This document shows, one piece after another, positions 1 through 60,654 of a DNA stretch of 60,654 nucleotides. The stretch lies in assembly GCA_964447465.1 (NCBI GenBank), contig CAYUTR010000001.1:1-60654 (forward strand). The letters are read 5' to 3'. Positions within the stretch are counted from its first letter, which is position 1, and each line of letters starts with the position of its first letter. The notes under the pieces were generated by a model that saw only the letters and a program-made list of their open reading frames with translations, was not told the origin of the DNA and did no database searches. Source of the stretch: an uncultured Chryseobacterium sp. (lineage in GTDB: Bacteria; Bacteroidota; Bacteroidia; Palsa-965). The translations under genes were made by a program, and so were the position numbers.

Positions 1-835
1 CCTGTTTGTGGGACGATCTCTGTTCGGAATGTGGACCTGTCTTGAGAAGAAAAATGCGGTGTACTCCATAGTCGCCGATGACCACATCGTGGTATAGTGT
101 TACATCGAAATAGGGTTCCGACAAGTCGCCGGAAGGGCGCATATCAGCAGAATGGAACCGTCCAGCTGCGTAAGTTGCAGCTGCTTCGGTCGCGTTCACT
201 GCACGCGTCTCAATTTTGTCTGCAACCGTTACCTGCTGCGCCGATTTTTTTTCGTGGCGCAGTGACAACACGAAATGTGCCATGCCGATCCAGCCAAACA
301 GATCGATCGGAAATGCATTGTTTTTTTCTTGTTTGAAAACATGCAACTTGCGGATGGATCGCGGAATACTGTACGCAATTTTAAGTTGATCATATTCTGA
401 TGGAGTGAGGTCAATGTTGCCCGGAGATTTCTTGCTGAAGAATTCATTCAAGCGGAAACCCATTCTATCCCAAACCGATTCAAAGCTGTGTTTGCCCGAA
501 ATTCCAACAAGCAGTATCAACAACTGATTTTCGACCTGAACAACTTTGTCACGTCGTAATTTCAGCTCAGCAACTTTTTCACTGGTTGTTTTATGCAGAT
601 ACTCGAGTGTAATTTCTTTTGCATCAGCTATTGCCTGAACTTTTAAACGATTATCGCAAACGCCCATCACGAGCGGTTTGTATCCAAGAAACAGCGGTTG
701 TTTTTCGAGATCCTGGCGTTCTCCATCGACAACTGCAACACATTTTAACATGCAGGGCAATCCTTCTGCAGAACCGGTTACGTATTCTGATGTAGGAAAA
801 AGCGAAGGAAACAGTTTTCGCAGGACGCGTTTCAT
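1..835 (-). CDS. hypothetical protein, partial (start at 835, 3' end beyond left edge)
   Basis: Absent from the ORF track because it runs off the edge. My reverse-strand translation from ATG 835 (MKRVLRKLFPSLFPTSEYVTGSAEGLPCML...DVVIGDYGVHRIFLLKTG) is stop-free to position 1 (~278 codons). No family recognised with confidence. Confidence 0.5.
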   Translation of the reverse strand, partial: MKRVLRKLFPSLFPTSEYVTGSAEGLPCMLKCVAVVDGERQDLEKQPLFLGYKPLVMGVCDNRLKVQAIADAKEITLEYLHKTTSEKVAELKLRRDKVVQVENQLLILLVGISGKHSFESVWDRMGFRLNEFFSKKSPGNIDLTPSEYDQLKIAYSIPRSIRKLHVFKQEKNNAFPIDLFGWIGMAHFVLSLRHEKKSAQQVTVADKIETRAVNATEAAATYAAGRFHSADMRPSGDLSEPYFDVTLYHDVVIGDYGVHRIFLLKTGPHSEQRSSHKQ

Positions 836-907
836 AACCGGAAGGTGCGAATTTCCGGTGTATTACTGCGTACTGCGCACTGTGAACTGCGCACTTTTGT
901 TACTTTT

Positions 908-1459
908 ATGGCATTGGCACCCGCAGTTAAATATTCCGAAGACCAACTCGTTCAGCGACTCACCGCGCAGGACAAGGATGCGTTCTCTTATCTCTACGAT
1001 AACTACTCGGGTGCGCTATATGGAACGTTGATCCGTATGGTAAATGACGAGGACGTGGCGCAGGATCTTTTACAAGAGGCTTTTGTTAAAATCTGGAAGA
1101 GCTTTCCATCATACAATGCCGAAAAAGGGCGTTTGTATACGTGGATGGTGAATATCACGCGAAATCTCGCGATTGATTACAAGCGTTCGCGCACGTACAA
1201 ATCGTCAGAGAAAAACCAAGACATAGACAAGTCCGTAAGTGCTGTTAACAGGTCGCAGAAGACCGTGTTCAACATTGACCGTATCGGGCTGAAGGAGATT
1301 GTAGAAAAACTCAAACCCGAGTCGAGAGAGATGATCAACTTATTGTATTACTCAGGTTATACTCAAGAAGAAGCGTCGAAGGAACTCAACATGCCTTTGG
1401 GAACAGTGAAGACGCGAACACGCACCGCATTAATTGAATTGAGAAAACTGATCGGGTAG
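908..1459 (+). CDS. RNA polymerase sigma-70 factor, ECF subfamily
   Basis: ORF 845..1459; first ATG at 908 (MALAPAVKY). Region-2-like LLQEAFVKIWKSF and region-4 HTH YSGYTQEEASKELNMPLGTVKTRTRTAL. Its stop overlaps the start of the next ORF by 1 nt. Confidence 0.9.
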   Translation: MALAPAVKYSEDQLVQRLTAQDKDAFSYLYDNYSGALYGTLIRMVNDEDVAQDLLQEAFVKIWKSFPSYNAEKGRLYTWMVNITRNLAIDYKRSRTYKSSEKNQDIDKSVSAVNRSQKTVFNIDRIGLKEIVEKLKPESREMINLLYYSGYTQEEASKELNMPLGTVKTRTRTALIELRKLIG

Positions 1460-2295
1460 TGGATGCAAAGCAATTCATAGAATCCGGAACACTGGAGACC
1501 TACGTAATGGGTTTAGCAACCGAACAGGAAGCTAAACTTGTTGTGGAGATGTCTGCGCGTTACCCGGAAGTGAAAGCTGAGCTGAAAGCTATCGAAGCTT
1601 CTATGGAAAACTTCGATCAGAAGAATGCGGTTGAGCCACCATCACATCTCAAAGAGAAAATTCTCTCGCAAATCTCCACAGCACGTTCAGTTCCTGAAAA
1701 TGGTAAGAGTGATGCGAAAGTGATCTCGATTGCGCAACAGAAGCAGAGCAATTTCTTTAAGTATGCGGCGGGTGTGGCAATTGTGTTGTGCATCGGAAGC
1801 GTTTGGTATGCTTTGTCAGTTCGCGGAGAACTTGCAACGAAGGACAATCAAATTGCGGTTTTGACCTCGGACAACCAATTGTTGAATGCAAACCTCGTGA
1901 CGATGGACACGCTTGCTAAAACATTGGGGAATGAGAAAAATGATTTGCTTGCTGAAGTAAATCTTCTCAAAAAGCCAGGGATGAAAAGCATCGTGCTGAG
2001 CGGAATGGAAGTCGCTCCGGATGCAAAGGCAATGGTGTATGCAAACACAACAACTGGCGATTCTTATCTCGAGATCATGAATTTACCTCCTGCACCCGCA
2101 GGAATGCAATACCAGTTCTGGGGAATTGTCGACGACAAACCTGTTGATGCGGGAATGATTCCGCTCGAAGGAGATCTTTCCGGAATTCATCCAATGAAGA
2201 CGGTGCCGAACACAAAGGCATACGCGATTTCATTGGAACCAGTAGGTGGATCACAACAACCGACGGGGAAGATTTACGCGATGGGGAATTCCTGA
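1459..2295 (+). CDS. anti-sigma factor, RskA-like (single transmembrane helix)
   Basis: GTG start overlaps the sigma-factor stop codon. Central TM segment FFKYAAGVAIVLCIGSVWYAL. C-terminal YAISLEPVGGSQQPTGKIYAMG resembles the anti-sigma-K (RskA) C-terminal domain. Confidence 0.7.
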   Translation: MDAKQFIESGTLETYVMGLATEQEAKLVVEMSARYPEVKAELKAIEASMENFDQKNAVEPPSHLKEKILSQISTARSVPENGKSDAKVISIAQQKQSNFFKYAAGVAIVLCIGSVWYALSVRGELATKDNQIAVLTSDNQLLNANLVTMDTLAKTLGNEKNDLLAEVNLLKKPGMKSIVLSGMEVAPDAKAMVYANTTTGDSYLEIMNLPPAPAGMQYQFWGIVDDKPVDAGMIPLEGDLSGIHPMKTVPNTKAYAISLEPVGGSQQPTGKIYAMGNS

Positions 2296-2372
2296 GCTGC
2301 GCAAACTGTGGCTTCATAGAACGCGGATTGAGCGGATCTGGCGGATTAAACCGGATTCATTTTCACTACAAC

Positions 2373-2403
2373 ATCGGCATATCGGCATATCGGAAATCGG
2401 CAC
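2373..2403. repeat. short tandem ATCGG(C/A)A(T) block, copy 1 of 2
   Basis: ATCGGCAT ATCGGCAT ATCGGAA ATCGGCAC. The same four units occur in permuted order at 9456..9486. Preceded by GCGGATTGAGCGGATCTGGCGGATT-type iterations. Confidence 0.7.
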
Positions 2404-2430
2404 ATTGATTTTTGTACCTTCGGTTCCCCT

Positions 2431-3591
2431 ATGAAAAAGAAAATCATGCTTCTCGGTTCCGGCGAACTCGGAAAAGAATTTACAATCGCTGCGAAACGTC
2501 TCGGTCAACACGTAATTGCTGTTGATTCATATGATGATGCTCCCGCGATGCAGGTTGCTGATGAGCGCGAGGTGATCAACATGCTCGATGGAAATGCGCT
2601 AGATGCAATTGTAGAGAAGCACCGTCCTGATTTAATTGTTCCTGAGATTGAAGCAATTCGCACTGAACGTTTTTACGATTACGAATCGAAAGGAATACAA
2701 GTTGTGCCGAGTGCGAAGGCGGCTAACTTCACGATGAACAGAAAAGCAATCCGTGATCTTGCTGCGAAAGAATTGGGATTACGCACTGCGAAATACGATT
2801 ACGCAACAACTCTCGAACAATTCCGCGAAGCGATTGATGCGATCGGAATTCCATGTGTTGTGAAACCGCTGATGTCTTCATCCGGAAAAGGTCAGAGCGT
2901 TATAAAGTCCTACGACGACATCGACAAAGCATGGCAATACGCTATGAGCGGCACACGTGGCGATCTTCTCGAAGTAATCGTAGAAGCATTCGTGAAGTTT
3001 GAATCGGAAATCACGTTGCTCACGGTTACACAGAAAAGTGGCAACACACTTTTCTGTCCGCCGATCGGTCACAGACAAGAGCGTGGTGATTACCAGGAAA
3101 GCTGGATGCCACATCCGATGACGAATGCACATTTGAACGAAGCAGAGGAGATGGCCGGAAAAGTTACGCGCGCTTTAGGTGGAGCAGGATTGTGGGGAGT
3201 AGAATTCTTTCTCGCAGAAGATGGAGTTTATTTCTCTGAACTTTCACCACGTCCGCATGATACAGGAATGGTGACATTAGCGAATACACTTCCGTTGAAT
3301 GAATTTGAATTGCATTTGCGTGCAGTACTCGGCATGCCGATTCCTGATATTTCATTGCAGCGTGCGGGAGCAAGCGCCGTAATTCTCGCGAACAAAGAAG
3401 GTGTTCCGCACATTACCGGAATTGAAGACGCGCTGAACGAAGCGTTGGTCGATGTGAAAATTTTCGGCAAACCTGTTACGCGTCCGTATCGTCGCATGGC
3501 TGTTGCACTTGCGTGGGACAAGCCGGGCACGGATGTGAAATTGCTGGTTGCAAAAGCACAAGCGGTTGCCGCGAAAGTGAAGGTGCATTGA
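2431..3591 (+). CDS. purT: formate-dependent phosphoribosylglycinamide formyltransferase (GAR transformylase 2)
   Basis: Near-collinear resemblance to E. coli PurT as I recall it: [81 protein letters not shown]. Confidence 0.95.
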
Positions 3592-3905
3592 CTGCGCATT
3601 CTCTTAGAGACTAAGCATCAACATTAACGGAGTGATCAGAATCACCAGCACTAGTACGAGGAGCGGAGGGCAGTTCATGGCTTTTAGGTTTTAGTTATAT
3701 AACCTAAGACCTGCAATACTTAGTCCGGTTTAATCGATTCCGGCGAATCTATACAAGTGGCAAATCCTACCAAACAAGTGGAGTTTATTTGAACCGTCTG
3801 GTACACGAATTCAGCAAGAAAAGAAACAAAGGCCTTGGTGTCCTGGTGAACTAGGTCATGAATTCTTCCAGATATGGTTGCCAGAAACAGTAACGTGCCC
3901 CAAAC

Positions 3906-3932
3906 GAAAAAGTCCCCGCCGAAGCAGGGACT
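3906..3932 (-). terminator. rho-independent terminator of the 3957..5696 gene
   Basis: Hairpin AGTCCC(C)GC-CGAA-GC(A)GGGACT. On the minus strand it is followed by TTTTT (plus-strand AAAAA at 3906-3910). Lies 25 nt after the stop. Confidence 0.7.
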
Positions 3933-3956
3933 TTCCGTCTCAAGGGGTATGCAATA

Positions 3957-5696
3957 TTATTCGATGATCAAACGCTCGGTTGTTTTTACATCGCCGTTAT
4001 AAACGTTCACGAAGTAAACACCTGCTTCAAACGTGCTCACATCAACTGTAGTTGAGGTGCCCATTGCAACTGTAGTGTAAACAACCTGTCCGAGCGTGTT
4101 TGTGATTTCAATCGTCTGATCTTTTTCAGAAGAGATCATCACGCTTTCGTTTGCAGGATTCGGATACAAACCGATGTGTGTTGTTCCCGGAAGTGTTACA
4201 ACACTTGCTGCCGGATCAATTACAACAGGTGCACCCATCGCAGCAATTGGAATGTTCACCATTTGTCCGTTGATTGCTTTCACGTTTGTGATCTGCAGGT
4301 TCAACGTAGAAATGCTCGTAATGCTTGATGAAGCAGTTAAGCGGATTGTTCCGATGTAACCGAATCCGTTTACTTCAGTATGCGTCATGCGGCACAGGGT
4401 AACATCATTCGAACCTGCTGCGAAATCATCATATGCAAAGGCAAGCATTGATGTGTTCTTTACACCGATGAATGATCCAGCGAAAGTTGTTTGCGCAGAA
4501 CCTGATTGCACCATCTGATTGTCATAAGCAACGCTGAATGAAATTCCATACAGGCTGTTAACCGGCATTGATGAATTCGCGAGATAAACATCAGCGTAGA
4601 TAAATCCTCCTGGAGGAACTGTATCACTGATTATATCAAGGTACATTGTTGGAGCGGTCAACGGATCAATTGATTCCTGTGGTCCACCCAAACGGAATGT
4701 ATGAGTCTGTGAATAGTTCAATGAAATTGCAAGCGTATCATTCAGATCGACGATACCATCACCGTTTGTATCAGCGTGTTTGTAGTTTGCTCCGAGTGGA
4801 ACAGACTGTGACCAATCAGTTGATGGTTCTGCTTGCCACGTAGTTGTGCCGCCAACTCGTGCTGTTCCGGTTGCGCCGTAAGCAACACCGAGTGTGAGGA
4901 CGTCAACGTTATTTGCTTGCAAATCGTAATCAGCGTCTCCAGGCCATACGTTCGGAATTCCTGATCCGATGCAGGAAACGTCGATGTACGTGTAGCCAAA
5001 ATGTCCGCCGTAAACGCAATCGGCATTCACGAATTCAACGGTCATGTTTGTACCAATGTATGCCGACAAATCACGACTAAGCGGAGTCCAGCGACGATAC
5101 AGCAGGTCGGGAGCATTTCCTGAAACTATGTAAGGCACAGAAGGATCTCCAGCCCAAATTGTATCATTGCAGCACGTTAACGAATTGCCGAACTGATCAT
5201 AAAAATTGACCATGAAATAAGGCTGGTCGGCCCAAGGATGGCCAGGATCCTGCATTACGCTGGAGTATTGAAACTGGAACCAGGGATTCGCAGCCGTAAC
5301 AGTGAATTGAAATGCAACTTTTTCACATTCAAAACCAATGTTTCCATTGCCAAGACGAATTGATGCTATTCCACCGCCTGGAGCAAGAGAAGTCATTTGA
5401 GTATCCGGTAGCATTGTCGCAGGATCAATGACTGTTGAGTCCAGGTAATTCGTGGTGATGATCGTCTGCCGCGCAGATGGATCATAAGTCAACGCGTTGT
5501 TACCATTAGAAACCATTCCGGGAGTCCATGTTACGGGCACCAGAATTCCACCTGTATTAGAACCGGTTGCACCCGTCCAGTTTACAAAAGTACTGTCGTC
5601 AAAATCCTGATTGTTACACTGCGATTGCGCGTTGACTGCTGAAGCCGCAAGAATGCATGAAAAAGCAATGACTGCTTTGAGTAGAGGTTGTTTCAT
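3957..5696 (-). CDS. T9SS-secreted protein with dockerin-like and cohesin-like segments
   Basis: Signal peptide MKQPLLKAVIAFSCILAASAVNAQ. DTNGDGIVDLNDTLAI is a dockerin/EF-hand-like repeat. C-terminal YPNPANESVMISS...GVYFVNVYNG...LIIE is a T9SS C-terminal sorting domain. Confidence 0.75.
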   Translation of the reverse strand: MKQPLLKAVIAFSCILAASAVNAQSQCNNQDFDDSTFVNWTGATGSNTGGILVPVTWTPGMVSNGNNALTYDPSARQTIITTNYLDSTVIDPATMLPDTQMTSLAPGGGIASIRLGNGNIGFECEKVAFQFTVTAANPWFQFQYSSVMQDPGHPWADQPYFMVNFYDQFGNSLTCCNDTIWAGDPSVPYIVSGNAPDLLYRRWTPLSRDLSAYIGTNMTVEFVNADCVYGGHFGYTYIDVSCIGSGIPNVWPGDADYDLQANNVDVLTLGVAYGATGTARVGGTTTWQAEPSTDWSQSVPLGANYKHADTNGDGIVDLNDTLAISLNYSQTHTFRLGGPQESIDPLTAPTMYLDIISDTVPPGGFIYADVYLANSSMPVNSLYGISFSVAYDNQMVQSGSAQTTFAGSFIGVKNTSMLAFAYDDFAAGSNDVTLCRMTHTEVNGFGYIGTIRLTASSSITSISTLNLQITNVKAINGQMVNIPIAAMGAPVVIDPAASVVTLPGTTHIGLYPNPANESVMISSEKDQTIEITNTLGQVVYTTVAMGTSTTVDVSTFEAGVYFVNVYNGDVKTTERLIIE

Positions 5697-5873
5697 AGTA
5701 ATTTGTGTTTCGTTTGCTGATGCAAAATACAGAATGCGAAGGTGTTTTGCAACCGTCTTTTCGGAATGATTTTGCCCTTTTGTGTTTTCAACTCAAGCTC
5801 GTGTTCGCACTTCACACACGTAGCGACTCCACAAGGTCGCGCGAAGAAATACACATGTTGTCCGGCAAATGTC

Positions 5874-6986
5874 CTAGTTCAACCGAAACATTTTCCCCGG
5901 CAACGACTTCACAACTCCCGCAAATTCCAGCGTCAATAAAATCGCTGCTGTTTTTCCGGAAGGCAATTCTGCCATCAAGCAGATTTCATCAATGTGTACA
6001 TTTCCCATTCCGCGCATTGTAGCAACAACTTTTTCTTCTTCGCCGGAAAAGAGTTGAATGCTCGACTGCGATACCTGCGATGCTGCGTCTGGTTTTTCCC
6101 AGCCCATTGCATATGCAACATCATCGGCTGAATCGATAAGTGCTGCTTTATGTTTTTTAATAAGCTTATGACAACCTGCTGAAGCTGCGTCACCAATTCT
6201 TCCCGGGAATGCAAACACATCGCGATTGTAGTTCATCGCAAATTCTGCGGTGATCATGGAGCCACCTTTCTCACCTGATTCAACGACAATCACTGCATCA
6301 GAAAGTCCAGCGACAATGCGGTTTCGTTGCGGAAAATTTTCACGATCAGGGTTTGTTCCGCAAGGAAAATCGGTGAGCAATCCGCCCTGGGAAATCATTT
6401 TCTTCGCTGTGCCTGCATGCACGCGCGGATAAATTTCATCGAGGCCATGTGCAAGAACTCCAACTGTATCGATGTTCTGATCGAGTGATGCGCGATGCGC
6501 ACATACATCAACTCCGTATGCAAGTCCACTTACGATGAGTACGTTGTATTTCACCAGATCAGCAACCAGTTTTTCGCACAGTTGTGTTCCGTAATCGGTG
6601 ATGTTACGTGTTCCGATAATGGAAACAATCCGCTTCGCATTTAAATTCGCTGAACCTTTGTAGTAGAGTAGAGGAGGGCTGTCGTAACAGTGTTTCAGTC
6701 GCGAAGGATAATTTGCTTCCGTGAAATACAACATACGTATTCCCGATTTCTCAATGCGCTTCAATTCTTCTTCCGCGCGCTTCCTGCAATCGCGATTGGC
6801 CACCAGTTTGGCCGTGATTTTTCCAATGCCCGGAATCGTTTCCAGCAACTTTTTCTTTTCGCGGAAAACCGCTTCTGCACTTCCGCAATGAAGCACCAGC
6901 TTCTTGGAGATCACCGGTCCAATGCCCGGAATCATGGTCAGAGCGATACGCCCTGCATATTCGTCGAAACACATAGCAGTTAACAA
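5874..6986 (-). CDS. dprA: DNA-processing protein DprA
   Basis: IIGTRNITDYG, SGLAYGVDVCAHRASL, VVESGEKGGSMITAEFAMNYNRDVFAFPGRI and a C-terminal winged-helix tail are typical of DprA/Smf. Confidence 0.9.
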   Translation of the reverse strand: MLTAMCFDEYAGRIALTMIPGIGPVISKKLVLHCGSAEAVFREKKKLLETIPGIGKITAKLVANRDCRKRAEEELKRIEKSGIRMLYFTEANYPSRLKHCYDSPPLLYYKGSANLNAKRIVSIIGTRNITDYGTQLCEKLVADLVKYNVLIVSGLAYGVDVCAHRASLDQNIDTVGVLAHGLDEIYPRVHAGTAKKMISQGGLLTDFPCGTNPDRENFPQRNRIVAGLSDAVIVVESGEKGGSMITAEFAMNYNRDVFAFPGRIGDAASAGCHKLIKKHKAALIDSADDVAYAMGWEKPDAASQVSQSSIQLFSGEEEKVVATMRGMGNVHIDEICLMAELPSGKTAAILLTLEFAGVVKSLPGKMFRLN

Positions 6987-7023
6987 ACTTTTATTTTACA
7001 TTGCAAAAACAATCGCTGTCTTG

Positions 7024-9369
7024 ATGAAGTCAATATTTTACCTAACGAGCTTTCTTGTTGCGAATTTCCTATTTCTTTCGGAAATTAAATCACAACAAAC
7101 GTTTGTAAACGGTTATGTTTCGGATAGTGCCTCAGGAGAGGCTTTAATCGGCGTTGTGGTGAACACTTCCCAGGCAAAAGGTGCTGTAACCGACATCAAC
7201 GGAAACTTCAAAGTGGAAGTAACGCCGGGCACGGTGACCTTCACATTCAATTATATCGGCTACCGGACTTTTACTGACGTAAAGGAAATTACTGAAGGCG
7301 GCGAATACAATTTCAAATACGTGATGGCAGGCACCAGCAAAGAGTTGGGCATTGTTGTTGTTTCTTCCGGACGTTATGAGCAGAAAATTGAAGAGGTTCC
7401 GATTTCGATGGAAGTAATCAGGCCAGCGTTGATTCAGAATAAAAACACAACCAACATCAATCAGGTGATTGATCAGACACCGGGCGTGAATGTTACTGAT
7501 GACCAGGCAAACATTCGCGGCGGAAGCGGTTACAGTTATGGAAGCGGATCCCGCGTGTTACTTGTAGTAGATGATATGCCGATGCTTTCTGGCGATGCGC
7601 AGGATGTGAAATGGAATTACCTGCCGATTGAAAACGTATCACAGATCGAAGTTATGAAAGGTGCTTCGTCGGCACTGTTCGGTTCTTCTGCACTAAATGG
7701 AGTAATTCATTTCCGTACTGCATATCCAACGAGTAAGCCTGCGACAAACATTACGATGTTCTCTGGATTTTACGACAGTCCACAGCGGGCTGAACTGAAG
7801 TGGTGGCCCAATGCGAATCCAATGTTCAGCGGAATTAATTTCGGTCACTCGCGACAGATCGGGAAAAACTTTGATCTCGTTCTCGGCGGACATATTTTCA
7901 ATGATGATGGTTATCGCTATCTTGAAACGGAAGACCGCATGCGCTTCAATATCAACACACGTTACCGTTTCAAGAAGATTGATGGACTTTCAGCTGGAGT
8001 GAATATGAATTTCATGCGCACCCGCGGCGGATTATTCATTCTGTGGCACAGCGATTCGCTCGCCTACACGCCACTCGATTCTGCGATCCAGAATTACAAA
8101 AACTTCCGCTATAACATTGATCCGTTCATTGTGTACCATGGACCACGCGGTCACAACCACTCGTTGCGTACGCGCCTGTTTGTTACCGACAACAACAACG
8201 ATACGGAGCAAGGATCACTCGCGCAATTCTATTACGGCGAATACCAGTACCAATATCACTTCGAAAATAATCTGGCCGTTACAGCTGGATTAGTTGGAAC
8301 ATACACGCACGTTGTTTCGGATCTGTACGATGACTCGTCATCAGGAACATCGATTGACAGCGCAGCGCCACGCATCGGACGAAATGTTTCTACGTATTTG
8401 CAGATGGACAAAAAATTCTTCGATCGTCTTTTCGTTACGATTGGCGGACGATTCGAATACTATCGACTCGATACATCTGTAACAGAATACAATCTGGTCT
8501 TGAGCAAGTCAGATACACTCACGCTTCCTTTCCGTCCAGTAATGCGCGTCGGTGTGAGTTACAAATTGGCGAAGGCAACTTTCATCCGTACTTCTTACGG
8601 ACAAGGTTATCGCTTCCCGTGCATCGCAGAGAAATACATTCGCACAAGTGCTGGCGGACTTGAAATTTATCCCAACAACAAGTTGCAACCGGAATATGGT
8701 CAGTCGGCTGAAATCGGTATCAAGCAGGGAATTAAGATCGGCAACTGGAAAGGATTCGCTGACGCTGCAATTTTCTGGATGCAGTACACGAACATGATGG
8801 AATTCAAGTTCGGTGCTTACGGAAGTCCTATCACCGATCCATTCTTCGGTTTCGGTTTTCAGTCGGTGAATGTAGGAACTACGCGCGTGCGTGGCGTTGA
8901 TTGTTCGATCATGGGTGAAGGTAAAATCGGAAAGCTGGACATCACGTTACTCGCCGGTTACACGTACATGGATCCTCGTTCGCTGGAGTATGATGAAGCA
9001 CGTGATACTTTGTTTTCTACTGCGAATTACAATGTACTAAAGTATCGTTATCGCCACATCGCAAAATTTGATTGTGAAGTGAGTTACAAAAGGTTTTCTG
9101 TAGGATTGAGCTCGCGCTACAACAGCTACATGGAAGCCATCGACAAGGTGTTCGTTCAGCTCGGAAACATTGTTCCGGGAATCGGACCTTACCGCGATGT
9201 ACACAATCGCGGCGATCTGATGTTCGATTCACGCATGATGTACCGTGTGAATGATATTCTTCGCTTCTCGCTCATCACGAATAACATCTTCAATACGGAA
9301 TGTTCATCGCGTCCGGCAGATGTGTTAGCGCCGAGAAATTTCGCGGTGCAGATTCAAATGAAATTCTAG
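7024..9369 (+). CDS. TonB-dependent receptor with N-terminal carboxypeptidase-regulatory-like domain
   Basis: ORF 6904..9369 trimmed to ATG 7024 (MKSIFYLTSFLVANFLFLSEIKSQ signal), which removes the overlap with dprA. VNGYVSDSASGEALIGVVV..TDINGNF is the CarbopepD_reg part, IRGGSGYSYGSGSRVLLVVDDMPM the plug, and the C-terminal residue F fits a beta-barrel terminus. Confidence 0.85.
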   Translation: MKSIFYLTSFLVANFLFLSEIKSQQTFVNGYVSDSASGEALIGVVVNTSQAKGAVTDINGNFKVEVTPGTVTFTFNYIGYRTFTDVKEITEGGEYNFKYVMAGTSKELGIVVVSSGRYEQKIEEVPISMEVIRPALIQNKNTTNINQVIDQTPGVNVTDDQANIRGGSGYSYGSGSRVLLVVDDMPMLSGDAQDVKWNYLPIENVSQIEVMKGASSALFGSSALNGVIHFRTAYPTSKPATNITMFSGFYDSPQRAELKWWPNANPMFSGINFGHSRQIGKNFDLVLGGHIFNDDGYRYLETEDRMRFNINTRYRFKKIDGLSAGVNMNFMRTRGGLFILWHSDSLAYTPLDSAIQNYKNFRYNIDPFIVYHGPRGHNHSLRTRLFVTDNNNDTEQGSLAQFYYGEYQYQYHFENNLAVTAGLVGTYTHVVSDLYDDSSSGTSIDSAAPRIGRNVSTYLQMDKKFFDRLFVTIGGRFEYYRLDTSVTEYNLVLSKSDTLTLPFRPVMRVGVSYKLAKATFIRTSYGQGYRFPCIAEKYIRTSAGGLEIYPNNKLQPEYGQSAEIGIKQGIKIGNWKGFADAAIFWMQYTNMMEFKFGAYGSPITDPFFGFGFQSVNVGTTRVRGVDCSIMGEGKIGKLDITLLAGYTYMDPRSLEYDEARDTLFSTANYNVLKYRYRHIAKFDCEVSYKRFSVGLSSRYNSYMEAIDKVFVQLGNIVPGIGPYRDVHNRGDLMFDSRMMYRVNDILRFSLITNNIFNTECSSRPADVLAPRNFAVQIQMKF

Positions 9370-9455
9370 GCTCTGGATTGCCACCCTTCGGCGGAGTTCA
9401 TGCTGAGCGTAGTCGAAGTGCTCAGTCTGACAATCCGCAGCTAGCACCAAGTACA

Positions 9456-9486
9456 ATCGGCATATCGGAAATCGGCATATCGGCAC
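9456..9486. repeat. short tandem ATCGG(C/A)A(T) block, copy 2 of 2
   Basis: ATCGGCAT ATCGGAA ATCGGCAT ATCGGCAC, the same units as 2373..2403. Preceded by GCTGAGCGTAGTCGAAGTGCTCAG, a REP-like motif related to 10836..10898. Confidence 0.7.
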
Positions 9487-9666
9487 ATCTTTTCGGGTTT
9501 TAAAGCGGTGTATAGTCTCTGTTTTCACCGCTATTAACAGTCGGACCGCAAACACTTATCCTCCCAAACCGTTACACTGCTAACCATCCTGCCCCAATTG
9601 CGGAATTCACCCTTCTATGTGAGGGCTTTTGGCGCAAATTGGTAAGAGATTAGCTAACACACCAGC

Positions 9667-10341
9667 ATGAACACCGTCCCAAGCCCGCTGAAAATCACTT
9701 TGAACACGACCCTGAAGATTATCTTCTGGGTGCCGACCATTTTTCTGAGCCTGCTGCTGGTCTGGAATACCATTCCGTATTTCACGTTCGACACACAAAT
9801 GAAATTCCTGGTTGAGCGTTCGTTGCTGATGGAAAAAACCGTTTGGAAGGTTTGTTTCTACTCTCACATTTTTGCGGGTGCGATCTGCATCATTGCATCA
9901 CTCATTCAGTTTTCTTCCTGGATACTGAAGAAGCGCAAGAAGATTCACATCATGTCGGGTAAAATTTACGTGTTCGTAGTTCTACTCATTGGTGCACCAT
10001 CCGGATTGTACATGACCTACTTCGCAAAAGGGGGTTACGCCGAGCGCGGTGCATTTCTCGCAATGGCGGTGTTCTGGTTCTTTACAACCTACAAGGGATT
10101 TGTAACGGCAGCCCGCGATAAGAACTTCGTTGCACACAAGCACTGGATGATCCGCTCCTATGCAATGGCACTTACCGCGGTAACGTTCCGCATCTATCAC
10201 ATACTTTTTGATGAAATGGGAATGAGTTCATTCAATAACTACTCACTTTCACTTTGGATCAGCATCATCGGCAACTGGCTGGTGGCAGAATTCATAATCT
10301 ACTTACAAACGAAAAACTACCTTAAAACATATCTCTCATGA
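9667..10341 (+). CDS. integral membrane protein (DUF2306-like, tentative)
   Basis: About 6 hydrophobic helices. HKHWMIRSYAMALTAVTFRIY resembles the DUF2306 family as I remember it. Confidence 0.5.
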   Translation: MNTVPSPLKITLNTTLKIIFWVPTIFLSLLLVWNTIPYFTFDTQMKFLVERSLLMEKTVWKVCFYSHIFAGAICIIASLIQFSSWILKKRKKIHIMSGKIYVFVVLLIGAPSGLYMTYFAKGGYAERGAFLAMAVFWFFTTYKGFVTAARDKNFVAHKHWMIRSYAMALTAVTFRIYHILFDEMGMSSFNNYSLSLWISIIGNWLVAEFIIYLQTKNYLKTYLS

Positions 10342-10640
10342 AAAAGTTCCTCACCATCTGCATTGCCCTGATGTTTGTTGCCGGAATTTATGGTGCAACC
10401 GACATGACCCATGATATCAAAACCGGTCGACTGATTGAATACGAACACGTGCGCGAACGTCACGCGAAGAATTTGCTTTTTATCATCAAGACAACAGGAT
10501 TAGGCACGTACAAATTCCGTGGTTCTCCGCAGGGCGGAAGTACTAAGCCGGCTGTAAAAATCCAGAAAGAAGAAGTGAAGGAAAAGAAGATGATTGAGTA
10601 TTTCGAAGATTTCAGTAGGGGCGATTGCAGCGATTGTTAA
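10338..10640 (+). CDS. small secreted hypothetical protein
   Basis: ATGA overlap with the upstream gene. Signal-like MKKFLTICIALMFVAGIYGA. No family recognised. Confidence 0.5.
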   Translation: MKKFLTICIALMFVAGIYGATDMTHDIKTGRLIEYEHVRERHAKNLLFIIKTTGLGTYKFRGSPQGGSTKPAVKIQKEEVKEKKMIEYFEDFSRGDCSDC

Positions 10641-10761
10641 AATCTCAAACGAGTTGTAACTAATCGTATCCACCGTTGTTATACTAATGGCGACCACGGA
10701 ACTGCTATCGGTCGCCGGTGGGCCTGGCAGGGACCGCAGCCTTGCCCCACAAAAAAAGAGA

Positions 10762-10800
10762 CCCGTCGGGATGTCCTCCTTGACGGGCTTTTTTATTTTT
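10762..10800 (+). terminator. rho-independent terminator
   Basis: CCCGTC-(14 nt)-GACGGG hairpin followed by CTTTTTTATTTTTTTTT. Confidence 0.65.
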
Positions 10801-10835
10801 TTTAATTGAACCTTGTGCGTTGTGCGTTTTGTCAC

Positions 10836-10898
10836 TTCGAGCGCAGTCGAGAAGTCAGCAAAACGTTGGCAACTGTTGAGTTCTCGACTGCGCTCGAA
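10836..10898. repeat. perfect 18-bp inverted repeat (REP-like palindromic element)
   Basis: TTCGAGCGCAGTCGAGAA (10836-10853) and TTCTCGACTGCGCTCGAA (10881-10898), with a 27-nt spacer, 14 nt beyond the gpmI stop. Related CACTTCGA-containing motifs occur at ~9398 and ~55610. Confidence 0.8.
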
Positions 10899-10911
10899 CT
10901 GACAGTTGCGT

Positions 10912-12417
10912 TTACACCAGTGAAACTCCCGTCATCTCCACCGGCGTTTCAATCTCCATCAACCTCAACAACGTCGGCGCTATATCCGCCAATCGTCCAT
11001 TCTGAATTTTCGTGTAGCGATCATCCACCAAAATACACGGAACAGGATTCGTGGTATGCGCCGTATTCGGTGTTCCATCCGGATTCACCATGTAATCTGC
11101 ATTCCCGTGATCGGCGATGATGATGAATGAGTAGTTGTGTTTCTTTCCAGCTTCCACAACACGTTTGAGACAAGCATCAACAGTCTCGAGCGCTTTCACG
11201 ACTGCGGAGAAAACTCCGGTATGACCAACCATATCGGGATTCGCAAAATTGAGACAAACAAAATCTGCAGTTCCGTTTTCAAGTTCAGGAACAATTTTGT
11301 CCGTGACTTCAACGGCACTCATCTCCGGTTGCAGATCGTACGTTGCAACTTTCGGCGAAGGAACCATCAATCGTTTTTCTCCAACGAATTCTTTTTCTCT
11401 TCCGCCGGAGAAGAAAAAAGTAACGTGCGGATATTTTTCCGTCTCGGCAATGCGAATCTGTTTTTTGCCGCCGGCTTCAATCACTTCTCCAATCGTGTTA
11501 CGAAGATCTTCCTTCGAATACACCACGTTTACATTTTTATACGAATGATCGTAAATCGTCATCGTGGTGTAATGAAGCGGAATGGTTTTCATTCCCTGCT
11601 CCGGCATATCTTTCTGCGTGAGTACGGTTGTAATTTCACGACAACGATCTGTTCTGAAGTTGAAACAGAAAACCGCATCGCCTTCTTTGACCAATCCTTC
11701 TTTGTTCAGAATGACCGGAAGAATAAATTCATCAGTTACATTCTTCGCGTATGAATCACGGATTGCATCTTCAGCTGATAGTGCTGTTGTGCCGATTCCA
11801 TTTACCATCGCATCATAGGCAATCTTCACCCGTTCCCAGCGCTTATCACGATCCATTGCATAATAGCGACCGGTAACTGTTGCGATGCTGCCGGTTGATT
11901 TTTTCAGGTGCGCATCAAGTTGAGAAATAAATCCAAGTCCGCTTTTCGGATCTGTATCGCGTCCATCTGTAAATGCATGCACGAAAACTTTCGTTAGACC
12001 ATGAGCTTTACAGATATCGAGAATGTGATGCAGATGTTCTTGCGAAGAATGCACACCTCCATCTGAAACCAATCCGGGCAGGTGAAGAGATTTGTTATTC
12101 TTCTTCGCGTATTCAATCATCGCGAGAATAGCAGGCTCTTTGTCGATCGTATTTTCTCTGCACGCGATGTTAATCTTCGCGAGATCCTGATACACCACGC
12201 GACCGGCACCAATGTTCAGATGGCCAACTTCCGAATTTCCCATCTGTCCATCAGGCAAGCCAACATCTTCACCCGAAGTTTTCAATGTACTCCATGGTCG
12301 CGTCCCAATGAGTTCATTGTAAAACGGAGTCTGTGCATGTTTGATCGCATCCGAATGTGATCCATCTCCGATTCCCCATCCGTCGAGAATGATCAAAGCC
12401 GCTTTTCTGTTACTCAT
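10912..12417 (-). CDS. gpmI: 2,3-bisphosphoglycerate-independent phosphoglycerate mutase
   Basis: LIILDGWG, NSEVGHLNIGAGR, SDGGVHS, FTDGRDT, NFANPDMVGHTG and ADHGNA are iPGM signature segments across the full 501 aa. Confidence 0.95.
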   Translation of the reverse strand: MSNRKAALIILDGWGIGDGSHSDAIKHAQTPFYNELIGTRPWSTLKTSGEDVGLPDGQMGNSEVGHLNIGAGRVVYQDLAKINIACRENTIDKEPAILAMIEYAKKNNKSLHLPGLVSDGGVHSSQEHLHHILDICKAHGLTKVFVHAFTDGRDTDPKSGLGFISQLDAHLKKSTGSIATVTGRYYAMDRDKRWERVKIAYDAMVNGIGTTALSAEDAIRDSYAKNVTDEFILPVILNKEGLVKEGDAVFCFNFRTDRCREITTVLTQKDMPEQGMKTIPLHYTTMTIYDHSYKNVNVVYSKEDLRNTIGEVIEAGGKKQIRIAETEKYPHVTFFFSGGREKEFVGEKRLMVPSPKVATYDLQPEMSAVEVTDKIVPELENGTADFVCLNFANPDMVGHTGVFSAVVKALETVDACLKRVVEAGKKHNYSFIIIADHGNADYMVNPDGTPNTAHTTNPVPCILVDDRYTKIQNGRLADIAPTLLRLMEIETPVEMTGVSLV

Positions 12418-13372
12418 TGGTGTTCGGAATATCTACTGTAAAAATACTGCCCTGTGGCTTATTATCAGTGATGCCAATTTTCCATCCATGCATTTCCGCA
12501 AGATAATTCGCAATGTATAATCCGAGGCCGGTTCCTTTTGTGCTACGCGTCTCTTCACTGCCTGTTCGATAGAAGCGTTCGAACACAGTTTGCTTAAATG
12601 AATCCGGAATCCCTTTGCCTTCATCCGCAATGGAGAGAACAACATTTGTTTCCTTGTTCACCAATGAAACTGTTATTTCACTTCCGACTTTCGAGTACTT
12701 GGCTGCATTCTCCAGAAGATTGGCGATGATAGAGTGCATCGCCACATCATCAAATTCTATTTCAACTTCCTGTTGCACCTGCAGATTGAATTTGTGTTGC
12801 TGTCCAACACCGTGTGCAATTTTATCGGTGAGCTGCTCCACGAAAGCGGAGAGATCGCGTTTGCTTTTCTGTAAAGTAAATTCCGCCGTGTCAATGCGCG
12901 CTGCTAATAGGATGTTTCCAATGAGCGCATTTAACCGCTCCGTATCTTCAAGCACATTGGAAAGAATCTGCATCTGTTTTTCTTTCGGAAGATCGCGCTT
13001 GATCAGGGTTTCAGCCTGGAGACCGATAGAGGCAAGTGGCGAACGTAACTCATGGGTGACCGATAACAGGAAATTTTTCTGTCGCTCGGCCAACATGGCT
13101 TCTCTGCGGAATGCCACCCGTGTACGTTGAATTGCCCAAACCAGTAAGATCATAAATACGGCACCTTCACCAATGATCATCAGTGTGCGCTTATTCAGAT
13201 CGCTTTCAATCTTTTCCGGGGCAACCAGTGATACAGTATTCTGTCTCTGCAATTCTGCAACGTGATTGTTTGTCCGGATCAGTAGGTAGGCCCACCACGA
13301 AAACTGAAGAAGTACATACACCACGAGCACGTAAAAGAGCAACAGTGGACGCGGTGTTTGGGGTTTGTTCAT
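12410..13372 (-). CDS. sensor histidine kinase (two TM helices, HisKA + HATPase_c)
   Basis: ORF 12410..13420 trimmed to ATG 13372 (MNKPQTPRP) because the terminator at 13393-13413 lies upstream of it. H-box SVTHELRSPLASI, N-box IANLLENAAKYS, G-boxes IADEGKGIP and GTGLGLYI. Overlaps the gpmI start by 8 nt. No response regulator is adjacent. Confidence 0.85.
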   Translation of the reverse strand: MNKPQTPRPLLLFYVLVVYVLLQFSWWAYLLIRTNNHVAELQRQNTVSLVAPEKIESDLNKRTLMIIGEGAVFMILLVWAIQRTRVAFRREAMLAERQKNFLLSVTHELRSPLASIGLQAETLIKRDLPKEKQMQILSNVLEDTERLNALIGNILLAARIDTAEFTLQKSKRDLSAFVEQLTDKIAHGVGQQHKFNLQVQQEVEIEFDDVAMHSIIANLLENAAKYSKVGSEITVSLVNKETNVVLSIADEGKGIPDSFKQTVFERFYRTGSEETRSTKGTGLGLYIANYLAEMHGWKIGITDNKPQGSIFTVDIPNTNE

Positions 13373-13392
13373 CGGGGCAAAGGTAGGAAATG

Positions 13393-13413
13393 AAAAAGTC
13401 CGCCGAAGCGGAC
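13393..13413 (-). terminator. rho-independent terminator of the 13474..13917 gene
   Basis: GTCCGC-CGAA-GCGGAC hairpin, followed on the minus strand by TTTTT. Confidence 0.7.
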
Positions 13414-13473
13414 TAATCAAAGGGGAATACTGTAGTGAACAAACCCATGAAAACTACACCCGTTCCCCAATCT

Positions 13474-13917
13474 CTATTTCGTGACTTTTGTATTTACTTC
13501 TTCGTTCAAACCGTGGCGGATAATATCGCCGTCAGTCTGCAAAGCTGTTATATCGTTCTCCAGTTCTGTAATCTGCAGTTCATTACGAGTCTGGTTAGTA
13601 GTGTCGGCCTGTATTAGCTGCAGACGGTGGCTCTCCAGTTTCTCGTGATAAGTTGCAAGAATTTCATTCTGCTTGCTAATCAGTTCCAACCCGTTGCTGT
13701 TGCTCGTTACGCCCATTTCCTGACCGTATGCGGTAACATTCGCCTGCTGGATCTTCTTCAGTTCTGTCAGTAATTGGTCGAAGCGTGCAATGTCTTCGCG
13801 GATCTGAACCGCGCTTCCCGTTGCTTTGCTGTCAGCTTTACTCTCCTGGCACGCACTATAACTGATTCCAAAAAATGCCATCATTATCGCGGCAACCGGA
13901 AGTAGTATGTTTTTCAT
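13474..13917 (-). CDS. lipoprotein, coiled-coil, unknown function
   Basis: ORF 13474..14181 trimmed to ATG 13917, where a lipoprotein signal begins (MKNILLPVAAIMMAFFGISYSAC). The upstream 88 codons look like non-coding read-through. Confidence 0.6.
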   Translation of the reverse strand: MKNILLPVAAIMMAFFGISYSACQESKADSKATGSAVQIREDIARFDQLLTELKKIQQANVTAYGQEMGVTSNSNGLELISKQNEILATYHEKLESHRLQLIQADTTNQTRNELQITELENDITALQTDGDIIRHGLNEEVNTKVTK

Positions 13918-14363
13918 TTGCTCGTGTGAAATTGACGTTACAAAAATAACTACAGATTGATGTAGCGACACAGTTATTAGACGACGCGTGAGCAGGAATG
14001 GACGGAGGGCAGGAAGTATGCGATGAGTGTTTTGTCTGGTTTTACATTTCGGCCGGACAAAATCCGGACAATAGGAATTCCATGCCATTCCCCGACTTTT
14101 TCGGGTTATCGGATTTCTGTGACCGGTTATTCCTCGAATGGCGCAACACGTTTTTTGTGCAAACATCCTATGAATCAGCACAGCGAAAATGTCGTGTAAT
14201 TACTCTACGAAATGAGTTGCAATTTTCACCACATTATTCGGGGGGAGTTGCATAATTCGCTTCCAATCCGTCAACGATCGGGCGTAATTTTGATTGTATC
14301 GTTTTGTCCGATGATTGCGAAGTTGATCTGCGTAGAACTGACAACGATATTGATTATAGAAAA

Positions 14364-15029
14364 ATGACCCGATTCTACCTACTTATTTTCAGCCTTATAA
14401 TATGGGCTCATACAAACGCTCAGGAACCGGGATATTATTTCGGTCCCCGTCTTGCCATGGGCCAATGCCAATTCACTGGTCTTAGCGGCTTCTACAACGG
14501 ATTTGGTATGCAGGTAGGACTTTCGTCGAGTCGCCAGTTTACTGAAGAATTTGCTTTGCAATTCACACCCTATATAGGCATGTACAATGGCGCACGTCAA
14601 AATGGCGAAGGTGACGGAGTTCATGCGAATGGTACGCGGAAAATTCTTCTGTATCGTGACAACTACAATATCTACAGCGTAGAGTTTCCCTTGATGGTCA
14701 AATTCAGCGGTGGTTTCGGCAGGGCGAACTTTTCCATTTTCGGTGGACCTTCGCTTGGTTACATCATGGGTGGTACGCGCTCAAAACAGTACCAGGATGA
14801 ATCGTACAATGCGATCAATGGTTATTCAGGCCATGGCATGGACGACCTGAAGCGTGGCATGTACGGTGGTGACATTGGTGTTGCAGCAGAACTTGCAGCA
14901 ACGCGCGGACTTGTGGCAATTGATTGCAGGATACATCGCAATTTCAGTCCGCTTGGAACCCTCGAAGGCCAGTACTTCTCTGCACATATGGTGACGGTAG
15001 GGCTTGCTTTTATGTTTAATGCAAGGTGA
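14364..15029 (+). CDS. outer-membrane beta-barrel (porin-family) protein
   Basis: ATG 14364 gives the signal MTRFYLLIFSLIIWAHTNAQ. Alternating aromatic/glycine beta-strand pattern. The C-terminal VTVGLAFMF is a typical terminal strand. Confidence 0.6.
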   Translation: MTRFYLLIFSLIIWAHTNAQEPGYYFGPRLAMGQCQFTGLSGFYNGFGMQVGLSSSRQFTEEFALQFTPYIGMYNGARQNGEGDGVHANGTRKILLYRDNYNIYSVEFPLMVKFSGGFGRANFSIFGGPSLGYIMGGTRSKQYQDESYNAINGYSGHGMDDLKRGMYGGDIGVAAELAATRGLVAIDCRIHRNFSPLGTLEGQYFSAHMVTVGLAFMFNAR

Positions 15030-15143
15030 CGATGGAATCGATGTCGCCAATGTTAGCAATGTTGCCGAAGTCATTAAATAAGTAAAGATCACAGCCTCAG
15101 TACGGTGCGAATTCGGCGCAATTTCAACAAAAAACAGGCTTTT

Positions 15144-15174
15144 TTTGCAGATTCAAACCTACCTGCTATATTTG
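15144..15174 (+). promoter_or_regulatory. Bacteroidota-type promoter of the (now split) host tRNA-Val gene
   Basis: TTTG (15144-15147), a 19-nt spacer, then a perfect -7 box TATATTTG (15167-15174), 13 nt upstream of the tRNA 5' end. Confidence 0.6.
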
Positions 15175-15187
15175 CACCCCAATTCAA

Positions 15188-15227
15188 GGGAGCTTAGCTC
15201 AGCTGGTTTAGAGCATCTGCCTTACAA
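15188..15227 (+). pseudogene. 5' half of host tRNA-Val(UAC), truncated in the anticodon loop (attL)
   Basis: GGGAGCT-TA-GCTC-AGCTGGTTTA-GAGC-A-TCTGC-CTTACAA, then non-tRNA sequence (ACAGAGTGAGTG). The acceptor strand GGGAGCT is complementary to AGCTCCC at 55553-55559. Confidence 0.85.
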
Positions 15228-15292
15228 ACAGAGTGAGTGAACCATCAAGCCCTTGACAATCAAGGGATCGTTCTTTAGAAAATAATGATGTG

Positions 15293-15308
15293 CATACTTT
15301 GTACATAC
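15293..15308 (+). repeat. arm-type repeat near attL (CATACTTTGTACATAC)
   Basis: Identical 16-mer in the same orientation at 55389..55404. It lies 66 nt inside attL and 115 nt inside attR, so it is a candidate integrase arm-binding site. Confidence 0.6.
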
Positions 15309-15332
15309 TTATCTGCATATTTGCATTCAAAT

Positions 15333-15407
15333 GGGGGCTTAGCTCAGCTGGTTCAGAGCATTTGCCTTACAAGCAAAGGGTCATAGGTTCGAATCCTATA
15401 GCCCCCA
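15333..15407 (+). tRNA. tRNA-Val (anticodon TAC), complete, element-borne
   Basis: GGGGGCT-TA-GCTC-AGCTGGTTCA-GAGC-A-TTTGC-CTTACAA-GCAAA-GGGTC-ATAGG-TTCGAAT-CCTAT-AGCCCCC-A. The cloverleaf folds perfectly by hand. 75 nt, CCA not encoded. Confidence 0.9.
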
Positions 15408-15412
15408 CAAAA

Positions 15413-15438
15413 AGCCGGTCAATTTGATCGGCTTTTTT
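15413..15438 (+). terminator. terminator after the element tRNA-Val
   Basis: AGCCGGTCA-ATT-TGATCGGCT hairpin (one mismatch) followed by TTTTTT. Confidence 0.6.
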
Positions 15439-15619
15439 CTTGCCCTTCCTTCACTTCAAATATACGGCTAAAATGCCATATTGAGCCTGTAAATGGCCTT
15501 AGATCAGCCCATTTGCTTTACCCCCTGCCGTGACCTTATATTAGCCCTCCCAGTCGTCCCCTAGCGACACTTTGAGCTACCAGACTGGGCATACTAGAAC
15601 CCTAATAGAAAATCGTGAT

Positions 15620-15970
15620 ATGGTACATGGAGAGTGGCTCCAGCTTCAGGAATTCCTGTTTGGCTGGAAACAAGGACGAGCGAGAATAACCCTCACCTGT
15701 GGGGAGGCATTTGATTGTGAATTTAAACTGACCTCTGGAATACAACGTTCGGAACAAATTCTCCGCATCGTAGTTATGACCTCGGAAATAAGGATCATTG
15801 AGAATTCCCCACACGTCTGGCGTGCGAAGGAAGGAAGGTTTCCAGTTACTCACCAGGAATTGCCGATCAGTTCGATTTGGGTAATCGAACCGAATGATCC
15901 GCATGGTGAATTGAGATGGGAGCGGAAACGGTTGTTGTTTCCACTTCAGAAGTTCCAACAACTAAATTAG
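15620..15970 (+). CDS. hypothetical protein (strand ambiguous)
   Basis: ORFs 15572..15970(+) and 15602..15961(-) are codon-for-codon antisense to each other. The plus frame uses GGA/GAA/TCG/CCG codons like the confident genes here, while the minus frame is rich in the locally rare TCC and GGT. ATG at 15620; the track's start at 15572 is TTG. Confidence 0.3.
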   Translation: MVHGEWLQLQEFLFGWKQGRARITLTCGEAFDCEFKLTSGIQRSEQILRIVVMTSEIRIIENSPHVWRAKEGRFPVTHQELPISSIWVIEPNDPHGELRWERKRLLFPLQKFQQLN

Positions 15971-16079
15971 TTCCGTTCAAGAAAAAAAGGAATCGGTAAC
16001 GTGACAATGATTGCTTTCGCTGATTAATCGTCATATTTTAGATATTCTAATTCAACTTAAACAACGAAAAAAGAACTAC

Positions 16080-16406
16080 ATGGACGTAAAAGCCTTCATC
16101 AAAAAAATGGATGACTTCCAAAAGCAAGGGATTGCTAACTACAAATTTGCTAATACGGAAGATATTGTATTAATAATTTCAGGTCTAAGGGGATTACGTC
16201 AATATGATACAGCAATTGAATTATATAAGAAGTACGAAAATCTCTTACGCGATTCCGATATTTATCCAGTTGCACTGATAAACATTCTTGAAGTTTGTAA
16301 TGAACAGAAGAACATCCCGTTACTCATTGAATATGCGCGAGAATTAAAAGCAATATATCCCGACTTTCCCCTAGTACTTGAAATTGCAAAGTATCACTCC
16401 CTTTAA
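16080..16406 (+). CDS. small helical (TPR-like) hypothetical protein
   Basis: ATG 16080 (MDVKAFIKKMDD). Helical-repeat composition. Followed closely by the next plus-strand ORF. Confidence 0.45.
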   Translation: MDVKAFIKKMDDFQKQGIANYKFANTEDIVLIISGLRGLRQYDTAIELYKKYENLLRDSDIYPVALINILEVCNEQKNIPLLIEYARELKAIYPDFPLVLEIAKYHSL

Positions 16407-16425
16407 TTTATTAAAAACAAACCCA

Positions 16426-16938
16426 ATGGAACATTTAACACTAGCGACACCAGCACCGATTACGTTAGAGAGAATCTCATACTTAATCAACACGAAAGGA
16501 ATTAATCCCATTATTGCGAACGTTGATTTGGAGATGGTCAAAATGAAACTCCGGGATACTGACGAAGGGTTTGGCTGGACGGTTGAGCAAAGTGACGAAG
16601 CTGAGATTGAATACAAGCGATATTTACACCTGACAAAGAAATTACCCGGTGCTTCGCTTGTACCTCATTCAATCATGGATGATATGTGGCATCAGCACAT
16701 TCTTGACACCAGGGCATACCACAAGGATTCGGTTTTGATTTTCGGTGAATACCTCCATCACTATCCGTACTTCGGACTACGCAGCGAAGAAGATCAGCAA
16801 AATTTGATTTCCTCATTTGAAGAAACACAAAAACTGTACGAGGCTGAGTTCGGTGAGAAAATGGTTAAAGACGAATCAAGCCATTGCAAACGAGCTTGTC
16901 CCAGTTATTGCAAACGTGCCTGTAACACGAAACAGTAA
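16426..16938 (+). CDS. DUF1399/GRDP-like protein with Cys-rich tail (tentative)
   Basis: ATG 16426 (MEHLTLATP). MDDMWHQHILDTRAYHKD...HHYPYFG resembles the glycine-rich-domain-protein (DUF1399) core. The C-terminus has a duplicated CKRAC motif (HCKRACPSYCKRACNTKQ). Confidence 0.4.
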   Translation: MEHLTLATPAPITLERISYLINTKGINPIIANVDLEMVKMKLRDTDEGFGWTVEQSDEAEIEYKRYLHLTKKLPGASLVPHSIMDDMWHQHILDTRAYHKDSVLIFGEYLHHYPYFGLRSEEDQQNLISSFEETQKLYEAEFGEKMVKDESSHCKRACPSYCKRACNTKQ

Positions 16939-17514
16939 CTAAAATTGCATTCCCCATGATAGTCCCTTGCTTTTCAAAAATACCTCTACTTCGTCGGCAC
17001 TACCCTTGCCGCAATTCCGAAGTTTCAAAAAGTCTTGTCGAGTAAATGTGACAAGGTGGCCAATCATAAGAACACGCTCATGAGCGCAAATATTTTTTAC
17101 TCTAACGGACAAACTTGTTTCCTGAATTGAAAGAGGAAGCAGCTTACGTATTCTTACTGGTATCCGCTGTTTACGTTCGGCTTTCCGCTCAACAGCCACT
17201 ACTTTTTTTGTAACACTCGCCAACTCATTTCTAGCAGCACTCAATTCTTGAAGAAGATTATTGTGTGAATCTAGTTTTACCCGAATTTCATCCGCTCCAA
17301 TGGTAAATTGTCTGATTGCTCTGTCAAATATTTGCCCAAGACGGTGCGCAGTTAATTGATAGACGCTGTTTAGCTCAGTGAATTTTTTATTATTAACCAA
17401 AACCTCAGTTAGAATTTCATACTCCATCTTGGTCATTAAGTTCCTGCCAAGAAATACTATGTGTGGAAGTATCCTTTCAATGCCCTGCTCCCTCACCGTC
17501 TTTTTGCTGCTCAT
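16939..17514 (-). CDS. DNA-binding protein with RpoA alpha-CTD-like C-terminal domain
   Basis: C-terminal SLSVRVKNICAHERVLMIGHLVTFTRQDFLKLRNCGKGSADEVEVFLKSKGLS matches the helix-hairpin-helix pattern of the RNA polymerase alpha C-terminal domain (LSVRxxNCL...DL...L..IxNFGKKSxxEI). N-terminal HTH-like YEILTEVLVNNKKFTELNSVYQLTAHRLGQIFDRA. Confidence 0.5.
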   Translation of the reverse strand: MSSKKTVREQGIERILPHIVFLGRNLMTKMEYEILTEVLVNNKKFTELNSVYQLTAHRLGQIFDRAIRQFTIGADEIRVKLDSHNNLLQELSAARNELASVTKKVVAVERKAERKQRIPVRIRKLLPLSIQETSLSVRVKNICAHERVLMIGHLVTFTRQDFLKLRNCGKGSADEVEVFLKSKGLSWGMQF

Positions 17515-18221
17515 TACTGAATTGTTTTTCGTACCACCACTCCACCGGAAGCATCTTTCCCAATCATAATGTAGGTTGCAGGAGGCAATTCAATTCTCTC
17601 TGTCATCAACCACCCGTTGTAAGAACCTGCCCAAACTAATCTTCCTGTAAGATCGAATATTTCAACCGTCAAAAGGTTCGAGAACAATTCCGAATTTTCA
17701 GGAATGTCAAGAGGGTCTTGTATAAGTGTATCAACACAACTTTCACATCCAAAAGTATCAATCACGCAGAATTGATACGTCCCAGCGCCAACTCCAGAAA
17801 TATTGTATAGCCCGAAACCAATTGGAGGCATCCAATACGGGTAATATCCCGGAGTTCCTCCGTTAACGCTACCCCCTGCGCTACCATCATTACATCCAAC
17901 GCAGGATGGACTTGTTGCACTTGAAATCCAAACATTCAGAATCGGTGAACCATTTATAGTAACACTGTCAATCGTAACACAGCCTAAACTATCTGTCACT
18001 GTTACCGTGTAAGAACCGGGACAAAGATTTGAAATCTGTTGTGTTGTTTGCCCTCCTGGTTGCCAGAGATAAGTAAATGGTGCTTGTCCTGTTGGGTATG
18101 CAGTGGCAGTACCGATGCAAATCAAACCACAGTCCGCAGTACTATCGATGTACAGAGTGCATGTCTGTGATTTAAGCAGCACACTTGAATACATTACGAC
18201 GATCAGAAGAATTAAACGCAT
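17514..18221 (-). CDS. secreted SprB-repeat-like protein with T9SS C-terminal domain
   Basis: Signal MRLILLIVVMYSSVLLKSQ. C..G.ATAYPTGQAPFTYLWQPGGQTT..ISNLCPGSYTVTVTDSLGC is an SprB-type repeat. C-terminal beta-sandwich tail. Confidence 0.55.
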   Translation of the reverse strand: MRLILLIVVMYSSVLLKSQTCTLYIDSTADCGLICIGTATAYPTGQAPFTYLWQPGGQTTQQISNLCPGSYTVTVTDSLGCVTIDSVTINGSPILNVWISSATSPSCVGCNDGSAGGSVNGGTPGYYPYWMPPIGFGLYNISGVGAGTYQFCVIDTFGCESCVDTLIQDPLDIPENSELFSNLLTVEIFDLTGRLVWAGSYNGWLMTERIELPPATYIMIGKDASGGVVVRKTIQ

Positions 18222-18317
18222 CTGTTAAATAAGTTAGTCAATAAAAAATCTCTACTATCCATGCGCTACAGCGAATTTTCCAGTTGAACACGTCATTTCA
18301 AAGTGAAAGCATACATC

Positions 18318-19271
18318 TTAAAAGTCTACTTCAGTAACATAAGTCCCATTAACCTTCATCGTGTAAATTTTACTTTCGATGTGCAGTGAATTTGTTTCAT
18401 AATTCAGCATCCGGGTTTCGTAACAGTTAGCAATCAGTTCGAGGCCATCCGGCGACACATCCAGAGAAAAGAAATCTCGTGTATCGCAACTTGAAATAAT
18501 TTTTTTGGAAGAACCAGTGGATAAGTCATGGCTAAAAATTCCCCACCCATTGCACCAGTAAACAAATCTCGAATCCGGGGAAATTACAATATCCCGAATA
18601 TGTTCATTAGTCGGATCGCCTTCACCATGCCCGGGAATAGTTGAGGTACTACCTGATGAGAAAATATACATTTCCAGATCCGCTGTAAACGGAGAACTAA
18701 TGAGAAATTGATTATTGCGTGACCACGCAGTATGTTGCCAACCGTATCCGGAAATCGTATCTAAATGTTGCCCTTGCGGATTACAAATAATAGTTCGGTA
18801 CGTTGACCCAATCACTTGTCGGAATCCGTACTTGTCGCCATTTCCATTCCAAAAAGGGTCATAGCTTGATTGATCAAACGTGAGCTGAGTCAAGCTATCT
18901 CCATTCGATTTCACTTTCCAGATGTCATTCCCACTAAGATTGAAAGCTAACCAGCCAGACGTACTTGCACTAATCTCACTCCAAGATACTCCAGAGCAAA
19001 CAACCGATTCGACGCCCGACACCAAGTTTCGTTTGTGAATTTCGCTGAGGCCGCTGGATCTTATTGCGAACAAATAGAATATCTCATCTTGCACAAGTGG
19101 ATTATATGTAGGCGTACTCCTTACGGTATCTGGTTGCAAATAATTTAGAGCTGGTCCATTTGGATTATATTCAATTTCTTCACAGGGGTAGCTTCCAGGA
19201 ATAGGCGGGTCCTTCTTGCAATTTGCAAGTAGAACCACGCCTATAATCCCTATGTACCAGTATTTCAACAT
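18318..19271 (-). CDS. lipoprotein, TolB-like beta-propeller
   Basis: Lipobox VVLLANC. Repeated ISPDSRFVYW / VSPDGLELIA WD40-like propeller blades. Confidence 0.5.
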   Translation of the reverse strand: MLKYWYIGIIGVVLLANCKKDPPIPGSYPCEEIEYNPNGPALNYLQPDTVRSTPTYNPLVQDEIFYLFAIRSSGLSEIHKRNLVSGVESVVCSGVSWSEISASTSGWLAFNLSGNDIWKVKSNGDSLTQLTFDQSSYDPFWNGNGDKYGFRQVIGSTYRTIICNPQGQHLDTISGYGWQHTAWSRNNQFLISSPFTADLEMYIFSSGSTSTIPGHGEGDPTNEHIRDIVISPDSRFVYWCNGWGIFSHDLSTGSSKKIISSCDTRDFFSLDVSPDGLELIANCYETRMLNYETNSLHIESKIYTMKVNGTYVTEVDF

Positions 19272-19273
19272 CC

Positions 19274-22200
19274 TTACCGTCGAACAATAAATTTTTGTCT
19301 GCCAACAATATCAGCTCCGATTATTTCCATTATGTACACTCCTTCTGCAATGTCTGCTATGGAAATTACTTCAGTGTGCAAACCAGCAGACTGATTTGAA
19401 GGTACTGAACTTTTCACTATTTGCCCAGTCATCGAGTAAACGTTAATTACAACATCTTCATTGCCTTCAACATTATACGAAACATTCACTATGTCGCTTG
19501 TAGGATTTGGATAAACCTGCATTCCAGAATTTGGAATGTTTTCATCAACACCTACCGCACTTGCATCGTAGGTATACAGGGTAATTCCCACCTTCGTTTG
19601 GTAACTCGGACAAGGAATATCATCGTTAATGAGGATTTGTCCAGACAAATCTGAAATGATATGATACATATAAGTTTTTACTACTGCTTGAGTTGAAGTT
19701 GCAGATACAATTGTACATGCATCATCTCCAATTCCTAAGGTGGAAGTAAAAGGCCATCCGATTGTTCCGCTTGCACGAGTCCACGTAGCGAGAATTTGTT
19801 CATTCGGCCCGATAGAATAATTTAACGTGTGGGTTGAAGAATAAATATCGGCAATGTACCAACCAGATAACCCTTGATATGGTTGGTCTATGAATACATT
19901 GGTTTGAGACGCAATCAAAGTTGGAACCACCGAAAAAGAAGTAACATTTGTAAAAGTTCCGAAATGCCGCACTTTGTAGTAAGGATATTCAATTGCAGCA
20001 AGTGCCGCACCACCATCAATCAGTCCCCATCCCGTCTCATCATCATATCCCGCTGGGAATTTATCAATACAAGTCCTTTCGATGATCTGTTCAACGTCTT
20101 CGTGGCAGAGATTAGAATTCGTAGGGAAGGGTTGATCATAGTAACTCGCCATCAAAGCTGCCAGTCCTGCTACATGAGGTGTTGAAGCAGAAGTGCCATT
20201 AAACCCTCCGTAATTGCCAGTGGTTGACTCCGTAGTATAAACTAACAGATTAGTTGCAGGAGCGATGCAGTCGACACCTTCTTTGGTCATAGCTTGTCCT
20301 GCATCCACTGGATCATTTGGATTTCCATTGTTTGTGCTCTTCCATTCTCCATCGCTGCCCGACCCTCCACAGTTCAGAACAAGATCATCTCGGAAACATG
20401 CGGGATAAATTTTATCGTCAAGGTCCGTGCCTTGATTGTTTGGGTAATTGCCTCGTGCGGCGCACACAATCACACCATTTTTATTTGAAAAATGCACCGC
20501 GTCGTGTATTTCCATAGAAGAATTTGGACCTCCCCAGCTATTGCTCATAACCCATAAACCGTAACCACCTGCGCTCTGAGAAGTTGCTCCTGCAACAAGA
20601 GCATTCGCAATAGTATTCAACGGAGCAAAACTTGACGCATCGCTAATTTTCATGTCATAAAGCTCAACACCCGGATTAGCTGCACTGTTGTCACCTCCTG
20701 CGATACCTGCACCTTGAAACGCATTGTTACTTTTCGCTCCAATAATACCTGCGCATCTTGTGCCATGATTTGAATTGTCGTAAGGAACTCCGAGCGATGT
20801 TCCATTAAGGAAATTGTATCCGCTTAAAGGCACACCACCGAAGTCAGGATGATCTTGATCTATTCCGCTGTCATAGACACCGACTTTCACGAATGACCTT
20901 CCAGTGCTAAAATCCCAAGCTGGATAAATATTTATACCGCCATTTGGATAACCGGGAGACGCATAATAGCTATTCTGACTTGGTATGTAAGGGTCATTCG
21001 GCACGCTATATAGTTCATACAGAAAATTCAACTCCGCTTTCCAAACTTGCGCTTGGCAGCGATTAAGACTATCTGCTGCAACGTGATCTTGTATCCCTGC
21101 TGAGTATAAAACGAATGTTGCCCAAAAATTAGGAATGCGAACATCTTCACCTTGACGCGATATTGAAATAGTATCTGTCGATTTCAACCAAGGGTAAATT
21201 TTAACAAGAGTCCACTTGGTAACGTCAACACCGAGTTTTGCATTCATCTTTGAAATTCCTACTGCATCCACGAACGTAGAGACTTGACCGAACTGAATGG
21301 CGTCGTCATCGACATTGCTCATGATCAATACGCTTGGATCGAACTGAATTACGATTTGATTAGCCGCATGATACACTCCATTTGTATTATCAACTGTGAA
21401 GTTTGTTTGCCAGGTAGAATATTTTATTGTTGTGTATTCTTCAGTCGCTCCTTGTGTCGTCTTGCCACTAACTACAATGTCATTTCCTAACATATTAATT
21501 GCATACGCGCAATCATTTCCATTGCCTGAACCATTGAAATAATTCTCCCACATCTTTGTTCCTGTAGCATCATACATGATCGTCAAATAATCTTTTGCAG
21601 ATTGAGTAGTCATTTCTCCAGTGACCACCACACCTCCGTTCCCATCCGCAATCATTTTATGCACTGCCCCAAAGTCCACAGGATTTGTTGCGGATTGTCT
21701 TCTATCCCATAAAATTGATCCTGATGAGTTGTATTTTAATGTCAAAAAATCTTTTCCTCCGACTACTTTTTTCACATATCCTCCAATGAAAATGTTCCCG
21801 ATAGCGTCGATGTCAAGGCATGTGCCTTCATCGGTTAGTCCTTCGCCATCATAATCATCACTCCATACTAGACTTAATGAACTATTATATTTGATCAACT
21901 GCGTATTACTCTGACCGATCAAATGATTTGTACTTCCTACAACGTAAACATTTCCAAGATTGTCTTTCTCGATTCCACGCGCTTGATCAAGTGCATTTCC
22001 TGATACAGTAAACCGATGGACTGCAAGTTGAGTTCCTGAGTTGCTATACTTCACTGTGGTAATATCAGAGTTCGCCAAGCTGCTCGCGCTGGTTCCGGTA
22101 ACCAAAACATTATTGGTATTGTCAAGTAAAATACCAACTGCTAGATCGGGCATTCCTGCGAAGTTGTAACGCGAGGCCCATTGCTGCACGCCACTGCTGT

Positions 22201-22753
22201 TGTATTTAATTGTTGCATAATCCAGGTTCAACGGACTCCCTGTTCCTTTACTAGCACCGGTTACATATACGTTTCCAGAATTGTCAACGACAATCCCTGA
22301 TGTAACATCATAGCTGTTGCCGGGACCATTGTATGAAACTGACCAGAGTTGCGTTCCTCCTGGACTGTATTTGATCGTCATATAATTGTAACCTTGAGCC
22401 GCGTTAGCATAACTTGCACCTGTAACGTAAACGTTCCCGCTCAGATCAGTTGTAACTGCCGTGCCATAATCGCTGCCATTGGCAGTTCCGTTAAACTGTT
22501 GCTGCCACAGAACTGCTCCGTACTCATCATATTTTACCGTAAGAAAATTACTTCCTTGCCCAAACGCAAGTGTATTGCCGGTCAGGATAATATGATTGTA
22601 GTTATCAGCGACGGATGCCGTAATGTCAACTGTATCAGGAGAGGCATTGGTTGAAACCCATTCCCGGTTATATGCGCACTGAGAATTCGCTGAGAAGGCT
22701 GAACACAGCGCGACAGCAGCTAAGAGAGATTTTAGTTGAGTAAGGTTTGTCAT
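19274..22753 (-). CDS. S8 subtilisin-like serine protease with N-terminal SBBP beta-propeller repeats and T9SS C-terminal domain
   Basis: Repeated SGNVYVTGAS-type SBBP units. Catalytic triad contexts VGVYDSGIDQDHPDF (Asp), NHGTRCAGIIGA (His), GTSASTPHVAGLAALM (Ser). C-terminal VYPNPTSDIVNVSY...GVYIMEI. Confidence 0.85.
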   Translation of the reverse strand: MTNLTQLKSLLAAVALCSAFSANSQCAYNREWVSTNASPDTVDITASVADNYNHIILTGNTLAFGQGSNFLTVKYDEYGAVLWQQQFNGTANGSDYGTAVTTDLSGNVYVTGASYANAAQGYNYMTIKYSPGGTQLWSVSYNGPGNSYDVTSGIVVDNSGNVYVTGASKGTGSPLNLDYATIKYNSSGVQQWASRYNFAGMPDLAVGILLDNTNNVLVTGTSASSLANSDITTVKYSNSGTQLAVHRFTVSGNALDQARGIEKDNLGNVYVVGSTNHLIGQSNTQLIKYNSSLSLVWSDDYDGEGLTDEGTCLDIDAIGNIFIGGYVKKVVGGKDFLTLKYNSSGSILWDRRQSATNPVDFGAVHKMIADGNGGVVVTGEMTTQSAKDYLTIMYDATGTKMWENYFNGSGNGNDCAYAINMLGNDIVVSGKTTQGATEEYTTIKYSTWQTNFTVDNTNGVYHAANQIVIQFDPSVLIMSNVDDDAIQFGQVSTFVDAVGISKMNAKLGVDVTKWTLVKIYPWLKSTDTISISRQGEDVRIPNFWATFVLYSAGIQDHVAADSLNRCQAQVWKAELNFLYELYSVPNDPYIPSQNSYYASPGYPNGGINIYPAWDFSTGRSFVKVGVYDSGIDQDHPDFGGVPLSGYNFLNGTSLGVPYDNSNHGTRCAGIIGAKSNNAFQGAGIAGGDNSAANPGVELYDMKISDASSFAPLNTIANALVAGATSQSAGGYGLWVMSNSWGGPNSSMEIHDAVHFSNKNGVIVCAARGNYPNNQGTDLDDKIYPACFRDDLVLNCGGSGSDGEWKSTNNGNPNDPVDAGQAMTKEGVDCIAPATNLLVYTTESTTGNYGGFNGTSASTPHVAGLAALMASYYDQPFPTNSNLCHEDVEQIIERTCIDKFPAGYDDETGWGLIDGGAALAAIEYPYYKVRHFGTFTNVTSFSVVPTLIASQTNVFIDQPYQGLSGWYIADIYSSTHTLNYSIGPNEQILATWTRASGTIGWPFTSTLGIGDDACTIVSATSTQAVVKTYMYHIISDLSGQILINDDIPCPSYQTKVGITLYTYDASAVGVDENIPNSGMQVYPNPTSDIVNVSYNVEGNEDVVINVYSMTGQIVKSSVPSNQSAGLHTEVISIADIAEGVYIMEIIGADIVGRQKFIVRR

Positions 22754-22829
22754 TTTCGTAGAGGTTGTAGATTAATTGTTTTACTATTCTATTGTGCGCA
22801 ACTATCAGCGTGCGCAAATGGGAGTAAGA

Positions 22830-23810
22830 TTAGTGTGCTAACACCAATTTTCCGGACTTCAAAGTAACACCCGATGAGTGAATGCGGTATAGATAAGCGC
22901 CATCAGCCAGCGTCAGAAAAATAGTTTGCGAATGATTTCCGACTGGAACTTCGTTGTAATACACACGCTGACCGAGCGCGTTGAACACCTCGAATTGCGT
23001 ACCGTCAGGGAAGTTTCCGCTAAGAGTAATTTCCCCGCTGGTAAGACTTGGCGTAAGTGAAAATTCAGGATAAGTAGGGGGTTCCGAAGTATCAGACGTG
23101 CAATCAATGCAATGAACGTCGAAGTTATCAAAGTAATAATATGCAAACGTCGAAGGGTTCAGAGAATCAATCAAATAGTATTGTGCTTGGGCAGTGTCAA
23201 AATTTCCCACAGTCAGATACAATTCACCGCCATTGCCAATGATGGTATCTTGAATAGCCACCCAGTTCAAAGTGTCAAGGATAAAATTTCCAGATGGGTT
23301 GCTCATAGCTGGTTGAACGTTTTCCAAATAATAATCTAACCATGAAACCGTATCATACTCAGCAAGACTTGAATCGCTTAGTTCAATTTGGATTAAGTCA
23401 ATTCCCGACCTAGAAAAATTGGAAAGTGAAACATAAAAACTAACAGCATATCTTCTCCCTGTCCGCAACGAATCAGTTAACCGGATTGAAAAAAACTCTA
23501 GTCCATCTGTAAGTGCGCAACCGACGTATGCCTGGCCTTCATAAGGAACCTGATAGCCTGCATTATTTGCATATCCCCCGCCCCCCCAATTCGCAGGCCA
23601 TTGATCATTGCAAGGTTGATTTAACTGGGTTGTTGGGTAAAAGTAGTCTGGACTGCCAATAGTCGGGGTAAACCATTCACGCGCTTTGACAATAGTGCTG
23701 TCATAAGAACAATGTATGGTGTCCTCAAAACCCGGATTTGGAACAAGATTTACCTGCCCGTTAATAAAAACAGGTAAAAGTGAAGCGAAAAGGATCAACT
23801 GGGCTTTCAT
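22830..23810 (-). CDS. T9SS-secreted protein, unknown function
   Basis: Signal MKAQLILFASLLPVFINGQ. N-terminal NLVPNPGFEDTIHC...SPDYF is common in Bacteroidota secreted proteins. C-terminal sorting-domain-like tail (FEVFNALGQRVY...GAYLYRI). Confidence 0.6.
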   Translation of the reverse strand: MKAQLILFASLLPVFINGQVNLVPNPGFEDTIHCSYDSTIVKAREWFTPTIGSPDYFYPTTQLNQPCNDQWPANWGGGGYANNAGYQVPYEGQAYVGCALTDGLEFFSIRLTDSLRTGRRYAVSFYVSLSNFSRSGIDLIQIELSDSSLAEYDTVSWLDYYLENVQPAMSNPSGNFILDTLNWVAIQDTIIGNGGELYLTVGNFDTAQAQYYLIDSLNPSTFAYYYFDNFDVHCIDCTSDTSEPPTYPEFSLTPSLTSGEITLSGNFPDGTQFEVFNALGQRVYYNEVPVGNHSQTIFLTLADGAYLYRIHSSGVTLKSGKLVLAH

Positions 23811-23879
23811 TTTTAGAAAGCAAGTTCCGGGAAATACACCCGAAACTTGCTTTGTTATACGCTTATAACCAAAGTTAAG

Positions 23880-26800
23880 TTATTTAACGATGACAAGGCG
23901 TTGCCCTTCCGTCACCTCGCCGTCCACCACTACGTGCAGCATATACACTCCACCCGGTAATACCGCCGTGCTAATGGTATATACTTCTTGGTGCGGAACA
24001 AGTTGCTGACTAAGGACAAGTTTCCCTGACAAGTCGAAAATTTCAACCTGCGCGTTTTGTCCTTCGTCTACACCGTACTCTAACTTTACAGATTCACTGG
24101 CAGGATTTGGGTAAACACTCAGATCGCTTTGTGTATCAGGAGTGCTCGTTTCGTGACCAAGACGCTGGGAACTTGCGCCGTAATAATCAATCTCAAGGTC
24201 AAGCATAACCCTTGCACTATAAACAGCAGTACCACCGTTAGACGGGTCTTGTAATGCGATGTTTAATAGCGTAGCCGAATCAGACGCTGAAAACTCCATG
24301 ATACCCTGCATCCACGTCGCTGCATATATACCGTACACCACTTTGGCGTTGTGCTCAATGATATTTGAACACGCAAGCGCGCTACACGCAGAAGCAACAA
24401 ACTGATAACCGCCGGTGTCCGCTGCAAGTTCTACCTGACGCAATGTTCCAACGTTAGTCGGGTTATAGCTGTTATAGAAATTTTGGTACAGCGTATCATC
24501 CGGGAAACCGAGATTTAACCACGAAGGTGTTTGCGTCAGTTTACGGTGAGCGTAACGACGAAGCTGATAACGGTTTTCGGCAGAGGTATTTGTATCAGAA
24601 GCAGAACGTAATGTTGCACCTACTTGTTGATCTCGCTCAAATTGTGCTTGTGAAAAGAAAAAGAAGTTGCAAGCATTGTATGAGACAGACTGCATTGTAA
24701 TTCCCGTTGCACTGGCACTGGTTGGTGGTGTCACGGTGTGGTAGCGCCAAAAAATAGCGGGCACAACCACTCCATTTATATCTTCACTCGCATTTTGCGT
24801 CGCAATCCAAGTATTTCCGGTTGCTGACGGTATGAAGTTTGGATCGACAATTTGATCGCCAATATCGCAAGTATCAAAAAACACCCCGTTATAGCATCGG
24901 CTCATTGTGTTGCACGCGAGTGTACTGGATGATGAAATATCCATTCCATAAAGTCCGCTACCTAAGCGCAAGAAAACGTTATCCGTTGCATAGGTCACTG
25001 GACTGTTTTCAATACTGATTCCACGCAGGCGTTGAACCATTGTTGAAATTGGATTAATCACTCCGGTTTTTGTAATACGATTGGTATCACATCTTACCGT
25101 CGCACAACCTTCTAAGCGAATTCCGTAATGCGCAGTCGAATATGCAGCGTTCGGTTTTGCAAAATTCACTACGTTACCTCCAATGAACACTTTGTTTTTC
25201 CCGACAAGGTTTTGCACCCAGATCCCGGTACGAACCCTATTGATAGAGTTGTTGCTCTGAATGCTCACCGTCATATCCGCCGGAGACACACAAGAAACGC
25301 GAATGCCAGTGCCGGTTTGTCGTGCATAAGCAGATGTAGTGTCCGCTGTCTGCAAGATGCGGTTGAGATTAATGTTAAGTGTAGCATCATAACATTCCAG
25401 CACGAGGATCGCGGTATTAAACGCGTAGTTCACCGCTTGGTTAGTGATGCGATTGTCGTTAATATTGATGCTTCGACCGACTGCACGTTGAACACGCACA
25501 CCGTAAAAACGTATGTCTGAGATGTTGTTGTTCAAAACTGTTACGTGCAATACTTCCCTCGCGTCAATCGCCGTTCGCATATTCACAAAGACACACCGGC
25601 GAGGGAGCGCACCTCCCACAGTGATTTGTGGTTGGTAAAGCGCATTCTTTTGTCCGATTGCAACAACACCAGTTCCTGCATCTGGAACATTAAATAACTG
25701 CACAAGGTTAGGTGTGAAATTCGCGAAACGACAGTTGAAAACGTTGGTTCGTGAGTTCTTAGAACGAACACCTACAAGAATGTCGGTGAAATTATTCTGC
25801 ATCACCGCCGCCGTTGGATCGCCAATAGTAATATCTGCGTTGTCTTCGATTTCAATGGCGCAGACCGTGCGGGTATGACCGAACGGTAAGGACGGAAATA
25901 GCGCGGGAAGGAACGGTTGGTTCATCGTGAAGTTGGTGCGACGAACTGTTCCAGGATGTGTGCCGGAGTAAGCCTTTACCACGATGTCCTTGTAATTATT
26001 TCGCAGGGTGGAGTTGTCGACATTGTACCTGCCGCCACTGATCGACACCACAGTGTTACGCGCTTGTTGAATATTTGAGTTGTTAATGATGTTCACTGTT
26101 GACGTTACACCGTTCAGATAGATACCATCCCACATATATCCGCACGCGGTTTGAGTTCGGCTATTGTTAAGCGTAAACGTTTCATTAGCCAATACTTGTA
26201 TTTGCGCATTCGCCCCCATATTTATGTTGAAGCAATTCAGGAACGTGAACGTGGTGTCAATAATGAATACTCCATTTATTGTAATGTTCGCCAACCCCGC
26301 CGTGAAGTTTGTCCCGATGATGTACGGGAAGAACGCAGGATCGTTCAACACAGACGACGCCGTTCGGTTATCAATACGTAGTGCGGTAGTATCGTCACAA
26401 CATGGCGGAATGTTGAGTGTGTCTTTCGTTACACAATCCGTAATCGTATCAAATGCAGTGAGAATAATATATCCACCAGCATTTGACCAGGAGACATGGA
26501 ATTGGCAGTTAGAAATTACCGTTCCTGTTCCTCCACTAGCAACCCATGTGTAGACTACATTCGTTTCACAATCCGAGGTATAAGAAAGAACACCGCTACC
26601 ACAGTTGTTTGTAGCTGCACCTGTTATAGCTGAAGATGGTCCACCGGGCTGAATAACCGAAAGCTGACAGGAAATCGTGTCGCCAAAAGTTGTTACAATA
26701 AAATGAGTAACTAAATACGTGTGACCATCTAGTGCGAATATGTGCGTCACATTTGGTCCGACCGCTGTAAACCCGTCGCCGAAATCCCAAAGGTGACTAG

Positions 26801-27974
26801 CTATTCCTTGCGTACAGGTTGATGTGTCCGAATAAAAACGAACACGACACGTAGCCTCATAAGTAAAACATGGATTTGGATTGTTAATGAAGAATGTGAC
26901 GGCAACACTATCAGTGCCACACTGATTTGTTACGACGAGGGAAGCAGTATGCAAGCCGGGAGCCAAGGCAGGATTACCAATATTACCATCAGGAAAGCAA
27001 ACAACTGAATCACACCCGAACAATGGAGGAAACGCACAGTTCTGAACTTGTACCCCGTCAACATAGAACGCAAGACCATGCACTCCGTTACCTACTGAAG
27101 TCAAGCACACAGTATCTCCTACACAATAACCCGTTTGATTCAGAACGAGATTAGCAACAGGAGGAGCTTGCACCAAGATTTGAAACTTCACGCCTGTTAG
27201 AAGCAGCGGTGGTCCATTCGGATCATCCCAAAAGTAAGCAAGTCCAATGTTGTAAACGCCTGGTGTATTGTAGGCACATGCCCACGACATAAACGTAGTG
27301 TCAATATAAGTTCCCGCACATGATCCTCCTTGAAATTGCCATACACCAAAAAAAGTATCATTCATTGGATAGTTCTGATTTGTGATTGGATGCACGAGGT
27401 ATATGGAATCGCCGGGGCAAATTGTATCAACCAGTTCGCAATCGTGCGCCATATAATCTGTACCTAAAATATCAGCATCATAACAGCAAAAAGTAATGTT
27501 CCCGTTCTGATCGGTCATGCAACCACCCCAATACGCCAGTACAGGTGGTGTTGTCGTCAGACAAAGATTGAACTTCGCATTTGGGTTGGAACCTGCGCCC
27601 GGTGCAGGACGTTCAAGTTTGACGAAATAGGTCAGGCCCACCGAAAGGCCATGCAACGGCATCCAAATAATGTGTTCGTTGGAAGGTGAAAGCGACCCGT
27701 TCGCGAAAGCAGTAAGCGAAGCGCACGCACCCGAATAAACGGTCATCGTTTGAAAATCAGAATAACCTAATTCGGTTACGGTGTACGACATGATATGCGT
27801 TGTAGACGTTGCAGTAAACGAATACCACGCTTCATTATCGGTTGTTGTTACACCGTTAAAGCAATTGTCCGATGTCATCGGAATTGCATCGGCGCAGGTT
27901 GCACCTGTTTGTGCTGTTGCAAAGCTGGCAAGCATAATGCCGAGCAATGCGAATAGTCGGGAGAGAGATTTCAT
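23880..27974 (-). CDS. large T9SS-secreted protein with PKD-like and parallel beta-helix repeats
   Basis: Signal MKSLSRLFALLGIMLASFATAQ. HLWDFGDGFTAVGPNVTHIF is PKD-like. Many N-rich beta-helix turns (NNNISDIRFYGVRV, INDNRITN). C-terminal VYPNPASESVKLEY...GVYMLHVV. Confidence 0.75.
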   Translation of the reverse strand: MKSLSRLFALLGIMLASFATAQTGATCADAIPMTSDNCFNGVTTTDNEAWYSFTATSTTHIMSYTVTELGYSDFQTMTVYSGACASLTAFANGSLSPSNEHIIWMPLHGLSVGLTYFVKLERPAPGAGSNPNAKFNLCLTTTPPVLAYWGGCMTDQNGNITFCCYDADILGTDYMAHDCELVDTICPGDSIYLVHPITNQNYPMNDTFFGVWQFQGGSCAGTYIDTTFMSWACAYNTPGVYNIGLAYFWDDPNGPPLLLTGVKFQILVQAPPVANLVLNQTGYCVGDTVCLTSVGNGVHGLAFYVDGVQVQNCAFPPLFGCDSVVCFPDGNIGNPALAPGLHTASLVVTNQCGTDSVAVTFFINNPNPCFTYEATCRVRFYSDTSTCTQGIASHLWDFGDGFTAVGPNVTHIFALDGHTYLVTHFIVTTFGDTISCQLSVIQPGGPSSAITGAATNNCGSGVLSYTSDCETNVVYTWVASGGTGTVISNCQFHVSWSNAGGYIILTAFDTITDCVTKDTLNIPPCCDDTTALRIDNRTASSVLNDPAFFPYIIGTNFTAGLANITINGVFIIDTTFTFLNCFNINMGANAQIQVLANETFTLNNSRTQTACGYMWDGIYLNGVTSTVNIINNSNIQQARNTVVSISGGRYNVDNSTLRNNYKDIVVKAYSGTHPGTVRRTNFTMNQPFLPALFPSLPFGHTRTVCAIEIEDNADITIGDPTAAVMQNNFTDILVGVRSKNSRTNVFNCRFANFTPNLVQLFNVPDAGTGVVAIGQKNALYQPQITVGGALPRRCVFVNMRTAIDAREVLHVTVLNNNISDIRFYGVRVQRAVGRSININDNRITNQAVNYAFNTAILVLECYDATLNINLNRILQTADTTSAYARQTGTGIRVSCVSPADMTVSIQSNNSINRVRTGIWVQNLVGKNKVFIGGNVVNFAKPNAAYSTAHYGIRLEGCATVRCDTNRITKTGVINPISTMVQRLRGISIENSPVTYATDNVFLRLGSGLYGMDISSSSTLACNTMSRCYNGVFFDTCDIGDQIVDPNFIPSATGNTWIATQNASEDINGVVVPAIFWRYHTVTPPTSASATGITMQSVSYNACNFFFFSQAQFERDQQVGATLRSASDTNTSAENRYQLRRYAHRKLTQTPSWLNLGFPDDTLYQNFYNSYNPTNVGTLRQVELAADTGGYQFVASACSALACSNIIEHNAKVVYGIYAATWMQGIMEFSASDSATLLNIALQDPSNGGTAVYSARVMLDLEIDYYGASSQRLGHETSTPDTQSDLSVYPNPASESVKLEYGVDEGQNAQVEIFDLSGKLVLSQQLVPHQEVYTISTAVLPGGVYMLHVVVDGEVTEGQRLVIVK

Positions 27975-28299
27975 GGTTTGCAGCGGTGTTAGTTAATGTT
28001 CGTGTTATTGGTTTGTGTGTATATCATTTGTTTTCGTCATTCAGTTTTCGATTCCACGAGGAGCCTATCATAAATGGAAAAACAACCCCATGCGGATCGT
28101 AATGGTCTTCCCTGCATTCTTCGCGTTCGCTTATTTCCTTTTGAGTTTTCAGTTTGGTGTGACTACTTGCCTTGTTCATGCCGCGTTGTGTTTTTTTCTT
28201 TTTTTTCATAATAATTGAAGGGTGGGGAGATAGCAATATGCCATCTCCCCATGAACGACGGGGGGCTTTCGTTCATCCTGCCTTATGCGTGTGCTTGTA

Positions 28300-29883
28300 T
28301 TAACTTCTAAATAGTTTTTTGGATTTACTGTTGTGAATCATTCGTTCCTCTTGATCTGGCTCCCGTTCAATTTGAAAGGAAGGTATTTCTTGAGCAAAGT
28401 TTTGGTGAGAGACTTTTGCAAAAAACCATTGATGAAAGATTATCACCTCAGAAGATTTTATTTCCCACTGCAATTCACCAGCTTTTTCGCGGAGCATTTC
28501 AAATGCTGCTTTTTGCTCGTGATAAATAGCTTTAAAATTGTAACCGTTATAGCTCAGACTATGGAGAACGCTGTGAATAAGTTTGGCGCGATGATTTGTC
28601 GTTCCATTTCCATTAGCAAAATATTTTCTTAATGCTTCAATCTTTGCCGTTGCATCGTCAAAGTCGTTCAACTCAATCGCGGTCATAATCTGCAAAATCT
28701 TTATTCCCAAGTTCCAGCCTTCCTTATCGGCTTCAATCGGATTAATTAGGGAAAGGTGCTTTGCCGAATATTGAAAATCCTTCATCATAAAGAACGTTGC
28801 AGCTAGAAAGTAACCGCGTTTCCCTGCTCTGAAATTGCCTGATTGTTCTTCAGAAGGAATGTATTCACAAAGTATATCATGTCCGATTCCATATTTACCA
28901 CCAAAGAACTTAGCATAAAACATTAGTTCTACACATATCTCATAGTTATGACTTCCTTTCTCTGACAAATTCAGAGCCGCAAATGCTTTTTGATAAGCGC
29001 GTTCAAATTGTCCTAAGTAAAGATCATTGTCGGCTAAATTCATCATTACCCCAATGAGTTTGTCGTGTGTCTTGATCGAAGGGTAATTTTGAATCAGCTT
29101 GTAATTGTTCAATAATTCTATTCGGGCCTTTTTGTAATCGCGGGAGCTTTGATAATTCTGCGCCTCAAGTTGTAAGTAATAGTAACCCACAGTTGCCGAG
29201 TCGGTGGTTTTAAAATCGTCTCGCATTGTATCAAGCATATCACGAAGCTCTTTTTGATTGATCTTACCTTCGGAATGAAAGTCACTGGGCGCAGTAATTT
29301 TTGTGAAGTATATCTCTGCTCTTACAACGGCATTTTTCGCAGTATCCGACTGTAAGTATTTTTTTACTAGGAGTGGCAAATTCTTGTCACCTTCGACTAA
29401 AACCCTGGATCGAATTAATATTCGCAAAGCAATAAGTTGCTCCTCGTAGAGTTCGTACTTCCCACATTGCTCTACTACACTCTCAAACATTTTTTTTGCG
29501 AGTTTGATTTTCCCTCTGCGGTGAAGAATTTGCGCTTGCGTGAGCTTCTTTCTGACTTCTATATTTACTTTGACTCTTTCGGGATACATACCCTCGCGAT
29601 CAATGTTTACATCAATGATTAAGGCGTCAAGCACTTTAATCCTGGTTCTGTTCGCTAACTTTTTTAAAGCCGGTTTATTGGGCTTCTTGTAAATAGCCAG
29701 TTCAATCTCATCGACTGATGCGGTACTATTTTCTAATGCTGTCAGAAACCCGAAAAGTTGAAGTCCTTTATTCGTCTCACTCTTCCACTCCAGGACAAAC
29801 GTCTTTAGATAGGTTCTAACAGAAACCTTTTCCTCTGAAGTCAGAATGCTGATAACGTCTTGCAGTGTTTTAATCGCTTCCAT
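28300..29883 (-). CDS. all-helical TPR-like repeat protein (possible sensor/regulator)
   Basis: 527 aa with no signal peptide or TM helix. Repeated ~34-aa helical hairpins (YYYLQLEAQNYQSSRDYKKARIEL, FERAYQKAFAALNL, YFLAATFFMMKDFQYSAKHL). Divergent from the 30801 operon. Confidence 0.45.
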   Translation of the reverse strand: MEAIKTLQDVISILTSEEKVSVRTYLKTFVLEWKSETNKGLQLFGFLTALENSTASVDEIELAIYKKPNKPALKKLANRTRIKVLDALIIDVNIDREGMYPERVKVNIEVRKKLTQAQILHRRGKIKLAKKMFESVVEQCGKYELYEEQLIALRILIRSRVLVEGDKNLPLLVKKYLQSDTAKNAVVRAEIYFTKITAPSDFHSEGKINQKELRDMLDTMRDDFKTTDSATVGYYYLQLEAQNYQSSRDYKKARIELLNNYKLIQNYPSIKTHDKLIGVMMNLADNDLYLGQFERAYQKAFAALNLSEKGSHNYEICVELMFYAKFFGGKYGIGHDILCEYIPSEEQSGNFRAGKRGYFLAATFFMMKDFQYSAKHLSLINPIEADKEGWNLGIKILQIMTAIELNDFDDATAKIEALRKYFANGNGTTNHRAKLIHSVLHSLSYNGYNFKAIYHEQKAAFEMLREKAGELQWEIKSSEVIIFHQWFFAKVSHQNFAQEIPSFQIEREPDQEERMIHNSKSKKLFRS

Positions 29884-30331
29884 TCAGGTGGTATTCAACT
29901 AATTAGAGTTACTGTCCCGATGCCACTTATTTTTCCAAACAAATAGCTGTCCCACTGGTGATTTTTGGATGATAAATAATCTAAAAATCATTCTTATGCC
30001 ACTATTTGATCTTATCTGTGCAATCATTAAAGTCGTCCTATCCATCATTAACTTCGATGATGTAGGTTTCTGAAGGTGTAATTCGGCTTGAATTAAGTAT
30101 CAGTTTATTGATTAGTCTGAATGCCTCTACCATTCGGAAGGGGCATTTATTTATTAATATTTAAATGATACTTATTGAATACCGTCAAAGTAAAAGCACC
30201 ACGGAGCCATTTCAAAATTTTTGTTTTTTGGAAATTTCGGTTTACATATCAGAGGAAATGGCACATAATCAACTGACATTCAATTCAATATGGTTGAAAT
30301 TCACGCAACCTACTTTTGAATGAAGACAACG

Positions 30332-30351
30332 TAGCCGTTTGTAAACGGATA
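30332..30351. promoter_or_regulatory. 20-bp palindromic operator-like site O1
   Basis: TAGCCGTTT-GT-AAACGGATA, located 13 nt downstream of a perfect -7 box TACTTTTG (30311-30318). Confidence 0.5.
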
Positions 30352-30724
30352 GCGTATTTCTAAAGATTTGATAGTAAGCTGTTTATTTATTTAAGCAACT
30401 CGCACACGTTGGAAATGTGGGACAGTAAGAAGCTGTTTTTTGAGGTTGCGTTGTAGCAATAGAATTCCACCACAAACATTGGGGCGTGGGACATTTGCGA
30501 ACCAGGACAGAGGAACCGCGAAGTCCCAACACCAAGTAACACAAAGCCCACGCCTTGACGTGAGCAATTGCGCTTCTTTGGTGTATTGAAATTTCGCGGT
30601 TTTCTGTCCCAAGAAACAGCAGTTGCTGTTTAGATATGTTGTTCCTTTTATTCTCTCGATAGTATCAGTTTGATTCTCAAAAATACGACGTTTAGCTGTT
30701 ATCCTCCAAAGGAATACTGAAGGT

Positions 30725-30754
30725 TATCCGTTTACAAACGTTTACAAACGGATA
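30725..30754. promoter_or_regulatory. operator-like site O2 (same palindrome with a 10-bp internal duplication)
   Basis: TATCCGTTTACAAACG+TTTACAAACGGATA. Removing one TTTACAAACG gives TATCCGTTT-AC-AAACGGATA. Lies 17 nt upstream of the -7-like TACTTTTA (30772-30779) and 46 nt upstream of ATG 30801. Confidence 0.5.
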
Positions 30755-30800
30755 AGATGGGCTTATCATCCTACTTTTACACTTACAGCAATCCAAAACG

Positions 30801-31877
30801 ATGAAGGAATTAATCACAGACATTCATAAGACACTGGAGGATTACCAGGAGGGCACAGGGCACGAGATCACGCCAGAGAGAATTGAGAAGTGGATCAGTC
30901 AATTTGATGAGGACGATCAGGAATTTATACTTCAAGAACTTTCTCCAATTCTAAAGGACCGGTACGTGTCTAAGAAAAGTATCAAGGTGTTTCTTAGAGC
31001 AGTTATTGTGAAGCTCCAAAAGAATTACGAATACAAAACACCGCAGAAGTTTTTGAAGGATACTGTTTTTCTTGATCTCCAGGATACCGGTAAGAGTCAA
31101 ACAGTAATGCTCAAACTCCTCGATGAGATTTTGCAAGCTGAATTTGATCTTAAACTTGAAGATTGCGGTAGCGTGAATCAAAAGTATCACATCTATATGG
31201 ATGATATTCTTTGCACCGGGAATACATTCTTTTATGATATAAAAAAATGGGCCGGCAAAGGTGAAGGTTCAAATGAAGAGAAGGTGCGAAAGGGAGAAAT
31301 TGAATTGATTATTTGTTACGTGTTTATCCACACGACTAATTTTCACAAGGTCAATAAAAGATTTAAAAGAGACATATCATCTGGCTTTGCCTCAAAGTAT
31401 TCTTTTTGGAGGTTGAAGGAAATTGACAATGGCAATTCAACAAGTTCAGCTTACGAAACTTTAATGCCTATTGAAGACGATCAATCTGACGAGGTGGTTG
31501 CTTATCAAGAGCAAATCACCACAGAGGTGGACAAATACACAAAGAAAAGCGATTATGAAGTTGATGATGAATTCTACCGGGCCGGTTCACGACCGAAGGA
31601 AGAAAAGTTCTTTTCCAGTCCTGACAATCGGATACGCTTTGAAAATATACTTTTGAATAAGGGCATAGAGATTCTTTCTAAGGCGAGTAGTCAAAAACCT
31701 AATATCCGTGCGTTGGGCTACGAATTACCTTCACATAAAAATTTTGGATTCGGTACTCTTTGTTTTACGTGGCGCAATGTTCCTAATAATACTCCACTTG
31801 TATTCTGGTATGCAGGTGGTGAATTCTTTCCGTTGTTTGAAAAGCGCAGGGCAATACCTACATTTAGATTTGCATGA
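30801..31877 (+). CDS. phosphoribosyltransferase (PRTase)-like domain protein
   Basis: KYHIYMDDILCTGNTFFYD fits the type I PRTase PRPP-binding loop (hydrophobic strand-DD-hydrophobic-x-TG-x-T). About 130 aa precede it and about 210 aa follow it, neither recognised. Stop overlaps the next start (ATGA). Confidence 0.45.
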   Translation: MKELITDIHKTLEDYQEGTGHEITPERIEKWISQFDEDDQEFILQELSPILKDRYVSKKSIKVFLRAVIVKLQKNYEYKTPQKFLKDTVFLDLQDTGKSQTVMLKLLDEILQAEFDLKLEDCGSVNQKYHIYMDDILCTGNTFFYDIKKWAGKGEGSNEEKVRKGEIELIICYVFIHTTNFHKVNKRFKRDISSGFASKYSFWRLKEIDNGNSTSSAYETLMPIEDDQSDEVVAYQEQITTEVDKYTKKSDYEVDDEFYRAGSRPKEEKFFSSPDNRIRFENILLNKGIEILSKASSQKPNIRALGYELPSHKNFGFGTLCFTWRNVPNNTPLVFWYAGGEFFPLFEKRRAIPTFRFA

Positions 31878-32593
31878 AAGGCCAAACCAACAAGAACGAG
31901 GAGAGAATCTACACCTACTCCTCGTCCTGTACATTTAGAAAGACCAAAGAAAATTTTGGCGGACTATCGAATATGGCAAGTGGCTTTCCGCTTGAGATCA
32001 ATGGCATCCATATTTATTCCTCTGAGGCCTTATATCAAGCGTGTCGATTTCCACACTTGCCTGAAGTACAAAAAAACATACTGGAGCAGAAAAGTCCAAT
32101 GACCGCAAAAATGGTTAGCAAGCCATTTCGGGAAGAATCCCGAAAAGATTGGATGCAGATTAGAATAAAAGTGATGCGATGGTGTTTGAAAGTAAAATTG
32201 GCTCAACACTTTGATTCCTTCGGCAGACTTATCGAAACGACAAACTCAAAGGACATTGTAGAGGAATCATCGAAAGATCCATTTTGGGGAGCTATTCGGA
32301 TTAATGAAAACGAGTTGAAAGGTGTAAATGCTTTAGGGCGCTTGTTGATGGAGCTGAGAAATGACTACAATTCGATTAAGAGATTTGAATTGCTCATCGT
32401 AAATCCTCCAGCGATTCCCAGGTTTAATCTGATGGGAAAAAAAATAAAGCGAATTGATGAAAGAAAGAAATTTCTCAAGGATATGAAACAAAAAATTGGC
32501 TTAGAGAAAAATAAAAATTCAACATCCATAAAAGTGCAAGGTGGGAAGTCTATTCAGGAGCGGGAGAAAAGCTCAGAACTCTTACTCTTTTAG
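31874..32593 (+). CDS. NADAR (YbiA/DUF1768) family protein
   Basis: FGGLSNMASGFPLEINGIHIYSSEALYQACRF, W..IRIKVMRWCLKVKLAQH, IVEESSKDPFWG and GVNALGRLLMELR follow the NADAR consensus blocks in order. K-rich C-terminal tail. Confidence 0.75.
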   Translation: MKGQTNKNEERIYTYSSSCTFRKTKENFGGLSNMASGFPLEINGIHIYSSEALYQACRFPHLPEVQKNILEQKSPMTAKMVSKPFREESRKDWMQIRIKVMRWCLKVKLAQHFDSFGRLIETTNSKDIVEESSKDPFWGAIRINENELKGVNALGRLLMELRNDYNSIKRFELLIVNPPAIPRFNLMGKKIKRIDERKKFLKDMKQKIGLEKNKNSTSIKVQGGKSIQEREKSSELLLF

Positions 32594-32595
32594 AA

Positions 32596-33630
32596 ATGTC
32601 TGAAATTGATTGGAAGAAACTTCTGCTTAAATCAGGTCTGCCATTTGAGTATGAAGTGAAAGAGTGTTTCGTGAAGCAGGGCTGTACTGTGTGGGATGAA
32701 TATTCCTACGTCAAGGAAGATGAAAATAATGTCGAAAAAGAATTTTCTCACGATCAGCAAGCGAATACCTGGATAGGTGGAAATTCTGTTGACTTTCTAA
32801 TAGAGTGTAAATACAAAACCGAACCGACTAAATGGTTTTTTTCTCCTGACCCATACGCATACCAGGACGAACTTACGCGAAATGATTTTTTACATCCCGT
32901 CGATCATTTCATCGATAATAAATTTCCATTCACGGAATCTCCATACGACAAAGTTCAGGATGCACTTGGGCCATTCTGTTTAAAGGGCGTAGAGTTACTC
33001 GGCAACAAGTGCAATGACCTGACGATTTATAAGGCAATCAATCAATTGTCCTACGCATTTGTTCACCACTACATGAACTCGATTGAGAACCAAATGAGTG
33101 ACGGACAATTTGGCGGAGGAAGGTATTTCCAGATTCCTGTTATCATTACTAACGCAGAACTGTATTTAATCAACGAAGGGGTAACGACAAAAGACATTGC
33201 ACAGTCAAAAAGTATTGAAGAAATATCCCACCGTGAGAATTTTTTGATCTTTCACAATAAAATTGGACAACAATTAAGGGCACACAACTACGACAAGGTT
33301 TATGCTTTTTTCAATAACCTTCCCATGACAGATAGGTTCAAGGCGAAAAACAAATCATTCACAGAAGACATTAGTCAGTTTATTAACATCGTGGCAAGCG
33401 TCTTATGTCCACAGGCCATTTTAGTGATGCACCACGATGAAGCTCATCAGAATTACAAAAAGCTGTTTGATTACATCACCTTTTTTATGGTTCAGTCTCC
33501 TGAGTTAAAAAAGCGAGTGAAAGAGGAAATGGAAAAATTGCAAGAGACATTGAAGCAAATGGAGAGTAAGCCACGCAAAAACAAGAAAGAGGGGAAATCC
33601 TCAACTAAAACACCCAAAAAGCAGTCATAA
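32596..33630 (+). CDS. PD-(D/E)xK nuclease-fold protein with long helical C-terminal extension
   Basis: Starts 2 nt after the upstream stop. LPFEYEV ... FSHD ... NSVDFLIECKYK gives the E / D / ExK arrangement of restriction-endonuclease-like folds. Lys-rich tail. Confidence 0.55.
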   Translation: MSEIDWKKLLLKSGLPFEYEVKECFVKQGCTVWDEYSYVKEDENNVEKEFSHDQQANTWIGGNSVDFLIECKYKTEPTKWFFSPDPYAYQDELTRNDFLHPVDHFIDNKFPFTESPYDKVQDALGPFCLKGVELLGNKCNDLTIYKAINQLSYAFVHHYMNSIENQMSDGQFGGGRYFQIPVIITNAELYLINEGVTTKDIAQSKSIEEISHRENFLIFHNKIGQQLRAHNYDKVYAFFNNLPMTDRFKAKNKSFTEDISQFINIVASVLCPQAILVMHHDEAHQNYKKLFDYITFFMVQSPELKKRVKEEMEKLQETLKQMESKPRKNKKEGKSSTKTPKKQS

Positions 33631-33722
33631 TCTGCCAACAATTGTCAACTACACTTTTGCGGGAATTGGCGTAACTTCTTTTTCTTTAGCGTCTTACAAT
33701 GAAAATGACGCGATGTGATGTA

Positions 33723-33749
33723 TGCCACATTCTGCCACAAATTGCCACA
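33723..33749 (+). promoter_or_regulatory. three direct TGCCACA repeats at exact 10-bp phasing
   Basis: TGCCACA at 33723, 33733 and 33743, 45-70 nt upstream of ATG 33794. A -7-like TATCTTTA lies at 33782-33789. Confidence 0.45.
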
Positions 33750-33793
33750 ACCGATCAACAAGAATTCAATCTACTGGATATTATCTTTACAAG

Positions 33794-34594
33794 ATGACTG
33801 TTGACAAAGGAGAAGCTGGCGTTTCGATTATTAAGTCATTGCTCAGTGCTGTGCCTTATGTTGGCACAGCTTTGGACGAAGTGTTTTTTGAATACCGGGG
33901 ACGGATCAAGCAAAAGCGCATTGAAAAATTCATTGAGATTTTTGCAGAACTCGTTGGCAGCATTAAGCAAGAACAGTTTAACCTGGACAGTATTAAATCG
34001 GAAGATTTTAGTGACTTTTTTGAAGCGTTGCTTATTCAGGTATCAAAAACATCATCGGAGAAAAAACTTGAACGCTTCAAGCAACTGCTATTAAAAGAAC
34101 TCATTGATCCGTCACCGGTCGATTATGCAGAACTGTATTTGCAGATTCTTAGCGGCTTGCATGAAAAGCAAATAATAATGCTTTCGGATTATGATGATGT
34201 ACGAGGGTCAGAGTATAATTCCGCTGTGGGAGAAAGAAATATTACCGAAGCGGAAGTAACAAGGATAGAGAAGCAACTTGAAATAGCATACAGGGCAGTG
34301 ACCGATACTACACCGGCGGAAGAGGATCAAAATATCCAAAACCTCTTAGGCTTAAAGCAAGATATGGAGAGACGGTTTAAATGGCTTGACGAAAAAGTTA
34401 GTGATCTGAGCGTTGAGTACGCAAGCGTGGAATATGGAATGGATACTGAAGAAAGAATGTATTTCATTCAGGACTTGTGCAGCAAGGGTTTACTCCGAGA
34501 TATTGGAATGGAATACCCTGGGACAGCTTCCGGGGTTCTTGTCGAAATTACGCAGCTCGGAAGTGATTTGGTTAAGAGAATTCAGGATCAATGA
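33794..34594 (+). CDS. hypothetical protein with C-terminal winged-helix-like segment
   Basis: ORF 33722..34594 trimmed to ATG 33794 (MTVDKGEAGV). Helical N-terminus (SIIKSLLSAVPYVGTALDEVFFEYRGRIKQKRIEKF, faintly Abi-alpha/DUF4393-like). C-terminal YFIQDLCSKGLLRDIG...VEITQLGSDLVKRI is wHTH-like. Confidence 0.4.
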   Translation: MTVDKGEAGVSIIKSLLSAVPYVGTALDEVFFEYRGRIKQKRIEKFIEIFAELVGSIKQEQFNLDSIKSEDFSDFFEALLIQVSKTSSEKKLERFKQLLLKELIDPSPVDYAELYLQILSGLHEKQIIMLSDYDDVRGSEYNSAVGERNITEAEVTRIEKQLEIAYRAVTDTTPAEEDQNIQNLLGLKQDMERRFKWLDEKVSDLSVEYASVEYGMDTEERMYFIQDLCSKGLLRDIGMEYPGTASGVLVEITQLGSDLVKRIQDQ

Positions 34595-34604
34595 ACCGGG
34601 CACA

Positions 34605-34635
34605 AAAAAAACCGCACAGAGGCGGTTTCTTTTGC
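34605..34635. terminator. bidirectional rho-independent terminator between convergent genes
   Basis: AAAAAAAACCGC-ACAGAG-GCGGTTTCTTTT: an A-tract, a 6-bp GC-rich stem, then a T-tract. Confidence 0.65.
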
Positions 34636-34646
34636 TTTGGCGGCAT

Positions 34647-36212
34647 TTATTCTCTCGGATCAGCAAATCGTACCAGTTCGCCAGTATATCCCTTGAATCG
34701 GCCTTTTCCGAATGCAGCTCCAAATTCAGGGAATTCGACAATGTGTGCTGCATCATGCACGTACTCATTCGCTCCCCGGTGCTGCCCATCCTTCGTAGCA
34801 TGAAGGATCGCAAACAAAGTCGTGTCAGGGCCGAGTCGTTTTTGCAAGGCTACCAACTGCTTCGGATTAAGTCCGAGTCGGCTTACGCTGTCCAGAAATA
34901 CAAATTTATAGTCGCGAAGATCGCCTGGATTAGCAGGTAAGTCGTCGTCAACGTACAGGTTTGGATTTGCCGCCTGCGTCTGTTCAAACTTGTCCTGGAA
35001 TGTACCTGAGAGTTCCTCTTCCTTTTGAATGAATAGCACCGGTCCGTGATGAGTTGAAAGGTATCCGGCAAAGTCAACCAGCGTCGTTGTTTTACCGAGT
35101 TTTTCTTTGGAGAAAACAATCGTATGTTTTCCAGGTTCAATATGTCCGAAGACCTTTACCCAAGGCTCGGCGATTGTATAACATGGAAACTTCTGTTTCA
35201 TAAATTCCGTGCTCGGTATCGGCCCTTTGGATTTCCGCTGAACGTTTTCTTCGTCGTGTGAAGCATTCACTTCCTTATCATAGGTTTCAGGGTACTCAAT
35301 GCCGTTCAGTTCCTCCGGTTCCTTTTCGCAACCACAACCGAGAATGCCACTCAGTTCGGCAGGTAAAAGCGGTAATAGAGCTTTTTCATTTTTCTTTTCG
35401 TCGTACTTCTTCAGCACTTTCATGGCTTCGATAATCTGGCTGAAGTACCTGTCATCCTCCGGGATGTCTCCCTTTTCAATTGCGTTAAACATTCCGTTGT
35501 AAAGTCTCCTGACTTTTTCCACCGTGGTAGATTTTTCTGCTTGACCTGCGTATTGTGACAAGAGTTGAACTGAACGCATTTTGTGCTCATCCTGGATTAA
35601 AGCCTCAATAGCTTTTCTTTCGCCGGCAGAAATATGTACCATCGCCATCGCACCTTTCGTTGTGTTGACCAGCTTTACAATGTTGTCGCGCATCTTTTCT
35701 ATATGCGCGGAATATTTGGAAGCCTTGCGCAGAACGCGGGCGTTGATCTGTCTTGCAAGTTTCCTGGCAAAAGATATTACGCGACTCGTTGGAACTTCCT
35801 TCTTTGAAAGATTGAGATACTGACCAAGCAGTACAATATGCGGATCAAGTGTTTCAACCGCCTTGCCAGATTTGTGCTTTGGCAGACTGACAGAACGCCT
35901 AACCACCTGCCGGGACTGAGGTTCTTCGTCCGGAGTTTTTTGCTTTGATGTTACAGGACCGTGTGATTTTGTTTCTGCCTTTTTGGGTGGGGAACTCTTT
36001 TCACTACCCTTTGTCTCCATCATTTCATCGAGAAGGGCAAATTGCTTAACCATCGCCGACCTGATCGTTTCGTTGCGATCATACAGCTTCCAGTTACTTC
36101 CGCTTTCCGTAGCGTTGCGGATGTAATCATGCGCCTTCTGCATCTTGTCTGAAAGGTTCTTAGCACCAATCTCACGGATGCGCTCAAAATAATTTTCTTT
36201 TGATGTTTTCAT
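34647..36212 (-). CDS. protein with C-terminal RadA/Sak4-like RecA-fold ATPase domain
   Basis: Walker A-like FSKEKLGKTT, Walker B YKFVFLDS, then LFAILHATKDGQHRGANEYVHDAAHIVEF...KGRFKGYTGE, which parallels RadA GHVTKEGxIAGPRxLEHMVDxVLxFEG...KNRFG. The ~340-aa N-terminus is unrecognised. Confidence 0.5.
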   Translation of the reverse strand: MKTSKENYFERIREIGAKNLSDKMQKAHDYIRNATESGSNWKLYDRNETIRSAMVKQFALLDEMMETKGSEKSSPPKKAETKSHGPVTSKQKTPDEEPQSRQVVRRSVSLPKHKSGKAVETLDPHIVLLGQYLNLSKKEVPTSRVISFARKLARQINARVLRKASKYSAHIEKMRDNIVKLVNTTKGAMAMVHISAGERKAIEALIQDEHKMRSVQLLSQYAGQAEKSTTVEKVRRLYNGMFNAIEKGDIPEDDRYFSQIIEAMKVLKKYDEKKNEKALLPLLPAELSGILGCGCEKEPEELNGIEYPETYDKEVNASHDEENVQRKSKGPIPSTEFMKQKFPCYTIAEPWVKVFGHIEPGKHTIVFSKEKLGKTTTLVDFAGYLSTHHGPVLFIQKEEELSGTFQDKFEQTQAANPNLYVDDDLPANPGDLRDYKFVFLDSVSRLGLNPKQLVALQKRLGPDTTLFAILHATKDGQHRGANEYVHDAAHIVEFPEFGAAFGKGRFKGYTGELVRFADPRE

Positions 36213-36229
36213 TTTAACCTCCTTTTGGG

Positions 36230-39200
36230 TTATTCTTCATCCAGTTCTAGCATAAGCAAAATTGCCTCCGCTTCCAGTTCCAATTCTCTTTCGAGCAGCG
36301 TTTCATCTTCTACCACTTCGGGCAGCATTTCAAGGTCAGGGAAACTTTCCTGTTCCTGTTTGTCTGTGAACTCCTTGTAAATCTTATCAAACTGCAATGG
36401 AGTGACCGCGACAGAAGTGCCTAAATCGCTCTCCAAAATTTCCAGCACTTCTTTAAGTTTAGTTGAATCGAAATAGGCAACCATCTTATCGCTTTGCTTG
36501 CTGAAGTTGTTATCGTCAATGAGCTTCAATAGGTTTTCATTCAGAAATATTTCACCTCCCTTGCTCTTTGTTCCTGAAACAACTACCATGAAACGTCCGT
36601 CACGTCGGAACAACGAAAGATGTTTTCCGATCACCACATGACCTCCTTCTACTAATGATTGTAAAATGGAATATGCTTTTGTTGCAGGAACAGCTACACC
36701 TTTTTCTGCGTCTTCATCCGGAGTCCAGTATTCAGGCATAAGGATTCCTTTTGCAACAGATCCGTCTTTGGTAGTGTAGTTGATGAGTTTGCCCCGGTAG
36801 CGACCAAGGGCCTGAAGAATATTTCCAGTAATAATGTACCTGCTTGCCCGGTCTGATTGGCGCTTTTGTGTTGTCTCTGACCAAATATCAGCGACCTGTT
36901 CAAAACCTCGCTGTGGTATATCAAAGCTCTCACCCTTTATACGCTGAATTGTCTCAGCCTTACTTGCAGGAATAACCAGGTATCGCAACCCGCTCGCAAT
37001 CGCAAAACGAAGTTTGATAGCACTTGGCGTAAAAGGATTTTTTTGATTTCGGTCAATTCCGAATCCAATGAAGACCGCTAGTATCTTTATCTGCCCTTCG
37101 TCCAGCGTCCTTGCAGGATAGTACAACAAGCGACCAACGTAGAAAAACGCAAGCGTTGATTTGGCAAAGTCGTTCCTACGTTCATAGTTGTATTGGGCTT
37201 TTTCTTCGCGGGATTTACGCTCGTCTTTGATAACTGCTTCCGCCTTATCTAATGCTCTTTCATACACTTCCCATCCATGCTTTTCAAGCATCTTCTTTAA
37301 TCGTGCCGAAGTTTTGAGTTCGTCAATTGAACGTGTGTATTGCTCCTTAGCCTGGAGCAGTTCATCATCAAGCATTTTCTGGCTTGCTGTTTTGAATTCA
37401 TCAAGGAGCATTCTGCTCTGTTCGGTAGCGGACAGTCCATCAAGTGACTGTCGTAGCATTACTCCCAATTCGTCAGCCTTCATCGGCTTACGCAATACAT
37501 TCACTTCGACAGTTTCCAAAACGCTGTCTTTTCCAAAGGAACTTCTTCCACCTCGACCCATTATTAAAACCTTGCGTTGTTTGGTTTCAGCATCGAGCTT
37601 CATTTCCTCAACTTCAAGATCGTATTCGCCGGTTTGCTTCATGTATTCAACATGGTCATTGTACCTCCGAACGACCTCATCATAAAAGTCCTGTTGCTCC
37701 TTTGAAGAAAGAACAGCTACACGACCGGAAACCATGAACGCTGCGTCATCTTTGCCGCGCTTCAGTTCCTTCGGTTCCTTTCCTTCCTTCTCTTTTTCTT
37801 TAAGTCCTAGAGGGTCTTGCAGAGCATCATTTATTTCAGGGTGATCTACCATGTATTCTGTCACGACTAAATCACCATACTTGTTCAGAAAATCAGGCAC
37901 GTCGAGAATCCTCGTACTCTGTTTTTGATTCGATGTTGTGTTCGCGTCCAACGATTTTAACTTTCGTTGAAGCATCATCATCAAGCGTTTTTCCGCAGGA
38001 ATTGCAGACGAAACATAATCGTAGATAGGTTTATATACCTGACCGGTGCGATTGACCCTGCCGCGCTTCTGTACCTCTGTACTAATATCAAGTTCTGGCT
38101 GCAGCACGATCATTACACGTTGCTTCACCTCCTCAAAAGGAACTTTGTCTGTTACGATTGCATGTGCTGATGCGCCTGTTGAACCAGATTGATTGATAAG
38201 CAAGACATCAATTTCATTGTTGTTGAATTTTCGGAAAGCCTCATTGGTAAGAATTTTTTTACGCGGATGGATGCGCCCCATGAGTTTGGTTCGCTTACCA
38301 AATGCTTCTTCCAGGTCAATGCCTGGGAATTCATCTTCAGCGGTGCTTGAAAACTCAATACCGCTTTCTGTTTTCACCTCGTTGAGTTCAACCGAAATTC
38401 TTCGCCCGGTAACTTCAGCAACAGAATATCCGGCCTCACGGATTTTTTTGACAATCACATCAATTGGCGAAATGCTGATCCCGGTTGAAACCGTTTCAAT
38501 CTTCTCGATGATATTCCAATATGCAAGTTCCGCCTGTGGCCCGAGTTCTTTGGCCGTAAAGGTTCTTTGTTCAACTCTTCCATTGGGGAGCGTGAGGGTA
38601 TATCGCATGATACTTGATAAACCGCGTTTAAGCACCTCCGAAAAATCAGCGGCGATAACGTCACCAGCTTTAACAGGCTCACCGTCTTCATTCGTCATGG
38701 ACTCAATAAATGCAGCCATTGTGCTGGAAAAAGCGATCACCGGTTTTTTCCCTTCCTTCAGGCGCATGATTGCACGTTCTGCCACCGCGTCAGCCTTAAT
38801 ACTGAAAAGCATTTGATTGATAACATTAAATACCCTTGAGAAGTAAGGGTCATTGCTCACCCCTGCCTGCTTCGTTCCTTTCCGTAACTCAACATTCACG
38901 TTGGCTTCGGCAAGTTCATCATCAAGACGCTTCACTTCCTTGCTTACAAAATCCTCCTGGAAACGGATGGTGTCACGAAGTACTTGGGTAACAGTATCAG
39001 CGATTGCCCGGTGTTCGTCCTCCATCTCGTCGAGGGTAATGTAATTGACTTCTACACCTTCATAAGAACGTTCACGGCGCACCATTTGACCTTCCTTGAC
39101 CAACTCGCTGGAAATAACTTCCTGCAACGGCACACCACCGGCCCTGATTGCCCAAACAAGCTGTTCACGATTCATGTTGCTTTCGCTCATCAGGGTTTTC

Positions 39201-42200
39201 CTTGCATACAATGGGAGGTTTGCAGGTTTCTTTGCGAACGTCGCTGATAGATACAGAACTCCTTTACAATGTGAGATAAGACGCTGAAAGAATGCTCCTG
39301 TATTCCCTTCGCCACTCGCATTGTGTGCCTCATCCATGATGAGAATATTCTTATTAGCAACAGCGTTGAGAAAACGTTGCTTTGCGGAAAGTTCGTTAGA
39401 GCTGAACTGGCTATATGTTGCAAGCAGAAAATTGAATTGCGCGGGAATCTCCGCATCATCAAATATTTCAGCTTGTTCCTTTTGCGAAAGTGCCTCGTAC
39501 ATCGTCTCACCGTATTCATCAAGAATATCAGTTTTGTCGTCCTTAGCATTTACAATAAATGGACGAAGGCTTCCCGATCCGATTGCCTTTAGATCGCGAT
39601 ACAGGTCAGAGAACAGGTTTGGTTTTTCCGTGAGGAAAATTGGCTGATAACCTCGTTTAACCCCATACCGAATTATTGCTGCCGCCACGCGACCTTTACC
39701 AATTCCGGTCTGATCGCCTTCTATTGCTCCCTGTTCTCGGGCTTCGATATTGTAGATGGCAATTGCTACCGCGTCGATCTGTTCGGCTGCCAATGCAGCG
39801 CACAATTCTTTTTTTGATCCGTAGCCTAATCGGTTGCGAACAAATTCATCAATGTCACCACCTATTGCATCATTGACTTTTTGTAATGCCTGGTGCGTTT
39901 CAAAACTCATTGCATCCGGTACAACAGTATCCAGCACAACACAACCCTGGGAAGTAGGAACATAAGTAGCTCCAAGACCGTTCAGGTTTTCCGGTTGGTC
40001 TAGTGACTGAATGCTTTGTACAACAACGTTGTTTCCGAAATTGTCCTTGAAGGAATGTCTTAACTCACTGTCGGCCCAACGTTGAGCAAGATAGTCCGAA
40101 TGAAAAGCCTTGAACGCGACGAATTGAGAATAAGGAGGCGTATTCAGCTTAAAAATGATCTTGTAATTTTGAGCGCGTTCTTTCCTGTGTAGAAAGTCGT
40201 GAACCGCAATTGCTTCGTTAAAGTGTTTTTTGGGTGTAGATCGTTTGTGATCGTCCGCAGGCTTTTCTTCCCAAGTGGATTTTTGTTCTTGCTTTGGCTT
40301 AGTATCATCATCGTCCAAAAGATTAAGGATGCTGCTTGCATCATCTTCAAAATCCTTTTCACTTTTATCGACTTTTATATTTCGGAATAAATCAGGGTAG
40401 CTGATTCGTACATCGTATGGCAATTCTATCCTTTCATCAATCGCCATTTTTACAAAGTTCCTGTGCTGTTCCGTGAATTCTTTTTTTGTTGGAGGGACAC
40501 TATCTTCTGAGTGCAATGTTGTTTGCCAACGGATCCATTCAGTCAGGCTTAAATAGTGTGCGGGAACCATAAAGTTGCGATGCCTCATTACCCGCTTGTA
40601 CAGCTCGTCGAAATCTCTGATCGGTGTATCGAGCTTTTCAGAAAAGGCAGGAGCGGTTGCATCAAATATTCTTTGCCGTTTGGAAATAAGAATCAGTCTT
40701 GCATCAACGCCACTGCCATGACTGGAGTACAATTGTTTGTCAATCGGTATAATATCAATAACCCGGTAGTGCTTATACAGGTAATCAAGGAAGGTGCGAT
40801 TTGCTCCTTTGCTGATACGCCCTTTGCCATCGTAGGAAGTATGTCCGCCGAGTATAATTGCTGCGTTGCCTAAGTCGTGCATACATTCAAGCGCATTCAG
40901 CACCATGATGTGCTCAAGTGATTTTATTTCATAGTCCCCATAGCGAACTGCGTGATCCATTTTGCCGAGCGGAGGATTTGCAAGTACGCAAGCGAACTTT
41001 TTATCAAGGCCAATAAAGGGTTTTGTTGCGTCCTGGCTTGTTACACGGAAATAACCTTGTGTGCGTAGATGCTGAACCCTGAGTTTGTCAACTTCGTTGA
41101 CGATTGTTTTATCAGGAGAGGAAGCAATTGTAAGAAGTCCATTGCCAGCGCAAGGCTCAAAAATGCTTCCGTACATATCAGCTCCTGTAATGATCCCCGC
41201 AAGAAAGGAGATGGGAGCCGGTGTACTCTGCTGCCCTAATAACTTGCTTTGACCTGTGGGATGAAACAAGTTGAGCTGCGAACTGTACAACGATATTAAT
41301 TCATCGTAACGGTTCCGATAGGTCTTCTCCTGGTGCGCTAATTCTCTCGCACAGATTGTAACTGCCAACTCGGTGAGTTCATTGATTAAGTTCTTGTCGG
41401 CGATCTCAAAATCCTCCGCAACGTTTTCGTAATACAAACGACTGCGAACATTTCTCTTTTCAAGATCATTAATTACAAATTCAACGAACTCCCGATGCTC
41501 CTGCTTAAGTTTTTCAAGCGAAAGTCCTTCAAGTGCATCATTATCTTCACCGGTTTCCATGCCGTTTAATGTTTTTGATTGGGTTGGCGCAAATCGCAAA
41601 AGGATTCTGAATATTTCTTCGGCGACTTGCGGGACAATTGCATTTCCTAATCCTTTAAGTCTGTCCAGCCTACGGGGTATCCCATCAGCCACTCTACCCA
41701 CTCCGGGTTCAGTTGGCCATTTGGACGTTTCTGTTTTATAGCTTCCCTTCGCGCCATTGCGGAGAGCGATTTGCTTTGTTGCGAATTTCCCTTTAGCCGG
41801 TACTTGTGTTCGGATGCGGTAGGTGTCGGATAAAACTGAACGAACAGCATAAGGTTTTGCTGTATTTTTTTTCCAGTCCTTCGATGAAAAAGAGTCTGGT
41901 TCCATCTCCTTGGTGTTTCTCCATCCTTGTCCACCATGTCTCTTGCGTTTCTCTCGAACTGCGTTGCCGTTGGTGTAGGCAAGAATCCAAACCCTGTCTC
42001 TCCGATGGGGTGCATCCTTGGCGCAAGCTGGTATAACAAACGTTTCTGTGGTGTAACCTTCATTCTCCAATTGAGAAAGCACTTGGTCGAGTGCCAGGTT
42101 GATGATTCCAGAAACATTTTCACCAATGATGAAACGGGGCCGTACTTCTCTGATAACTCTAAGCATCTCAGGCCAGAGGAAACGGAGGTCTTTTTTCCCT

Positions 42201-42445
42201 TGTTTTTTTCCGGCGACCGAAAAAGGTTGGCAAGGGAAACCGCCTGTGAGGATGTCAATTTTACCCCTGAAAGGTCTTCCCTTAAAGTCTCGTATGTCTT
42301 CAAATCGTTTCGCATCTGGAAAGTTTTTTTCAAGCACTTCTAAACACCATTTATCATTCTCCACCTGGAAAACAGTTTCAATCCCAACGTTCTTCGCGGC
42401 TAGATCGAATCCACCAATACCGGCAAACAGGCTTCCGAGCTTCAT
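36230..42445 (-). CDS. giant fusion: DNA C5-cytosine methyltransferase + N6-adenine methyltransferase + strawberry-notch-like SF2 helicase + ~600-aa unknown C-terminus
   Basis: C5-MTase motifs FAGIGGFD (I), GGFPCQPFS (IV), GENV (VI), RRDRVWI (VIII), GNAIVPQV (X). N6-MTase FEPCAGNG and ANPPLG (residues ~430-495). Helicase GDQTGIGKGRVAAAII (Walker A), IMDEAHNASG (DEAH), LYLSATFA, LLINQSGSTGASAHA, EVQKRGRVNRTGQ (motif VI), resembling strawberry notch. Confidence 0.8.
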   Translation of the reverse strand: MKLGSLFAGIGGFDLAAKNVGIETVFQVENDKWCLEVLEKNFPDAKRFEDIRDFKGRPFRGKIDILTGGFPCQPFSVAGKKQGKKDLRFLWPEMLRVIREVRPRFIIGENVSGIINLALDQVLSQLENEGYTTETFVIPACAKDAPHRRDRVWILAYTNGNAVREKRKRHGGQGWRNTKEMEPDSFSSKDWKKNTAKPYAVRSVLSDTYRIRTQVPAKGKFATKQIALRNGAKGSYKTETSKWPTEPGVGRVADGIPRRLDRLKGLGNAIVPQVAEEIFRILLRFAPTQSKTLNGMETGEDNDALEGLSLEKLKQEHREFVEFVINDLEKRNVRSRLYYENVAEDFEIADKNLINELTELAVTICARELAHQEKTYRNRYDELISLYSSQLNLFHPTGQSKLLGQQSTPAPISFLAGIITGADMYGSIFEPCAGNGLLTIASSPDKTIVNEVDKLRVQHLRTQGYFRVTSQDATKPFIGLDKKFACVLANPPLGKMDHAVRYGDYEIKSLEHIMVLNALECMHDLGNAAIILGGHTSYDGKGRISKGANRTFLDYLYKHYRVIDIIPIDKQLYSSHGSGVDARLILISKRQRIFDATAPAFSEKLDTPIRDFDELYKRVMRHRNFMVPAHYLSLTEWIRWQTTLHSEDSVPPTKKEFTEQHRNFVKMAIDERIELPYDVRISYPDLFRNIKVDKSEKDFEDDASSILNLLDDDDTKPKQEQKSTWEEKPADDHKRSTPKKHFNEAIAVHDFLHRKERAQNYKIIFKLNTPPYSQFVAFKAFHSDYLAQRWADSELRHSFKDNFGNNVVVQSIQSLDQPENLNGLGATYVPTSQGCVVLDTVVPDAMSFETHQALQKVNDAIGGDIDEFVRNRLGYGSKKELCAALAAEQIDAVAIAIYNIEAREQGAIEGDQTGIGKGRVAAAIIRYGVKRGYQPIFLTEKPNLFSDLYRDLKAIGSGSLRPFIVNAKDDKTDILDEYGETMYEALSQKEQAEIFDDAEIPAQFNFLLATYSQFSSNELSAKQRFLNAVANKNILIMDEAHNASGEGNTGAFFQRLISHCKGVLYLSATFAKKPANLPLYARKTLMSESNMNREQLVWAIRAGGVPLQEVISSELVKEGQMVRRERSYEGVEVNYITLDEMEDEHRAIADTVTQVLRDTIRFQEDFVSKEVKRLDDELAEANVNVELRKGTKQAGVSNDPYFSRVFNVINQMLFSIKADAVAERAIMRLKEGKKPVIAFSSTMAAFIESMTNEDGEPVKAGDVIAADFSEVLKRGLSSIMRYTLTLPNGRVEQRTFTAKELGPQAELAYWNIIEKIETVSTGISISPIDVIVKKIREAGYSVAEVTGRRISVELNEVKTESGIEFSSTAEDEFPGIDLEEAFGKRTKLMGRIHPRKKILTNEAFRKFNNNEIDVLLINQSGSTGASAHAIVTDKVPFEEVKQRVMIVLQPELDISTEVQKRGRVNRTGQVYKPIYDYVSSAIPAEKRLMMMLQRKLKSLDANTTSNQKQSTRILDVPDFLNKYGDLVVTEYMVDHPEINDALQDPLGLKEKEKEGKEPKELKRGKDDAAFMVSGRVAVLSSKEQQDFYDEVVRRYNDHVEYMKQTGEYDLEVEEMKLDAETKQRKVLIMGRGGRSSFGKDSVLETVEVNVLRKPMKADELGVMLRQSLDGLSATEQSRMLLDEFKTASQKMLDDELLQAKEQYTRSIDELKTSARLKKMLEKHGWEVYERALDKAEAVIKDERKSREEKAQYNYERRNDFAKSTLAFFYVGRLLYYPARTLDEGQIKILAVFIGFGIDRNQKNPFTPSAIKLRFAIASGLRYLVIPASKAETIQRIKGESFDIPQRGFEQVADIWSETTQKRQSDRASRYIITGNILQALGRYRGKLINYTTKDGSVAKGILMPEYWTPDEDAEKGVAVPATKAYSILQSLVEGGHVVIGKHLSLFRRDGRFMVVVSGTKSKGGEIFLNENLLKLIDDNNFSKQSDKMVAYFDSTKLKEVLEILESDLGTSVAVTPLQFDKIYKEFTDKQEQESFPDLEMLPEVVEDETLLERELELEAEAILLMLELDEE

Positions 42446-42450
42446 GGCTA

Positions 42451-42648
42451 TTATTTATTTTCACGCAACACATTTTCCAAACTATCTGCGCGGTGATGGT
42501 AGTACAACATTTTTTCCACGCACTCCACGCATTCAGGACTCCGATATCCGCCTGATATAATCATGTTCAGCACGAACAGGATACTGCCGATGAAACTCAT
42601 TACCGTTATCCAAAACGAAATCTTAGCACGTTTCTCCTGGGTGAACAT
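42451..42648 (-). CDS. small single-pass membrane protein
   Basis: 65 aa with TM ISFWITVMSFIGSILFVLNMII. Tightly packed between neighbours. Confidence 0.45.
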   Translation of the reverse strand: MFTQEKRAKISFWITVMSFIGSILFVLNMIISGGYRSPECVECVEKMLYYHHRADSLENVLRENK

Positions 42649-42652
42649 GACT

Positions 42653-42973
42653 TCAGGTGTTGTGTGGTTTCTTCAGGTTGTGGGATTTTCTTTTCGGGTC
42701 TTTCAGCAAGCGGAAAATCAGATACGTCCCTGCGTAGCCAGTAAAGAAGGCTTCGAGAAGTCGGTACTTCGGAAAGTATTCGTGAGTCAGGGTAACAGCA
42801 AGTGTCAGGAAGAACAGCGACCAGATCACACCGATCAGGTTTTCGTTGATCCACCTTCTCATGGAAAATTCATTTACACCGATGAGGCGCACAAGTAACA
42901 GACAGATAATACCGATGAAAGCTACAGCCCAATGCAACAGGCCACATGATTCAAGAAAAGTGAGAGTTTTCAT
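42653..42973 (-). CDS. three-TM small membrane protein (holin-like by position)
   Basis: 106 aa, three hydrophobic helices and a basic C-terminus (KDPKRKSHNLKKPHNT), immediately downstream of the lysozyme-like gene. Confidence 0.4.
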   Translation of the reverse strand: MKTLTFLESCGLLHWAVAFIGIICLLLVRLIGVNEFSMRRWINENLIGVIWSLFFLTLAVTLTHEYFPKYRLLEAFFTGYAGTYLIFRLLKDPKRKSHNLKKPHNT

Positions 42974-42993
42974 AGTTAAAATGTTTTTGGGTT

Positions 42994-43719
42994 TTAGGCG
43001 ACTCGCCTTTTGTTTTGATTTTCAGAAATGAAATACACAGCGAGGGTAGTGGCAGCTATTGCACCTCCTGCCAGACTGAGGAGCAGGAATTTTCTTGCGG
43101 CACGTTCAACTATTCGCAAGGTGGCATAGGTGAATTCATTCAGCTCATTAAGGCGATTAAGCCATCCTCGGATGTAAGTTGGATTGTTAAGCGAGATGTA
43201 GAATTGGCGATAGTGCTCGATCAGTTTCTCCTGCACCCGCTTTTCTCCGATTGCGGTCTTGGTGATCTTGTGAAACAGCTCACGGATTTTACCGGCGTTC
43301 TCCAGACTGTAACTGCTTGTGGTGATCGGTAAATTGCTACCGTAGTTTGCGTTCAGAAATTTTGCCAGTTGCCGGTGAGCACCACCGATTCCCGATCCCC
43401 ATGCGAATGAAACGATGATGTCGGCGATGGATTGAGACCGGTAACTATCAAGCAGAAACTTGTCCCAAAATCCGTGCTTGAATATTTTGAGCCATATATG
43501 ATCCGGCATCGAAAAGAAATTTGCACAAGACGGATTGTAACCAAGTTTTGCGTTCATCTCAAACGTTCTGTAAATGATCCCTTTGTTGGTGTGCCAACCG
43601 ACCTGACCATTATAGACACAGGGAGCAGGATAAGAAGCGGGGCCGATGTCACGCGGATCATTGCTCAATCCACCTTCCCACTTCTTAATGAACTCAATTT
43701 GATTTCTGTGATCGGCCAT
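42994..43719 (-). CDS. GH108-like lysozyme (N-acetylmuramidase) with C-terminal membrane anchor
   Basis: IEFIKKWEGGLSNDPRD, HTNKGI and SIADIIVSFAWGSGIGGAHRQL follow the glycoside hydrolase 108 pattern (EGG...D..G.TK.GI...D.AVN.G). C-terminal TM LLLSLAGGAIAATTLAVYFI. Confidence 0.55.
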   Translation of the reverse strand: MADHRNQIEFIKKWEGGLSNDPRDIGPASYPAPCVYNGQVGWHTNKGIIYRTFEMNAKLGYNPSCANFFSMPDHIWLKIFKHGFWDKFLLDSYRSQSIADIIVSFAWGSGIGGAHRQLAKFLNANYGSNLPITTSSYSLENAGKIRELFHKITKTAIGEKRVQEKLIEHYRQFYISLNNPTYIRGWLNRLNELNEFTYATLRIVERAARKFLLLSLAGGAIAATTLAVYFISENQNKRRVA

Positions 43720-43731
43720 TGCTCGCAGTGA

Positions 43732-44790
43732 TTATTTGTCAAACACAATTGCACTTGTCCGCACGTACATGGTGCGATCATCCAGCGTCCGAAAACGCGT
43801 GTATCCATTGCCTGAAGACAACCACCGGCCTAAGAGCGTGAACGATGGAATTTCCACGCTGATATTAAATCCGTCGGTGATAATTGTTTTTGTGATGGTG
43901 CGGATGTTCTTAGTTACAGCACCCAAACCTGAAAGTGCCCATGAAGAATCGTAATTATTCGGATCGCTGTTTTTGACAGTTTCCTTCAATCCCATGCGAC
44001 GGAACTGCTCACGCAACTTCGCTTTATTTGCAGGAGAATTTTTGAACGCATCAAGCAACCCGGTTACGAGTGTGTAGCGACGAATACCGGAATAAGGACG
44101 TAATTGGAAACCTTCGCTGGCGAAACCGTAATCAACCGTGTTATTAACCTTTTGTAGTAGCGCAACCGTTGAGTTTATGTCTGATGCCTTTGCAGTATCA
44201 AAAATCTGCCACCCAATAATGATGTAAGGATTCGTTACCCATGAAGGAATGACAGATTTGATAACGCTGGTGACAAGTCCGGATGATGCAGTTGTTTTCG
44301 GAGGAAGGGAAGTCTTTGCTCCGCCGAAGTTGCCCGTAACGTAATCAGTGAATGTGGTGTTGTCAATTACCGTTTTCAGTCCCTTGCTTGTAAGTGCGGT
44401 CGTTAGCTCCGATCCCCAGATACCATCCGCGCCCCATTTTGGCAAGATGGATGCACCGAATTTTTGCATCAGCGCATTCTGCAAATTCTTCACTTGCTCG
44501 CCGCGACTTCCTTTCTGAATTGGGAAATTAGTGCTGCCGCTGCCAGAGGAGTATCCAGAAGATGGTGGTGCTGAATAAGTCGGTGCAGGTAATTCAGGAA
44601 CAGATCGTGAAGCACTGTCGAAGGCATTTGAATCTCCTTCGTCGCTCTTACCGAATTTTCCACCTTCGTTTCCGTTACTGTTTCTCCTGAATAGCCAAAT
44701 GCCACCGCCGACCAATCCAATACCTGTTGCGGCTATGCTGAGAAGCACCCAACCACGTTTATACCAGGGCTTTTTTTCTTCGTTTGCCAT
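43732..44790 (-). CDS. membrane-anchored peptidoglycan-binding domain protein
   Basis: N-terminal TM WVLLSIAATGIGLVGGGIWLF. IQKGSRGEQVKNLQNALMQKFG...WGADGIWGSELTTAL is PG_binding_1-like. Confidence 0.55.
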   Translation of the reverse strand: MANEEKKPWYKRGWVLLSIAATGIGLVGGGIWLFRRNSNGNEGGKFGKSDEGDSNAFDSASRSVPELPAPTYSAPPSSGYSSGSGSTNFPIQKGSRGEQVKNLQNALMQKFGASILPKWGADGIWGSELTTALTSKGLKTVIDNTTFTDYVTGNFGGAKTSLPPKTTASSGLVTSVIKSVIPSWVTNPYIIIGWQIFDTAKASDINSTVALLQKVNNTVDYGFASEGFQLRPYSGIRRYTLVTGLLDAFKNSPANKAKLREQFRRMGLKETVKNSDPNNYDSSWALSGLGAVTKNIRTITKTIITDGFNISVEIPSFTLLGRWLSSGNGYTRFRTLDDRTMYVRTSAIVFDK

Positions 44791-44801
44791 GTCTGTAATT
44801 T

Positions 44802-45566
44802 TTATGCTGTGATTCCTTTTTTCGATAATTCTTCTCTGAAGTCATAATCACCTGAGCTAACGTCGTCGTCGAGGTCATCAAGGATGTCCGCAGAGTATTT
44901 TGATTCGTAGGCTTGGCTTACATCGTCCCAGGATTTCTGATCCGGGATTTCACGCACTACCTGTTTTATTGCTTCCAAATCGGTTCCCCACATTAATCCC
45001 CACGTTTGAAAATTCACCGCTGCATTTATGCGCTCGGCCCATGCGTAGGGATCGTAGATCGGCTGGCTGTTCTTTCCTGCTTTCTCCGGTTTGATGCGGT
45101 AGATAGCAACCATCTCCTGCATCTCAGTGGATTTCAAATGCTCGTTCAAATCCGCATATAAATCCACTCCGTACTGATTGTGATAATTGGTCACAACCTT
45201 CCTGAACATTGCCTTGTCAGGGATGTCCACGAACGCTGTGCGGATCTGTTGCGTGTTCGTCCCAAGCCAGTTGTCATTGTCAATTCCCATCTTGATTTGC
45301 TGCGCGTAGTATGCTGGTTCACCGGGTTCAAGTGATCCCTTCGCTGCGTGTCTGGAAATAACTTTAGTAACAACCTTGTAACCGAAGTAGCCCACAGTAA
45401 CAACGACCACCGTTCCAACCAGACCCCAAACCACATAAGTTTTGAAGCTGTCAGAGTCGCTGGAACCGGGTTGAACGATATAAGTAGGCTCTCCCGCTTG
45501 ATGTGAAGGAGCGTTCTGCTTATGGCGTTGCCCCTGCCTTGTTGTGCTGTGGGCTACCGTTGTCAT
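44802..45566 (-). CDS. membrane-anchored protein with two annexin-like repeats
   Basis: TM YVVWGLVGTVVVVTVGYFGY. Repeats LGTNTQQIRTAFVDIPDKAMFRKVVTNYHNQYGVDLYADLNEHLKSTE and WGTDLEAIKQVVREIPDQKSWDDVSQAYESKYSADILDDLDDDVSSGDY fit the annexin repeat (GTDE..L..i...R......i...Y...yg..L..dl....SG). Confidence 0.5.
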   Translation of the reverse strand: MTTVAHSTTRQGQRHKQNAPSHQAGEPTYIVQPGSSDSDSFKTYVVWGLVGTVVVVTVGYFGYKVVTKVISRHAAKGSLEPGEPAYYAQQIKMGIDNDNWLGTNTQQIRTAFVDIPDKAMFRKVVTNYHNQYGVDLYADLNEHLKSTEMQEMVAIYRIKPEKAGKNSQPIYDPYAWAERINAAVNFQTWGLMWGTDLEAIKQVVREIPDQKSWDDVSQAYESKYSADILDDLDDDVSSGDYDFREELSKKGITA

Positions 45567-45748
45567 TACAAGCGCATGTATTTGCGTGCTGTGGCGAGTA
45601 CCGAAGGTTCGTAGAGCACGATTTGGCGTAAGCGATCAATCTCTTTTGCTGAGAGCTTTTCTGCGAGAACTTTCAGACCGTTTTCTTTCATCTCGACTTC
45701 TGCATCTGTTGGCGCAGTAATTGAGAAATCAGTTTTTTTAGTTGCCAT
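45566..45748 (-). CDS. small hypothetical protein
   Basis: ORF 45566..45790 trimmed to ATG 45748 (MATKKTDFSI). Overlaps the upstream gene by 11 nt and the downstream start by 1 nt. Confidence 0.4.
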   Translation of the reverse strand: MATKKTDFSITAPTDAEVEMKENGLKVLAEKLSAKEIDRLRQIVLYEPSVLATARKYMRL

Positions 45749-46559
45749 CGTCTTGTGATTTTTCAAATGCGGACATATATGTTGATTCAATCAATTCAGG
45801 ATTCTCTGTAAGCACGGTGAGAAGTTGACTGACAAGACCACGTTGTACCTTGTCGAATCCTTTGAATAGCCCGGTGAAGAATTTGTATTCTTCATATTCG
45901 CGCTCCGAAATGGCTATTTGAGTTTCATCATTACTACTCGCCGAGTTTGCTTCTGCTTTGCGCTCTTCTTGTTGTTCATTTTCTGCTGTGCCTGATAACG
46001 GGCCGTCTTTGGGCTTGGGGCCTAAGAAGCGATCAAGGGCTTCGCGTCCCAATTCAAGCAACACATTCGTTTGCCCGTTTTCGTCTTGCAGCTTTATCAG
46101 TTCCCCATTTTGCTTTTCCAATTCGTCATTTCTTTTAAGGAGGATGTCGAGTTGTTGCCGCAAGATTTGGTTGTCGCGCTGCACCTTGTCGTGATTATGC
46201 TTTAAGGTGACTTGCTCAACTTGCTTTTGTACCCTGTCTTCAAAAGATACTGTGGGGCCTTCTTCAATACCATGAAAAGTTTGACCGTTCAATTGTTTTG
46301 GACCGTCGAAATAAAAACAGGTATTGTTGCGGTTGCGTGTATGGCCGATATATTCAGAAATGGTAATCCACTTTGTTGTCGGCCCAATCAGATCGAAAAT
46401 GCTCTGAAACAAAGTCGCGTCGGTGGTCTTTGGAATTATCTCCAGATCGTCGATAGTGACGGCGTAGGAGATGGGTTCTCCAATGCGAGAGTGGTTCTCC
46501 AATCGAATGCGGATCGCCTCGACTTTTGCGTTGTCGTATGGAATCTTTTGGAAGCTCAT
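45738..46559 (-). CDS. coiled-coil hypothetical protein
   Basis: 273 aa with a central heptad-rich segment (QILRQQLDILLKRNDELEKQNGELIKLQDE) and an acidic region. 4-nt overlap with the upstream gene. Confidence 0.5.
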   Translation of the reverse strand: MSFQKIPYDNAKVEAIRIRLENHSRIGEPISYAVTIDDLEIIPKTTDATLFQSIFDLIGPTTKWITISEYIGHTRNRNNTCFYFDGPKQLNGQTFHGIEEGPTVSFEDRVQKQVEQVTLKHNHDKVQRDNQILRQQLDILLKRNDELEKQNGELIKLQDENGQTNVLLELGREALDRFLGPKPKDGPLSGTAENEQQEERKAEANSASSNDETQIAISEREYEEYKFFTGLFKGFDKVQRGLVSQLLTVLTENPELIESTYMSAFEKSQDDGN

Positions 46560-46888
46560 CTTTTCTGTTTTTTATGCTGTGGAATAACCTGGATAAACAG
46601 CACACTTGCCGTTGCTCCTGTGTCGTTCGATACCCGAATGATTCCGCTATGCTCGTGTTGCTGAATATTTATCACTGCGTCTCCCAGGTTAAAAACCCCT
46701 CGCTCTGATTCCACTTTTATATCCAAAACTTCTGGTTCAATGAACAGCATGAGTTGGTTGTATGCTTTGAAAGTTGTTGCGGCTTTATCAGCAAGTCTTA
46801 TCTGCCGATACCTTACCACATAGCGTTCTCCGAAACCTAACTCCCGCATCCGACGCGGGATATAATCCAAAGCGAAGGCGAGGTTCAT
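46556..46888 (-). CDS. small beta-rich hypothetical protein
   Basis: 110 aa, with 4-nt overlaps on both sides. Confidence 0.45.
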   Translation of the reverse strand: MNLAFALDYIPRRMRELGFGERYVVRYRQIRLADKAATTFKAYNQLMLFIEPEVLDIKVESERGVFNLGDAVINIQQHEHSGIIRVSNDTGATASVLFIQVIPQHKKQKR

Positions 46889-47328
46889 GGCTGTTGCATT
46901 TTTAGGCGGAGATAAATCCGCACGGTGTAGTCAATGTTATCGGTCAGTAGTACACCTACACGATCTTCGTAGTAACCATCTATCAATGTGCTATCAACGG
47001 GTTGGTAAGTGTCAAGCATCTCATAGTTTGTTCTCCACCACCATTGTTGCGTGTCTATATATTTTTCACCGACTTTTTCCCATGCTTCAACTTTGAATGA
47101 AGCGTAAAGTGTGTGAGCAAAAAATCTCTCACCTTTATCGGAAACAAAAAGGCGTAAGTAACCCGCCTCTCGTTGAATCTTAGGTTGACCACCGACATTG
47201 ATAAAGTGTTTGTCGCACGTCACCGCAATCCCGGTAATGCTTTCTGCATTTTCAGGCAGTATAATCTGAAAGAGTTTCTTTTGAAATCTCTCCTTGATCG
47301 ACAACGTATGGACTATGAACTTTTCCAT
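46885..47328 (-). CDS. small beta-rich hypothetical protein (paralogue-like of 47332..47742)
   Basis: ENAESITGIAVTCDKH and YTVRIYLRL echo KNADKIIGVAVSSNRD and MFLYVYSTL of the neighbouring gene. Confidence 0.45.
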   Translation of the reverse strand: MEKFIVHTLSIKERFQKKLFQIILPENAESITGIAVTCDKHFINVGGQPKIQREAGYLRLFVSDKGERFFAHTLYASFKVEAWEKVGEKYIDTQQWWWRTNYEMLDTYQPVDSTLIDGYYEDRVGVLLTDNIDYTVRIYLRLKMQQP

Positions 47329-47331
47329 GAA

Positions 47332-47742
47332 TTATTCAGTTGGTTGCACGGCGAGCGTGCTATACACGTAGAGAAACATTTTGTGCGGGAGAAATTCTAC
47401 CACATCGGCGTTTCCTGAATCGGTGTAGATCATCTCTACTTTACGATTTCCCGGTTCAATTCGCCCTAATCTGTAGTAGCGTTGATTGGGCGGAACGTTA
47501 AGACCGCTCATCAGGTACTTGCTTTCGTAGTTCTCTGGGAAGAATTCTTCGTCGTTAATTTTGATAGCCTGGCTTCCCCGGTAGTATGCGATGTCGTCAC
47601 GATTGGAGCTGACGGCCACACCAATTATTTTGTCGGCGTTTTTGTCCACTTCAAATGATCCTTTATGGACTTCTCCTTCGACAGTTATGTCAAGTGAGAA
47701 AACTTCTTTGATTATTTTATTCTGCTTAGCCATTTTATTCAA
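47332..47742 (-). CDS. small beta-rich hypothetical protein
   Basis: 136 aa. See the paralogue note on 46885..47328. Lies downstream of a strong hairpin. Confidence 0.45.
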   Translation of the reverse strand: MNKMAKQNKIIKEVFSLDITVEGEVHKGSFEVDKNADKIIGVAVSSNRDDIAYYRGSQAIKINDEEFFPENYESKYLMSGLNVPPNQRYYRLGRIEPGNRKVEMIYTDSGNADVVEFLPHKMFLYVYSTLAVQPTE

Positions 47743-47763
47743 GCCTTAGAAAGTTTAAGGAAG

Positions 47764-47796
47764 GGCCGTCCCGTCATTGCGGGACGGCCTTTTTTT
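47764..47796. terminator. strong GC hairpin between 47808..48557 and 47332..47742
   Basis: GGCCGTCCCG-TCATTG-CGGGACGGCC (10-bp perfect stem). The T-tract (TTTTTTT) is on the plus-strand side, so it is a canonical terminator only for antisense (plus) transcription. On the minus strand it could act as an attenuator or stabiliser. Confidence 0.5.
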
Positions 47797-47807
47797 CCTT
47801 CTGCCAG

Positions 47808-48557
47808 TTACGGCGTGGTGATAGTACCGTTCAGCTCAACCATAATGTGAGCGTTAGCGGCTACCCCATCCATCGAACCGAGTTCCACCACAAACTCGAT
47901 AAGTTCCTCATCGCGGATCATGCGTGGGTTATGCAGTTTCCAATAACCCAGGCTAACCGTTTGGTTATTGTCGGTTGCGAAAACCCGGTTGCTTTTACCT
48001 TCAGGAATAATCTGACGCTTGTTGGCTTTCAGATAAAATTCCCCGTTGGCAATTGCAGGAACCGCTTTGATGCTGCCGAAGTCGATGACTTTGATCTTGT
48101 CATCGGTAAGGTCTGCCGCAGTTCCTACAAGCATTGTGATTGAACTCACCAGGAGAACCATTCCTTTCGGAAGTTTTCCCTGTGCAATCGAAGTCCCTCC
48201 GGTTACTTTTGCATCACTGGTCTCAAAAATTTTAACCGTTTTGCTCGTAACACGCTTCACACCACGAATGTTGTAATCCGCAAGGCGAAGTTTTCCGGCG
48301 ATAACTTCTTCCCGGATTCCATCAGGAAGCTCTTTGAAGTGCTTCTCGAATTCCGCACGGGAACCAATTGAAGGCGGCAAACTTTTCGCTACGCGGGCCA
48401 CCGCTTGCGCCTTCTGGATCGGATTCAGGCCCGACAGGTAAGACAGGAATCCTCCGCCAAGTCCGGCGTCGATACCAAGCAGCTCACCTGCATTGTTGTA
48501 CTCGGCGAGTACATTCTCCCAATTCTCGTTCATTGTTGAAACGATTAGGAGTTGCAT
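47808..48557 (-). CDS. hypothetical protein, beta-rich C-terminal half (candidate structural protein)
   Basis: 249 aa, with an alternative ATG at 48533 (MNENWENV). No family recognised. Position before the strong hairpin suggests high expression. Confidence 0.45.
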   Translation of the reverse strand: MQLLIVSTMNENWENVLAEYNNAGELLGIDAGLGGGFLSYLSGLNPIQKAQAVARVAKSLPPSIGSRAEFEKHFKELPDGIREEVIAGKLRLADYNIRGVKRVTSKTVKIFETSDAKVTGGTSIAQGKLPKGMVLLVSSITMLVGTAADLTDDKIKVIDFGSIKAVPAIANGEFYLKANKRQIIPEGKSNRVFATDNNQTVSLGYWKLHNPRMIRDEELIEFVVELGSMDGVAANAHIMVELNGTITTP

Positions 48558-48618
48558 CCGGACCTCGCTTTTTGGGTGCGGGCCTTATTGGATGCTCAAC
48601 TGTTTTTTCTGTCAGTTA

Positions 48619-49236
48619 TCAGATGATGTGAGGCAGTTCATCAAGTTCTACCCCGACACCGTTCACCGGCGCGTAAGCTCCACCGTCGGCAGCAGTCCTG
48701 TTCTTGGCTTCGTATTCGATACCATCGGAAAGGATTTGCTGATCGAAGGAAGTAAGCCTGTCGAGCGTTGCTTTTTCTACTCCCGGATCAAGTCCGTTCA
48801 CAGTAGGTGTGTCGGTTTCTTCTGCGGGTGCATCAGCAGGTTTGTTCTTACCCATGAATTTGTTGATGAAGAACTTTTCTTTAAGCATTTCGATATAGTC
48901 CTTCGACCGTGCTTTTCCTGCTTCGTACTCTGCTTTGAGACTGAAACCGGAATCCGCTGCTACCCGTAGTGAAGATTGTGTATCACATGGAGCGGCAATA
49001 CATCCGATTCCCAACGCTGAAAGCCACCGTTGACCTGTTGCGTGTCCAACAACGCTGAGTGTCAAACCAACAGGTATAGACCATTTTCCCAGAAATGAAC
49101 CCCCATAGCCACCGCCTACACCAGCACCTACATCAACCAGGGTGTTGGTGGCCACTTCAGTCCAGTCCTTTGTTTTCGGTTTTATCACCGCTGCTTTCCA
49201 CGGCTCTTTGGTCAGCAGTTTCTTGGCACTTTGCAT
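48619..49236 (-). CDS. glycine-zipper membrane-associated hypothetical protein
   Basis: VDVGAGVGGGYGGSFLGKWSIPVGLTLSVVGHATG hydrophobic/glycine-rich segment. Confidence 0.45.
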   Translation of the reverse strand: MQSAKKLLTKEPWKAAVIKPKTKDWTEVATNTLVDVGAGVGGGYGGSFLGKWSIPVGLTLSVVGHATGQRWLSALGIGCIAAPCDTQSSLRVAADSGFSLKAEYEAGKARSKDYIEMLKEKFFINKFMGKNKPADAPAEETDTPTVNGLDPGVEKATLDRLTSFDQQILSDGIEYEAKNRTAADGGAYAPVNGVGVELDELPHII

Positions 49237-49271
49237 TTTCGTTTCTTTTATGTTTTTCTTGGGGTTGGAGC

Positions 49272-51065
49272 TTATTTCAGGCGGCTCAACCTTAAATCCC
49301 GCAGGATTTTGTCACCTTTATTTCCTTTGCTTTTCTTGCTCTGGTCATTGATTTGTCCACGAGCAGCCTTAGGAATACCATTTGTGGTTTCCGCCCTGCT
49401 ACCACCGTTGCCTTTGCCTTTCTTCTTAGCGAAAAACTTTTTGTAAACGATCACACCTCCGACAACTGCGGCAACTGTAACAGTTCCGATAATCAATGGT
49501 TTTTTGTTTTTGACCATCCAATCCTTCGCCTTATCAAAAAACGAGGCTTCTGAATCTGGAGCAGGGTCGCCTCCCGATTGATCTCCATCTGAACTATCAG
49601 CGGAAGGTTCATCTTCATTCCGTTCAGTGCTGTAATCACCCTGATCTTCTCCGCTCGGTGCGGTTTCATCCGGTGCGGAATCTCCAGCTTGTTGGTCGAG
49701 TGCATCCATTCCAGCGTCGGAGCCTGGTTCACCTTTGCCAAACAGATCTCCGATGTTTTTCAAGATGCCAGCAATCGTTGCCAGAAGACCGCTTGCTACA
49801 GCTGTAACAGCGGCAGTTTCTACAATACCCAAGCCGTGCAACTCAGCGGACTTTTCTTCGGGAATTTCATCGGAGTACATCTGTGATCCGATGATCTGTT
49901 CCACCGTATTGTTTCCCGTCATTCCCAAGCCAGAGAGAGCATACCCGGAGAGGGTAACTTTATTATCCTGGTTGCCTTTTCCTGTAAGAATTGCTTCCTT
50001 CAGGTTTTCAGGTTTGCCCCCGGCGTTGAAAAATATTTTCTCCAGTTTAGCGCGTAACTTTTTGTAACGCTCAAAACGTTTTGGGTTTACTCCACGTTTC
50101 TGTGCTTCTGCATCGGTTAAATAACCATAGCGAAGCTGACCAGCCACACCAAAAAGATTTAGTTTCATCCCTGCCAGCAGACCAAGCCGCAATGCAGTCG
50201 TAGCCGGATTGATTCGGTTAATGACGTGAACACCTTTGCTGATTACCGTCCCGACCTTCCTCACCGTTTCTTTCACGTTCTCTTTGATGTTCTGTGTCGC
50301 GGTCTTGACGTTCTCCTTCACGGTTTGCACTTTTTCCTTCACGTTCTGGATTTTCTCCTTCACGTTCTGGAACAAGTTCAGTTTACCTACCGATTCATCT
50401 GTTGCCGATGGAAGCTGACAGGAAAGCATATCCTGCGCGTCGATGCTCATGCCGCCATTGCGAGCGAATTCATCAGGATCAATGCCATCTAAAAACTCCA
50501 AATCCATGTCTATGTTTTTTATTTTTACATACGGGTGCTCGCGGTTGAAGTAGGGTAGTACAGCGTCAATAGTGATCTCCTTCCCACCGGAAGGAACAAC
50601 TACGTACACATGCCCATAACTTCCGGACACTTCGTCGTATGATGCAATTCTGAATTGGTGCGGAATCCTCAATACAGAGAGAACACAGCTTGTGAAAAAA
50701 CTAAAGCAATCACAGTCTCCGATCCGATCACTCCAAAGTCTGCGTACACTTCTTACCTGTTCCTTGCCCGTCTGATCGGGATTATATGCAATGTGATCGG
50801 TAAGGAATTTCCAGATGTTATAGCACGTATCTCCAACCTTGTTATCAATGTTGCGCATTGCCGCCGCAATCCTCTGCGCCTGGAACTTGTAATCGCGCAC
50901 CTTGGACGGGAGCATCTTCATTGTGTCAGCGAGCGTTGCGCCTTTCTTTATGGATTCATTTATTCCGGATGCCGGATCGAATAAACAATTGTAGGCAGCA
51001 CCATCTTCCTTGATGCCCCTTTGTTCACCTGTCCCGTCTTTTTTTATACCACTCAGGAATTCCAT
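49272..51065 (-). CDS. transglutaminase-like cysteine protease domain protein with heptad-repeat region and C-terminal TM/basic tail
   Basis: ORF 49272..51101 trimmed to ATG 51065 (MEFLSGIKK), which removes the overlap with the upstream gene. RIGDCDCFSFFTSCVL...GHVYVVV...IDAV is a Cys-His-Asp transglutaminase core. NVKEKIQNVKEKVQTVKENVK heptads. TM LIIGTVTVAAVVGGVIVY. Confidence 0.55.
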   Translation of the reverse strand: MEFLSGIKKDGTGEQRGIKEDGAAYNCLFDPASGINESIKKGATLADTMKMLPSKVRDYKFQAQRIAAAMRNIDNKVGDTCYNIWKFLTDHIAYNPDQTGKEQVRSVRRLWSDRIGDCDCFSFFTSCVLSVLRIPHQFRIASYDEVSGSYGHVYVVVPSGGKEITIDAVLPYFNREHPYVKIKNIDMDLEFLDGIDPDEFARNGGMSIDAQDMLSCQLPSATDESVGKLNLFQNVKEKIQNVKEKVQTVKENVKTATQNIKENVKETVRKVGTVISKGVHVINRINPATTALRLGLLAGMKLNLFGVAGQLRYGYLTDAEAQKRGVNPKRFERYKKLRAKLEKIFFNAGGKPENLKEAILTGKGNQDNKVTLSGYALSGLGMTGNNTVEQIIGSQMYSDEIPEEKSAELHGLGIVETAAVTAVASGLLATIAGILKNIGDLFGKGEPGSDAGMDALDQQAGDSAPDETAPSGEDQGDYSTERNEDEPSADSSDGDQSGGDPAPDSEASFFDKAKDWMVKNKKPLIIGTVTVAAVVGGVIVYKKFFAKKKGKGNGGSRAETTNGIPKAARGQINDQSKKSKGNKGDKILRDLRLSRLK

Positions 51066-51069
51066 GACT

Positions 51070-51531
51070 TCACAGATTGATTGTTTGTTCGTAAGGCACA
51101 CTTACAATTTGTCCTGCTACTTCAACCGGTACAGTTGCCCGCACCAGAATTGGAGCGGAGCCTTGTTGCGTTTGCAGAATATGAAAGAGGTCAACTGCCA
51201 GAGTAGGCAGGGAAAAAATGCTGACTTCAACCATGATCTCTTTCAAATTCATTTGCTGAAATGGGTCAAGCGTGTAATCGAAATTTTCCACGTTGGATGT
51301 TCCGATAATCTGCTTTTTATATTCCAGCGTTACCAATGGGTGCTTGAACTTGTAGGCATTCTTAGTGGGATTTTTAACCGTTGCCACCACCGCGATGGTA
51401 AGTTTGCTGAAACTGAGTTTATGAACCCGTCCGCGGGTAGAAACAATGAGTTTGTCGCTACCCTTCGCCCAACCAACTGCTTTGCCAATCAACAAAGCCG
51501 CCGCACCGATGCCGATAATTTCAAGTATCAT
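51070..51531 (-). CDS. membrane-anchored LEA_2/WHy-like beta-sandwich protein (tentative)
   Basis: N-terminal TM ILEIIGIGAAALLIGKAVGW followed by a ~120-aa beta-rich domain (TIAVVATVKNPTKNAYKFKHPLVTLEY) that resembles LEA14/NDR1-type folds. Confidence 0.35.
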   Translation of the reverse strand: MILEIIGIGAAALLIGKAVGWAKGSDKLIVSTRGRVHKLSFSKLTIAVVATVKNPTKNAYKFKHPLVTLEYKKQIIGTSNVENFDYTLDPFQQMNLKEIMVEVSIFSLPTLAVDLFHILQTQQGSAPILVRATVPVEVAGQIVSVPYEQTINL

Positions 51532-51800
51532 GGCTTTACGTTTTCTAATTTGTCGCAGCGTGAGGAGAGTCTCCTAACCTGTCGTTGTAAATAACCAACC
51601 CGATGGTCAATGGTATGATCAAAATTTTGGGAGAGGGAAACGTGCGTGTTGTGTTCTGAATAAAGTGTATTAACACGCTCTACCATCTGTTTGAAATCCT
51701 TATGCAAGTCCTTCAGGAAGTACCCGATAATCAAAAACATCACGCTCAAAAAGGAAAGCAGAACGCTGTTTACGATGAGAAGAATTTGAACCTTGTCCAT
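51528..51800 (-). CDS. small single-pass membrane protein
   Basis: ORF 51528..51869 trimmed to ATG 51800 (MDKVQILLIVNSVLLSFLSVMFLIIGYF). Confidence 0.4.
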   Translation of the reverse strand: MDKVQILLIVNSVLLSFLSVMFLIIGYFLKDLHKDFKQMVERVNTLYSEHNTHVSLSQNFDHTIDHRVGYLQRQVRRLSSRCDKLENVKP

Positions 51801-51940
51801 AATTGAGTATTTTATTTGTAGGCCTTGATGCAGATTGCTATTACTCTTATTACGCCCTATTAAATGCACCGTTATCGGTATAGTAGAGGACTGTTTTGAA
51901 ATGATGGATTATGTAGAGGAATGTTGAATTGCATAGCAAA

Positions 51941-52147
51941 TCACATTTTCTTATTTCCTCTCAGAATGTTCCAGATCCGTTTCAAGTCGTCTTTAGTATG
52001 CTCACAGTATTCTTCAATGAGCAGATTCTTTTTCCCCTCTACTATCGCCTGGCGAATAGACAGGTGGGTTCTGGCTGCAGAACTGTAATCCTGACCGGTG
52101 AGCTTCATCAGATCATGGATGGTCATATAGAAAGCATTGCCTTTCAT
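51941..52147 (-). CDS. small HTH DNA-binding protein (Bacteroidota mobile-element type)
   Basis: MTIHDLMKLTGQDYSSAARTHLSIRQAI...IEEYCEHT resembles the short HTH proteins found beside integrases of Bacteroidota elements (I.DIq.LtG.S.rtA.r....Ik......it..EFceY). Confidence 0.45.
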   Translation of the reverse strand: MKGNAFYMTIHDLMKLTGQDYSSAARTHLSIRQAIVEGKKNLLIEEYCEHTKDDLKRIWNILRGNKKM

Positions 52148-52158
52148 AGTCAGTTCGG

Positions 52159-52611
52159 TTAGAGTTGGTTGATGTCAGGAGGGCTAGGCAAGTGCCTCTT
52201 TCTTAGTTGAACCGGTTTAATGCGGCCACGGTCCCGATGTTCACCCATTTTCAGGATGTAACAAACACAATCAAGTATCCCGTTCAGCTCCAGTAGCACA
52301 AGGGCATTTCCCAGGATCAATTTGTGGTCACATAGTTGTATGGCTCTTAATAATTGCCCTTCTGTCCACGAATATTCTTCAGTAAGGCCTTCGAGAGACT
52401 TGACAGCGTTGAATTCCTCTAGGAAACCAGGGTACGCTTTCCTGATTGCCTTCTTGATTTTAACATGGCAGATGTATGGACTGATAATTTCTCTCCTATC
52501 GAAAGGTTCAGGGTTTATCTCAGGTGAATCATCCTCGCATCCATCTTCACTGATGAAATAATTTTCTCTGAAAATTTCCCATTTCTCGTTTTTGTTTTTT
52601 GAGGTTTCCAT
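52159..52611 (-). CDS. hypothetical protein
   Basis: 150-aa ORF, co-directional with its neighbours. No motif recognised. Confidence 0.4.
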   Translation of the reverse strand: METSKNKNEKWEIFRENYFISEDGCEDDSPEINPEPFDRREIISPYICHVKIKKAIRKAYPGFLEEFNAVKSLEGLTEEYSWTEGQLLRAIQLCDHKLILGNALVLLELNGILDCVCYILKMGEHRDRGRIKPVQLRKRHLPSPPDINQL

Positions 52612-52624
52612 TGCTCTAAATTGT

Positions 52625-52894
52625 TTAGTGAGTTTTTGTAATGTGTTTCATTAAAAACCTGTTGATGCTTTGCCGGGAATACTTGATAATTCTCCCGTGC
52701 TGACTGAACAAGATTTCTCCGGAATCGCGCAACTGTTGCAGCTTCGATTTGCTTTTGATTCCTAAGAGTTGTTTGGCGTCCTCTGGCGACAGCCATTCTT
52801 CCTGCTTGACTTCTGCTATGGCATCCATCAGCATTTTCCGAAACTCCAGCACTAGTTGCTGGTATGCTTCATCCTGGAACACGATCAGTTTCAT
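52625..52894 (-). CDS. excisionase-family HTH (HTH_17/MerR-like) protein
   Basis: WLSPEDAKQLLGIKSKSKLQQLRDSGEILFSQHGRIIKYSRQSINRFL is the typical helix-turn-helix plus wing of Xis-type proteins. First gene of the long minus-strand block. Confidence 0.55.
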   Translation of the reverse strand: MKLIVFQDEAYQQLVLEFRKMLMDAIAEVKQEEWLSPEDAKQLLGIKSKSKLQQLRDSGEILFSQHGRIIKYSRQSINRFLMKHITKTH

Positions 52895-52968
52895 TGTTTG
52901 ATTTGTTAAATCCTACAACAAAGCTGGCTTGGATAAAAAGTAAAAAGAAGGTACAACGGGGACGGAAA

Positions 52969-52982
52969 GGGGTATATACCCC
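52969..52982. promoter_or_regulatory. perfect 14-bp palindrome in the divergent promoter region
   Basis: GGGGTATATACCCC, between the Xis-like gene (start 52894) and the plus-strand 53176 gene. Confidence 0.4.
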
Positions 52983-53175
52983 CAGCCAAAATGCAGTGTT
53001 GCAATTCGTTACAGCGATGAGATTCTGAAATGTTTTCTTATTTCGAAAACCGCTTTAACATTTTTGTTTGAGTTCTTAACAAACTTTTTACACACATCTG
53101 CGTTATATAAACAAGTTCTTGGACTTCCTGACATCCGAAGTTTTTCAGACCCCCCTACGTGAAAAATAAGTGATT

Positions 53176-53979
53176 ATGATTCCCGAACAATTCAAGGGTA
53201 TCAGGTTCATCGAAATTGCAAGTAGGATTAAGGCAAAAAAGATAGAGAGTACAGAAAAGAAAGGTGTAAAGTATTGTACTGTATATAACAGCCACAATAC
53301 GGTGAGGGACTTCGTGCGAGAGATAAAAGCCCTTTTAATTGCCTTTAAGTATGAGCTTCTAATGTTGCCTTTGATCTACTCAATCGCTGGTAACCGACAG
53401 ACCTTTATACACCATCTCCACGAACACTTCTTCGTGGTCAACGAAAGATTGGAAATCTACCAGTCGTTTCTGAAAGCGGAATTTCCATACGTTTCGCATA
53501 TAACTGCTCTTAATGAGCAGGATATTTTTCCTCGCTTGTTTTCAAAGGAAACACATCCGAGTGTTAAGGACTATGAAAATCACAAAATCCATTATATCCA
53601 TTACTACCACAAGTACATTGTAAATTGTGCTATTGAAGAAATAGAATGCTACTCGCAGAACGAGGGATTTGTTTTTAATGGTCAGGCCTTAAATGGTAAG
53701 GAACGAAAGACGGAAAAATTGCAGCATCATTTCAAGACAGATCTTTCAGTAGACCAATTGGCGTACCTGTTCCAAATTTTCACCGATGTTTTTTGCAAGG
53801 GGGTAAATAAAACGGAACTGGCGAAATTTCTTTCAGCTACGTTCCAAACTACGAAGGCATCAAATCCGAGTTATATCCAAATTAAAAAAGCCTTTTACGA
53901 TGTTGATGATCATACTCAACAAGTCGTAAAAGGCTTGATACTGGAAATGCTGAAACGTGTACAGCAGTCTAAGCGGTGA
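53176..53979 (+). CDS. RteC-like regulatory protein (tentative)
   Basis: First ATG at 53176 (the track start 53170 is GTG). C-terminal LSVDQLAYLFQIFTDVFCKGVNKTELAKFLSATFQT...VVKGLILEMLKRV loosely matches the RteC C-terminal winged helix. Convergent 11-nt overlap with the integrase. Confidence 0.3.
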   Translation: MIPEQFKGIRFIEIASRIKAKKIESTEKKGVKYCTVYNSHNTVRDFVREIKALLIAFKYELLMLPLIYSIAGNRQTFIHHLHEHFFVVNERLEIYQSFLKAEFPYVSHITALNEQDIFPRLFSKETHPSVKDYENHKIHYIHYYHKYIVNCAIEEIECYSQNEGFVFNGQALNGKERKTEKLQHHFKTDLSVDQLAYLFQIFTDVFCKGVNKTELAKFLSATFQTTKASNPSYIQIKKAFYDVDDHTQQVVKGLILEMLKRVQQSKR

Positions 53980-55327
53980 TCCGCATATTTATTTCATCGG
54001 TTTCTTCTTTGTCAAAACTATCTAGGTAAATCTGCGTAGTCGTGATTTTTTCGTGTCCCAATCCTTCGCTGATTAACCCAAGCGATATTCCCATTTTCTT
54101 GGCAATATCAGCCCAAGCGTGTCGCGTCACATAGGACGTTAATTTCTGTGAAATCTTACAATCAGCCTGGATAATACTTAGGTAATCGTTATGAGTACCG
54201 CGGGTTTGTTCAGCGATCCGCGAAATTTCATTTCCATCGTCTTTGAGATCGTTAGGCAGGATAGGAAATACATAATCATCGGCACCTTTATCCTTCATGT
54301 AATGGCCTAAGATGGCAGCGGCTTCCGGAGTCAACTGGATATTGTAGTAACGTCCGTTTTTACTTCGCTTGTATTCAAGCCTTCCATTTGCGATCTGCTT
54401 GCACCGAAGTTTAGCAATGTCAATCCAGTTCATCCCTTTCAGATTGAACATGAAAAGAAAGTAGTTCTTATTGTGCCAAATGGGTGAAAACTCCTCATAC
54501 TGCATCGCCCGAATCGTTTGAATGGCTTCTTTGCGTAATCCTCGTTTAGCCGTTTTCTCCGATGGGATCGAAATGAAATCAAAAGGTGTCCTGAAATCTT
54601 TAGGTAACAGCTTTTCGTCACGTTCCTTCATTGCCTTGCCAATGATTGCGCTAATAGCCCGTAAACGCGCGCCAATGCCATTTTGTTTGTGCTTTAAGAC
54701 ATCTTTCAGATGCAGCATAAATTCGTCCAGTAGAGCAGGGGTTATCTCCGTTATCAGGACGTCTGTGGTCAGATCAAGGTTGTAATTTTCACCCTCACCC
54801 CATTTCCGTTTGGGAATATCACTTTCCGAGCCGCGGAGATAATACAGGAACTGAGTTATCCCGTCCTTATACCACATCGCTGTTTTACGTTTTTGGTGCT
54901 GCCGTTTCAGGTTGATCCATTTTTGAGCGTACTCTCCAAGCATTGCCCCACCGCGTATTTTTTTCTGTTTAGTTGGTTCAATATTCAGTTGCTCTGCTAA
55001 TTGATTTTGTTGCTCGATTAACTCACGGTTAATTTCTGCTTCAAACAGGTCTTTGACCTCAGCGGGTGAAAGAGTCTCCAAGATAGGGTCAGCTTTCAAA
55101 AGGTAGGCTTGGGCCGTTAACCATTTGCGCTGAACTTCGTTGTTATGCCTTTTAAAGTTTGGGTAACCTGTGATCTGCTCCTTTTCTTCATCCCATTGCT
55201 TAGTTGTTAGGCGCAGTCCTAAACCGATATAAACCTGTTGACGTTTGTGGGTTATGCGTATTGTTAGCGGACATTGAGGGTACTTACTAATTCTCCGTTT
55301 GTCGAGGCCGAGAAATAAGGTTGCCAT
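53969..55327 (-). CDS. tyrosine site-specific recombinase / integrase
   Basis: N-terminal Bacteroidota arm-binding type (LTIRITHKRQQVYIGLGLRLTTKQWDEE), SAM-like core, catalytic C-terminus with LTSYVTRHAWADIA, GLGHEKITTTQIYL (R..H..R..Y context). 190 nt from attR. Confidence 0.9.
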   Translation of the reverse strand: MATLFLGLDKRRISKYPQCPLTIRITHKRQQVYIGLGLRLTTKQWDEEKEQITGYPNFKRHNNEVQRKWLTAQAYLLKADPILETLSPAEVKDLFEAEINRELIEQQNQLAEQLNIEPTKQKKIRGGAMLGEYAQKWINLKRQHQKRKTAMWYKDGITQFLYYLRGSESDIPKRKWGEGENYNLDLTTDVLITEITPALLDEFMLHLKDVLKHKQNGIGARLRAISAIIGKAMKERDEKLLPKDFRTPFDFISIPSEKTAKRGLRKEAIQTIRAMQYEEFSPIWHNKNYFLFMFNLKGMNWIDIAKLRCKQIANGRLEYKRSKNGRYYNIQLTPEAAAILGHYMKDKGADDYVFPILPNDLKDDGNEISRIAEQTRGTHNDYLSIIQADCKISQKLTSYVTRHAWADIAKKMGISLGLISEGLGHEKITTTQIYLDSFDKEETDEINMRITA

Positions 55328-55388
55328 AATTCTGATTTTATACTGTTAACTGATAATTTTACGTCCTGTTAGATGCGGGGTTCGTGTA

Positions 55389-55404
55389 CATACTTTGTAC
55401 ATAC
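55389..55404 (+). repeat. arm-type repeat near attR (CATACTTTGTACATAC)
   Basis: Identical to 15293..15308. Here it is preceded by TGTA, giving TGTACATAC-TT-TGTACATAC. Confidence 0.6.
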
Positions 55405-55518
55405 ATTGTAAAGGCTCAAACAATCTCTGAAAAGCCTTAACCGCCCGAAACCCTGATTTTATTCAGAAATTCGCACTTTAGAAGATTTTAGGAAGTATCA
55501 AAAGACTTGAAATTCTGT

Positions 55519-55560
55519 CTTACAAGCAGAGGGTCACAGGTTCGACTCCTGTAGCTCCCA
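55519..55560 (+). pseudogene. 3' half of host tRNA-Val(UAC) (attR)
   Basis: CTTACAA-GCAGA-GGGTC-ACAGG-TTCGACT-CCTGT-AGCTCCC-A. GCAGA pairs with TCTGC at 15216-15220 and AGCTCCC with GGGAGCT at 15188-15194. Confidence 0.85.
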
Positions 55561-55570
55561 CAAATCAAAA

Positions 55571-55594
55571 AGCCATCCTTCGGGGTGGCTTTTC
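55571..55594 (+). terminator. original terminator of the host tRNA-Val
   Basis: AGCCATCC-TTCG-GGGTGGCT hairpin followed by TTTT. Confidence 0.65.
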
Positions 55595-55702
55595 ATTTGC
55601 AATTCTGCGACGCACTTCGACAAGCTCAGTGCAAGCTCCGGATCAACGCAGGTAATCCTGTTCTTTTCGTTTAGCCCGTGCACACTACCACATTGGCAAA
55701 TT

Positions 55703-56995
55703 CTACAACGCTTCTGCAACCACAAAAGTTGAACCTCCCACGAAGATGAGGTCGTTCTTGCTTGCTTGATCTTTCGCTGCCTTCAGCGCTTTTTTGACAT
55801 TCGCGAACGCTGCACCTTTCAATCCGAATTCTCCGGCTGCAACCTGTAATTCTTCCGCGTTCATAGCTCTCGGAAGGTCGAAGCTGCAGAAATAGTACTG
55901 TGCGTTCTTTGGAAGCAACGCAAGAATCTTCCCGGGATCTTTATCGTTCACTACACCAATAACCATGTGCAGTTTTTTGAAAGCTGTGCGTTTAAGCTGT
56001 GCAACAATTTCCTGCACTCCACCCTCGTTGTGACCGGTGTCTGCAATCACCGGCGGATTTCTTCCAATCGTTTGCCAACGTCCAAGGAGTCCGGTTGTTT
56101 CTGCAACATCACGAAATCCTTTTCGCATCGCGAGATCATCTACATTCCAGCCGAGACGTTTCATTTCATCGAGCACAGCAATTACTGTCACGAAATTTTT
56201 CTTCTGGTATTCGCCGATGAGTGAAGAGCGCAACGTAACGCGGAAACCTGTTCTTCCACCCACGTCACAAACAACGTGCGGAGAAGGAACATCACTCACA
56301 TCCCATTTACGGATAGAGAAAACTTTATCAGCAAAAGTAATTGGTGCTTTCAGTGATGCCGCTTTCGTTACAAACACGTGAGAAATATCTGGTTGCGATT
56401 CTCCAATGATCACCGGCACATCGCGCTTGATGATTCCCGCTTTCTCTTTCGCGATTTTCTCCAGCGTATTGCCGAGAATGTTCATGTGATCGTAAGAGAT
56501 GTTCGTGATCACCGAAACTTCCGGAAGCAGAACATTCGTGGAATCGAGTCGTCCGCCTAATCCGGTTTCAACTATAGCGATGTCAACTTTCTTTTCGCGG
56601 AAATGATGAAACGCCAGCCCAACTGTCCACTCGAAAAACGAGAGATCAATTTTTTCGAAATCGTTTTTGTACTGCTCTACGAACGCAACTACTTCATCTT
56701 TGCTGATCATTTTTCCGTTCACACGAATGCGCTCGCGGAAATCTTTCAGGTGAGGAGAAGTGTACAGTCCGGTTTTGTATCCTGCAGCCTGCAACACGCT
56801 CGCAAGCAAATGGGAAGTTGAACCCTTCCCATTTGTACCTGCGATGTGAATGCTTTTGAAACTTTCTTCCGGATTGCCCAGCAACTTACAAAGTGCAATG
56901 GTATTCGAAAGATCTGCTTTGTATGCGGCAGGACCGATGCGTTGAAACATCGGCAGACGGCTGTATAAATAATCCAGCGTCTGTTGATACGTCAC
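55703..56995 (-). CDS. folC: bifunctional folylpolyglutamate synthase / dihydrofolate synthase
   Basis: YLYSRLPMFQRIG, HIAGTNGKGSTS (P-loop), TSPHL, ETGLGGRLDSTN and GHNEGG are Mur-ligase/FolC signatures. Confidence 0.9.
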   Translation of the reverse strand: MTYQQTLDYLYSRLPMFQRIGPAAYKADLSNTIALCKLLGNPEESFKSIHIAGTNGKGSTSHLLASVLQAAGYKTGLYTSPHLKDFRERIRVNGKMISKDEVVAFVEQYKNDFEKIDLSFFEWTVGLAFHHFREKKVDIAIVETGLGGRLDSTNVLLPEVSVITNISYDHMNILGNTLEKIAKEKAGIIKRDVPVIIGESQPDISHVFVTKAASLKAPITFADKVFSIRKWDVSDVPSPHVVCDVGGRTGFRVTLRSSLIGEYQKKNFVTVIAVLDEMKRLGWNVDDLAMRKGFRDVAETTGLLGRWQTIGRNPPVIADTGHNEGGVQEIVAQLKRTAFKKLHMVIGVVNDKDPGKILALLPKNAQYYFCSFDLPRAMNAEELQVAAGEFGLKGAAFANVKKALKAAKDQASKNDLIFVGGSTFVVAEAL

Positions 56996-57810
56996 TTCGT
57001 GAGTGTGAAGTTAAATGTGATCACGCACTGCACTATTTCCGGACGATCATCGTCTGAATTGAAAATCACCTTGTATGCAGATTGTGTTGCGGTAGATTTC
57101 AGAATTGGATTTCCCGTGGTTGATCCGGCGTTCACCGCTTCCGCTTTGGTAACCTTTCCAGTGCGATCAACAGAAACGCGTACGGCAACAGCTCCTTCTT
57201 CCTGAGTTGGATTTGATACATCCGGAGAAAACTGAATGCGTATGGTTTTGTTGGAGCCGGTTCCGCCTTGTCCGGGAATACCGCCATCACCAGGACCAAC
57301 GCCCGGTCCATTGTCATTGCCAATACCACCCGAACTATACGGTCCTGAACCTTGTCCTCCGTTCATGTTGACTGCGGTATTGTTTTTCTTGTTCTTCATT
57401 TTGTCGAGGAGCTTTTGAGTCTCATCGCTTACTGAAGCTTTGTCAGATCCCGGAGTTGGATGAGCTGGTGAATAGGCTGCATCCGAATTTTCGTTGGTAA
57501 TTGCACCGGGACTAGAAGGATTTGCATCGTTTGGTGTTGGTTCAGAGTTCTGTGAACCCGCATGACCGGTATTGCCTTGTGAGCCTCCGCCCATTTCCTG
57601 ATTGGTTCCTCCTTCGAGGGCGCCTAAATCGAATAACTCCATTGTTGGTGTTTCTACATCCGGCGGAATAGGTGGAATCGGCGTATAGATTTTAATGAAC
57701 CAAAGTAAGAGCAATAATAATATAGCGAATCCCAAAGTAATCAGCCCCGCGGTAGTGTGGGCTCGTTTGTCTACCGTCGGCATCTGGAAATCTACAACTG
57801 CGCTTGGCAT
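56992..57810 (-). CDS. energy transducer TonB-family protein
   Basis: N-terminal TM LITLGFAILLLLLLWF, a Pro/Gly-rich linker, and a C-terminal beta-alpha-beta domain (GAVAVRVSVDRTGKVTKAE). 4-nt overlap with folC. Downstream of exbB-exbD. Confidence 0.65.
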   Translation of the reverse strand: MPSAVVDFQMPTVDKRAHTTAGLITLGFAILLLLLLWFIKIYTPIPPIPPDVETPTMELFDLGALEGGTNQEMGGGSQGNTGHAGSQNSEPTPNDANPSSPGAITNENSDAAYSPAHPTPGSDKASVSDETQKLLDKMKNKKNNTAVNMNGGQGSGPYSSGGIGNDNGPGVGPGDGGIPGQGGTGSNKTIRIQFSPDVSNPTQEEGAVAVRVSVDRTGKVTKAEAVNAGSTTGNPILKSTATQSAYKVIFNSDDDRPEIVQCVITFNFTLTK

Positions 57811-57816
57811 GGTATA

Positions 57817-58215
57817 TTATTTTGAGGGGTTTACCGATAACGCAAATTTTATTTTCAGGTTGGCGCCGATCTGCATCACATCGGCAACGTCCTGAACTGT
57901 CAGTGTTTTATCCATGAACAGAATAACACTCTTGGTTTCTTTCGCGTTCGTCTCTGCTAATAAAATAGGTTCGAGCTGATCGAATGTTACAGGAGCATTA
58001 TTCACATAGAAATTATGTTGTGCATCAACCGCCAGAGTAACCGTTCCTTTCGTAAGTGGTGACGTATCTCTCGAACTCGGTGGATCCAGATTAATCATAT
58101 TCGGATTCACCAACGTTGAAATGATAATGAAGAACAACAACAGGAAGAACATGATATCGTTCAACGAGTCTGTAAAGACTTCAGCACCCTCTTTATTTTT
58201 TCGGCGGAGATTCAT
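57817..58215 (-). CDS. exbD: biopolymer transporter ExbD/TolR
   Basis: 132 aa. DIMFFLLLFFIIIST TM segment followed by a periplasmic domain (VILFMDKTLTVQDVADVM). Confidence 0.8.
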   Translation of the reverse strand: MNLRRKNKEGAEVFTDSLNDIMFFLLLFFIIISTLVNPNMINLDPPSSRDTSPLTKGTVTLAVDAQHNFYVNNAPVTFDQLEPILLAETNAKETKSVILFMDKTLTVQDVADVMQIGANLKIKFALSVNPSK

Positions 58216-58232
58216 GGGAATGTCGCGTTAAA

Positions 58233-58961
58233 TTATTTAGAAGGCTCGTTGATCGTATCGAGGAACTCCAGACTGCATCGCTCGATTTTCTTCGCGATGT
58301 TGTCGACCATTGTGTTCAGGAAGTGGTAAAATATAAATGCGATTACTCCGATAACAAGACCAGCACCTGATGAAACCATTTTCTGGTAGAGGCCGCCGGA
58401 AATTGATTTGATACTGATATCACCGGAAAGTGATATATCATAAAAAATGGTAACAACACCTGCGATGGTACCGATGAATCCCAACATAGGCGCAATACGA
58501 GCAGTCATGCTGATGATGTGCAGGTTCTTTTCTACGCGTGCAATTTCTGTTCTGCCGTGAGTCTCCATCGCTTCTGTAATCTCGCGGCCAGGTTTTCCAA
58601 GACGGGATATTCCTTTCTCAATTGTACGTGATACAGGCGAATTCGTTGCGCGACAGAGTTCGCGTGCCGAATCAATTTTTCCGGAAAGGAGATAATCCTT
58701 GATGTTGTGCATGAAGTGACGATCCAGCTTTCCAGCTTTCGAGATGACAATAATTCGTTCGATGGCGAAGTAGAGAGTCAGCAAAAGAAGAAGCAGTAGC
58801 GGTATCATTACCCAGCCACCTTTCATCACGAGTTCCATTGGAGTGATTGCAACTTCTGCAACGCCCGGGGCAGCTGCGGTTGGAACTACAGTGTTTGTAG
58901 CAACAGTTGCTGCCGAATCAGTAGCAGGATTGGTAATCTGAAGGAGAATGTAATTTAGCAT
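58233..58961 (-). CDS. exbB: MotA/TolQ/ExbB proton-channel protein
   Basis: Three TM helices. IARVEKNLHIISMTARIAPMLGFIGTIAGV is the conserved ExbB core. Confidence 0.85.
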   Translation of the reverse strand: MLNYILLQITNPATDSAATVATNTVVPTAAAPGVAEVAITPMELVMKGGWVMIPLLLLLLLTLYFAIERIIVISKAGKLDRHFMHNIKDYLLSGKIDSARELCRATNSPVSRTIEKGISRLGKPGREITEAMETHGRTEIARVEKNLHIISMTARIAPMLGFIGTIAGVVTIFYDISLSGDISIKSISGGLYQKMVSSGAGLVIGVIAFIFYHFLNTMVDNIAKKIERCSLEFLDTINEPSK

Positions 58962-59155
58962 CGAACGTTGTCTTAGATATATAACGTGGATTATCCTTCG
59001 AAATTATCTAAACAAAAAGGCTCCCGGGGAAGGCCCTGAGCCGATTGTCAACACTTGCGTGTTGATTCCCCCGGAAGCTACAGTGCAGTGTCTAGCATGC
59101 TGCACCTGTCGCGCGACAATCATCTCCTGATTTTACTCAGGAAATTCCATTAAGC

Positions 59156-59956
59156 TTAGTGGGATAGCTGAAACCTGATCGGTTTACGCATAATGAAGTC
59201 CACGAGCTCACCCTTGTCGTCTTTCGCGGGTGTCCACTTCGGCATTACGCTCATTACGCGCAACGCTTCCCTGTTCATCGCAGCGTGTGCGGGAATAACC
59301 ACCTTCACATCACGATAACTTCCTCTTGTGTCCACAATGAACTCAACGTACACTACTCCTTCAATGCCTTGTTCGCGGCACATATCGGGATAACGTATGT
59401 TTTTCATCAGGTAAGCATCTAGTTCAGGACATGTTGGTGGATACATACACCAGTCCACAATGCGGATCGGCACAGAATCTTGCTTCGGGCAATTTAAACA
59501 CTCACCCGGGTTAAGATTCGGATTCACCGGACCAGTTCCTCCGACAACACCATCAGGAGCTTTTCCAGTTTCGAGATGTTCAGGAGGTGTGGTTTCGGCT
59601 TCTTCAACCACTTCAACCTCCGCTGTCAGGTCAGGAGTTTTCGCTCCTTTGTCGGGAGGAGTTTGTACTTCATTCTCCTGCTTCGGTTGTTCCGGTTGCT
59701 TCGGTAATTTCGGATCACCCGGATCCATTGGCGGAAGTTCAATTACATCAACTCTGTATCTATCTGGTCCATGCTCAGGTGTTGCCACGTAAGCCCACGT
59801 AATAGTACCACAGGTGAAGAAAAGAATTGCACAGGCTCCGGCAACCAATGCGTAGCGTCCATACGTACGCCGGATTTGATACGCTCCATACTTCTTGTTT
59901 CTCTTTTCGAAAACAATGTCGTTGAAGCTTTGTGAAAGGACAAATTTGTTATCCAT
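59156..59956 (-). CDS. energy transducer TonB (second copy)
   Basis: The N-terminus FEKRNKKYGAYQIRRTYGRY is typical of Bacteroidota TonB. Pro/Glu/Lys linker (PKLPKQPEQPKQE). C-terminal GIEGVVYVEFIVDTRGSYRDVKVV is a TonB_C domain. Confidence 0.8.
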   Translation of the reverse strand: MDNKFVLSQSFNDIVFEKRNKKYGAYQIRRTYGRYALVAGACAILFFTCGTITWAYVATPEHGPDRYRVDVIELPPMDPGDPKLPKQPEQPKQENEVQTPPDKGAKTPDLTAEVEVVEEAETTPPEHLETGKAPDGVVGGTGPVNPNLNPGECLNCPKQDSVPIRIVDWCMYPPTCPELDAYLMKNIRYPDMCREQGIEGVVYVEFIVDTRGSYRDVKVVIPAHAAMNREALRVMSVMPKWTPAKDDKGELVDFIMRKPIRFQLSH

Positions 59957-60532
59957 AACGATCTGTTTTTATCAGGTTAAACATTACTGTTTACAGTTGC
60001 TCGGGGAAAGCTAACTGTCCTGTATCTCGATCCAGGGTGTGCACTTAGTTGCGAAGGATGTAGGGATGCAACTTTATGTAAGAACCAGGTCAGGAGTAGA
60101 ATCAGATCATAGATGTAGTTAGATGTGCGTTTCCATAAGTTCACCGTTATTAAGTTCACTGTTCACCGTTTTATGGTTTGAAGTTCGTGGGGTAATCTGA
60201 AACTGCGAACTGCAAGCATGCAACGATGACTGATAAGAAGAACTTAAAGAACGGTGAACTATTATAACTGTGTAACTGTGAACTTTCACTTTGTTTAACG
60301 CAACGTTACGATGGTAGTTACGATCAAACTACATGCTTTTGGTAAGTGGTGAATGCGAAGAAGCAAGTGGAAATCGGAGAGAAAACCACTTGTGTGATGA
60401 AACAAACCAGTGGTCAGCCTGAAACTTCCGGTGAAAGAAGTGAGCAGTACGACGCTGCTCCGATGATTGGGAATGAGGCGTACTACTGTACGTCGATTGA
60501 CCAATCGAGGAGACAAGGAAGTAATGCGAAAC

Positions 60533-60654
60533 TTATTTCGACGGAAGCAATTTGTTCAGCGCGATGCGAAATGCCGCTTGTGCAATACCTGTTTTGGAAG
60601 AATGTGTGTGGTGAGTTTCTTTTAGCGCATCGCCAATCACACGCGATACATCAG
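60533..60654 (-). CDS. C-terminal end of an unidentified gene (5' part beyond right edge)
   Basis: My reverse translation, ...DVSRVIGDALKETHHTHSSKTGIAQAAFRIALNKLLPSK-stop, is open to the window edge. Only 40 codons are visible. Confidence 0.3.
   Translation of the reverse strand, partial: DVSRVIGDALKETHHTHSSKTGIAQAAFRIALNKLLPSK

Follow-up and report, generated by a model that had tools for sequence, protein, structure and literature searches.

How does a host cope when an integrative element splits one of its tRNA genes and rebuilds that gene at neither junction? Here we analysed a window (the whole stretch of DNA examined, 60,654 nucleotides) in which a Bacteroidota (Flavobacteriales-like) element of 40.3 kb sits in the anticodon loop of a tRNA-Val gene. 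Our reading, to which we give a probability of roughly 80%, is that the element broke the gene and most likely compensates with a tRNA-Val unit of its own.

We propose that a tyrosine integrase recombined an attP core, TCTGT-CTTACAA-ACAGA, with the anticodon stem-loop of the chromosomal tRNA-Val(UAC) gene, TCTGC-CTTACAA-GCAGA, and that both strand exchanges fell inside the 7-bp loop. The host tRNA would have remained as two non-functional halves, one at attL and one at attR, because attP has just a short core in common with the gene. The tRNA-Val(UAC) unit of the element (promoter-like box, gene and terminator), located beyond the P' arm, would then take over in trans. Given this intact tRNA-Val, the failure to regenerate the target would correspond to a described strategy, tRNA-dependent lysogeny.

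A tRNA-Val gene in two halves

The host tRNA-Val gene is broken by the insertion, and one tRNA-Val(UAC) gene is present as two halves (Table 1). At attL, GGGAGCT...TCTGC-CTTACAA (15188–15227) is followed by ACAGA (15228–15232); at attR, TCTGT (55514–55518) is followed by CTTACAA-GCAGA...AGCTCCCA (55519–55560). The first-pass annotation had described a split in the anticodon loop, with coordinates and sequences that are exact, and had reassembled the halves by hand into a perfect cloverleaf; ARAGORN, applied to the joined sequence (14900–15227 plus 55526–55900), indeed calls one perfect tRNA-Val(tac) with the acceptor stem GGGAGCT/AGCTCCC and the anticodon stem TCTGC/GCAGA. On the window itself, neither ARAGORN nor Rfam calls a tRNA at the attL or attR junction. 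The pattern CTGYCTTACAARCAG occurs in the window only at the two junctions and, with 2 mismatches, in an internal tRNA (chance expectation, 0.33; three or more matches in 0 of 100 shuffles).

An intact tRNA-Val beside folC had been predicted for the empty site, and this arrangement was found in L001, a Flavobacteriales metagenome-assembled genome that is the closest related genome (FolC 89% identical) and carries the outer-membrane protein (OMP) gene, an intact tRNA-Val(tac) and folC. Once 15228–55525 is removed, the window is collinear with L001, and the joined locus can be aligned with the empty site over its full length, from promoter through gene to terminator. tRNA positions 7 and 66 differ between the two genomes in a compensatory manner (T-A in the window versus A-T in L001); both halves in the window are therefore parts of one gene. 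The TATATTTG region upstream matches the Bacteroidota -7 box (TAnnTTTG).

Table 1. Features of the split locus and of the inserted element, in window positions
Feature	Position	Strand	Basis or remark
Host OMP beta-barrel gene, left flank	14364..15029	+	Pfam OMP_b-brl_2; homologue adjoins intact tRNA-Val in L001
Host tRNA-Val promoter-like region (TTTGCA ... TATATTTG)	15144..15175	+	Promoter scan match 15144-15172; kept in L001 empty site
Host tRNA-Val(UAC) 5' half, through anticodon loop	15188..15227	+	ARAGORN call on joined sequence; L001 alignment
attL core TCTGC-CTTACAA-ACAGA (7-bp overlap 15221-15227)	15216..15232	+	Sequence; pattern search; L001 alignment
Element-specific DNA between overlap copies	15228..55518	.	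40,291 bp; without homology to L001 empty site
P' arm: hairpin CCCTTGACAATCAAGGG, then motif TCGTTCTTTAGAA	15250..15280	+	Terminator-like match; motif elsewhere only at 55471-55483
P' arm-type direct repeats TGTGCATAC / TGTACATAC, 11 bp apart	15289..15308	+	Two of four exact matches in window
Promoter-like box CATATTTGCA and leader of element tRNA (putative)	15316..15332	+	13/16 bases (81%) as host promoter/leader 15168-15183
Intact tRNA-Val(UAC), putative replacement copy	15333..15408	+	ARAGORN; Rfam RF00005 15333-15407, 75.7 bits
Terminator hairpin and T-run 3' of element tRNA	15409..15437	+	Inverted repeat 93% complementary; T-run read from sequence
2071-aa C5 DNA methylase / Strawberry-notch helicase fusion, backbone	36230..42445	-	Pfam; homologue at least 90% identical in L219
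Backbone operon, ~17 conserved ORFs, mostly unannotatable	42994..52611	-	Syntenic, 83-87% nucleotide identity in L086 and L219
GH108 lysozyme, in backbone operon	42994-43719	-	Profile annotation
Protein with PG-binding-like stretch, in backbone operon	43732-44790	-	Judged by eye; weak PHROG endolysin match
609-aa coiled-coil protein, in backbone operon	49272-51101	-	
HTH_17 protein, candidate excisionase / directionality factor	52625..52894	-	Pfam HTH_17 E = 4e-8; same position in L086, L089
Tyrosine integrase, 452 aa, arm-binding N-terminus	53969..55327	-	Pfam Phage_integrase, Arm-DNA-bind_5, Phage_int_SAM_5
P arm-type direct repeats TGTACATAC x2, 11 bp apart	55385..55404	+	Motif search; relatives
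P-arm motif TCGCACTTTAGAA, second arm-motif type	55471..55483	+	Motif search; relatives
attR core TCTGT-CTTACAA-GCAGA (7-bp overlap 55519-55525)	55514..55530	+	Sequence; pattern search; relatives
Host tRNA-Val(UAC) 3' half, anticodon loop to discriminator base	55519..55560	+	ARAGORN call on joined sequence; L001 alignment
Host tRNA-Val terminator hairpin	55568..55593	+	Inverted repeat; position kept in L001
Host folC-like Mur-ligase gene, right flank	55703..56995	-	Pfam Mur_ligase_M, Mur_ligase_C; 89% identical in L001

A second tRNA-Val inside the element

The statement in the first-pass annotation that the target is regenerated at neither junction, which it called unusual, is literally true, but the oddity was left unexplained and the intact tRNA-Val at 15333–15408 was overlooked. 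This gene lies 105 bp inside the attL junction, just past the P' arm, and is the sole tRNA that ARAGORN and Rfam find inside the element. It matches the split gene at 67 of 75 bases, and among the eight differences are three base-pair changes (at 4:69, at 28:42 and in one pair of the T stem), each of them compensatory. Its anticodon stem reads TTTGC/GCAAA in place of TCTGC/GCAGA, a compensatory exchange; none of the 41 distinct tRNA-Val(UAC) sequences sampled, most of them of Bacteroidota type, has this stem. The exchange changes both core-type half-sites while keeping the 7-bp overlap and, on a doubtful reading taken up below, could make the element tRNA immune to the element's own integrase. 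The promoter-like box is situated just downstream of the arm-type repeat region and overlaps part of it; read-through from the host promoter is uncertain because a terminator-like hairpin (15250–15266) lies between that promoter and the element tRNA. We infer expression of, and a need for, the replacement tRNA, which most likely supplies the lost host function in trans.

Alternatively, the split may be tolerated through other tRNA-Val(UAC) genes of the host, with the element tRNA as ordinary cargo, serving for example codon supply or the evasion of a tRNA-targeting defence. The content of host tRNA-Val(UAC) genes was read from the 60.6-kb contig only, which leaves room for further copies, and with these present the element tRNA would not have to be essential; more than 120 metagenome contigs show tandem tRNA-Val(TAC) genes, an arrangement common in Bacteroidota, and assemblies of host relatives break within tRNA-Val, as is compatible with repeated copies. 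We nevertheless consider this explanation unlikely, given that the only tRNA of the element has the same isoacceptor identity and anticodon as the disrupted gene and is placed directly after the P' arm, so close to the crossover, and that relatives have a single tRNA-Val at this locus.

Attachment sites, integrase and relatives

As had been claimed earlier, the attP core rebuilds as a perfect dyad, TCTGT-CTTACAA-ACAGA, and the C/T and G/A mismatches beside the loop confine both strand exchanges to its 7 bp: differences between host and element directly flank the loop at both junctions, and the same boundary recurs in three relatives. The resemblance of attP to an anticodon arm, which the first-pass annotation also pointed out, is real in the sequence, but it is expected of an anticodon-centred att site and is not a separate phenomenon. 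Identity between attP and attB extends over 7 bp perfectly, or over 22 bp with 3 mismatches. With one overlap copy counted, the element is 40,298 bp in length, and its G+C content falls to 0.39–0.43 in parts, compared with around 0.46 in the flanks.

Exact matches to TGTRCATAC number just four in the 60.6 kb and form two tandem pairs, one per att arm; a second motif, TCGYWCTTTAGAA, is confined to the two att arms. The copies of the P-arm repeat covary in relatives (TGTGCATAG twice in L089 and TGTGCATAC twice in L090). Pfam domains agree with the earlier assignment of the integrase to the tyrosine type. The protein is full length, with R262, R402, H403, H425 and Y434 invariant in the alignment, and its gene starts 190 bp from attR. 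Features of heterobivalent integrases (lambda Int or IntDOT type) are present, namely an arm-binding domain, a catalytic Tyr and predicted arm repeats on both sides of the core. Integrases outside the clade are at most distantly similar (the nearest are only around 35% identical). Three related elements from independent assemblies, compared at their attR end only, encode integrases that are 87, 69 and 61% identical and have the same junction, in which element DNA gives way to CTTACAA-GCAGAGGGTCAC... around 190 bp upstream of int. The L090 element also adjoins folC. The T beside the loop on the P side is common to two of these three relatives. The HTH_17 protein is probably the excisionase, and the element is probably still mobile.

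It is very improbable that attP once held a regenerating 3' tRNA half, that attL decayed after integration and that the element is now immobile. The imperfect continuation of attP/attB identity past the loop (TCTGyCTTACAArCAGAGkG) would fit such a history, as would the 18-mer that contains the core, which naturally forms the anticodon arm in other tRNA-Val genes (5 of 5 exact IMG/VR matches lie inside tRNA-Val genes) and is compatible with an origin from a tRNA fragment. However, attL beyond the core has no residual similarity to the tRNA 3' half and runs on as ACAGAGTGAGTGAACC...; the integrase has kept its length and catalytic residues, both arms retain intact arm sites, and a P-side T found in two of three independent relatives is not a local mutation. 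An assembly chimera at a repeated tRNA sequence is scarcely credible: the contig seems to derive from an uncultured genome and tRNA genes are frequent points of misassembly, but the 5' half shares no exact run longer than 17 nt with the internal tRNA, the attR junction is identical in three independent assemblies and both flanks are collinear with L001.

Relation to known systems and the element backbone

Loss of the target tRNA with compensation by the incoming element has been shown experimentally in mycobacteriophages and described for actinobacteriophages as tRNA-dependent lysogeny, with Fionnbharth/K4, Cluster L, Gaia and the Gordonia CQ2/DL phages as examples (Guerrero-Bustamante and Hatfull 2024, PMC10865867). 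Its components are found here: an integrase that acts on a tRNA attB, a core too short to rebuild the tRNA and an intact tRNA-Val(tac) on the element. By analogy, the element appears to follow the same logic. Both systems use a tyrosine integrase whose N-terminus is of the arm-binding kind, together with arm-type sites in pairs, both place attB in the anticodon region of a tRNA gene and neither rebuilds the tRNA, although the common core is 8–17 bp there and 7 bp (perfect) here (PMC10865867). They differ in host (Bacteroidota here, Actinomycetota there), in integrase (Arm-DNA-bind_5/SAM_5 here, another architecture there) and in target (tRNA-Val(UAC) here; Lys, Ile2 or Leu there), and the present element is without recognisable phage genes. 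The replacement tRNA lies right against attP here; its Fionnbharth counterpart is located in another part of the genome, where it overlaps an unrelated gene.

Lactobacillus johnsonii prophage Lj965 and Mesorhizobium-phage-like prophages of Sinorhizobium meliloti also fail to rebuild the tRNA and carry a cognate one (PMC10865867, PMC11476347, PMC12429752), and the logic thus occurs outside Actinomycetota; these, which we liken to our element by their descriptions, are recognisable prophages of Bacillota and Alphaproteobacteria. In classical class 'A' integration (Williams 2002; Islander, PMC4383910), as here, the crossover falls in the 7-nt anticodon loop, the anticodon stem provides inverted core-type sites and the integrase gene is beside one junction. 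Classical attP sites, however, carry the 3' portion of the tRNA, so that the gene is restored and a displaced fragment remains; the attP described here keeps the stem-loop only, both junctions are dead and there is no restoring tDNA fragment. NBU1/NBU2 and CTnDOT (IntN1 and IntDOT) have the same broad type of integrase with arm-type sites and belong to the same phylum, but NBU1 targets the 3' end of a tRNA-Leu gene and CTnDOT uses non-tRNA sites (see also a remark in PMC10865867).

What is new for tRNA-dependent integration is the phylum, Bacteroidota, the type of integrase and the type of element. The experimental definition of the strategy dates back no further than 2024, and the paper in question raised the issue of how common it might be (PMC10865867). 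The same solution, breaking a tRNA gene and bringing another, in Bacteroidota, with a different integrase lineage and no recognisable phage, argues for repeated evolution of a strategy that is general among integrative elements. Such elements will be mis-mapped by island finders whose search depends on an intact tDNA together with a displaced fragment, and it would be wrong to annotate a split tRNA beside an intact near-copy as a tandem pair of genes. The compact int-attP-tRNA cassette (around 55330–55530 joined to 15221–15440, plus int) could serve in integration vectors for Flavobacteriales-like hosts.

As judged from its sequence, the backbone resembles neither phages nor conjugative elements of the CTnDOT type. 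Searches with Pfam, PHROGs and NCBIfam returned no capsid, portal, terminase or tail families, only lysozyme-like genes, with much of the backbone unannotatable; the backbone ORFs tested had no Pfam or NCBIfam match to CTnDOT-type tra genes (TraG/J/K/M/N), a relaxase or a coupling protein. It is possible, though doubtful, that this is the first non-phage (or unknown-virus) case of tRNA-dependent integration, by an undescribed Bacteroidota element family with a 'dark-matter' backbone and a replacement tRNA that is part of the att module. When two backbone proteins were compared with phage records by tblastn, one had no match and the other had one weak partial match. The methylase/helicase fusion has a 44.5% identical counterpart on the Persicobacter plasmid pPP10.

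A split tRNA-Val gene and its empty site

The host tRNA-Val(UAC) gene is interrupted by an insert of 40,298 bp (counting the 7-bp overlap once), and the sequences that the first-pass annotation had given for both junctions were reproduced exactly. No tRNA was called by ARAGORN or Rfam at either the left (attL) or the right (attR) junction. Joining position 15227 to 55526 yielded one perfect tRNA-Val(tac) cloverleaf in ARAGORN; as had been claimed, the halves are a single tRNA locus once the insert is removed, and the observation of a split tRNA-Val is confirmed. Both junctions carry the core pattern CTGYCTTACAARCAG, which is found elsewhere in the window just once and with two mismatches (chance expectation, 0.33).

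Relatives of the host FolC were searched in one genome per species. The best match (89% identical) is in L001, a Flavobacteriales MAG that lacks the element and in which an outer-membrane beta-barrel gene, tRNA-Val(tac), a terminator and folC follow one another uninterrupted—the intact gene beside folC that had been expected of a related genome. Once 15228–55525 is taken out, BLAST aligns both flanks of the window collinearly with L001, and the promoter, gene and terminator of the joined sequence all align with it. A compensatory difference between the two genomes at tRNA positions 7 and 66 argues that both halves belong to one ancestral gene. Given the empty site, the collinearity and the 7/66 compensation, the split-gene reading withstands the refutations proposed for it, namely a different junction in empty-site relatives or halves that form no single locus.

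A second, older tRNA-Val 3′-end fragment lies about 100–150 bp downstream of the tRNA, before folC; the window copy is decayed from the form in L001, and in L002, a more distant host relative, the tRNA 3′ end is present twice. These extra 3′ ends resemble scars left by past integration at the T-loop/acceptor site, which would make tRNA-Val a recurrent integration hot spot. In the window, in L001 and beside the related element L090, tRNA-Val and folC are convergent; in the more distant relatives L002–L005 and L007 the tRNA is co-directional with folC and lies about 90 bp downstream of it; in L006 it lies about 590 bp downstream of folC, with an adjacent tRNA-Val(GAC). The differing orientation between lineages implies that the tRNA was inverted locally. 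Three independent short-read assemblies from close relatives of the host (L092, L094 and L218) stop within the tRNA-Val 5′ half, at about positions 25–35; either repeated copies of tRNA-Val or an insertion polymorphism there in those samples would fit.

Features of the element, its junctions and the flanking tRNA-Val locus (window coordinates unless a genome is named)
Feature	Location	Strand	Details
Host tRNA-Val 5′ half	15188–15227		GGGAGCTTAGCTCAGCTGGTTTAGAGCATCTGC-CTTACAA, then ACAGAGTGAGTG...
Arm-repeat pair	15289–15308		about 60–80 bp right of core
RNA polymerase alpha C-terminal domain (CTD)-like protein	16939–17514	-	191 aa, close to the element’s left end
Two large type IX-secreted proteins (T9SS, Por_Secre_tail)	19274–22753 and 23880–27974	-	S8 subtilase with SBBP repeats; PKD-domain protein
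PRTase-CE gene, NADAR gene and 344-aa ORF module	30801–33630	+	kept in L219 (contig of a related element), 18384–21177
C5 cytosine methylase/Strawberry-notch-type helicase fusion	36230–42445	-	2071 aa
Integrase-proximal operon	42994–52611	-	about 17 ORFs, tight, ~10 kb, many with transmembrane segments
Operon members with some assignment			GH108 lysozyme; peptidoglycan-binding-like protein; 609-aa coiled-coil protein
HTH_17 protein	after divergent ORF		candidate excisionase
Divergent ORF	next after integrase		unannotated
Tyrosine integrase	beside attR		452 aa; Arm-DNA-bind_5, SAM_5 and Phage_integrase domains; invariant Arg/His/Tyr positions
Arm-repeat pair	55385–55404		115–134 bp left of core
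attR junction and host tRNA-Val 3′ half	55514–55560		TCTGT-CTTACAA-GCAGAGGGTCACAGGTTCGACTCCTGTAGCTCCCA
Older 3′-end fragment	55654–55663		AATCCTGTTC
Older 3′-end fragment, L001	about 11417–11432	-	AATCCTGTTGCTCCCA
tRNA 3′ end, two copies, L002	11446–11473 and 11614–11642

The element-borne tRNA-Val

In the window ARAGORN called just one tRNA, an intact tRNA-Val(tac) that lies at 15333–15408, 105 bp inside attL (Rfam score of 75.7 bits over 15333–15407). The first-pass interpretation was correct as far as it went but overlooked this replacement gene, which explains what had seemed anomalous, that the target is not regenerated at either junction. The internal tRNA belongs to the element because it lies beyond the repeats of the P′ arm, the element DNA flanking the core at attL; no second tRNA gene is present there in L001. 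The internal and split genes agree at 67 of 75 positions, and each of the three base pairs that differ in the internal gene has changed in a compensatory way (4:69 A–T to G–C, 28:42 C–G to T–A and, in the T stem, C–G to T–A). The 16 nt upstream (ATATTTGCATTCAAAT) share 81% identity with the promoter/leader of the host gene (ATATTTGCACCCCAAT), and a 14-bp hairpin with a T-run lies directly 3′ of the gene. The compensatory changes, the host-like promoter/leader and the hairpin with its T-run thus point to a Bacteroidota-type transcription unit that is complete and selected. Among sampled tRNAs, the closest match it at 71 of 75 positions, and its anticodon stem (TTTGC/GCAAA) is absent from 41 distinct sampled sequences. 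We speculate that the altered stem shields the gene from the element’s own integrase and, equally speculatively, that its promoter region lies against the region of the arm sites, with some overlap.

We considered whether the internal tRNA could be the regenerated target, composed of a host 5′ half and an element 3′ half, and rejected this on pairing and upstream homology: pairing of the displaced 3′ half is perfect with the half at 15188 (A4–T69, C28–G42) and needs wobbles with the internal gene, and the promoter homologous to that of L001 is the one upstream of the 15188 half. Tandem tRNA-Val genes of the host are also rejected, as L001 has a single gene and the P′ repeats separate the 5′ half from the internal tRNA.

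Integration destroys the host tRNA-Val(UAC), and a cognate copy carried by the element would most likely take the place of the broken gene; by analogy, this copy may be essential to the host. The same logic, of a host tRNA broken and a cognate copy brought, is that of tRNA-dependent lysogeny, which was demonstrated by experiment in mycobacteriophage Fionnbharth, with several clusters of actinobacteriophages inferred to use it as well (PMC10865867); PMC10865867, PMC11476347 and PMC12429752 cite Lactobacillus prophage Lj965 and Sinorhizobium prophages as earlier or parallel cases. In classical anticodon-centred islands, by contrast, an attP-borne fragment restores the tRNA gene (PMC4383910), a defining restoration that the element here does not perform. 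In a limited literature collection we found no report of the strategy in Bacteroidota or in non-phage elements, which is absence of evidence only. The feature is a further case of the recently described tRNA-dependent lysogeny, and both the phylum and the type of element are new to it.

Attachment sites and related integrases

The reconstructed attP core is TCTGT-CTTACAA-ACAGA, compared with TCTGC-CTTACAA-GCAGA for attB; because the differences between host and element directly flank the loop at both junctions, both strand exchanges would fall within the 7-bp loop. Excision would yield the circular junction ...GAAATTCTGTCTTACAAACAGAGTGAGTG... and would restore attB as ...GCATCTGCCTTACAAGCAGAGGGTC.... 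Exact matches to TGTRCATAC number just four in the whole window and form two tandem pairs (11 bp apart), and a second motif, TCGYWCTTTAGAA, has one copy per arm and occurs nowhere else in the window. Arm repeats and core together have the anatomy of the attP of a heterobivalent integrase.

The integrase clade is small, with relatives that are 87, 69 and 61% identical, all from independent assemblies, and a next match at 35%. In all three relatives, element DNA runs into CTTACAA-GCAGAGGGTCACAGGTTCGA... (the tRNA-Val 3′ half) about 190 bp upstream of the integrase gene. The TCTGT half-site is common to two of the three (L089 has CCTTG), and the tandem arm repeat varies between elements, both copies changing together within each. 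L090 again adjoins folC, in a host whose folC has only about 68% nucleotide identity. On the basis of the shared junction, the covarying arm repeats and the position of L090, site specificity is a property of the clade, neither an accident nor an assembly artefact.

Outgroup integrases (about 35% identical) had no called tRNA gene in either context examined and were uninformative. Contigs with homologues of the outer-membrane protein gene, searched for the attL of the relatives, end inside the tRNA or bear other genes, and a gapped attL pattern retrieved from metagenomes normal tandem tRNA-Val pairs alone (anticodon stem paired in 130 of 130). One relative’s contig, walked through the 2071-aa protein, ends about 0.5 kb past the PRTase-CE gene with no junction; viral contigs had no match to the integrase, attL junction or internal tRNA. 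All five exact IMG/VR matches (L081–L085) to the core-containing 18-mer TCTGTCTTACAAACAGAG lie inside ARAGORN-called tRNA-Val(TAC) genes, so the attP core is identical to a natural variant of the tRNA-Val anticodon arm.

Backbone and cargo

The integrase-proximal operon is syntenic with the related elements L086 and L219 at 83–87% nucleotide identity. The peptidoglycan-binding-like stretch in one of its proteins was judged by eye, and PHROGs gave a weak endolysin match to that protein; ORFs other than those with some assignment had no match in Pfam, PHROGs, NCBIfam or PDB sequence searches, and a single-sequence AlphaFold model of a 249-aa ORF was unusable (pLDDT of 34). Pfam and NCBIfam searches of the backbone ORFs gave no tra genes of CTnDOT type, and, with PHROGs added, no capsid, portal or terminase was recognisable. 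The operon may be a transfer or virion module of an undescribed family of Bacteroidota mobile elements. Inside the 609-aa ORF, three 21-bp tandem repeats (50297–50369) encode heptad-like VKEKxQN, and the N terminus of the protein has, by eye, a transglutaminase-like Cys/His/Asp arrangement with no supporting family match.

A relative has the methylase/helicase fusion at an identity of at least 90%, and a protein on Persicobacter psychrovividus plasmid pPP10 matches it at 44.5%. A 521-aa ATPase adjoins the fusion and is split into two ORFs on pPP10. What the element shares with Persicobacter plasmids is confined to the helicase, the ATPase and, in part, the 609-aa and 352-aa proteins.

Cargo makes up the left half of the element. 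PADLOC called PRTase_III-A (retron-type effector) and PDC-M42C in the PRTase-CE/NADAR module, a candidate for anti-phage defence cargo. Homologues of the 191-aa protein are essentially absent (5.8 billion clustered sequences gave one match, with 46% identity). The two T9SS proteins imply that the mobile element delivers secreted proteins to its host.

What the first reader, a model, noticed from the sequence alone, without database searches (positions are those of the whole stretch)
15228..15438. The element carries a complete replacement tRNA-Val(UAC) with a host-like promoter, just inside attL
A fully foldable tRNA-Val with the same anticodon lies 105 nt inside the junction, with its own terminator. 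Its upstream sequence (ATCTGCATATTTGCATTCAAAT-GGGGGC) resembles the host tRNA promoter (ACCTGCTATATTTGCACCCCAATTCAA-GGGAGC). Because integration destroys the host copy, the element appears to compensate for the damage it causes. The intact host promoter at 15144-15174 would also read through the truncated 5' half into this gene. The two tRNAs differ in the acceptor, anticodon-stem and T-arm, so this is not a simple duplication of the target.
Basis: partly seen in the sequence, partly recalled or inferred. Interest (0 to 1): 0.6.

Follow-up and report, generated by a model that had tools for sequence, protein, structure and literature searches.

The report
Island carries spare tRNA-Val it breaks
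A 40-kb mobile island has inserted into the anticodon loop of a bacterial tRNA-Val(UAC) gene, splitting it into two dead halves, and brings along its own complete tRNA-Val(UAC) gene 105 bases inside the junction; this is the trick published in 2024 for mycobacteriophages ("tRNA-dependent lysogeny"), here seen in Bacteroidota and in an element that does not look like a phage.

Summary
An intact tRNA-Val(UAC) lies at 15333-15408 (Rfam 75.7 bits). It has a Bacteroidota-type -7 box and a strong terminator.

It sits 105 nt inside attL of a ~40.3-kb island (15228-55518). The island split a host tRNA-Val(UAC) exactly in the 7-nt anticodon loop (CTTACAA). Joining the two flanks rebuilds a perfect 76-nt tRNA-Val. 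Neither junction alone makes a tRNA.

Host and cargo tRNAs differ at 8 positions: three compensatory stem pairs and two loop bases.

All five integrase lineages found (61-100% identical) sit next to a tRNA-Val 3' half at the same loop. Metagenome contigs from three studies other than the source show the same attL layout: 5' half, 105 nt, then the cargo tRNA. The cargo tRNA is 76/76 identical in all of them, while the sequence just downstream is only ~85-88% identical.

The mechanism is not new. It matches tRNA-dependent lysogeny (Guerrero-Bustamante & Hatfull 2024, PMC10865867). New here are the phylum, the isotype, a compact int-attP-tRNA module, and an island family with no phage or conjugation hallmark.

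Not tested: expression, and the host's tRNA-Val(UAC) copy number. Read-through from the host promoter is doubtful, because a conserved hairpin lies in between.

The parts
15144..15174 (+). Intact host promoter of the split tRNA-Val gene. TTTG at 15144-15147, 19-nt spacer, TATATTTG at 15167-15174 (Bacteroidota TTTG / TAnnTTTG type).
   Evidence: The consensus itself is from my own knowledge of Bacteroides promoters.
15188..15227 (+). Host tRNA-Val(UAC) 5' half: acceptor 5' strand, D arm, anticodon-stem 5' strand TCTGC, and anticodon loop CTTACAA. The loop (15221-15227) is the attL core.
   Evidence: 25.1 bits, below the gathering score.
15228..15232 (+). Element-side core arm ACAGA. With TCTGT at 55514-55518 it makes attP a perfect mimic of an anticodon stem-loop (TCTGT-CTTACAA-ACAGA).
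   Evidence: attP reconstruction.
15250..15266 (+). Perfect palindrome CCCTTGACAATCAAGGG followed by ATCGTTCTTT. Terminator-like hairpin or a protein-binding site in the P' arm. Conserved in relatives.
   Evidence: the only change, A15263G, keeps a U-G pair.
15290..15308 (+). P' arm-type repeat pair GTGCATAC-TTT-GTACATAC. Overlaps the -33 region of the cargo promoter.
   Evidence: the pattern occurs only here and at 55386-55404 (expected 0.08).
15316..15323 (+). Cargo promoter -7-like box CATATTTG (7 of 8 matches to TAnnTTTG), 9 nt before the tRNA 5' end. Embedded in a 23-nt stretch homologous to the host tRNA-Val promoter.
15333..15408 (+). Complete cargo tRNA-Val(UAC). No encoded CCA, like the host gene.
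   Evidence: 76/76 identical in relatives.
15409..15437 (+). Intrinsic terminator of the cargo tRNA: 13-bp stem followed by a U run.
15228..55518 (.). Island body, about 40.3 kb. Variable cargo at 15440-34600: T9SS-secreted proteins and a PRTase/NADAR block. Conserved core at 34647-55327: RecA-like ATPase, C5-methylase + Sno-type helicase, GH108 lysozyme, membrane proteins of unknown function, HTH protein and integrase.
52625..52894 (-). 89-aa HTH protein, candidate excisionase or directionality factor. Homologous positions in L004 and L006 are called HTH_17.
53969..55327 (-). Tyrosine integrase, 452 aa: Arm-DNA-bind_5, SAM-like and catalytic domains. R321, K323, R402, H425 and Y434 are invariant.
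55386..55404 (+). P arm-type repeat pair GTACATAC-TTT-GTACATAC, between the integrase gene and the core.
   Evidence: a repeat pair is present in all five lineages; its sequence varies between them.
55514..55525 (+). Element-side core arm TCTGT plus the attR core CTTACAA.
55526..55561 (+). Host tRNA-Val(UAC) 3' half: GCAGA, variable loop, T arm, acceptor 3' strand and discriminator A.
   Evidence: 25.7 bits.
55568..55593 (+). Host terminator of the split tRNA gene.
   Evidence: -18.5 kcal/mol, z = -6.3.

Best explanation
This is tRNA-dependent integration by a Bacteroidota genomic island.

Proposed mechanism:
1. The island's tyrosine integrase has an N-terminal arm-binding domain. It recombines attP with the anticodon stem-loop of a chromosomal tRNA-Val(UAC) gene.
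2. attP is TCTGT-CTTACAA-ACAGA, flanked on both arms by a pair of GTRCATAC repeats. attB is TCTGC or TTTGC, then CTTACAA, then GCAGA or its equivalent.
3. Strand exchange occurs inside the 7-bp loop.
4. attP shares only the loop and most of the stem with the target, so the host gene is not rebuilt. The promoter and 5' half stay at attL. The 3' half and terminator stay at attR.
5. The island supplies the lost decoding function from its own complete tRNA-Val(UAC) gene. That gene has its own promoter and terminator and sits 105 bp from the core. In the circular form, int, attP and the tRNA therefore make one ~2-kb cassette.

What is shown: the split target, the 7-bp crossover window, the intact cargo gene, and its strict conservation across lineages and hosts.

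What is inferred:
- That the cargo tRNA is expressed and charged.
- That it is needed (or at least selected) to offset the lost host copy.
- That carrying a whole tRNA frees the island from matching each host's acceptor and T-arm sequence, which widens its host range.
- That the cargo gene was captured, promoter and all, from a chromosomal tRNA-Val gene.
For: Split target and empty-site reconstruction.

Crossover window. Mismatches just outside the loop bound the exchange to CTTACAA. At attL the sequence reads C|CTTACAA|A; at attR it reads T|CTTACAA|G.

Integrase and attP. The integrase domains and catalytic residues are present. Arm repeats occur only in the two attP arms, with 0.08 expected by chance.

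Cargo tRNA quality. It scores 75.7 bits. All six stem differences from the host copy are compensatory. It has a terminator and a promoter homologous to the host one (p about 0.002).

Comparative evidence:
- Five integrase lineages (100, 88, 87, 69 and 61% identical) all abut a tRNA-Val 3' half at the same loop. Host flanks and host tRNA variants differ between them.
- attL contigs in runs X3, X8, X9 and X10 show the 5' half, 105 nt and the cargo tRNA. X12 shows the spacer and tRNA.
- The tRNA is 76/76 identical and the spacer has 0-3 substitutions. By contrast, the next 150-240 nt are about 85-88% identical, and the sequence diverges entirely after 15583 in X3.
- Host 5' halves differ from the cargo at 0, 1 or 3 positions in different runs, which indicates independent insertions.

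Experimental precedent for the logic: PMC10865867.
Against: - No expression data. The source is a low-coverage permafrost metagenome and no RNA runs were found.
- The host genome is not available, so other intact tRNA-Val(UAC) copies may exist. The cargo would then be only a dosage top-up or dispensable.
- attL could not be reached for the two most distant lineages (L004 at 69%, L005 at 61%), so conservation of the cargo tRNA is shown only for the 83-100% group.
- The cargo -33 TTTG is 14 nt from the -7 box instead of 19-21 nt, and the -7 box is a 7-of-8 match.
- The near-identity of spacer plus tRNA across mosaic lineages could partly reflect a recent exchange of this module rather than selection.
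Confidence: 0.8

Rival explanations
1. The cargo tRNA is a passenger, captured with flanking host DNA by an aberrant excision. The hosts have several tRNA-Val(UAC) genes, so losing one costs little and the cargo copy is not needed.
For: The cargo promoter and terminator look like a chromosomal tRNA-Val unit. An identical tRNA occurs in an unrelated context in run X13. The host copy number is unknown.
Against: The tRNA is 76/76 identical in at least three element lineages whose adjacent DNA is only 85-88% identical. All stem changes relative to the host are compensatory. The spacer length is fixed at 105 nt. A neutral passenger should decay or be lost in this otherwise very variable attL-proximal region.
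Confidence: 0.1
2. The cargo tRNA mainly serves the element's own needs. It could be a spare tRNA-Val that resists or outnumbers host or rival anticodon nucleases, or one that matches the island's codon usage. The same isotype as the target would then be coincidental or secondary.
For: The island family carries defence cargo: Dnd, DISARM-like and PRTase blocks. PMC10865867 raises this possibility for phage tRNAs.
Against: The cargo has exactly the anticodon of the gene it destroys and sits inside attP, next to the core. No tRNA-Val-specific nuclease is known to me. The cargo is identical, at least over the D arm and anticodon stem, to some hosts' own target. It therefore offers no obvious escape variant.
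Confidence: 0.05
3. The main role of the cargo tRNA is to regenerate an attachment site. Its anticodon stem-loop is a usable attB, so further elements of the family can integrate in tandem even though the chromosomal site is destroyed.
For: In X8 and X10 the disrupted host half has the same D loop and TTTGC anticodon stem as the cargo. The integrase therefore accepts that stem.
Against: No tandem array was seen in any locus. This role is compatible with compensation rather than a replacement for it, and it would not by itself require an intact, promoter-driven and terminated gene.
Confidence: 0.05

Closest known systems
tRNA-dependent lysogeny of actinobacteriophages: Fionnbharth (K4), cluster L, Gaia (X), Gordonia CQ2/DL (Guerrero-Bustamante & Hatfull, mBio 2024, PMC10865867)
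   Same: A tyrosine integrase with arm-type sites on both attP arms. attB lies in a host tRNA gene. The common core is very short (8-17 bp there; 7 bp perfect or 18 bp with 2 mismatches here), so no tRNA is rebuilt. [quoted passage not shown]
   Different: Phylum (Bacteroidota, not Actinobacteria). Isotype (Val-UAC, not Lys-UUU, Ile2-CAU or Leu-CAA). An unrelated integrase family (Arm-DNA-bind_5 type). The tRNA sits 105 bp from the core inside the P' arm; in Fionnbharth it lies elsewhere, overlapping gene 37. The element has no recognisable phage genes. The requirement for the tRNA is experimentally shown there and untested here.
Lj965 prophage of Lactobacillus johnsonii (cited in PMC10865867 as an earlier bioinformatic case)
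   Same: Integration fails to rebuild the tRNA, and the prophage carries a cognate tRNA.
   Different: A Firmicutes prophage. I know it only through the citation and did not examine it.
Canonical tRNA-gene-targeting islands and prophages (Williams 2002 classes; Islander database, PMC4383910)
   Same: The integrase gene lies next to one att site. The crossover is in the anticodon loop, with the symmetric anticodon stem as flanking core sites. A displaced tRNA fragment marks the far end.
   Different: Canonical elements carry the 3' (rarely the 5') part of the tRNA in attP and regenerate the gene. Here both junctions are dead halves, and a separate whole gene is carried.
Bacteroides NBU1/NBU2 and CTnDOT-type integrases (from my own knowledge, not tested here)
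   Same: Bacteroidota tyrosine integrases with an N-terminal arm-binding domain. NBU elements use tRNA 3' ends as targets.
   Different: Those elements keep the tRNA functional and carry mobilisation or conjugation genes. None were detected here. The nearest integrase relatives outside the five-lineage clade are only about 35% identical.

Membership tests
tRNA-dependent lysogeny (PMC10865867) | Tyrosine integrase with arm-type DNA binding, and attP flanked by arm-type sites | tested here: met
   Pfam Phage_integrase, Arm-DNA-bind_5 and SAM_5. Invariant R321, K323, R402, H425 and Y434. Repeat pairs occur only in the two attP arms.
tRNA-dependent lysogeny (PMC10865867) | attB overlaps a host tRNA gene | tested here: met
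   The joined flanks give a perfect tRNA-Val(tac).
tRNA-dependent lysogeny (PMC10865867) | Common core too short to rebuild a functional tRNA at attL or attR | tested here: met
   7-bp perfect core. ARAGORN and Rfam gathering threshold find no tRNA at either junction. The halves score 25.1 and 25.7 bits, below 29.
tRNA-dependent lysogeny (PMC10865867) | [quoted passage not shown] | tested here: met
   tRNA-Val(tac) at 15333-15408. Conserved in relatives.
tRNA-dependent lysogeny (PMC10865867) | The element's tRNA is required for survival of integrants (the host tRNA is essential or single-copy) | not testable with these tools
No second copy or empty site was seen in the source runs, but the metagenome coverage is about 4x.
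tRNA-dependent lysogeny (PMC10865867) | The element is a temperate phage (lysogeny) | tested here: inconclusive
   No capsid, portal or terminase hit in Pfam, NCBIfam or PHROGs for the core ORFs. Only GH108 or endolysin-like hits and a weak tape-measure hit appeared. The element is absent from IMG/VR and the core protein tested is absent from INPHARED phages. No conjugation genes either. A single-sequence AF2 model was unusable (pLDDT 35).
Canonical tDNA-integrating genomic island (Islander definition, PMC4383910) | [quoted passage not shown] | tested here: not met
Canonical tDNA-integrating genomic island (Islander definition, PMC4383910) | Tyrosine integrase gene adjacent to an island end, with a displaced tRNA fragment at the other boundary | tested here: met
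   The integrase gene starts 191 nt from the attR core. Both fragments are present.
Anticodon-loop sublocation class of tRNA-targeting integrases (Williams 2002, from my own knowledge) | Crossover within the 7-nt anticodon loop, flanked by the symmetric anticodon stem | tested here: met
   Mismatches on both sides bound the exchange to CTTACAA. attP carries its own perfect 5-bp inverted repeat.
HP1-type attP with an extended identity block that includes a whole downstream tRNA gene (from my own knowledge) | Continuous attP/attB identity from the crossover through the 3' half and the next host tRNA | tested here: not met
   The 105-nt spacer has no counterpart in the reconstructed empty site, where the host terminator follows the tRNA directly.

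The most novel reading that the evidence does not exclude
The island belongs to an uncharacterised class of Bacteroidota mobile element, neither phage nor conjugative by any known marker. It travels with a self-sufficient int-attP-tRNA cassette.

The cassette would have two consequences:
- Because it replaces rather than repairs the target, the element is independent of each host's acceptor and T-arm sequence.
- Because the cargo tRNA has an attB-competent anticodon stem-loop, each insertion renews the landing site.

Over time, one horizontally spread tRNA-Val allele would take over decoding in many lineages.
Probability: 0.2. Interest if true: 0.65.

Novelty: new member of a known kind. Interest (0 to 1): 0.42.

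Why it matters
The 2024 paper could only speculate that tRNA-dependent integration exists outside Actinobacteria phages. This locus shows that it does.

- It occurs in environmental Bacteroidota from permafrost, soil and groundwater.
- It occurs on a defence- and secretion-cargo island with no recognisable phage genes.
- It explains why some islands seem to lack the usual long tRNA direct repeat, so repeat-based island finders would miss them.
- It gives one concrete reason why mobile elements carry a single tRNA gene.
- It offers a compact int-attP-tRNA cassette (about 2 kb) that could be tried as an integration vector for Flavobacteriia.

It does not change the concept.

Tried and rejected
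1. The cargo's TTTGC/GCAAA anticodon stem shields it from the island's own integrase. Rejected: in X8 and X10 the disrupted host half has the same stem.

2. The spacer is a decayed tRNA 3' half (HP1-like origin). By eye there is no similarity beyond CAGAG. Not pursued.

3. Tandem host tRNA genes with the insertion elsewhere. Rejected: the block 15229-15583 travels with the element into hosts with different flanks.

4. Searches that found nothing useful:
- The metagenome-contig scan for the attL junction gave only two ordinary tRNA-Val variants with a C-A stem mismatch.
- Four viral-contig scans found nothing.
- The attL-proximal 191-aa protein has no useful homologues.
- Walking from the conserved ATPase towards attL in seven related contigs never reached attL, because the cargo exceeds 10 kb.

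6. Attempts to type the element failed:
- PDB sequence searches gave nothing for the three proteins queried: the 609-aa core protein, the RecA-like ATPase and the integrase.
- tblastn against plasmids and phages gave only weak Persicobacter hits.
- A single-sequence AF2 model of the 249-aa protein was useless.

7. No empty site, circular form or identical paralogue was seen in the source runs.

Full report
**1. What is in the sequence**

ARAGORN finds one tRNA gene in the whole window: tRNA-Val(tac) at 15333-15408 on the + strand. Rfam's tRNA model scores it 75.7 bits against a gathering score of 29.

Upstream, 15188-15227 is the 5' part of a different tRNA-Val. It has the acceptor 5' strand GGGAGCT, the D arm, the anticodon-stem strand TCTGC and the loop CTTACAA. 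After the loop the sequence stops being tRNA.

Forty kilobases away, a second CTTACAA at 55519-55525 is followed by GCAGA, a variable loop, a T arm, the acceptor 3' strand AGCTCCC and the discriminator A. That is the missing 3' half.

- Joining the two flanks in a script gives a perfect 76-nt cloverleaf tRNA-Val(tac).
- ARAGORN finds no tRNA in attL alone.
- The two junctions reach only 25.1 and 25.7 bits, below Rfam's threshold.

**2. The attachment sites**

attL reads TCTGC|CTTACAA|ACAGA. attR reads TCTGT|CTTACAA|GCAGA. The base just left of the loop is host-type at attL and element-type at attR. The base just right of the loop shows the reverse pattern. Strand exchange is therefore confined to the 7-bp anticodon loop.

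The reconstructed attP, TCTGT-CTTACAA-ACAGA, is itself a perfect stem-loop mimic.

A pair of 8-nt direct repeats (GTRCATAC-NNN-GTRCATAC) occurs exactly twice in 60 kb, once in each attP arm, at 15290-15308 and 55386-55404. Only 0.08 occurrences are expected by chance. These are most likely arm-type sites.

The adjacent 452-aa integrase (53969-55327, minus strand) has Arm-DNA-bind_5, SAM-like and catalytic domains. It has invariant R321, K323, R402, H425 and Y434.

**3. The cargo gene is a complete transcription unit**

- A 13-bp stem plus U-run terminator follows the tRNA: -16.4 kcal/mol, z = -5.0.
- Nine nucleotides upstream lies CATATTTG, a 7-of-8 match to the Bacteroidota -7 box TAnnTTTG (the consensus is from my own knowledge).
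- The 23 nt around that box match the host gene's promoter at 19 positions. Only 4 of 2000 shuffles score as well.
- Host tRNA-Val promoters seen in other metagenomes carry the same CTGC(C)TATATTTGCA motif.
- Host and cargo tRNAs differ at eight positions. Six form three compensatory pairs (4:71, 30:44, 52:66). Two are loop bases.

This is a functional-looking homologue from another lineage, not a copy of the target. In run X13 a 151-nt contig holds the identical tRNA with unrelated flanks on both sides. That may be a native donor-type gene.

**4. Read-through from the host promoter**

The host promoter is intact: TTTG, 19 nt, then TATATTTG, at 15144-15174. However, a perfect 7-bp palindrome with a short T-rich tail sits at 15250-15266, between the orphan 5' half and the cargo gene. 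The scan flags it as terminator-like.

The palindrome is conserved in relatives. Its only change, A15263G, keeps a U-G pair.

Whether it stops, attenuates or does nothing to the host-promoter transcript cannot be decided here.

**5. Related elements**

The integrase has only four close relatives among 5.8 billion proteins: 88%, 87%, 69% and 61% identical. The next relatives are about 35% identical.

In every one of these lineages, about 190 nt upstream of the integrase gene, there is a repeat pair, a core arm (TCTGT in four lineages, CCTTG in L004), CTTACAA, and a tRNA-Val 3' half.

- Host flanks differ. L001 shares no flank protein with the window. L005 has the same Mur-ligase neighbour.
- The host 3' halves differ in the acceptor and T-loop bases.
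- The elements are mosaics of one another.

These are therefore separate insertions by a mobile family.

**6. attL in the relatives**

The attL side could not be reached through proteins, because the attL-proximal genes are variable cargo. Logan contigs laid on the window show it instead. These contigs span a 5' tRNA-Val half, exactly 105 nt, and then the cargo tRNA:

| Run | Contig length |
|---|---|
| X3 (holds the L001-type element) | 645 nt |
| X8 | 591 nt |
| X9 | 1582 nt |
| X10 | 312 nt |

X12 covers the spacer and tRNA only.

- The tRNA is 76/76 identical in all of them.
- The spacer has 0-3 substitutions.
- The next 150-240 nt have about 12-15% differences.
- In X3 the sequence then diverges completely.

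**7. A hypothesis of mine that failed**

I suspected that the cargo's TTTGC anticodon stem protects it from the integrase. In X8 and X10 the disrupted host half is identical to the cargo over its D loop and TTTGC stem. The integrase therefore accepts that stem, and the cargo tRNA is itself a plausible attB. The landing site may be renewed at each insertion.

**8. What the island is**

The island spans 15228-55518.

Conserved core, shared with at least seven related contigs:
- integrase
- a 267-aa protein
- an 89-aa HTH protein, a likely directionality factor
- a run of small membrane proteins of unknown function
- a GH108 lysozyme
- a Sno-type helicase, here fused to a C5 methylase
- a 521-aa RecA-like ATPase

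Beyond the ATPase the cargo changes from element to element:

| Element | Cargo |
|---|---|
| L009 | Dnd phosphorothioation genes |
| L012 | DISARM-like genes |
| Window, L013, L015, L016 | T9SS-secreted proteases |
| Window | PRTase_III-A / NADAR block |

No capsid, portal, terminase, relaxase or type IV secretion component was detected. The element is absent from IMG/VR, and the 609-aa core protein finds nothing in the INPHARED phages. I cannot say whether it is viral, conjugative or a hitch-hiker.

**9. Comparison with what is known**

The strategy was described experimentally in 2024 as tRNA-dependent lysogeny (PMC10865867).
- Mycobacteriophage Fionnbharth and others integrate into a tRNA gene through an 8-17-bp core and fail to rebuild it.
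- They carry a cognate tRNA, without which integration is lethal.
- The authors predicted the phenomenon would be found elsewhere, and cited prophage Lj965.
- A Sinorhizobium study reports it for Mesorhizobium-phage-like prophages.

Four of the six defining features are met here. The requirement for the tRNA is untestable with these tools. Phage identity is inconclusive.

The locus fails the defining feature of canonical tRNA islands, which is regeneration of the target (PMC4383910).

I therefore file it as a new member of a known kind. What is new is the phylum, the isotype, the integrase family, the tight int-attP-tRNA cassette with arm sites overlapping the tRNA promoter, and the element type.

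**10. Limits**

- There are no RNA data.
- The source coverage is about 4x.
- The host genome is unavailable, so the tRNA-Val(UAC) copy number is unknown.
- No empty site or circular form was seen.
- attL is unseen for the 69% and 61% lineages.
- The identity of the cargo module across mosaic lineages may partly reflect recombination rather than selection alone.

Noticed in passing
window 34647-55327; L006, L009-L017: An uncharacterised Bacteroidota island family. The conserved core holds an integrase, an HTH protein, many small membrane proteins, a GH108 lysozyme, a Sno-type helicase (with or without a C5 methylase) and a RecA-like AAA_24/25 ATPase. No phage or conjugation hallmark was found, so how it moves between cells is unknown.
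   Followed up: partly
L009 12224-20565; L012 12780-21605; window 17514-34594; L013, L015, L016: The slot between the ATPase and attL holds different cargo in each relative. L009 has Dnd phosphorothioation genes (DndB/DndE, PAPS reductase). L012 has DISARM-like genes (DrmE, MZB, NERD helicase). The window has T9SS-sorted proteases and PKD proteins, plus a PRTase_III-A / NADAR block.
   Followed up: partly
window 15250-15266: A perfect 7-3-7 palindrome, CCCTTGACAATCAAGGG, lies in the P' arm 22 nt from the core and is conserved in relatives. It could be a terminator for the orphan host promoter or a binding site for a dimeric accessory protein.
   Followed up: partly
window 15290-15308 and 55386-55404; L004 about 150-170; L005 about 1620-1640: The arm-type repeat pairs differ between integrase lineages: GTACATAC-TTT-GTACATAC, GTGCATAG-TTT-GTGCATAG and GTGCATAC-AC-TGTGCATAC. 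This suggests co-evolution of the integrase N-domain and its arm sites. The P' pair overlaps the -33 region of the cargo tRNA promoter.
   Followed up: partly
run X13, 151-nt contig laid on window 15329-15408: The exact cargo tRNA sequence occurs with unrelated flanks on both sides in a freshwater-sediment metagenome. It may be a native chromosomal gene of the lineage from which the cargo was captured.
   Followed up: no
window 49272-51101 (minus strand): By eye, the 609-aa core protein has a transglutaminase-like Cys/His/Asp motif near the N terminus, a repetitive coiled-coil middle (VKEKIQNVKEKVQTVKENVK) and a C-terminal membrane anchor. No tool confirmed this.
   Followed up: no
window 16939-17514 (minus strand): A 191-aa protein with an RNA polymerase alpha C-terminal domain (Pfam 2.8e-08) is encoded 1.5 kb inside attL. 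It has practically no homologues in 5.8 billion proteins.
   Followed up: partly
L002 7466-7665: An unrelated metagenome contig has two tandem tRNA-Val(tac) genes 44 nt apart. The second has a C-A mismatch closing the anticodon stem and an extra base in the T loop, so it may be decaying. It matched my attL pattern by chance.
   Followed up: no

Follow-up and report, generated by a model that had tools for sequence, protein, structure and literature searches.

The 917-nt segment at positions 29,884-30,800 of the window (the whole 60,654-nt stretch of DNA that was analyzed) lies between a leftward-reading gene for a 527-residue TPR protein and a rightward-reading operon with a PRTase gene (30801-31877) and a NADAR gene (31874-32593). 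A preliminary description had taken the segment to be a gene-free leader with paired palindromes and a structured RNA, shared between the TPR gene and the operon. The elements recognized in it are as follows; designations L001-L072 refer to related loci that were compared with the window.

29911-29955, minus strand: a pair of GGGACAG boxes, read as TGTCCC on the plus strand and 35 nt apart from one start to the next, within the TPR gene's 5' region
29996-30073, plus strand: ORF of 25 codons encoding a short hydrophobic peptide (MPLFDLICAIIKVVLSIINFDDVGF)
30120-30155, plus strand: intrinsic terminator of the peptide gene
30185-30223, minus strand: box TCAAAGTAAAAGCA with TTTCAAAA, candidate promoter of the TPR gene
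30311-30318, plus strand: -7 box TACTTTTG (P1), exact in the window, directed antisense into the RNA core; a doubtful promoter
30332-30351, no strand: palindrome O_L (TAGCCGTTT-GT-AAACGGATA)
30417-30425, minus strand: second A-box-like copy (CUGUCCCAC on the RNA), kept in L038 and L040
30466-30650, minus strand: structured RNA core, ~185 nt
30481-30494, minus strand: A box (AUGUCCCACGCCCC on the RNA), perfect complement of A', followed by a U-tract in most members
30505-30527, minus strand: 3' arms of helices B1 and B2, of which 30512-30527 can alternatively form local hairpin H (GGGAC-UUCGCG-GUUCC)
30529-30584, minus strand: helix C, with arms 30529-30536 and 30576-30584, enclosing the apex
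30546-30554 and 30558-30571, minus strand: apex elements, A' box (GCCCACGCC) and T5'/D, respectively
30593-30609, minus strand: 5' arms (in the RNA sense) of B1 (30603-30609) and B2 (30593-30600), with partners at 30505-30511 and 30515-30522
30614-30631, minus strand: 5' hairpin S; D' (AGCAA), made up of its loop and 5' half, is the complement of D (UUGCU, 30564-30568)
30678-30685, minus strand: -7 box TATTTTTG, a perfect TAnnTTTG, putative promoter of the RNA
30725-30754, no strand: palindrome O_R, with a 10-bp internal duplication, overlapping the -33 region of the operon's promoter
30772-30779, plus strand: -7-like box TACTTTTA (P2) of the operon, as read from the sequence; L002 has TACTTTTG at this place

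The motif strings of the preliminary description all lie where it had placed them (TACTTTTG, both palindromes, TACTTTTA and the minus-strand box TATTTTTG), and its helix strings are likewise exact: GGCGTGGG at 30483-30490 with CCCACGCC at 30547-30554, 30505-30522 with 30593-30609, and the hairpin at 30614-30631. TAnnTTTG is depleted in the window (26 copies found, 48 expected); the two copies in the 917-nt segment amount to ~5 times the window's own density. GTGGGACA occurs three times in the 60 kb, twice inside the segment, and TGTCCC eight times, three of them inside.

The operon is identifiable from profile scores as the known anti-phage system DS-32: the PRTase scores 308.7 bits against NCBIfam NF053875 (equivalog cut-off 250) and the NADAR protein 273.4 bits against NF053876 (equivalog cut-off 240), and DS-32 combines a PRTase with a NADAR protein (DefensePredictor preprint, 10.1101/2025.01.08.631726). 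Weak PADLOC matches to PRTase_III-A prompted consideration of a type III-A retron (in which a PRTase is the effector) with its non-coding RNA, and the inverted repeats flanking a structured non-coding segment add to the likeness. A retron is rejected because there is no reverse transcriptase (no ORF between 28300 and 36212 contains an RVT domain) and because the PRTase is the DS-32 equivalog; in addition, and unlike the retron arrangement, the RNA described here lies on the other strand and is unlinked to the PRTase. No non-coding RNA is described in the DS-32 literature, and none is linked to DS-32 here. A model search finds the RNA to be absent from L002, the DS-32 locus with 72% identity, and from L001, L008, L011, L013 and L014 (<50% identity). 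The upstream regions of the latter five share neither similarity nor a model match, and a leader common to DS-32 loci is rejected.

That the segment holds a real structured RNA, as the preliminary description had proposed, is very likely; covariation, membership in a model family and a low-energy fold all bear the proposal out. Folded as the minus strand, the window RNA reaches -74.0 kcal/mol (z = -6.6); as the plus strand it reaches -64.1 kcal/mol (z = -4.3), so that the minus strand is the more stable by ~10 kcal/mol. A three-block exact-pattern scan of metagenomes returned 28 loci, of which 26 are true homologs. Covariance model R1 finds one RNA copy per locus, at 102-179 bits, and the sole copy in the window scores 135.7 bits (E = 1e-23). 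The family thus defined occurs at about 30 loci, beside mutually unrelated genes. The three-block pattern, productive in metagenomes, finds nothing in IMG/VR, where a first DNA pattern (GGGGCGTGGG..GCCCACGCC) had met only GC-rich or coding chance matches, and blastn with a consensus-like member yields no match in plasmid and phage collections.

The RNA matches no Rfam 15 family. At the gathering threshold the window returns only a tRNA-Val; a search of 29600-31000 at E up to 10 returns chance matches only, all of them outside the core, and ten homologous loci searched at E up to 1 return nothing on the element. (The preliminary description had suggested an Rfam search as a check; a prior description that is unnamed and lies outside Rfam may exist in a literature that is searchable by words only.)

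The pattern of wobble pairing identifies the functional strand. Counted on the minus strand, G·U pairs exceed A·C juxtapositions by 155:32 in the helices overall, and by 97:1 when only B1, T, A and H, the four helices that align well, are counted, leaving little doubt that it is the minus strand, and not the plus strand as previously supposed, that functions as RNA. This pattern also bears on the very improbable alternative that the element acts as single-stranded DNA during conjugative transfer, serving, in the manner of Frpo or ssi, as a promoter in hairpin form or as a priming site and so providing for early cargo expression in the recipient. (Frpo and ssi elements are single-stranded DNA promoters in plasmid leading regions.) The likeness is that of a long imperfect hairpin, conserved in structure and variable in sequence, placed in one orientation upstream of diverse small cargo genes in integrative, and presumably transferable, elements. 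However, the wobble pairs are kept on the mRNA-sense strand, with the consequence that a DNA template would carry A·C mismatches; the hairpin contains no TAnnTTTG or -33 motif, and an ordinary duplex promoter lies outside it, upstream and at a fixed distance. The compact RNA loci contain integrase and AAA-type genes, and no conjugation genes are identified in them.

That upstream promoter would, in the window, be the -7 box at 30678-30685. Of the 28 loci, 13 have a perfect TAnnTTTG at a distance of 70-81 nt from helix B1', near matches are found in others, and the box changes in sequence without losing the consensus (L040, for example, has TACATTTG). Conservation of a promoter motif at a fixed distance suggests that the RNA is transcribed leftward from 30685-30678. 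The preliminary description had instead placed a leader or riboswitch of the PRTase/NADAR operon on the plus strand, starting at P1 and shared with the TPR gene, with twin operators. P1 is, indeed, a perfect -7 box followed by O_L; O_R is conserved at the operon promoter in L002-L007; and the plus strand folds well in its own right. Such a leader is nevertheless highly improbable: the RNA is absent from the six other DS-32 loci listed above and present in ~26 loci that lack DS-32, the G·U pattern excludes selection on the plus strand, and the -7 box of P1 is not kept in relatives (L040 has only TACTTTGA, and in L072 it is absent).

The long-range helices of the minus-strand RNA are real: related sequences show compensatory changes in the helix pairs, and the helices are conserved across 27 independent sequences. 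They form two internally consistent and mutually exclusive sets, each with its own covariation. In State 1, a ~32-bp interrupted hairpin (B1, B2, C and E) would be capped by apical hairpin T, formed by the GGCGUGGG box and the CUCACGU next to it, with S formed as well. In State 2, the same box would pair instead with the distal CCCACGC (this is helix A'-A, the 8-bp helix of the preliminary description), the loop of S would pair with D, and H would take the place of B2. Hairpin H and B2 exclude each other, as do hairpin T and A'-A. The invariant GGCGUGGG box accordingly has two alternative partners, both conserved, and the B2 strand does likewise.

State 1 helices are paired in 89.8% of cells (shuffles give 73.9%, and sliding the partner gives 34-43%), and they contain 187 compensatory cells, compared with 61 in shuffles (0 of 500 shuffles being as high). 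Within this set, all six counted pairs of B1 are compensatory (97.5% of cells paired), B2 has a GC/CG swap at 17:10, hairpin T (minus-strand sequence GCUCACGU-CAAG-GCGUGGGC) reaches 98.6% pairing and has UG pairs replaced by CG, S reaches 84% and includes UA, CG and AU pair types, and C and E covary. MAFFT and the first covariance model align C and E poorly (72.6% and 81.9% paired, respectively), and their counts therefore understate the pairing that is seen by eye and in single-sequence folds. State 2 helices are paired in 96.1% of cells, compared with 36-52% when slid, with three compensatory pairs in D'-D and two in H. D'-D is 89% paired, with both sides changed in those three of its six pairs. 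Hairpin H is 97.8% paired, with two pairs changed on both sides and G·U kept at one pair in 22 of 27 sequences. Helix A'-A is paired in all 27 sequences and is otherwise invariant, its covariation being limited to a terminal GU/GC change (17:10). A further, outer helix G, which minimum-energy folds propose between the S region and the 3' half of the A box with the U-tract, is rejected because the D' variants (AGCGA and AGCAA) are compensated in D and not in the A box.

Both of the interleaved helices that the preliminary description had singled out are thus evolutionarily conserved, and its formulation, a pseudoknot or mutually exclusive folds, posed the right question. The first of these options has a counterpart in the improbable reading of the core as a self-cleaving ribozyme or fixed double-pseudoknot RNA, with both tails docked on the apex of a bent hairpin, that processes or stabilizes the cargo mRNA. 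In favor of this reading, conservation extends to all of the helices simultaneously, the hairpin has halves of equal length, both linkers are conserved at ~13 nt, the junction sequences are invariant, and the RNA, like several ribozyme classes, is dispersed among mobile elements in front of unrelated genes. On the other side, the exclusion of B2 by H and of A'-A by T means that the helices do not all form together; moreover, no Rfam ribozyme model matches and no cleavage site can be named.

The position of the RNA relative to genes points to its role. Most of the 26 metagenomic loci have a same-strand gene that starts 48-56 nt beyond the A box, with the promoter motif upstream, placing the RNA in the 5' untranslated region on that gene's strand. 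The genes led in this way are mutually unrelated, and in one pair of sister loci (L065 and L068) the coding sequence alone has been swapped, with the leader kept to ~9 nt before the start codon. In compact loci a GGGxxxx sequence, 23-33 nt after the A box and just before the start codon, covaries with the flank of the A box (flank/loop pairs are ATAACCC/GGGTTAT, CAGTCCC/GGGACTG and GAAGCCC/GGGCTTT); over all loci pooled this pairing is modest (a mean of 5.9 compared with 5.4 pairs). Together with the covariation-backed structure, these features make it probable that the RNA is a cis-regulatory leader of the downstream gene.

They also weigh against a free-standing, trans-acting sRNA of the mobile element, ~200-230 nt long and ending at A'-A and the U-tract. 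This unlikely alternative would account for the RNA having its own promoter at a fixed distance, for a U-tract directly after a GC-rich helix, for the very stable rod-like fold, and for three loci (the window, L038 and L040) in which no gene follows closely. What it leaves unexplained is the same-strand gene at a fixed distance in most loci, the covariation of the A-box flank with the loop before that gene's start codon, and the exchange of coding sequence behind a retained leader. As for the U-tract, it is seen 2 nt beyond the end of helix A'-A in most members of the family alignments and is degenerate in the window (CCCCAAUGUUUG); as a terminator stem, A'-A would be atypical in enclosing ~55 nt.

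In the window the next minus-strand gene, that of the TPR protein, is 600 nt from the RNA, with ~500 nt of additional modules (the peptide gene, its terminator, a second promoter and a palindrome) in between. The two GGGACAG boxes lie ~30 and ~65 nt upstream of the TPR AUG, have their complement in the UGUCCC of the A boxes, and are conserved in L038, L039 and L040. A search with R1 finds the RNA to be absent from the TPR-gene loci L039, L070, L071 and L072; L039 has the boxes yet lacks the RNA, and they may therefore be protein sites. The iterated GTGGGACA/TGTCCC elements of the preliminary description apparently serve as functional boxes of the RNA and, near the start of the TPR gene, of its complementary partner.

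The RNA region is apparently linked to this divergent TPR gene and not to the PRTase/NADAR operon, although the RNA and the TPR/peptide pair also occur independently of each other. The minus-strand box at 30185-30223 is nearly invariant in the window, L038, L039, L040 and L072, suggesting that it is the TPR-gene promoter. Nor is the segment free of genes: seven lineages of the TPR gene retain the 25-codon ORF, which shows synonymous changes and a conserved C-terminal motif and is followed in all lineages by a hairpin and T-run whose stems differ in sequence while their pairing is kept.

The model of the 527-residue protein is a TPR superhelix (pLDDT 88). It has no Pfam, NCBIfam or PDB sequence match, and a fold search returns generic TPR matches only, with RapI at rank 49. 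Seven lineages thus have a candidate TPR receptor with an adjacent small peptide gene, and the arrangement resembles RRNPP systems (Rgg/SHP; the arbitrium AimR/AimP/aimX) in several respects: a TPR protein with a divergent gene for a hydrophobic peptide of 22-25 residues, repeated boxes in the common promoter region, palindromic operators and a non-coding RNA nearby, and a location in a mobile element. RRNPP membership is rejected, there being no specific similarity to Rap, NprR, PlcR, PrgX, Rgg or AimR. A large RRNPP survey took in Firmicutes genomes only (PMC10075063). The conserved association between a TPR protein and a gene for a 22-25-residue hydrophobic peptide may accordingly be a lead on peptide signaling in Bacteroidota, outside the surveyed phylum.

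The palindromes are a separate matter. Their core, CCGTTTRYAAACGG, occurs four times in the window with up to one mismatch (0.06 expected), three of these in the segment. In L002-L007 the same palindrome precedes the PRTase ATG by 47-53 nt, and in L040 and L072 it lies beside P1 (O_L has an equivalent place in L040/L041 and L072). Conservation at promoters across relatives is operator-like, as the preliminary description had held, and the palindromes are on balance best regarded as separate operator-type sites of a putative dimeric protein. XRE-type genes occur close by in L038, L070 and L071, and an XRE repressor was considered as a candidate binder; tblastn with the single recovered XRE sequence (from L070) as query detects no homolog of it in the window. 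The ~370 nt between the palindromes do not constitute a unit, as had been thought: L004 and L040 have one palindrome each, and in L002 a 117-residue ORF lies between the two.

These observations also bear on a remaining, barely credible, alternative, namely that the palindromes are recombination sites at which a 373-nt promoter segment flips to face either the TPR or the DS-32 side. Invertible promoters are common in Bacteroidota; here, 21-nt arms with 90% complementarity are 373 nt apart with a promoter inside, and the central dinucleotide is asymmetric (GT on the left, AC on the right). Both orientations were looked for among the window, L004, L038 and L040, and only one, relative to the TPR gene, was found in these four carrier lineages, leading to rejection of inversion. 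The single palindromes of L004 and L040 likewise argue against it, as does the fact that each site is itself palindromic, as operators are, and there is no adjacent invertase gene. Contig breaks at the site in L002 and L003 are probably attributable to the effect of a perfect 32-bp palindrome on k-mer assembly.

The segment as a whole, then, can with somewhat more confidence than doubt be thought of as a control region of composite make-up, belonging to an integrative element of Bacteroidota, and the explanation that best fits all of its features, held with the same measured confidence, is that a minus-strand switch RNA operates within it. The likeliest function of this RNA would be that of a cis-acting switch or attenuator. 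State 2 would form from local contacts during synthesis and would terminate, or otherwise close, the leader. State 1 would sequester the GGCGUGGG box and free the A box, whose flank (UGUCCC) would then be available for pairing with a loop of GGGACA type, 20-30 nt ahead of the start codon. The gene controlled in the window would be that of the TPR protein, reached through the two GGGACAG boxes before its AUG. The terminator/antiterminator logic of this scheme is tentative. State 1 is the more stable, and forcing A'-A in a nested energy model costs ~16 kcal/mol; State 2 would therefore depend on kinetic trapping, on a ligand or protein, or on its coexisting with the hairpin as a double pseudoknot. 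More speculative still is the possibility of a new class of bistable or catalytic double-pseudoknot RNAs that gate cargo genes, a class of which the core would be the first described member. If this were so, the RNA would serve integrative elements of Bacteroidota as a portable "head" of expression cassettes, gating any cargo placed behind it in response to a ligand, a protein or a transfer-related signal, and the window RNA would be part of a larger circuit with the TPR protein, an Rgg/SHP-type hydrophobic peptide and palindromic operators.

An RNA of ~190 nt with this much covariation and two competing conserved folds is now a rare find, and large RNAs of this kind have repeatedly proved to be riboswitches, ribozymes or protein-regulating RNAs. 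Its tie to the expression of swapped-in cargo genes suggests that it may show how Bacteroidota mobile elements control accessory genes, including defense islands such as the neighboring DS-32. Among RNAs that are made shortly after a promoter, in the leader of an operon or in a mobile element, and that act in cis on any sequence beyond them, the HK022 put sites and the Bacillus EAR element invite comparison. Both are processive antitermination RNAs, put consisting of two small stem-loops and EAR of ~120 nt. Rfam searches of the region and ten loci detect no sequence or model similarity to either, and no sign of polymerase modification is seen for the RNA described here. Riboswitch and attenuator leaders differ from it in other ways: the present RNA is without an Rfam match and confined to mobile elements, its terminator-like helix encloses ~55 nt, its two states are ~16 kcal/mol apart, and, its downstream genes being unrelated, no metabolic theme points to a ligand. 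It resembles these leaders, on the other hand, in its location between promoter and start codon, in combining an invariant core with covarying helices, in having a box (GGCGUGGG) with two alternative partners, and in the U-tract that follows one of the two resulting helices.

Comparison of related loci shows that the structured part of the region 29884-30800 is an RNA element that is conserved and covaries, with selection acting on the minus strand. Read in that direction, the conserved helices hold 155 G·U against 32 A·C combinations, or 97 against 1 when the four well-aligned helices are taken by themselves; these G·U positions are mismatches on the plus strand. The wobble-pair pattern strongly opposes one of the main rival explanations, in which the element would be a single-stranded-DNA hairpin promoter. 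The minus-strand fold of the window RNA is also the better one, by 10 kcal/mol (z = -6.6, against -4.3 for the plus strand). In 13 of 28 loci the minus strand carries a perfect Bacteroidota -7 box (TAnnTTTG) at an unvarying distance ahead of the RNA, and some other loci have near matches. (Over the whole window this motif occurs 26 times, against 48 in shuffled sequence, or about half as often; the depletion is consistent with selection against spurious promoters.) The features to which the text refers are these:

Features of the window, with those of the region in RNA-strand or plus-strand sense
15333-15408: tRNA-Val, within the putative integrative element
29911-29955, minus strand: two TGTCCC boxes of the GGGxxxx type (GGGACAG on the RNA strand), about 30 and 65 nt before the AUG of the TPR gene
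29996-30073, plus strand: conserved ORF for a 25-aa hydrophobic peptide
30120-30155, plus strand: terminator of the peptide ORF
30185-30223, minus strand: box TCAAAGTAAAAGCA + TTTCAAAA, nearly invariant in five TPR-gene lineages
30425-30417, minus strand: second A-like box, conserved, between the RNA and the GGGACAG boxes
30466-30650, minus strand: RNA core, window copy (covariance model, 135.7 bits)
30685-30678, minus strand: -7 box of the RNA, a perfect TAnnTTTG, already picked out in the preliminary description
53969-55327: tyrosine integrase, within the putative integrative element

In the four lineages compared, invariant blocks alternate with arms that differ in sequence and retain complementarity. 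An exact three-block pattern retrieves 28 metagenomic loci, 26 of them clear homologs and two GC-rich chance hits. With a covariance model from 26 sequences, each locus gives a single copy scoring 102-179 bits, and there is no match in DS-32-only loci, in the PRTase relative L002 or in the TPR-gene loci L039 and L070-L072. The element was not found in the plasmid collection, the phage collection or IMG/VR, and Rfam has no family for the region or for ten homologs scanned at E up to 1.

The order of elements, in RNA sense, is:

Elements of the RNA, all on the minus strand, 5' to 3'
30631-30614: hairpin S, with D' in its loop
next: 5' arms B1, B2, C and E
next: segment D/T5'
next: invariant GGCGUGGG box, which is A'
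next: 3' arms E, C, B2 and B1
next: CCCACGC box, which is A
last: U-tract, in most family members

Two helix sets can be drawn on this order. Hairpin S, the helices B1, B2, C and E, and an apical hairpin T formed by T5' and A' make up set 1. Pairing is kept in 89.8% of its cells; column shuffles give 73.9% and slid partners 34-43%. Both sides have changed in 187 cells, against 61 in shuffles (in B1, all six counted pairs are compensatory). Set 2 consists of D'-D, A'-A and a local hairpin, H. Its cells are 96.1% paired, against 36-52% with slid partners, with three compensatory pairs in D'-D and two in H, where one G·U pair is kept in 22 of 27 sequences. The sets are mutually exclusive because A' has either T5' or A as partner, and because a strand of B2 is the loop of H. 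A-A' corresponds to the 8-bp helix of the preliminary description, and B1 together with B2 to its 17-bp bulged one; both are conserved, its view that they interleave was correct, and the strings that it quoted all lie where it placed them. In a nested energy model, forcing A'-A into the fold makes it less stable than set 1 by about 16 kcal/mol, so set 2 must be kinetic (co-transcriptional), factor-stabilised, or formed as pseudoknots on the hairpin. In the pseudoknot option A'-A and D'-D would sit on top of the hairpin, with T alone displaced. A ribozyme or a fixed pseudoknot fold is a further main rival to a switch between the two sets.

Most metagenomic loci carry, on the strand of the RNA, a gene that begins 48-56 nt past the A box. 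These downstream genes are mutually unrelated (collagen-like lipoproteins, membrane proteins, a Kelch-like protein, small alpha-CTD-like proteins), and in sister loci the coding sequence alone is exchanged, the leader being preserved until some 9 nt short of the start codon. At 23-33 nt past the A box, and mostly within the loop of a hairpin just 5' of the start codon, lies a GGGxxxx motif complementary to the 5' flank of the A box, with which it co-varies (ATAACCC/GGGTTAT, CAGTCCC/GGGACTG, GAAGCCC/GGGCTTT, TTTGCCC/GGGCA). In the window, about 500 nt of other modules separate the GGGACAG boxes from the RNA. Small alpha-CTD-like proteins are encoded just downstream of the RNA in loci L048, L053, L057, L059, L062 and L063, and elsewhere in RNA-bearing elements (window 16939-17514; 2112-2693 of L040, a TPR-gene relative); the window and L040 proteins alone match the alpha-CTD Pfam family, the L053 example having no Pfam hit. 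Such proteins and the RNA may belong to one regulatory system.

A conserved promoter motif, a position fixed before variable genes, two competing helix sets and a U-tract after one helix are all shown. The RNA is probably cis-regulatory; a main rival is a free-standing small RNA. As a cis-acting switch, the RNA would fold locally into set 2, and the leader would then be terminated or closed. Formation of the long hairpin would catch the GGCGUGGG box in hairpin T, freeing the A box and altering expression of the downstream gene. The specific terminator logic is put forward tentatively, as the more doubtful part of the scheme.

The 917-nt gap is flanked by divergent genes, 28300-29883 (minus strand) and an operon from 30801 (plus strand). 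Genes 1 and 2 of the operon exceed the NCBIfam equivalog cut-offs for DS-32 proteins (PRTase-like and NADAR); DS-32 is described as a two-gene anti-phage system, no mention being made of an RNA component (DefensePredictor preprint 10.1101/2025.01.08.631726; PMC13092281). PRTase relatives at 72% identity (L002/L003) keep both palindromes, around a 117-aa minus-strand ORF, and lack the structured segment; those at 66% (L004-L007) have a single palindrome, and a copy of the segment can be recognised in them; DS-32 loci at or below 50% have long upstream gaps without similarity to the region. Relatives of the 527-aa TPR protein at 60-69% identity keep the whole upstream region with a different far-side gene (a 290-aa protein in L038, an RNA-polymerase-alpha-CTD-like protein in L040). 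The region therefore goes with the TPR-like gene and not with DS-32, and its proposed role as an element of the PRTase/NADAR operon is not borne out. The RNA is no part of DS-32, and is neither a retron RNA nor an inverton. Elsewhere, the DS-32 pair (PRTase-CE and NADAR) of L011 (GCA_030602585.1, 6001-8036) lies amid archaeal-type genes (TFIIE alpha, ribosomal proteins S17e and L26), so DS-32 is present in archaea too. In L014 an IS110-family transposase (256-1326) is inserted directly upstream of the DS-32 operon; sister contigs L013 and L015 are without it.

The palindrome core has four hits in the window against 0.06 expected. In L002-L007 the proximal palindrome is consistently 47-53 nt upstream of the PRTase ATG; it overlaps the -33 region belonging to the operon's -7-like box; the distal one also occurs in L040 and L072, loci without DS-32. 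In the simplest reading, because each site is by itself palindromic, they would be operators for a dimeric protein. The 10-bp duplication in the window creates two overlapping palindromic sites one helical turn apart. XRE-type genes lie near the region in L038, L070 and L071; tblastn with one XRE query (L070, the sole sequence recovered) finds no homolog in the window. The structured segment is not inverted in any lineage compared. Two independent assemblies (L002, L003) end at the same base, position 1, within a duplicated palindrome that is perfect over 32 bp; these breaks are likely an assembly artefact of the long perfect palindrome and so are given no weight as evidence of inversion.

The region had been taken to be free of genes, a view that the conserved peptide ORF overturns. 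It has 22-25 codons in four close lineages, with the C-terminal pattern [NG][FYW]D[DNT][VA][GS][FYL], and looser versions in three more distant ones. In every lineage it is divergent from the TPR gene at a distance of about 110 nt, and after it comes a terminator in which the stem differs in sequence and retains pairing. Between the window and L072, synonymous and non-synonymous changes are about equal (19 aligned codons). The ORF is always the divergent partner of a 510-536-aa TPR gene (window, L038, L039, L040, L070, L071, L072), and TGTCCC repeats lie within the common promoter region of about 110 nt in the closest of these (window, L038, L039, L040). If the TPR gene is transcribed from the box at 30185-30223, its mRNA would be antisense across the peptide gene. 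In L072, 19 tandem copies of a 21-nt unit, AGGGAGCTTAGATTGTCTCGG (41-438; 87% matches), replace the RNA core, the array extending to about 40 nt from the contig end.

The 527-aa protein matches no Pfam or NCBIfam family; its model, predicted with confidence (pLDDT 88), is a TPR superhelix with a helical N-terminal domain. In most lineages its gene precedes those of very large secreted proteins that have PKD domains and a T9SS sorting domain, a position that suggests a regulator of these proteins. Downstream of its TPR gene, L072 has a C39-peptidase ABC exporter (6541-7655), of a type that exports peptides or bacteriocins, in the place where the window, L004, L038, L039, L040 and L071 have T9SS cargo proteins. 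About 40 kb around the region looks like an integrative element, also encoding T9SS cargo proteins and a 2071-aa methylase-helicase; in seven loci a tyrosine integrase lies within a few kb of the RNA.

A TPR gene with a divergent short hydrophobic peptide gene is a layout like that of Rgg/SHP and arbitrium modules. Membership of either is unsupported, the fold search giving generic TPR matches only and the PDB sequence search none; the RRNPP survey (PMC10075063) covers Firmicutes only. We rate the RNA as a new family within a known kind, structured cis-acting leader RNAs, belonging to no catalogued family (the literature being compared by words only). It is unusual in its topology and in heading interchangeable cargo genes of mobile elements. 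Although outside every catalogued family, the RNA is closest in its working to an attenuator or riboswitch leader.

Follow-up and report, generated by a model that had tools for sequence, protein, structure and literature searches.

The plus-strand block described here most probably joins a known type of anti-phage pair to unrelated cargo: genes A and B are, in our assessment, the Bacteroidota version of DS-32, a two-gene PRTase + NADAR system, and genes C and D are independent cargo. DS-32 was validated against phages in E. coli by the DefensePredictor work, in which it protected as a two-gene construct (bioRxiv 10.1101/2025.01.08.631726; PMC13092281); it is the DefensePredictor system 'NADR', and its E. 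coli proteins are WP_000097610.1 and WP_032260665.1. The membership of A and B in DS-32 rests on family matches, constant A-then-B adjacency and conserved catalytic motifs. The type of the core pair is therefore already known, and what is new is a Bacteroidota member carried by a tRNA-Val integrative element. The preliminary description had proposed an undescribed conflict system and stated that no named system had this gene combination. The latter is wrong for the core, since PRTase + NADAR is DS-32 and both proteins pass its equivalog models; of the former, conflict-related cargo on a mobile element stands, with att repeats, an integrase and a tRNA-Val target, whereas A and B are known and the four genes do not make up one system. 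All positions (Table 1) are counted in the window, that is, the whole stretch of 60,654 nucleotides analysed.

Table 1. Positions of the cargo genes, their putative regulatory signals and the landmarks of the integrative element.
Feature	Position	Strand	Remarks
tRNA-Val(TAC), integration target	15333..15408	+	ARAGORN; left element end, repeat from 15360
527-aa backbone gene, weak TPR signal	28300..29883	-	left slot flank, divergent from A; profile search
Distal palindrome copy CCGTTTGTAAACGG, operator-like	30335..30348	.	palindrome count
Proximal double palindrome TTATCCGTTTACAAAC/GTTTACAAACGGATAA, putative operator	30724..30755	.	46-77 nt before A start codon
TACTTTTA, near Bacteroidota -7 box, inferred promoter of A-B(-C)	30772..30779	+	21 nt before ATG
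A, DS-32A-type PRTase-like effector (Pfam PRTase-CE)	30801..31877	+	358 aa; Pfam, NCBIfam, BLASTP
B, DS-32B-type NADAR N-glycosidase (YbiA-like)	31874..32593	+	239 aa; overlaps A by ATGA
C, unannotated ~330-aa family, PD-(D/E)xK-like signature	32596..33630	+	344 aa
Three TGCCACA repeats, 10 bp apart	33723..33749	+	C-D spacer, ahead of D promoter-like region
D, orphan helical protein	33794..34594	+	266 aa; ORF open from 33722
Hairpin terminator, A-tract before, T-tract after	34604..34638	.	between convergent D and 521-aa gene
521-aa ATPase-like backbone gene	34647..36212	-	right slot flank; phrog_6891 6.8e-15
2071-aa C5-methylase / SNF2-Sbno-type helicase backbone gene	36230..42445	-	profile searches
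Tyrosine integrase (Arm-DNA-bind_5 + Phage_integrase)	53969..55327	-	profile searches
Partial 3' copy of tRNA-Val, right end (att repeat)	55512..55561	+	repeat comparison

Genes A and B and the DS-32 family

From its sequence, the product of A is predicted to be a PRPP-using, type-I-PRTase-fold protein of the PRTase-CE family with an intact PRPP loop. PRTase-CE (PF24390, 167.7 bits) is its sole Pfam match and PF00156 is absent, in agreement with the initial view that A is not a housekeeping PRTase. The PRPP-loop motif reported for A is real: it occupies residues 130-143 (YMDDILCTGNT, two acidic residues followed by T/S-G-x-T), and among 33 homologues D134 and D135 are invariant, while T139, G140 and T142 are at least 90 % conserved. 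In the C-terminal motif FTWRNVPNNTPLVFWY, N329, N330 and P332 are likewise invariant among these homologues. The NCBIfam DS-32A equivalog NF053875 matches A over its full length with 308.7 bits (cut-off 250).

The B product, rightly recognised from the outset as a NADAR domain (PF08719, 80.7 bits; gathering score 35.1), is predicted to be an N-glycosidase of the YbiA type. It aligns to YbiA 2B3W at 2e-15 and also to NADAR 8BAU, and in these alignments, as in that to E. coli DS-32B, the NADAR positions SSE...Q, VE and D-x-x-W-G are retained, including the aligned Glu. In the published definition of the family, YbiA-type members use a catalytic Glu, and NADARs are antitoxins for DarT1 and YarT (PMC11125620). 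The DS-32B equivalog NF053876 scores 273.4 bits against B (cut-off 240).

Like A-B, the E. coli system has a PRTase-CE gene followed by a NADAR gene, the two overlapping or abutting; the PRPP loop and a C-terminal RNxPNNxPLxFW motif are common to both PRTases, and the NADAR proteins reach the same C-terminal segment. Identity, however, is only 26 % for A (BLASTP E 3e-26, whole length aligned) and 42 % for B (E 6e-57), and the hosts are Enterobacteria in one case and Bacteroidota in the other. Unlike its E. coli counterpart, A-B occupies the cargo slot of an integrative element inserted in tRNA-Val, behind an element-specific palindromic putative operator, and is joined in one operon with an additional nuclease-like gene. 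A Klebsiella PRTase-NADAR pair of identical layout adjoins an IS5 element.

A variable slot in an integrative element

The element (~40.2 kb) is integrated in tRNA-Val of a Bacteroidota genome, and its att repeats (15360-15408 and 55512-55561) are identical at 43 of 49 positions. The 3.8-kb block is very probably a variable cargo slot, or hotspot, of this element that holds three independent modules; as first described, it contains the only long plus-strand ORFs between ~17 kb and 53 kb. On its left, the 527-aa gene has a 21 % identical homologue at the same position in the related elements L010 and L011. In the sister element L008, the backbone is 86 % identical as DNA and 89-95 % as protein, with 89 % for the 521-aa gene and 95 % for the 2071-aa gene.

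The adjacency of A and B extends well beyond this lineage. Homologues of A were collected from 80 metagenome loci, 77 of which had room downstream, and a NADAR gene directly follows the PRTase gene in 76 of these 77. The 58 downstream neighbours of A-B fall into 45 unrelated families, among them HamA, E1-E2/CapP, TmtA, ArdA, integrases and housekeeping genes, and no conserved third gene follows A-B in the related loci. No gene like C or D was found in any of the 80 loci, nor a PRTase or NADAR gene near C homologues in 8 other genomic contexts, in which these homologues are solitary. L008 keeps A (72 %) and B (83 %) but carries another third gene and no D; in L010, A-B is retained and an ion-channel gene follows. 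Since the A-B-C trio is not syntenic in other genomes, an outcome that the preliminary description had itself named as refuting its reading, and C and D are replaced in sister elements, the cassette is best read as a juxtaposition of independent modules. A four-gene A-B-C-D system was rejected on the same counts.

It is distinctly improbable that A-B-C, with or without D, nevertheless forms one integrated system in this lineage, in which the pair would set and remove a mark or signal, with a PD-(D/E)xK-like protein as exchangeable effector. Such a system would fit the 2-nt gap between B and C, the common strand and the single terminator after D, as well as the situation in L008, whose third gene (~325 aa) starts 27 nt after B and encodes a protein with an N-terminus that aligns weakly with the N-terminal core of the C superfamily (hhalign E 1.8e-4, probability 48 %). 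From this weak alignment, a nuclease-like gene may directly follow B in two of the three related elements. Where C has its conserved Lys, though, the L008 protein has Glu, and L010 has its ion-channel gene at the position of C; the synteny counts above and the protection conferred by E. coli DS-32 as two genes also argue against integration.

Two further readings concern the pair itself. The module could serve the mobile element, either as an addiction pair that stabilises it through post-segregational killing or through a NADAR that counters DarT-type ADP-ribose marks on incoming element DNA. Such a role agrees with its location on an integrative element behind a palindrome that is operator-like and specific to the element, with a toxin-antitoxin-like architecture, which suits addiction, and with the reported neutralisation of DarTG1 by orphan phage NADARs (PMC11825919); we nonetheless hold it to be very improbable, given that this NADAR is essentially never found without its PRTase, unlike the orphan anti-DarT NADARs, that the orthologue from E. 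coli was classed as defensive and that the surroundings of many A-B pairs are ordinary chromosomal ones. Addiction and defence roles can coexist. A purely metabolic pair, engaged in salvage or detoxification of nucleotides or riboflavin intermediates with no role in conflict, is hardly credible: although B scores 73.7 bits against TIGR02464 (riboflavin-intermediate N-glycosidase), exactly the cut-off of this model, and PRTases are classic salvage enzymes, A matches PRTase-CE and the DS-32 equivalog only, with no housekeeping PRTase family, the distribution of the pair is patchy, on mobile elements and beside IS elements and defence genes, and anti-phage activity has been validated for the orthologue.

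Transcription and its putative control

The four plus-strand ORFs have the junctions originally given for them, namely an ATGA overlap of A and B at 31874-31877 and a TAG-aa-ATG junction of B and C with a 2-nt gap at 32594-32595. With this gap and no terminator between B and C, C is almost certainly co-transcribed with the DS-32 pair here, and it is probably translationally coupled to it. The claim that D follows after ~160 nt with a repeat-decorated promoter region agrees with a C-D spacer of 163 nt that holds the three TGCCACA copies; positions 33631-33747 of this spacer are 70 % identical to the spacer following the third gene of L008. A bidirectional terminator had also been proposed, and the hairpin (A8, CCGC, 6-nt loop, GCGG, T-rich tail) is indeed common to the convergent D and 521-aa genes; homology to the L008 backbone resumes at this hairpin.

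The Bacteroidota -7 promoter box has the consensus TAnnTTTG. TACTTTTA comes close to it and is the putative promoter from which A-B(-C) would be transcribed; the boxes at this position in L008 and L010 fit TAnnTTTG perfectly. The 917-bp intergenic region before A, previously called a structured leader, does exist and has a much more stable predicted fold than shuffled sequence (z = -6.25), but with the putative promoter immediately ahead of the A ATG, it is probably not a transcribed leader. With at most one mismatch, the palindrome occurs 4 times in the window, with three of these matches upstream of A and one at 7099-7112, against 0.06 expected by chance. The same palindrome precedes A in L008 and L010, where the surrounding DNA is not conserved. 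As it is conserved and overlaps the promoter, the palindrome may be an operator through which the element represses the A-B operon.

Genes C and D

C belongs to a family of at least 758 representative clusters with the conserved signature E18...D53...E70-x-K72...Q150. Among 42 relatives (21-36 % identity), D53 and E70 are invariant, and conservation is at least 90 % for E18 and for K72; over relatives of 21-58 % identity, E18, D53 and E70-x-K72 vary little or not at all. In the predicted structure (pLDDT 90.4), the signature lies on helix 15-27 and strands 47-52 and 63-72, and its residues fit the alpha-beta-beta-beta core of the PD-(D/E)xK nuclease superfamily. Searches of C against Pfam, PADLOC, NCBIfam and PDB sequences gave no match, and Foldseek returned nothing at E <= 1e-3 (best E 0.16, probability 0.75); its weak local matches are mostly PD-(D/E)xK proteins (AF1548, Hjc, R2 RLE, AddB, Cas4, alk-exo, Mrr-like, VRR-NUC), and ~250 residues outside the core, including the C-terminal region, have no fold match. 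Of the E/D/ExK nuclease layout attributed to C, the conserved signature thus holds, whereas profile and structure matches are weak and local at best. PF14082 (SduA_C/DUF4263) is absent from C and 71 scanned relatives; one UniRef label, that of P0056, reads DUF4263, which these scans did not reproduce.

Given this signature, and as its structure resembles those of PD-(D/E)xK nucleases no more than weakly, we regard C as a candidate single-gene defence nuclease; most likely, it is a nuclease defence or other DNA-targeting function captured into the A-B transcript. Shedu SduA and several DefensePredictor DS nucleases are single-gene PD-(D/E)xK proteins too, and C resembles them in being a stand-alone gene (~330 aa) with an E...D...ExK layout that sometimes sits in defence or mobile islands, as in some of the 8 contexts: one homologue lies with two Shedu genes and recombinases, another with SRA-HNH/MTase/HerA and a third with WYL/cREC/integrases. 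Unlike SduA, it is without DUF4263/SduA_C. More tentatively, and on balance doubtfully, C might found a new widespread stand-alone defence family, PD-(D/E)xK-like with ~250 further residues, recruited behind the DS-32 pair in the tRNA-Val element lineage and possibly co-operating as a second layer. The recruited protein would there be C or, as in L008, a remote relative.

D is an orphan gene with its own putative promoter region and a separate module. Its ORF spans 33722-34594, but the ATG at 33794 is the likely true start: the recorded product begins there, and alignments with homologues set in at residue 23-25. Only two other clusters of relatives were found in 5.8e9 proteins, and the family profile libraries (including Pfam, PADLOC and NCBIfam) gave no match. 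The AF2 model (pLDDT 53) has a C-terminal helix-strand-strand-helix pattern that is only suggestive of a wHTH.

A possible mechanism and its precedents

How the DS-32 pair might act can be proposed by analogy. At close to an even chance, though short of it, A would be a toxic effector that spends PRPP and places 5-phosphoribosyl onto a nitrogen of a base, nucleotide or nucleic acid; B, in the manner of the NADARs that counteract DarT1 and YarT, would be the antitoxin-like eraser that hydrolyses the resulting N-ribosyl bond, and infection would shift the balance towards A, so that replication is blocked. Alternatively, and rather unlikely in our view, A and B could run a futile cycle that burns PRPP, comparable to depletion by the Retron-Eco11 PRTase.

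That retron is a precedent for toxicity via PRPP depletion, and type III-A retrons share with A a PRTase-like effector, the PRPP loop and the PNNxP signature; the match of A to the PADLOC PRTase_III-A models is weak (2.5e-12). Unlike these retrons, A-B has no reverse transcriptase, msr/msd ncRNA or fused wHTH, and its partner is a NADAR. A type III-A retron was rejected, since no RT domain was found in the flanking genes, which encode the TPR-like protein of 527 aa and an ATPase, and the Rfam search of 29700-34800 gave no match. In DarT1-NADAR (DarTG1), YarT-YbiA and A-B alike, a ribose-phosphate-type transferase has a NADAR N-glycosidase as its genetic partner, and in pairs of this kind the NADAR is thought to be an eraser or antitoxin. 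DarT1 and YarT, however, are NAD+-using ADP-ribosyltransferases, whereas A has a PRPP-using PRTase fold, and the DarT1-linked NADAR is of the BC4488 type (Asp), whereas B is of the YbiA type (Glu). DarTG1 was rejected because A matches PRTase-CE and no ART/DarT model in Pfam, PADLOC or NCBIfam. The PADLOC and NCBIfam ShosT models gave nothing for A at E <= 1. Like A-B, ShosTA has a PRTase-domain protein, the toxin ShosT, which serves in phage defence and perturbs purine metabolism; its antitoxin ShosA is a DprA-like DNA-binding protein, whereas the partner of A is a NADAR.

A known defence system in the first two genes of the block

The first two genes of the plus-strand block, the PRTase-like gene A and the NADAR gene B, had been thought to belong to no named system. 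They are in fact a new, divergent member of DS-32, a two-gene PRTase and NADAR system for which phage protection has been validated in E. coli (DefensePredictor; bioRxiv 10.1101/2025.01.08.631726, PMC13092281). In Pfam, A matched PRTase-CE alone (167.7 bits) and B matched NADAR (80.7 bits); both scored above the cut-offs of the corresponding NCBIfam equivalogs, DS32_1_antiphage for A (308.7 bits, cut-off 250) and DS32_2_antiphage for B (273.4 bits, cut-off 240). Using the E. coli reference sequences from the supplement of the DefensePredictor paper, A could be aligned with DS-32A over its whole length (26 % identity, E 3e-26), with corresponding PRPP loops (YMDDILCTG in A, YIDDVSFSG in DS-32A) and C-terminal motifs (FTWRNVPNNTPLVFW and FTYRNCPNNVPLAFW, respectively), and B shared 42 % identity with DS-32B (E 6e-57). 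The PRPP loop previously noticed in A is genuine: residues D134, D135, T139, G140 and T142 are conserved in the A family, as is a PNNxP motif. B is likewise confirmed as a NADAR: in alignments with YbiA and with a NADAR of solved structure, it keeps the conserved Glu and the D-x-x-W-G residues. The A profile found no meaningful match among PDB sequences. Since DS-32 counts from genome defence-system annotation have already been given in later papers, the core of the finding is a known system, whose range, as a rigid PRTase-NADAR pair, reaches from E. coli into Bacteroidota and many environmental lineages.

A profile built from 33 homologues of A retrieved 80 metagenome loci, the six-frame ORFs of which were searched by HMM and jackhmmer. 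The NADAR gene lies directly 3' of the PRTase gene in 76 of these loci (three of the other four stop at a contig edge), and a C- or D-like gene was found in none of the 80. Complete genes 3' of B (n=58) fall into 45 unrelated families, including Hachiman HamA, CBASS-type E1-E2/CapP, TmtA, a STAND-Cap4-like protein, ArdA and sugar-modifying enzymes. Conversely, C homologues have neither a PRTase nor a NADAR gene nearby in all eight other contexts. The preliminary description was accurate as to the sequence and right in seeing conflict-related genes on a mobile element, but not in joining them into a single undescribed system: the apparent four-gene system resolves into a known two-gene system and its neighbours, which matters for annotation. 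Genome contigs searched with the single sequence A gave one locus only.

Several variations on the pair were observed. One A homologue alone (in L060) has room downstream and yet no NADAR gene after it. In a marine clade (L047, L048, L051, L054 and L055), B is followed by a conserved third gene of ~185 aa without a Pfam match, its spacing to the NADAR gene being -12 to +3 nt (overlapping or abutting); this set may be a true three-gene sub-type of DS-32. Three loci (L041, L068 and L078) carry two PRTase-CE genes in tandem, then a single NADAR gene. Many A-family proteins are 470-620 aa long, compared with ~360 aa (e.g. P0093, P0110, P0147, P0152 and P0175), pointing to extra domains; one long protein has an IF2_N match.

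Genes C and D

The third gene, C, represents an interesting uncharacterised stand-alone family. Its relatives form 61 close clusters, and when 1.84 billion representatives were searched exhaustively with a profile, 758 clusters were gathered (E <= 1e-3), almost all of 300-340 aa. Pfam scanning of C and 71 relatives (72 members) matched no family, nuclease families included; C itself had no match in PADLOC or NCBIfam, and the C and C-superfamily profiles had no meaningful match among PDB chain sequences. The 'DUF4263' label of one relative was rejected, as it was not reproducible in Pfam scans of 30 + 42 relatives.

The E/D/ExK layout attributed to C is upheld by conservation: among 42 relatives sharing 21-36 % identity, D53, E70, W80, F82, Q150 and T185 are invariant, and E18, C71, K72 and Y73 are conserved in at least 90 %. 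This E...D...ExK...Q pattern is typical of PD-(D/E)xK/RecB-like nucleases. In the AlphaFold model of C, a confident one (pLDDT 90.4, pTM 0.87), the signature residues lie on a helix and then on strands. Foldseek searches with this model against PDB and BFVD returned nothing significant; the weak local matches, over ~60-90 columns, were mostly to PD-(D/E)xK proteins (AF1548, Hjc, the R2 endonuclease domain, AddB, Cas4, alk-exo, Mrr-like, VRR-NUC and YqaJ), and the remaining ~250 residues had no fold match. The conserved signature, the model and these matches together make a nuclease-fold core likely, although the fold resemblance to nucleases is weak and local.

C homologues occur in Chryseolinea soli, Imperialibacter roseus, a Sphingobacteriales MAG and five more metagenome contig families. 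About half of the contexts are mobile or defence islands, as in L096 (two Shedu genes and recombinases), L006 (SRA-HNH, a methylase and a HerA-like ATPase) and L103 (WYL, cREC and integrases), and the rest are ordinary chromosome. In L103, a 248-aa gene without Pfam match overlaps the C homologue by 4 nt and is possibly a partner, the single such hint for any C-family member. Profile searches of viral contigs yielded nothing for A and one distant locus for C, so neither family is typically phage-borne; tblastn with C found no match in the phage collection, and only a Leptospira sequence (27 %) among plasmids.

The fourth gene, D, is an orphan with only two relatives among 5.8 billion clusters. 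D matched no family, and a structure model from the three sequences was too poor for use. One relative lies among housekeeping-type genes. The other, in L012, closes a same-strand set of a DEAD helicase, an HATPase_c_3 protein and an SLFN/AlbA_2 protein, adjoining an Eco57I/XamI restriction-modification pair; this set, with its D-like gene, may be a multi-gene defence system.

Gene junctions and cassette exchange

All four plus-strand ORFs are present, with the ATGA overlap of A and B, the 2-nt gap before C, the repeats ahead of D and the terminator between convergent genes just as first described. The C-D spacer, too, agrees with the first description, with 163 nt counted to ATG 33794, a start indicated by the recorded product and by both D homologues, which align from residue 23-25.

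Related elements show that the cargo slot is a hotspot of gene-by-gene cassette exchange, since L008 and L010/L011 keep A-B and differ after B. The L008 backbone closely resembles that of the window (521-aa gene 89 %, 2071-aa methylase-helicase 95 %, DNA 86 % identical), and L008 retains A (72 %) and B (83 %), followed by a different 325-aa third gene and, in D's place, a small reverse-strand ORF; DNA homology stops at gene boundaries and restarts exactly at the terminator. In L010/L011 (A 66 %, B 73 %) an ion-channel gene follows B. Conserved backbone genes thus bound a hotspot of a tRNA-Val element family, in which defence genes are swapped singly.

The 2-nt coupling of B and C, together with the third gene of L008, could be taken to mean that A-B-C is a lineage-specific three-gene arrangement. 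The third gene of L008, which has no Pfam or PADLOC match, is weakly similar to the N-terminal core of the C superfamily (hhalign with the broad profile, E 1.8e-4, probability 48 %; narrow C profile, E 0.009), and it carries LEHRVE...EID...FICECEN, with Glu where the C family has the conserved Lys. Given the 80 A loci and the solitary C homologues, we regard such an arrangement as improbable. The 325-aa proteins of L008 and of L013 (near a D homologue) were rejected as close C homologues by tblastn and HMM.

Possible mechanism of the PRTase-NADAR pair

The pairing in DS-32 of a PRPP-using transferase with an N-glycosidase suggests phosphoribosylation that can be reversed, or else a cycle that burns PRPP. 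The PRTase effector of Retron-Eco11, which acts by PRPP depletion, carries the PNNxP signature as A does, and ShosT, another PRTase, is a toxin. NADARs cleave the N-glycosidic bond of ribosyl-guanine and are antitoxins to DarT1 and YarT; those of the YbiA type are annotated as N-glycosidases for phosphoribosylamino-pyrimidines (PMC11125620). According to the DefensePredictor authors, the DS-32 NADAR resembles DarG-type antitoxins and the PRTase bears no resemblance to DarT, for which they suggested toxin-antitoxin partner swapping (PMC13092281). With PRPP as donor, A would attach 5-phosphoribose to a nitrogen acceptor; the N-ribosyl bond so made would then be cleaved by B. On the most likely reading, a tentative one, A would be toxic and B, an eraser or antitoxin, would keep it in check until infection; a PRPP-burning cycle made up by the two is the less likely alternative.

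The integrative element and the region upstream of A

The ~40.2-kb integrative element is bounded by the tRNA-Val gene and its partial copy. T9SS sorting domains are present in the window (Pfam) and, with the Arm-DNA-bind_5 integrase, indicate a Bacteroidota origin. Immediately to the left of the cargo slot are giant proteins secreted by T9SS (S8 or M43 peptidase, PKD, Por_Secre_tail); they seem to belong to the element, as they take the same place in L010/L011. Pfam and PHROG scans of the other element genes did not distinguish a conjugative element from a prophage.

Features of the block, the element and related loci (window positions unless a locus is named)
Feature	Position	Strand	Remarks
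A	30801-31877	+	ORF
B	31874-32593	+	ORF; ATGA overlap with A
C	start ATG 32596	+	two bases after B's TAG
D	ORF open from 33722; ATG 33794	+	recorded product 266 aa from ATG 33794
TGCCACA, three copies	33723-33749		10-bp spacing; C-D spacer
Hairpin	34604-34638		A-tract one side, T-tract other; between convergent D and 521-aa gene
tRNA-Val, intact	15333-15408		only copy reported by ARAGORN
tRNA-Val, partial 3' copy	55512-55561		50 nt; next to integrase; 43/49 identical
Arm-DNA-bind_5 integrase	53969-55327
T9SS-secreted giants	19274-27974; L010/L011 1-3675
Palindrome copies	30335-30348, 30724-30755; L008 1-30, 448-461; L010 6941-6954
Region between palindrome copies	30352-30723		~370 nt
Terminator-like site	30565-30546	-
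A homologue without NADAR	L060 451-1533
248-aa gene	L103 7002-7748
Set with D homologue	L012 1042-7786
325-aa third gene	L008 2330-3307

The 917-bp region 5' of A had been described as a structured leader. It does fold far better than shuffles (z -6.25); however, it has no Rfam match, and the riboswitch or structured-leader reading was therefore dropped in favour of DNA-level palindromes. At <=1 mismatch, the palindrome CCGTTT(A/G)(C/T)AAACGG (CCGTTTACAAACGG) matches the window four times, where chance would give 0.06 matches; three of the four lie 5' of A. L008 and L010 have it at the matching site upstream of the A-B promoter, within spacers that are otherwise unrelated, and it was found in no other retrieved locus. 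The proximal copy stands just 5' of a TAnnTTTG sequence, which we take to be a Bacteroidota -7-box-like promoter element, about 20-30 nt from A's ATG; two of the three related elements have another copy, ~390-450 nt 5' of the first. From its sequence and placement, the palindrome looks like a putative operator over the A-B promoter. A 117-aa divergent ORF of L008, a candidate regulator, had no counterpart in the window or L010.

The leader signal would thus largely come from the palindromes and a long internal hairpin. This imperfect hairpin occupies the stretch between the palindrome copies (e.g. 30514-30532 pairs with 30583-30601), which also holds a terminator-like site; with no convincing ORF and no Rfam match in it, the stretch could be a small RNA or the remnant of an inserted repeat element.
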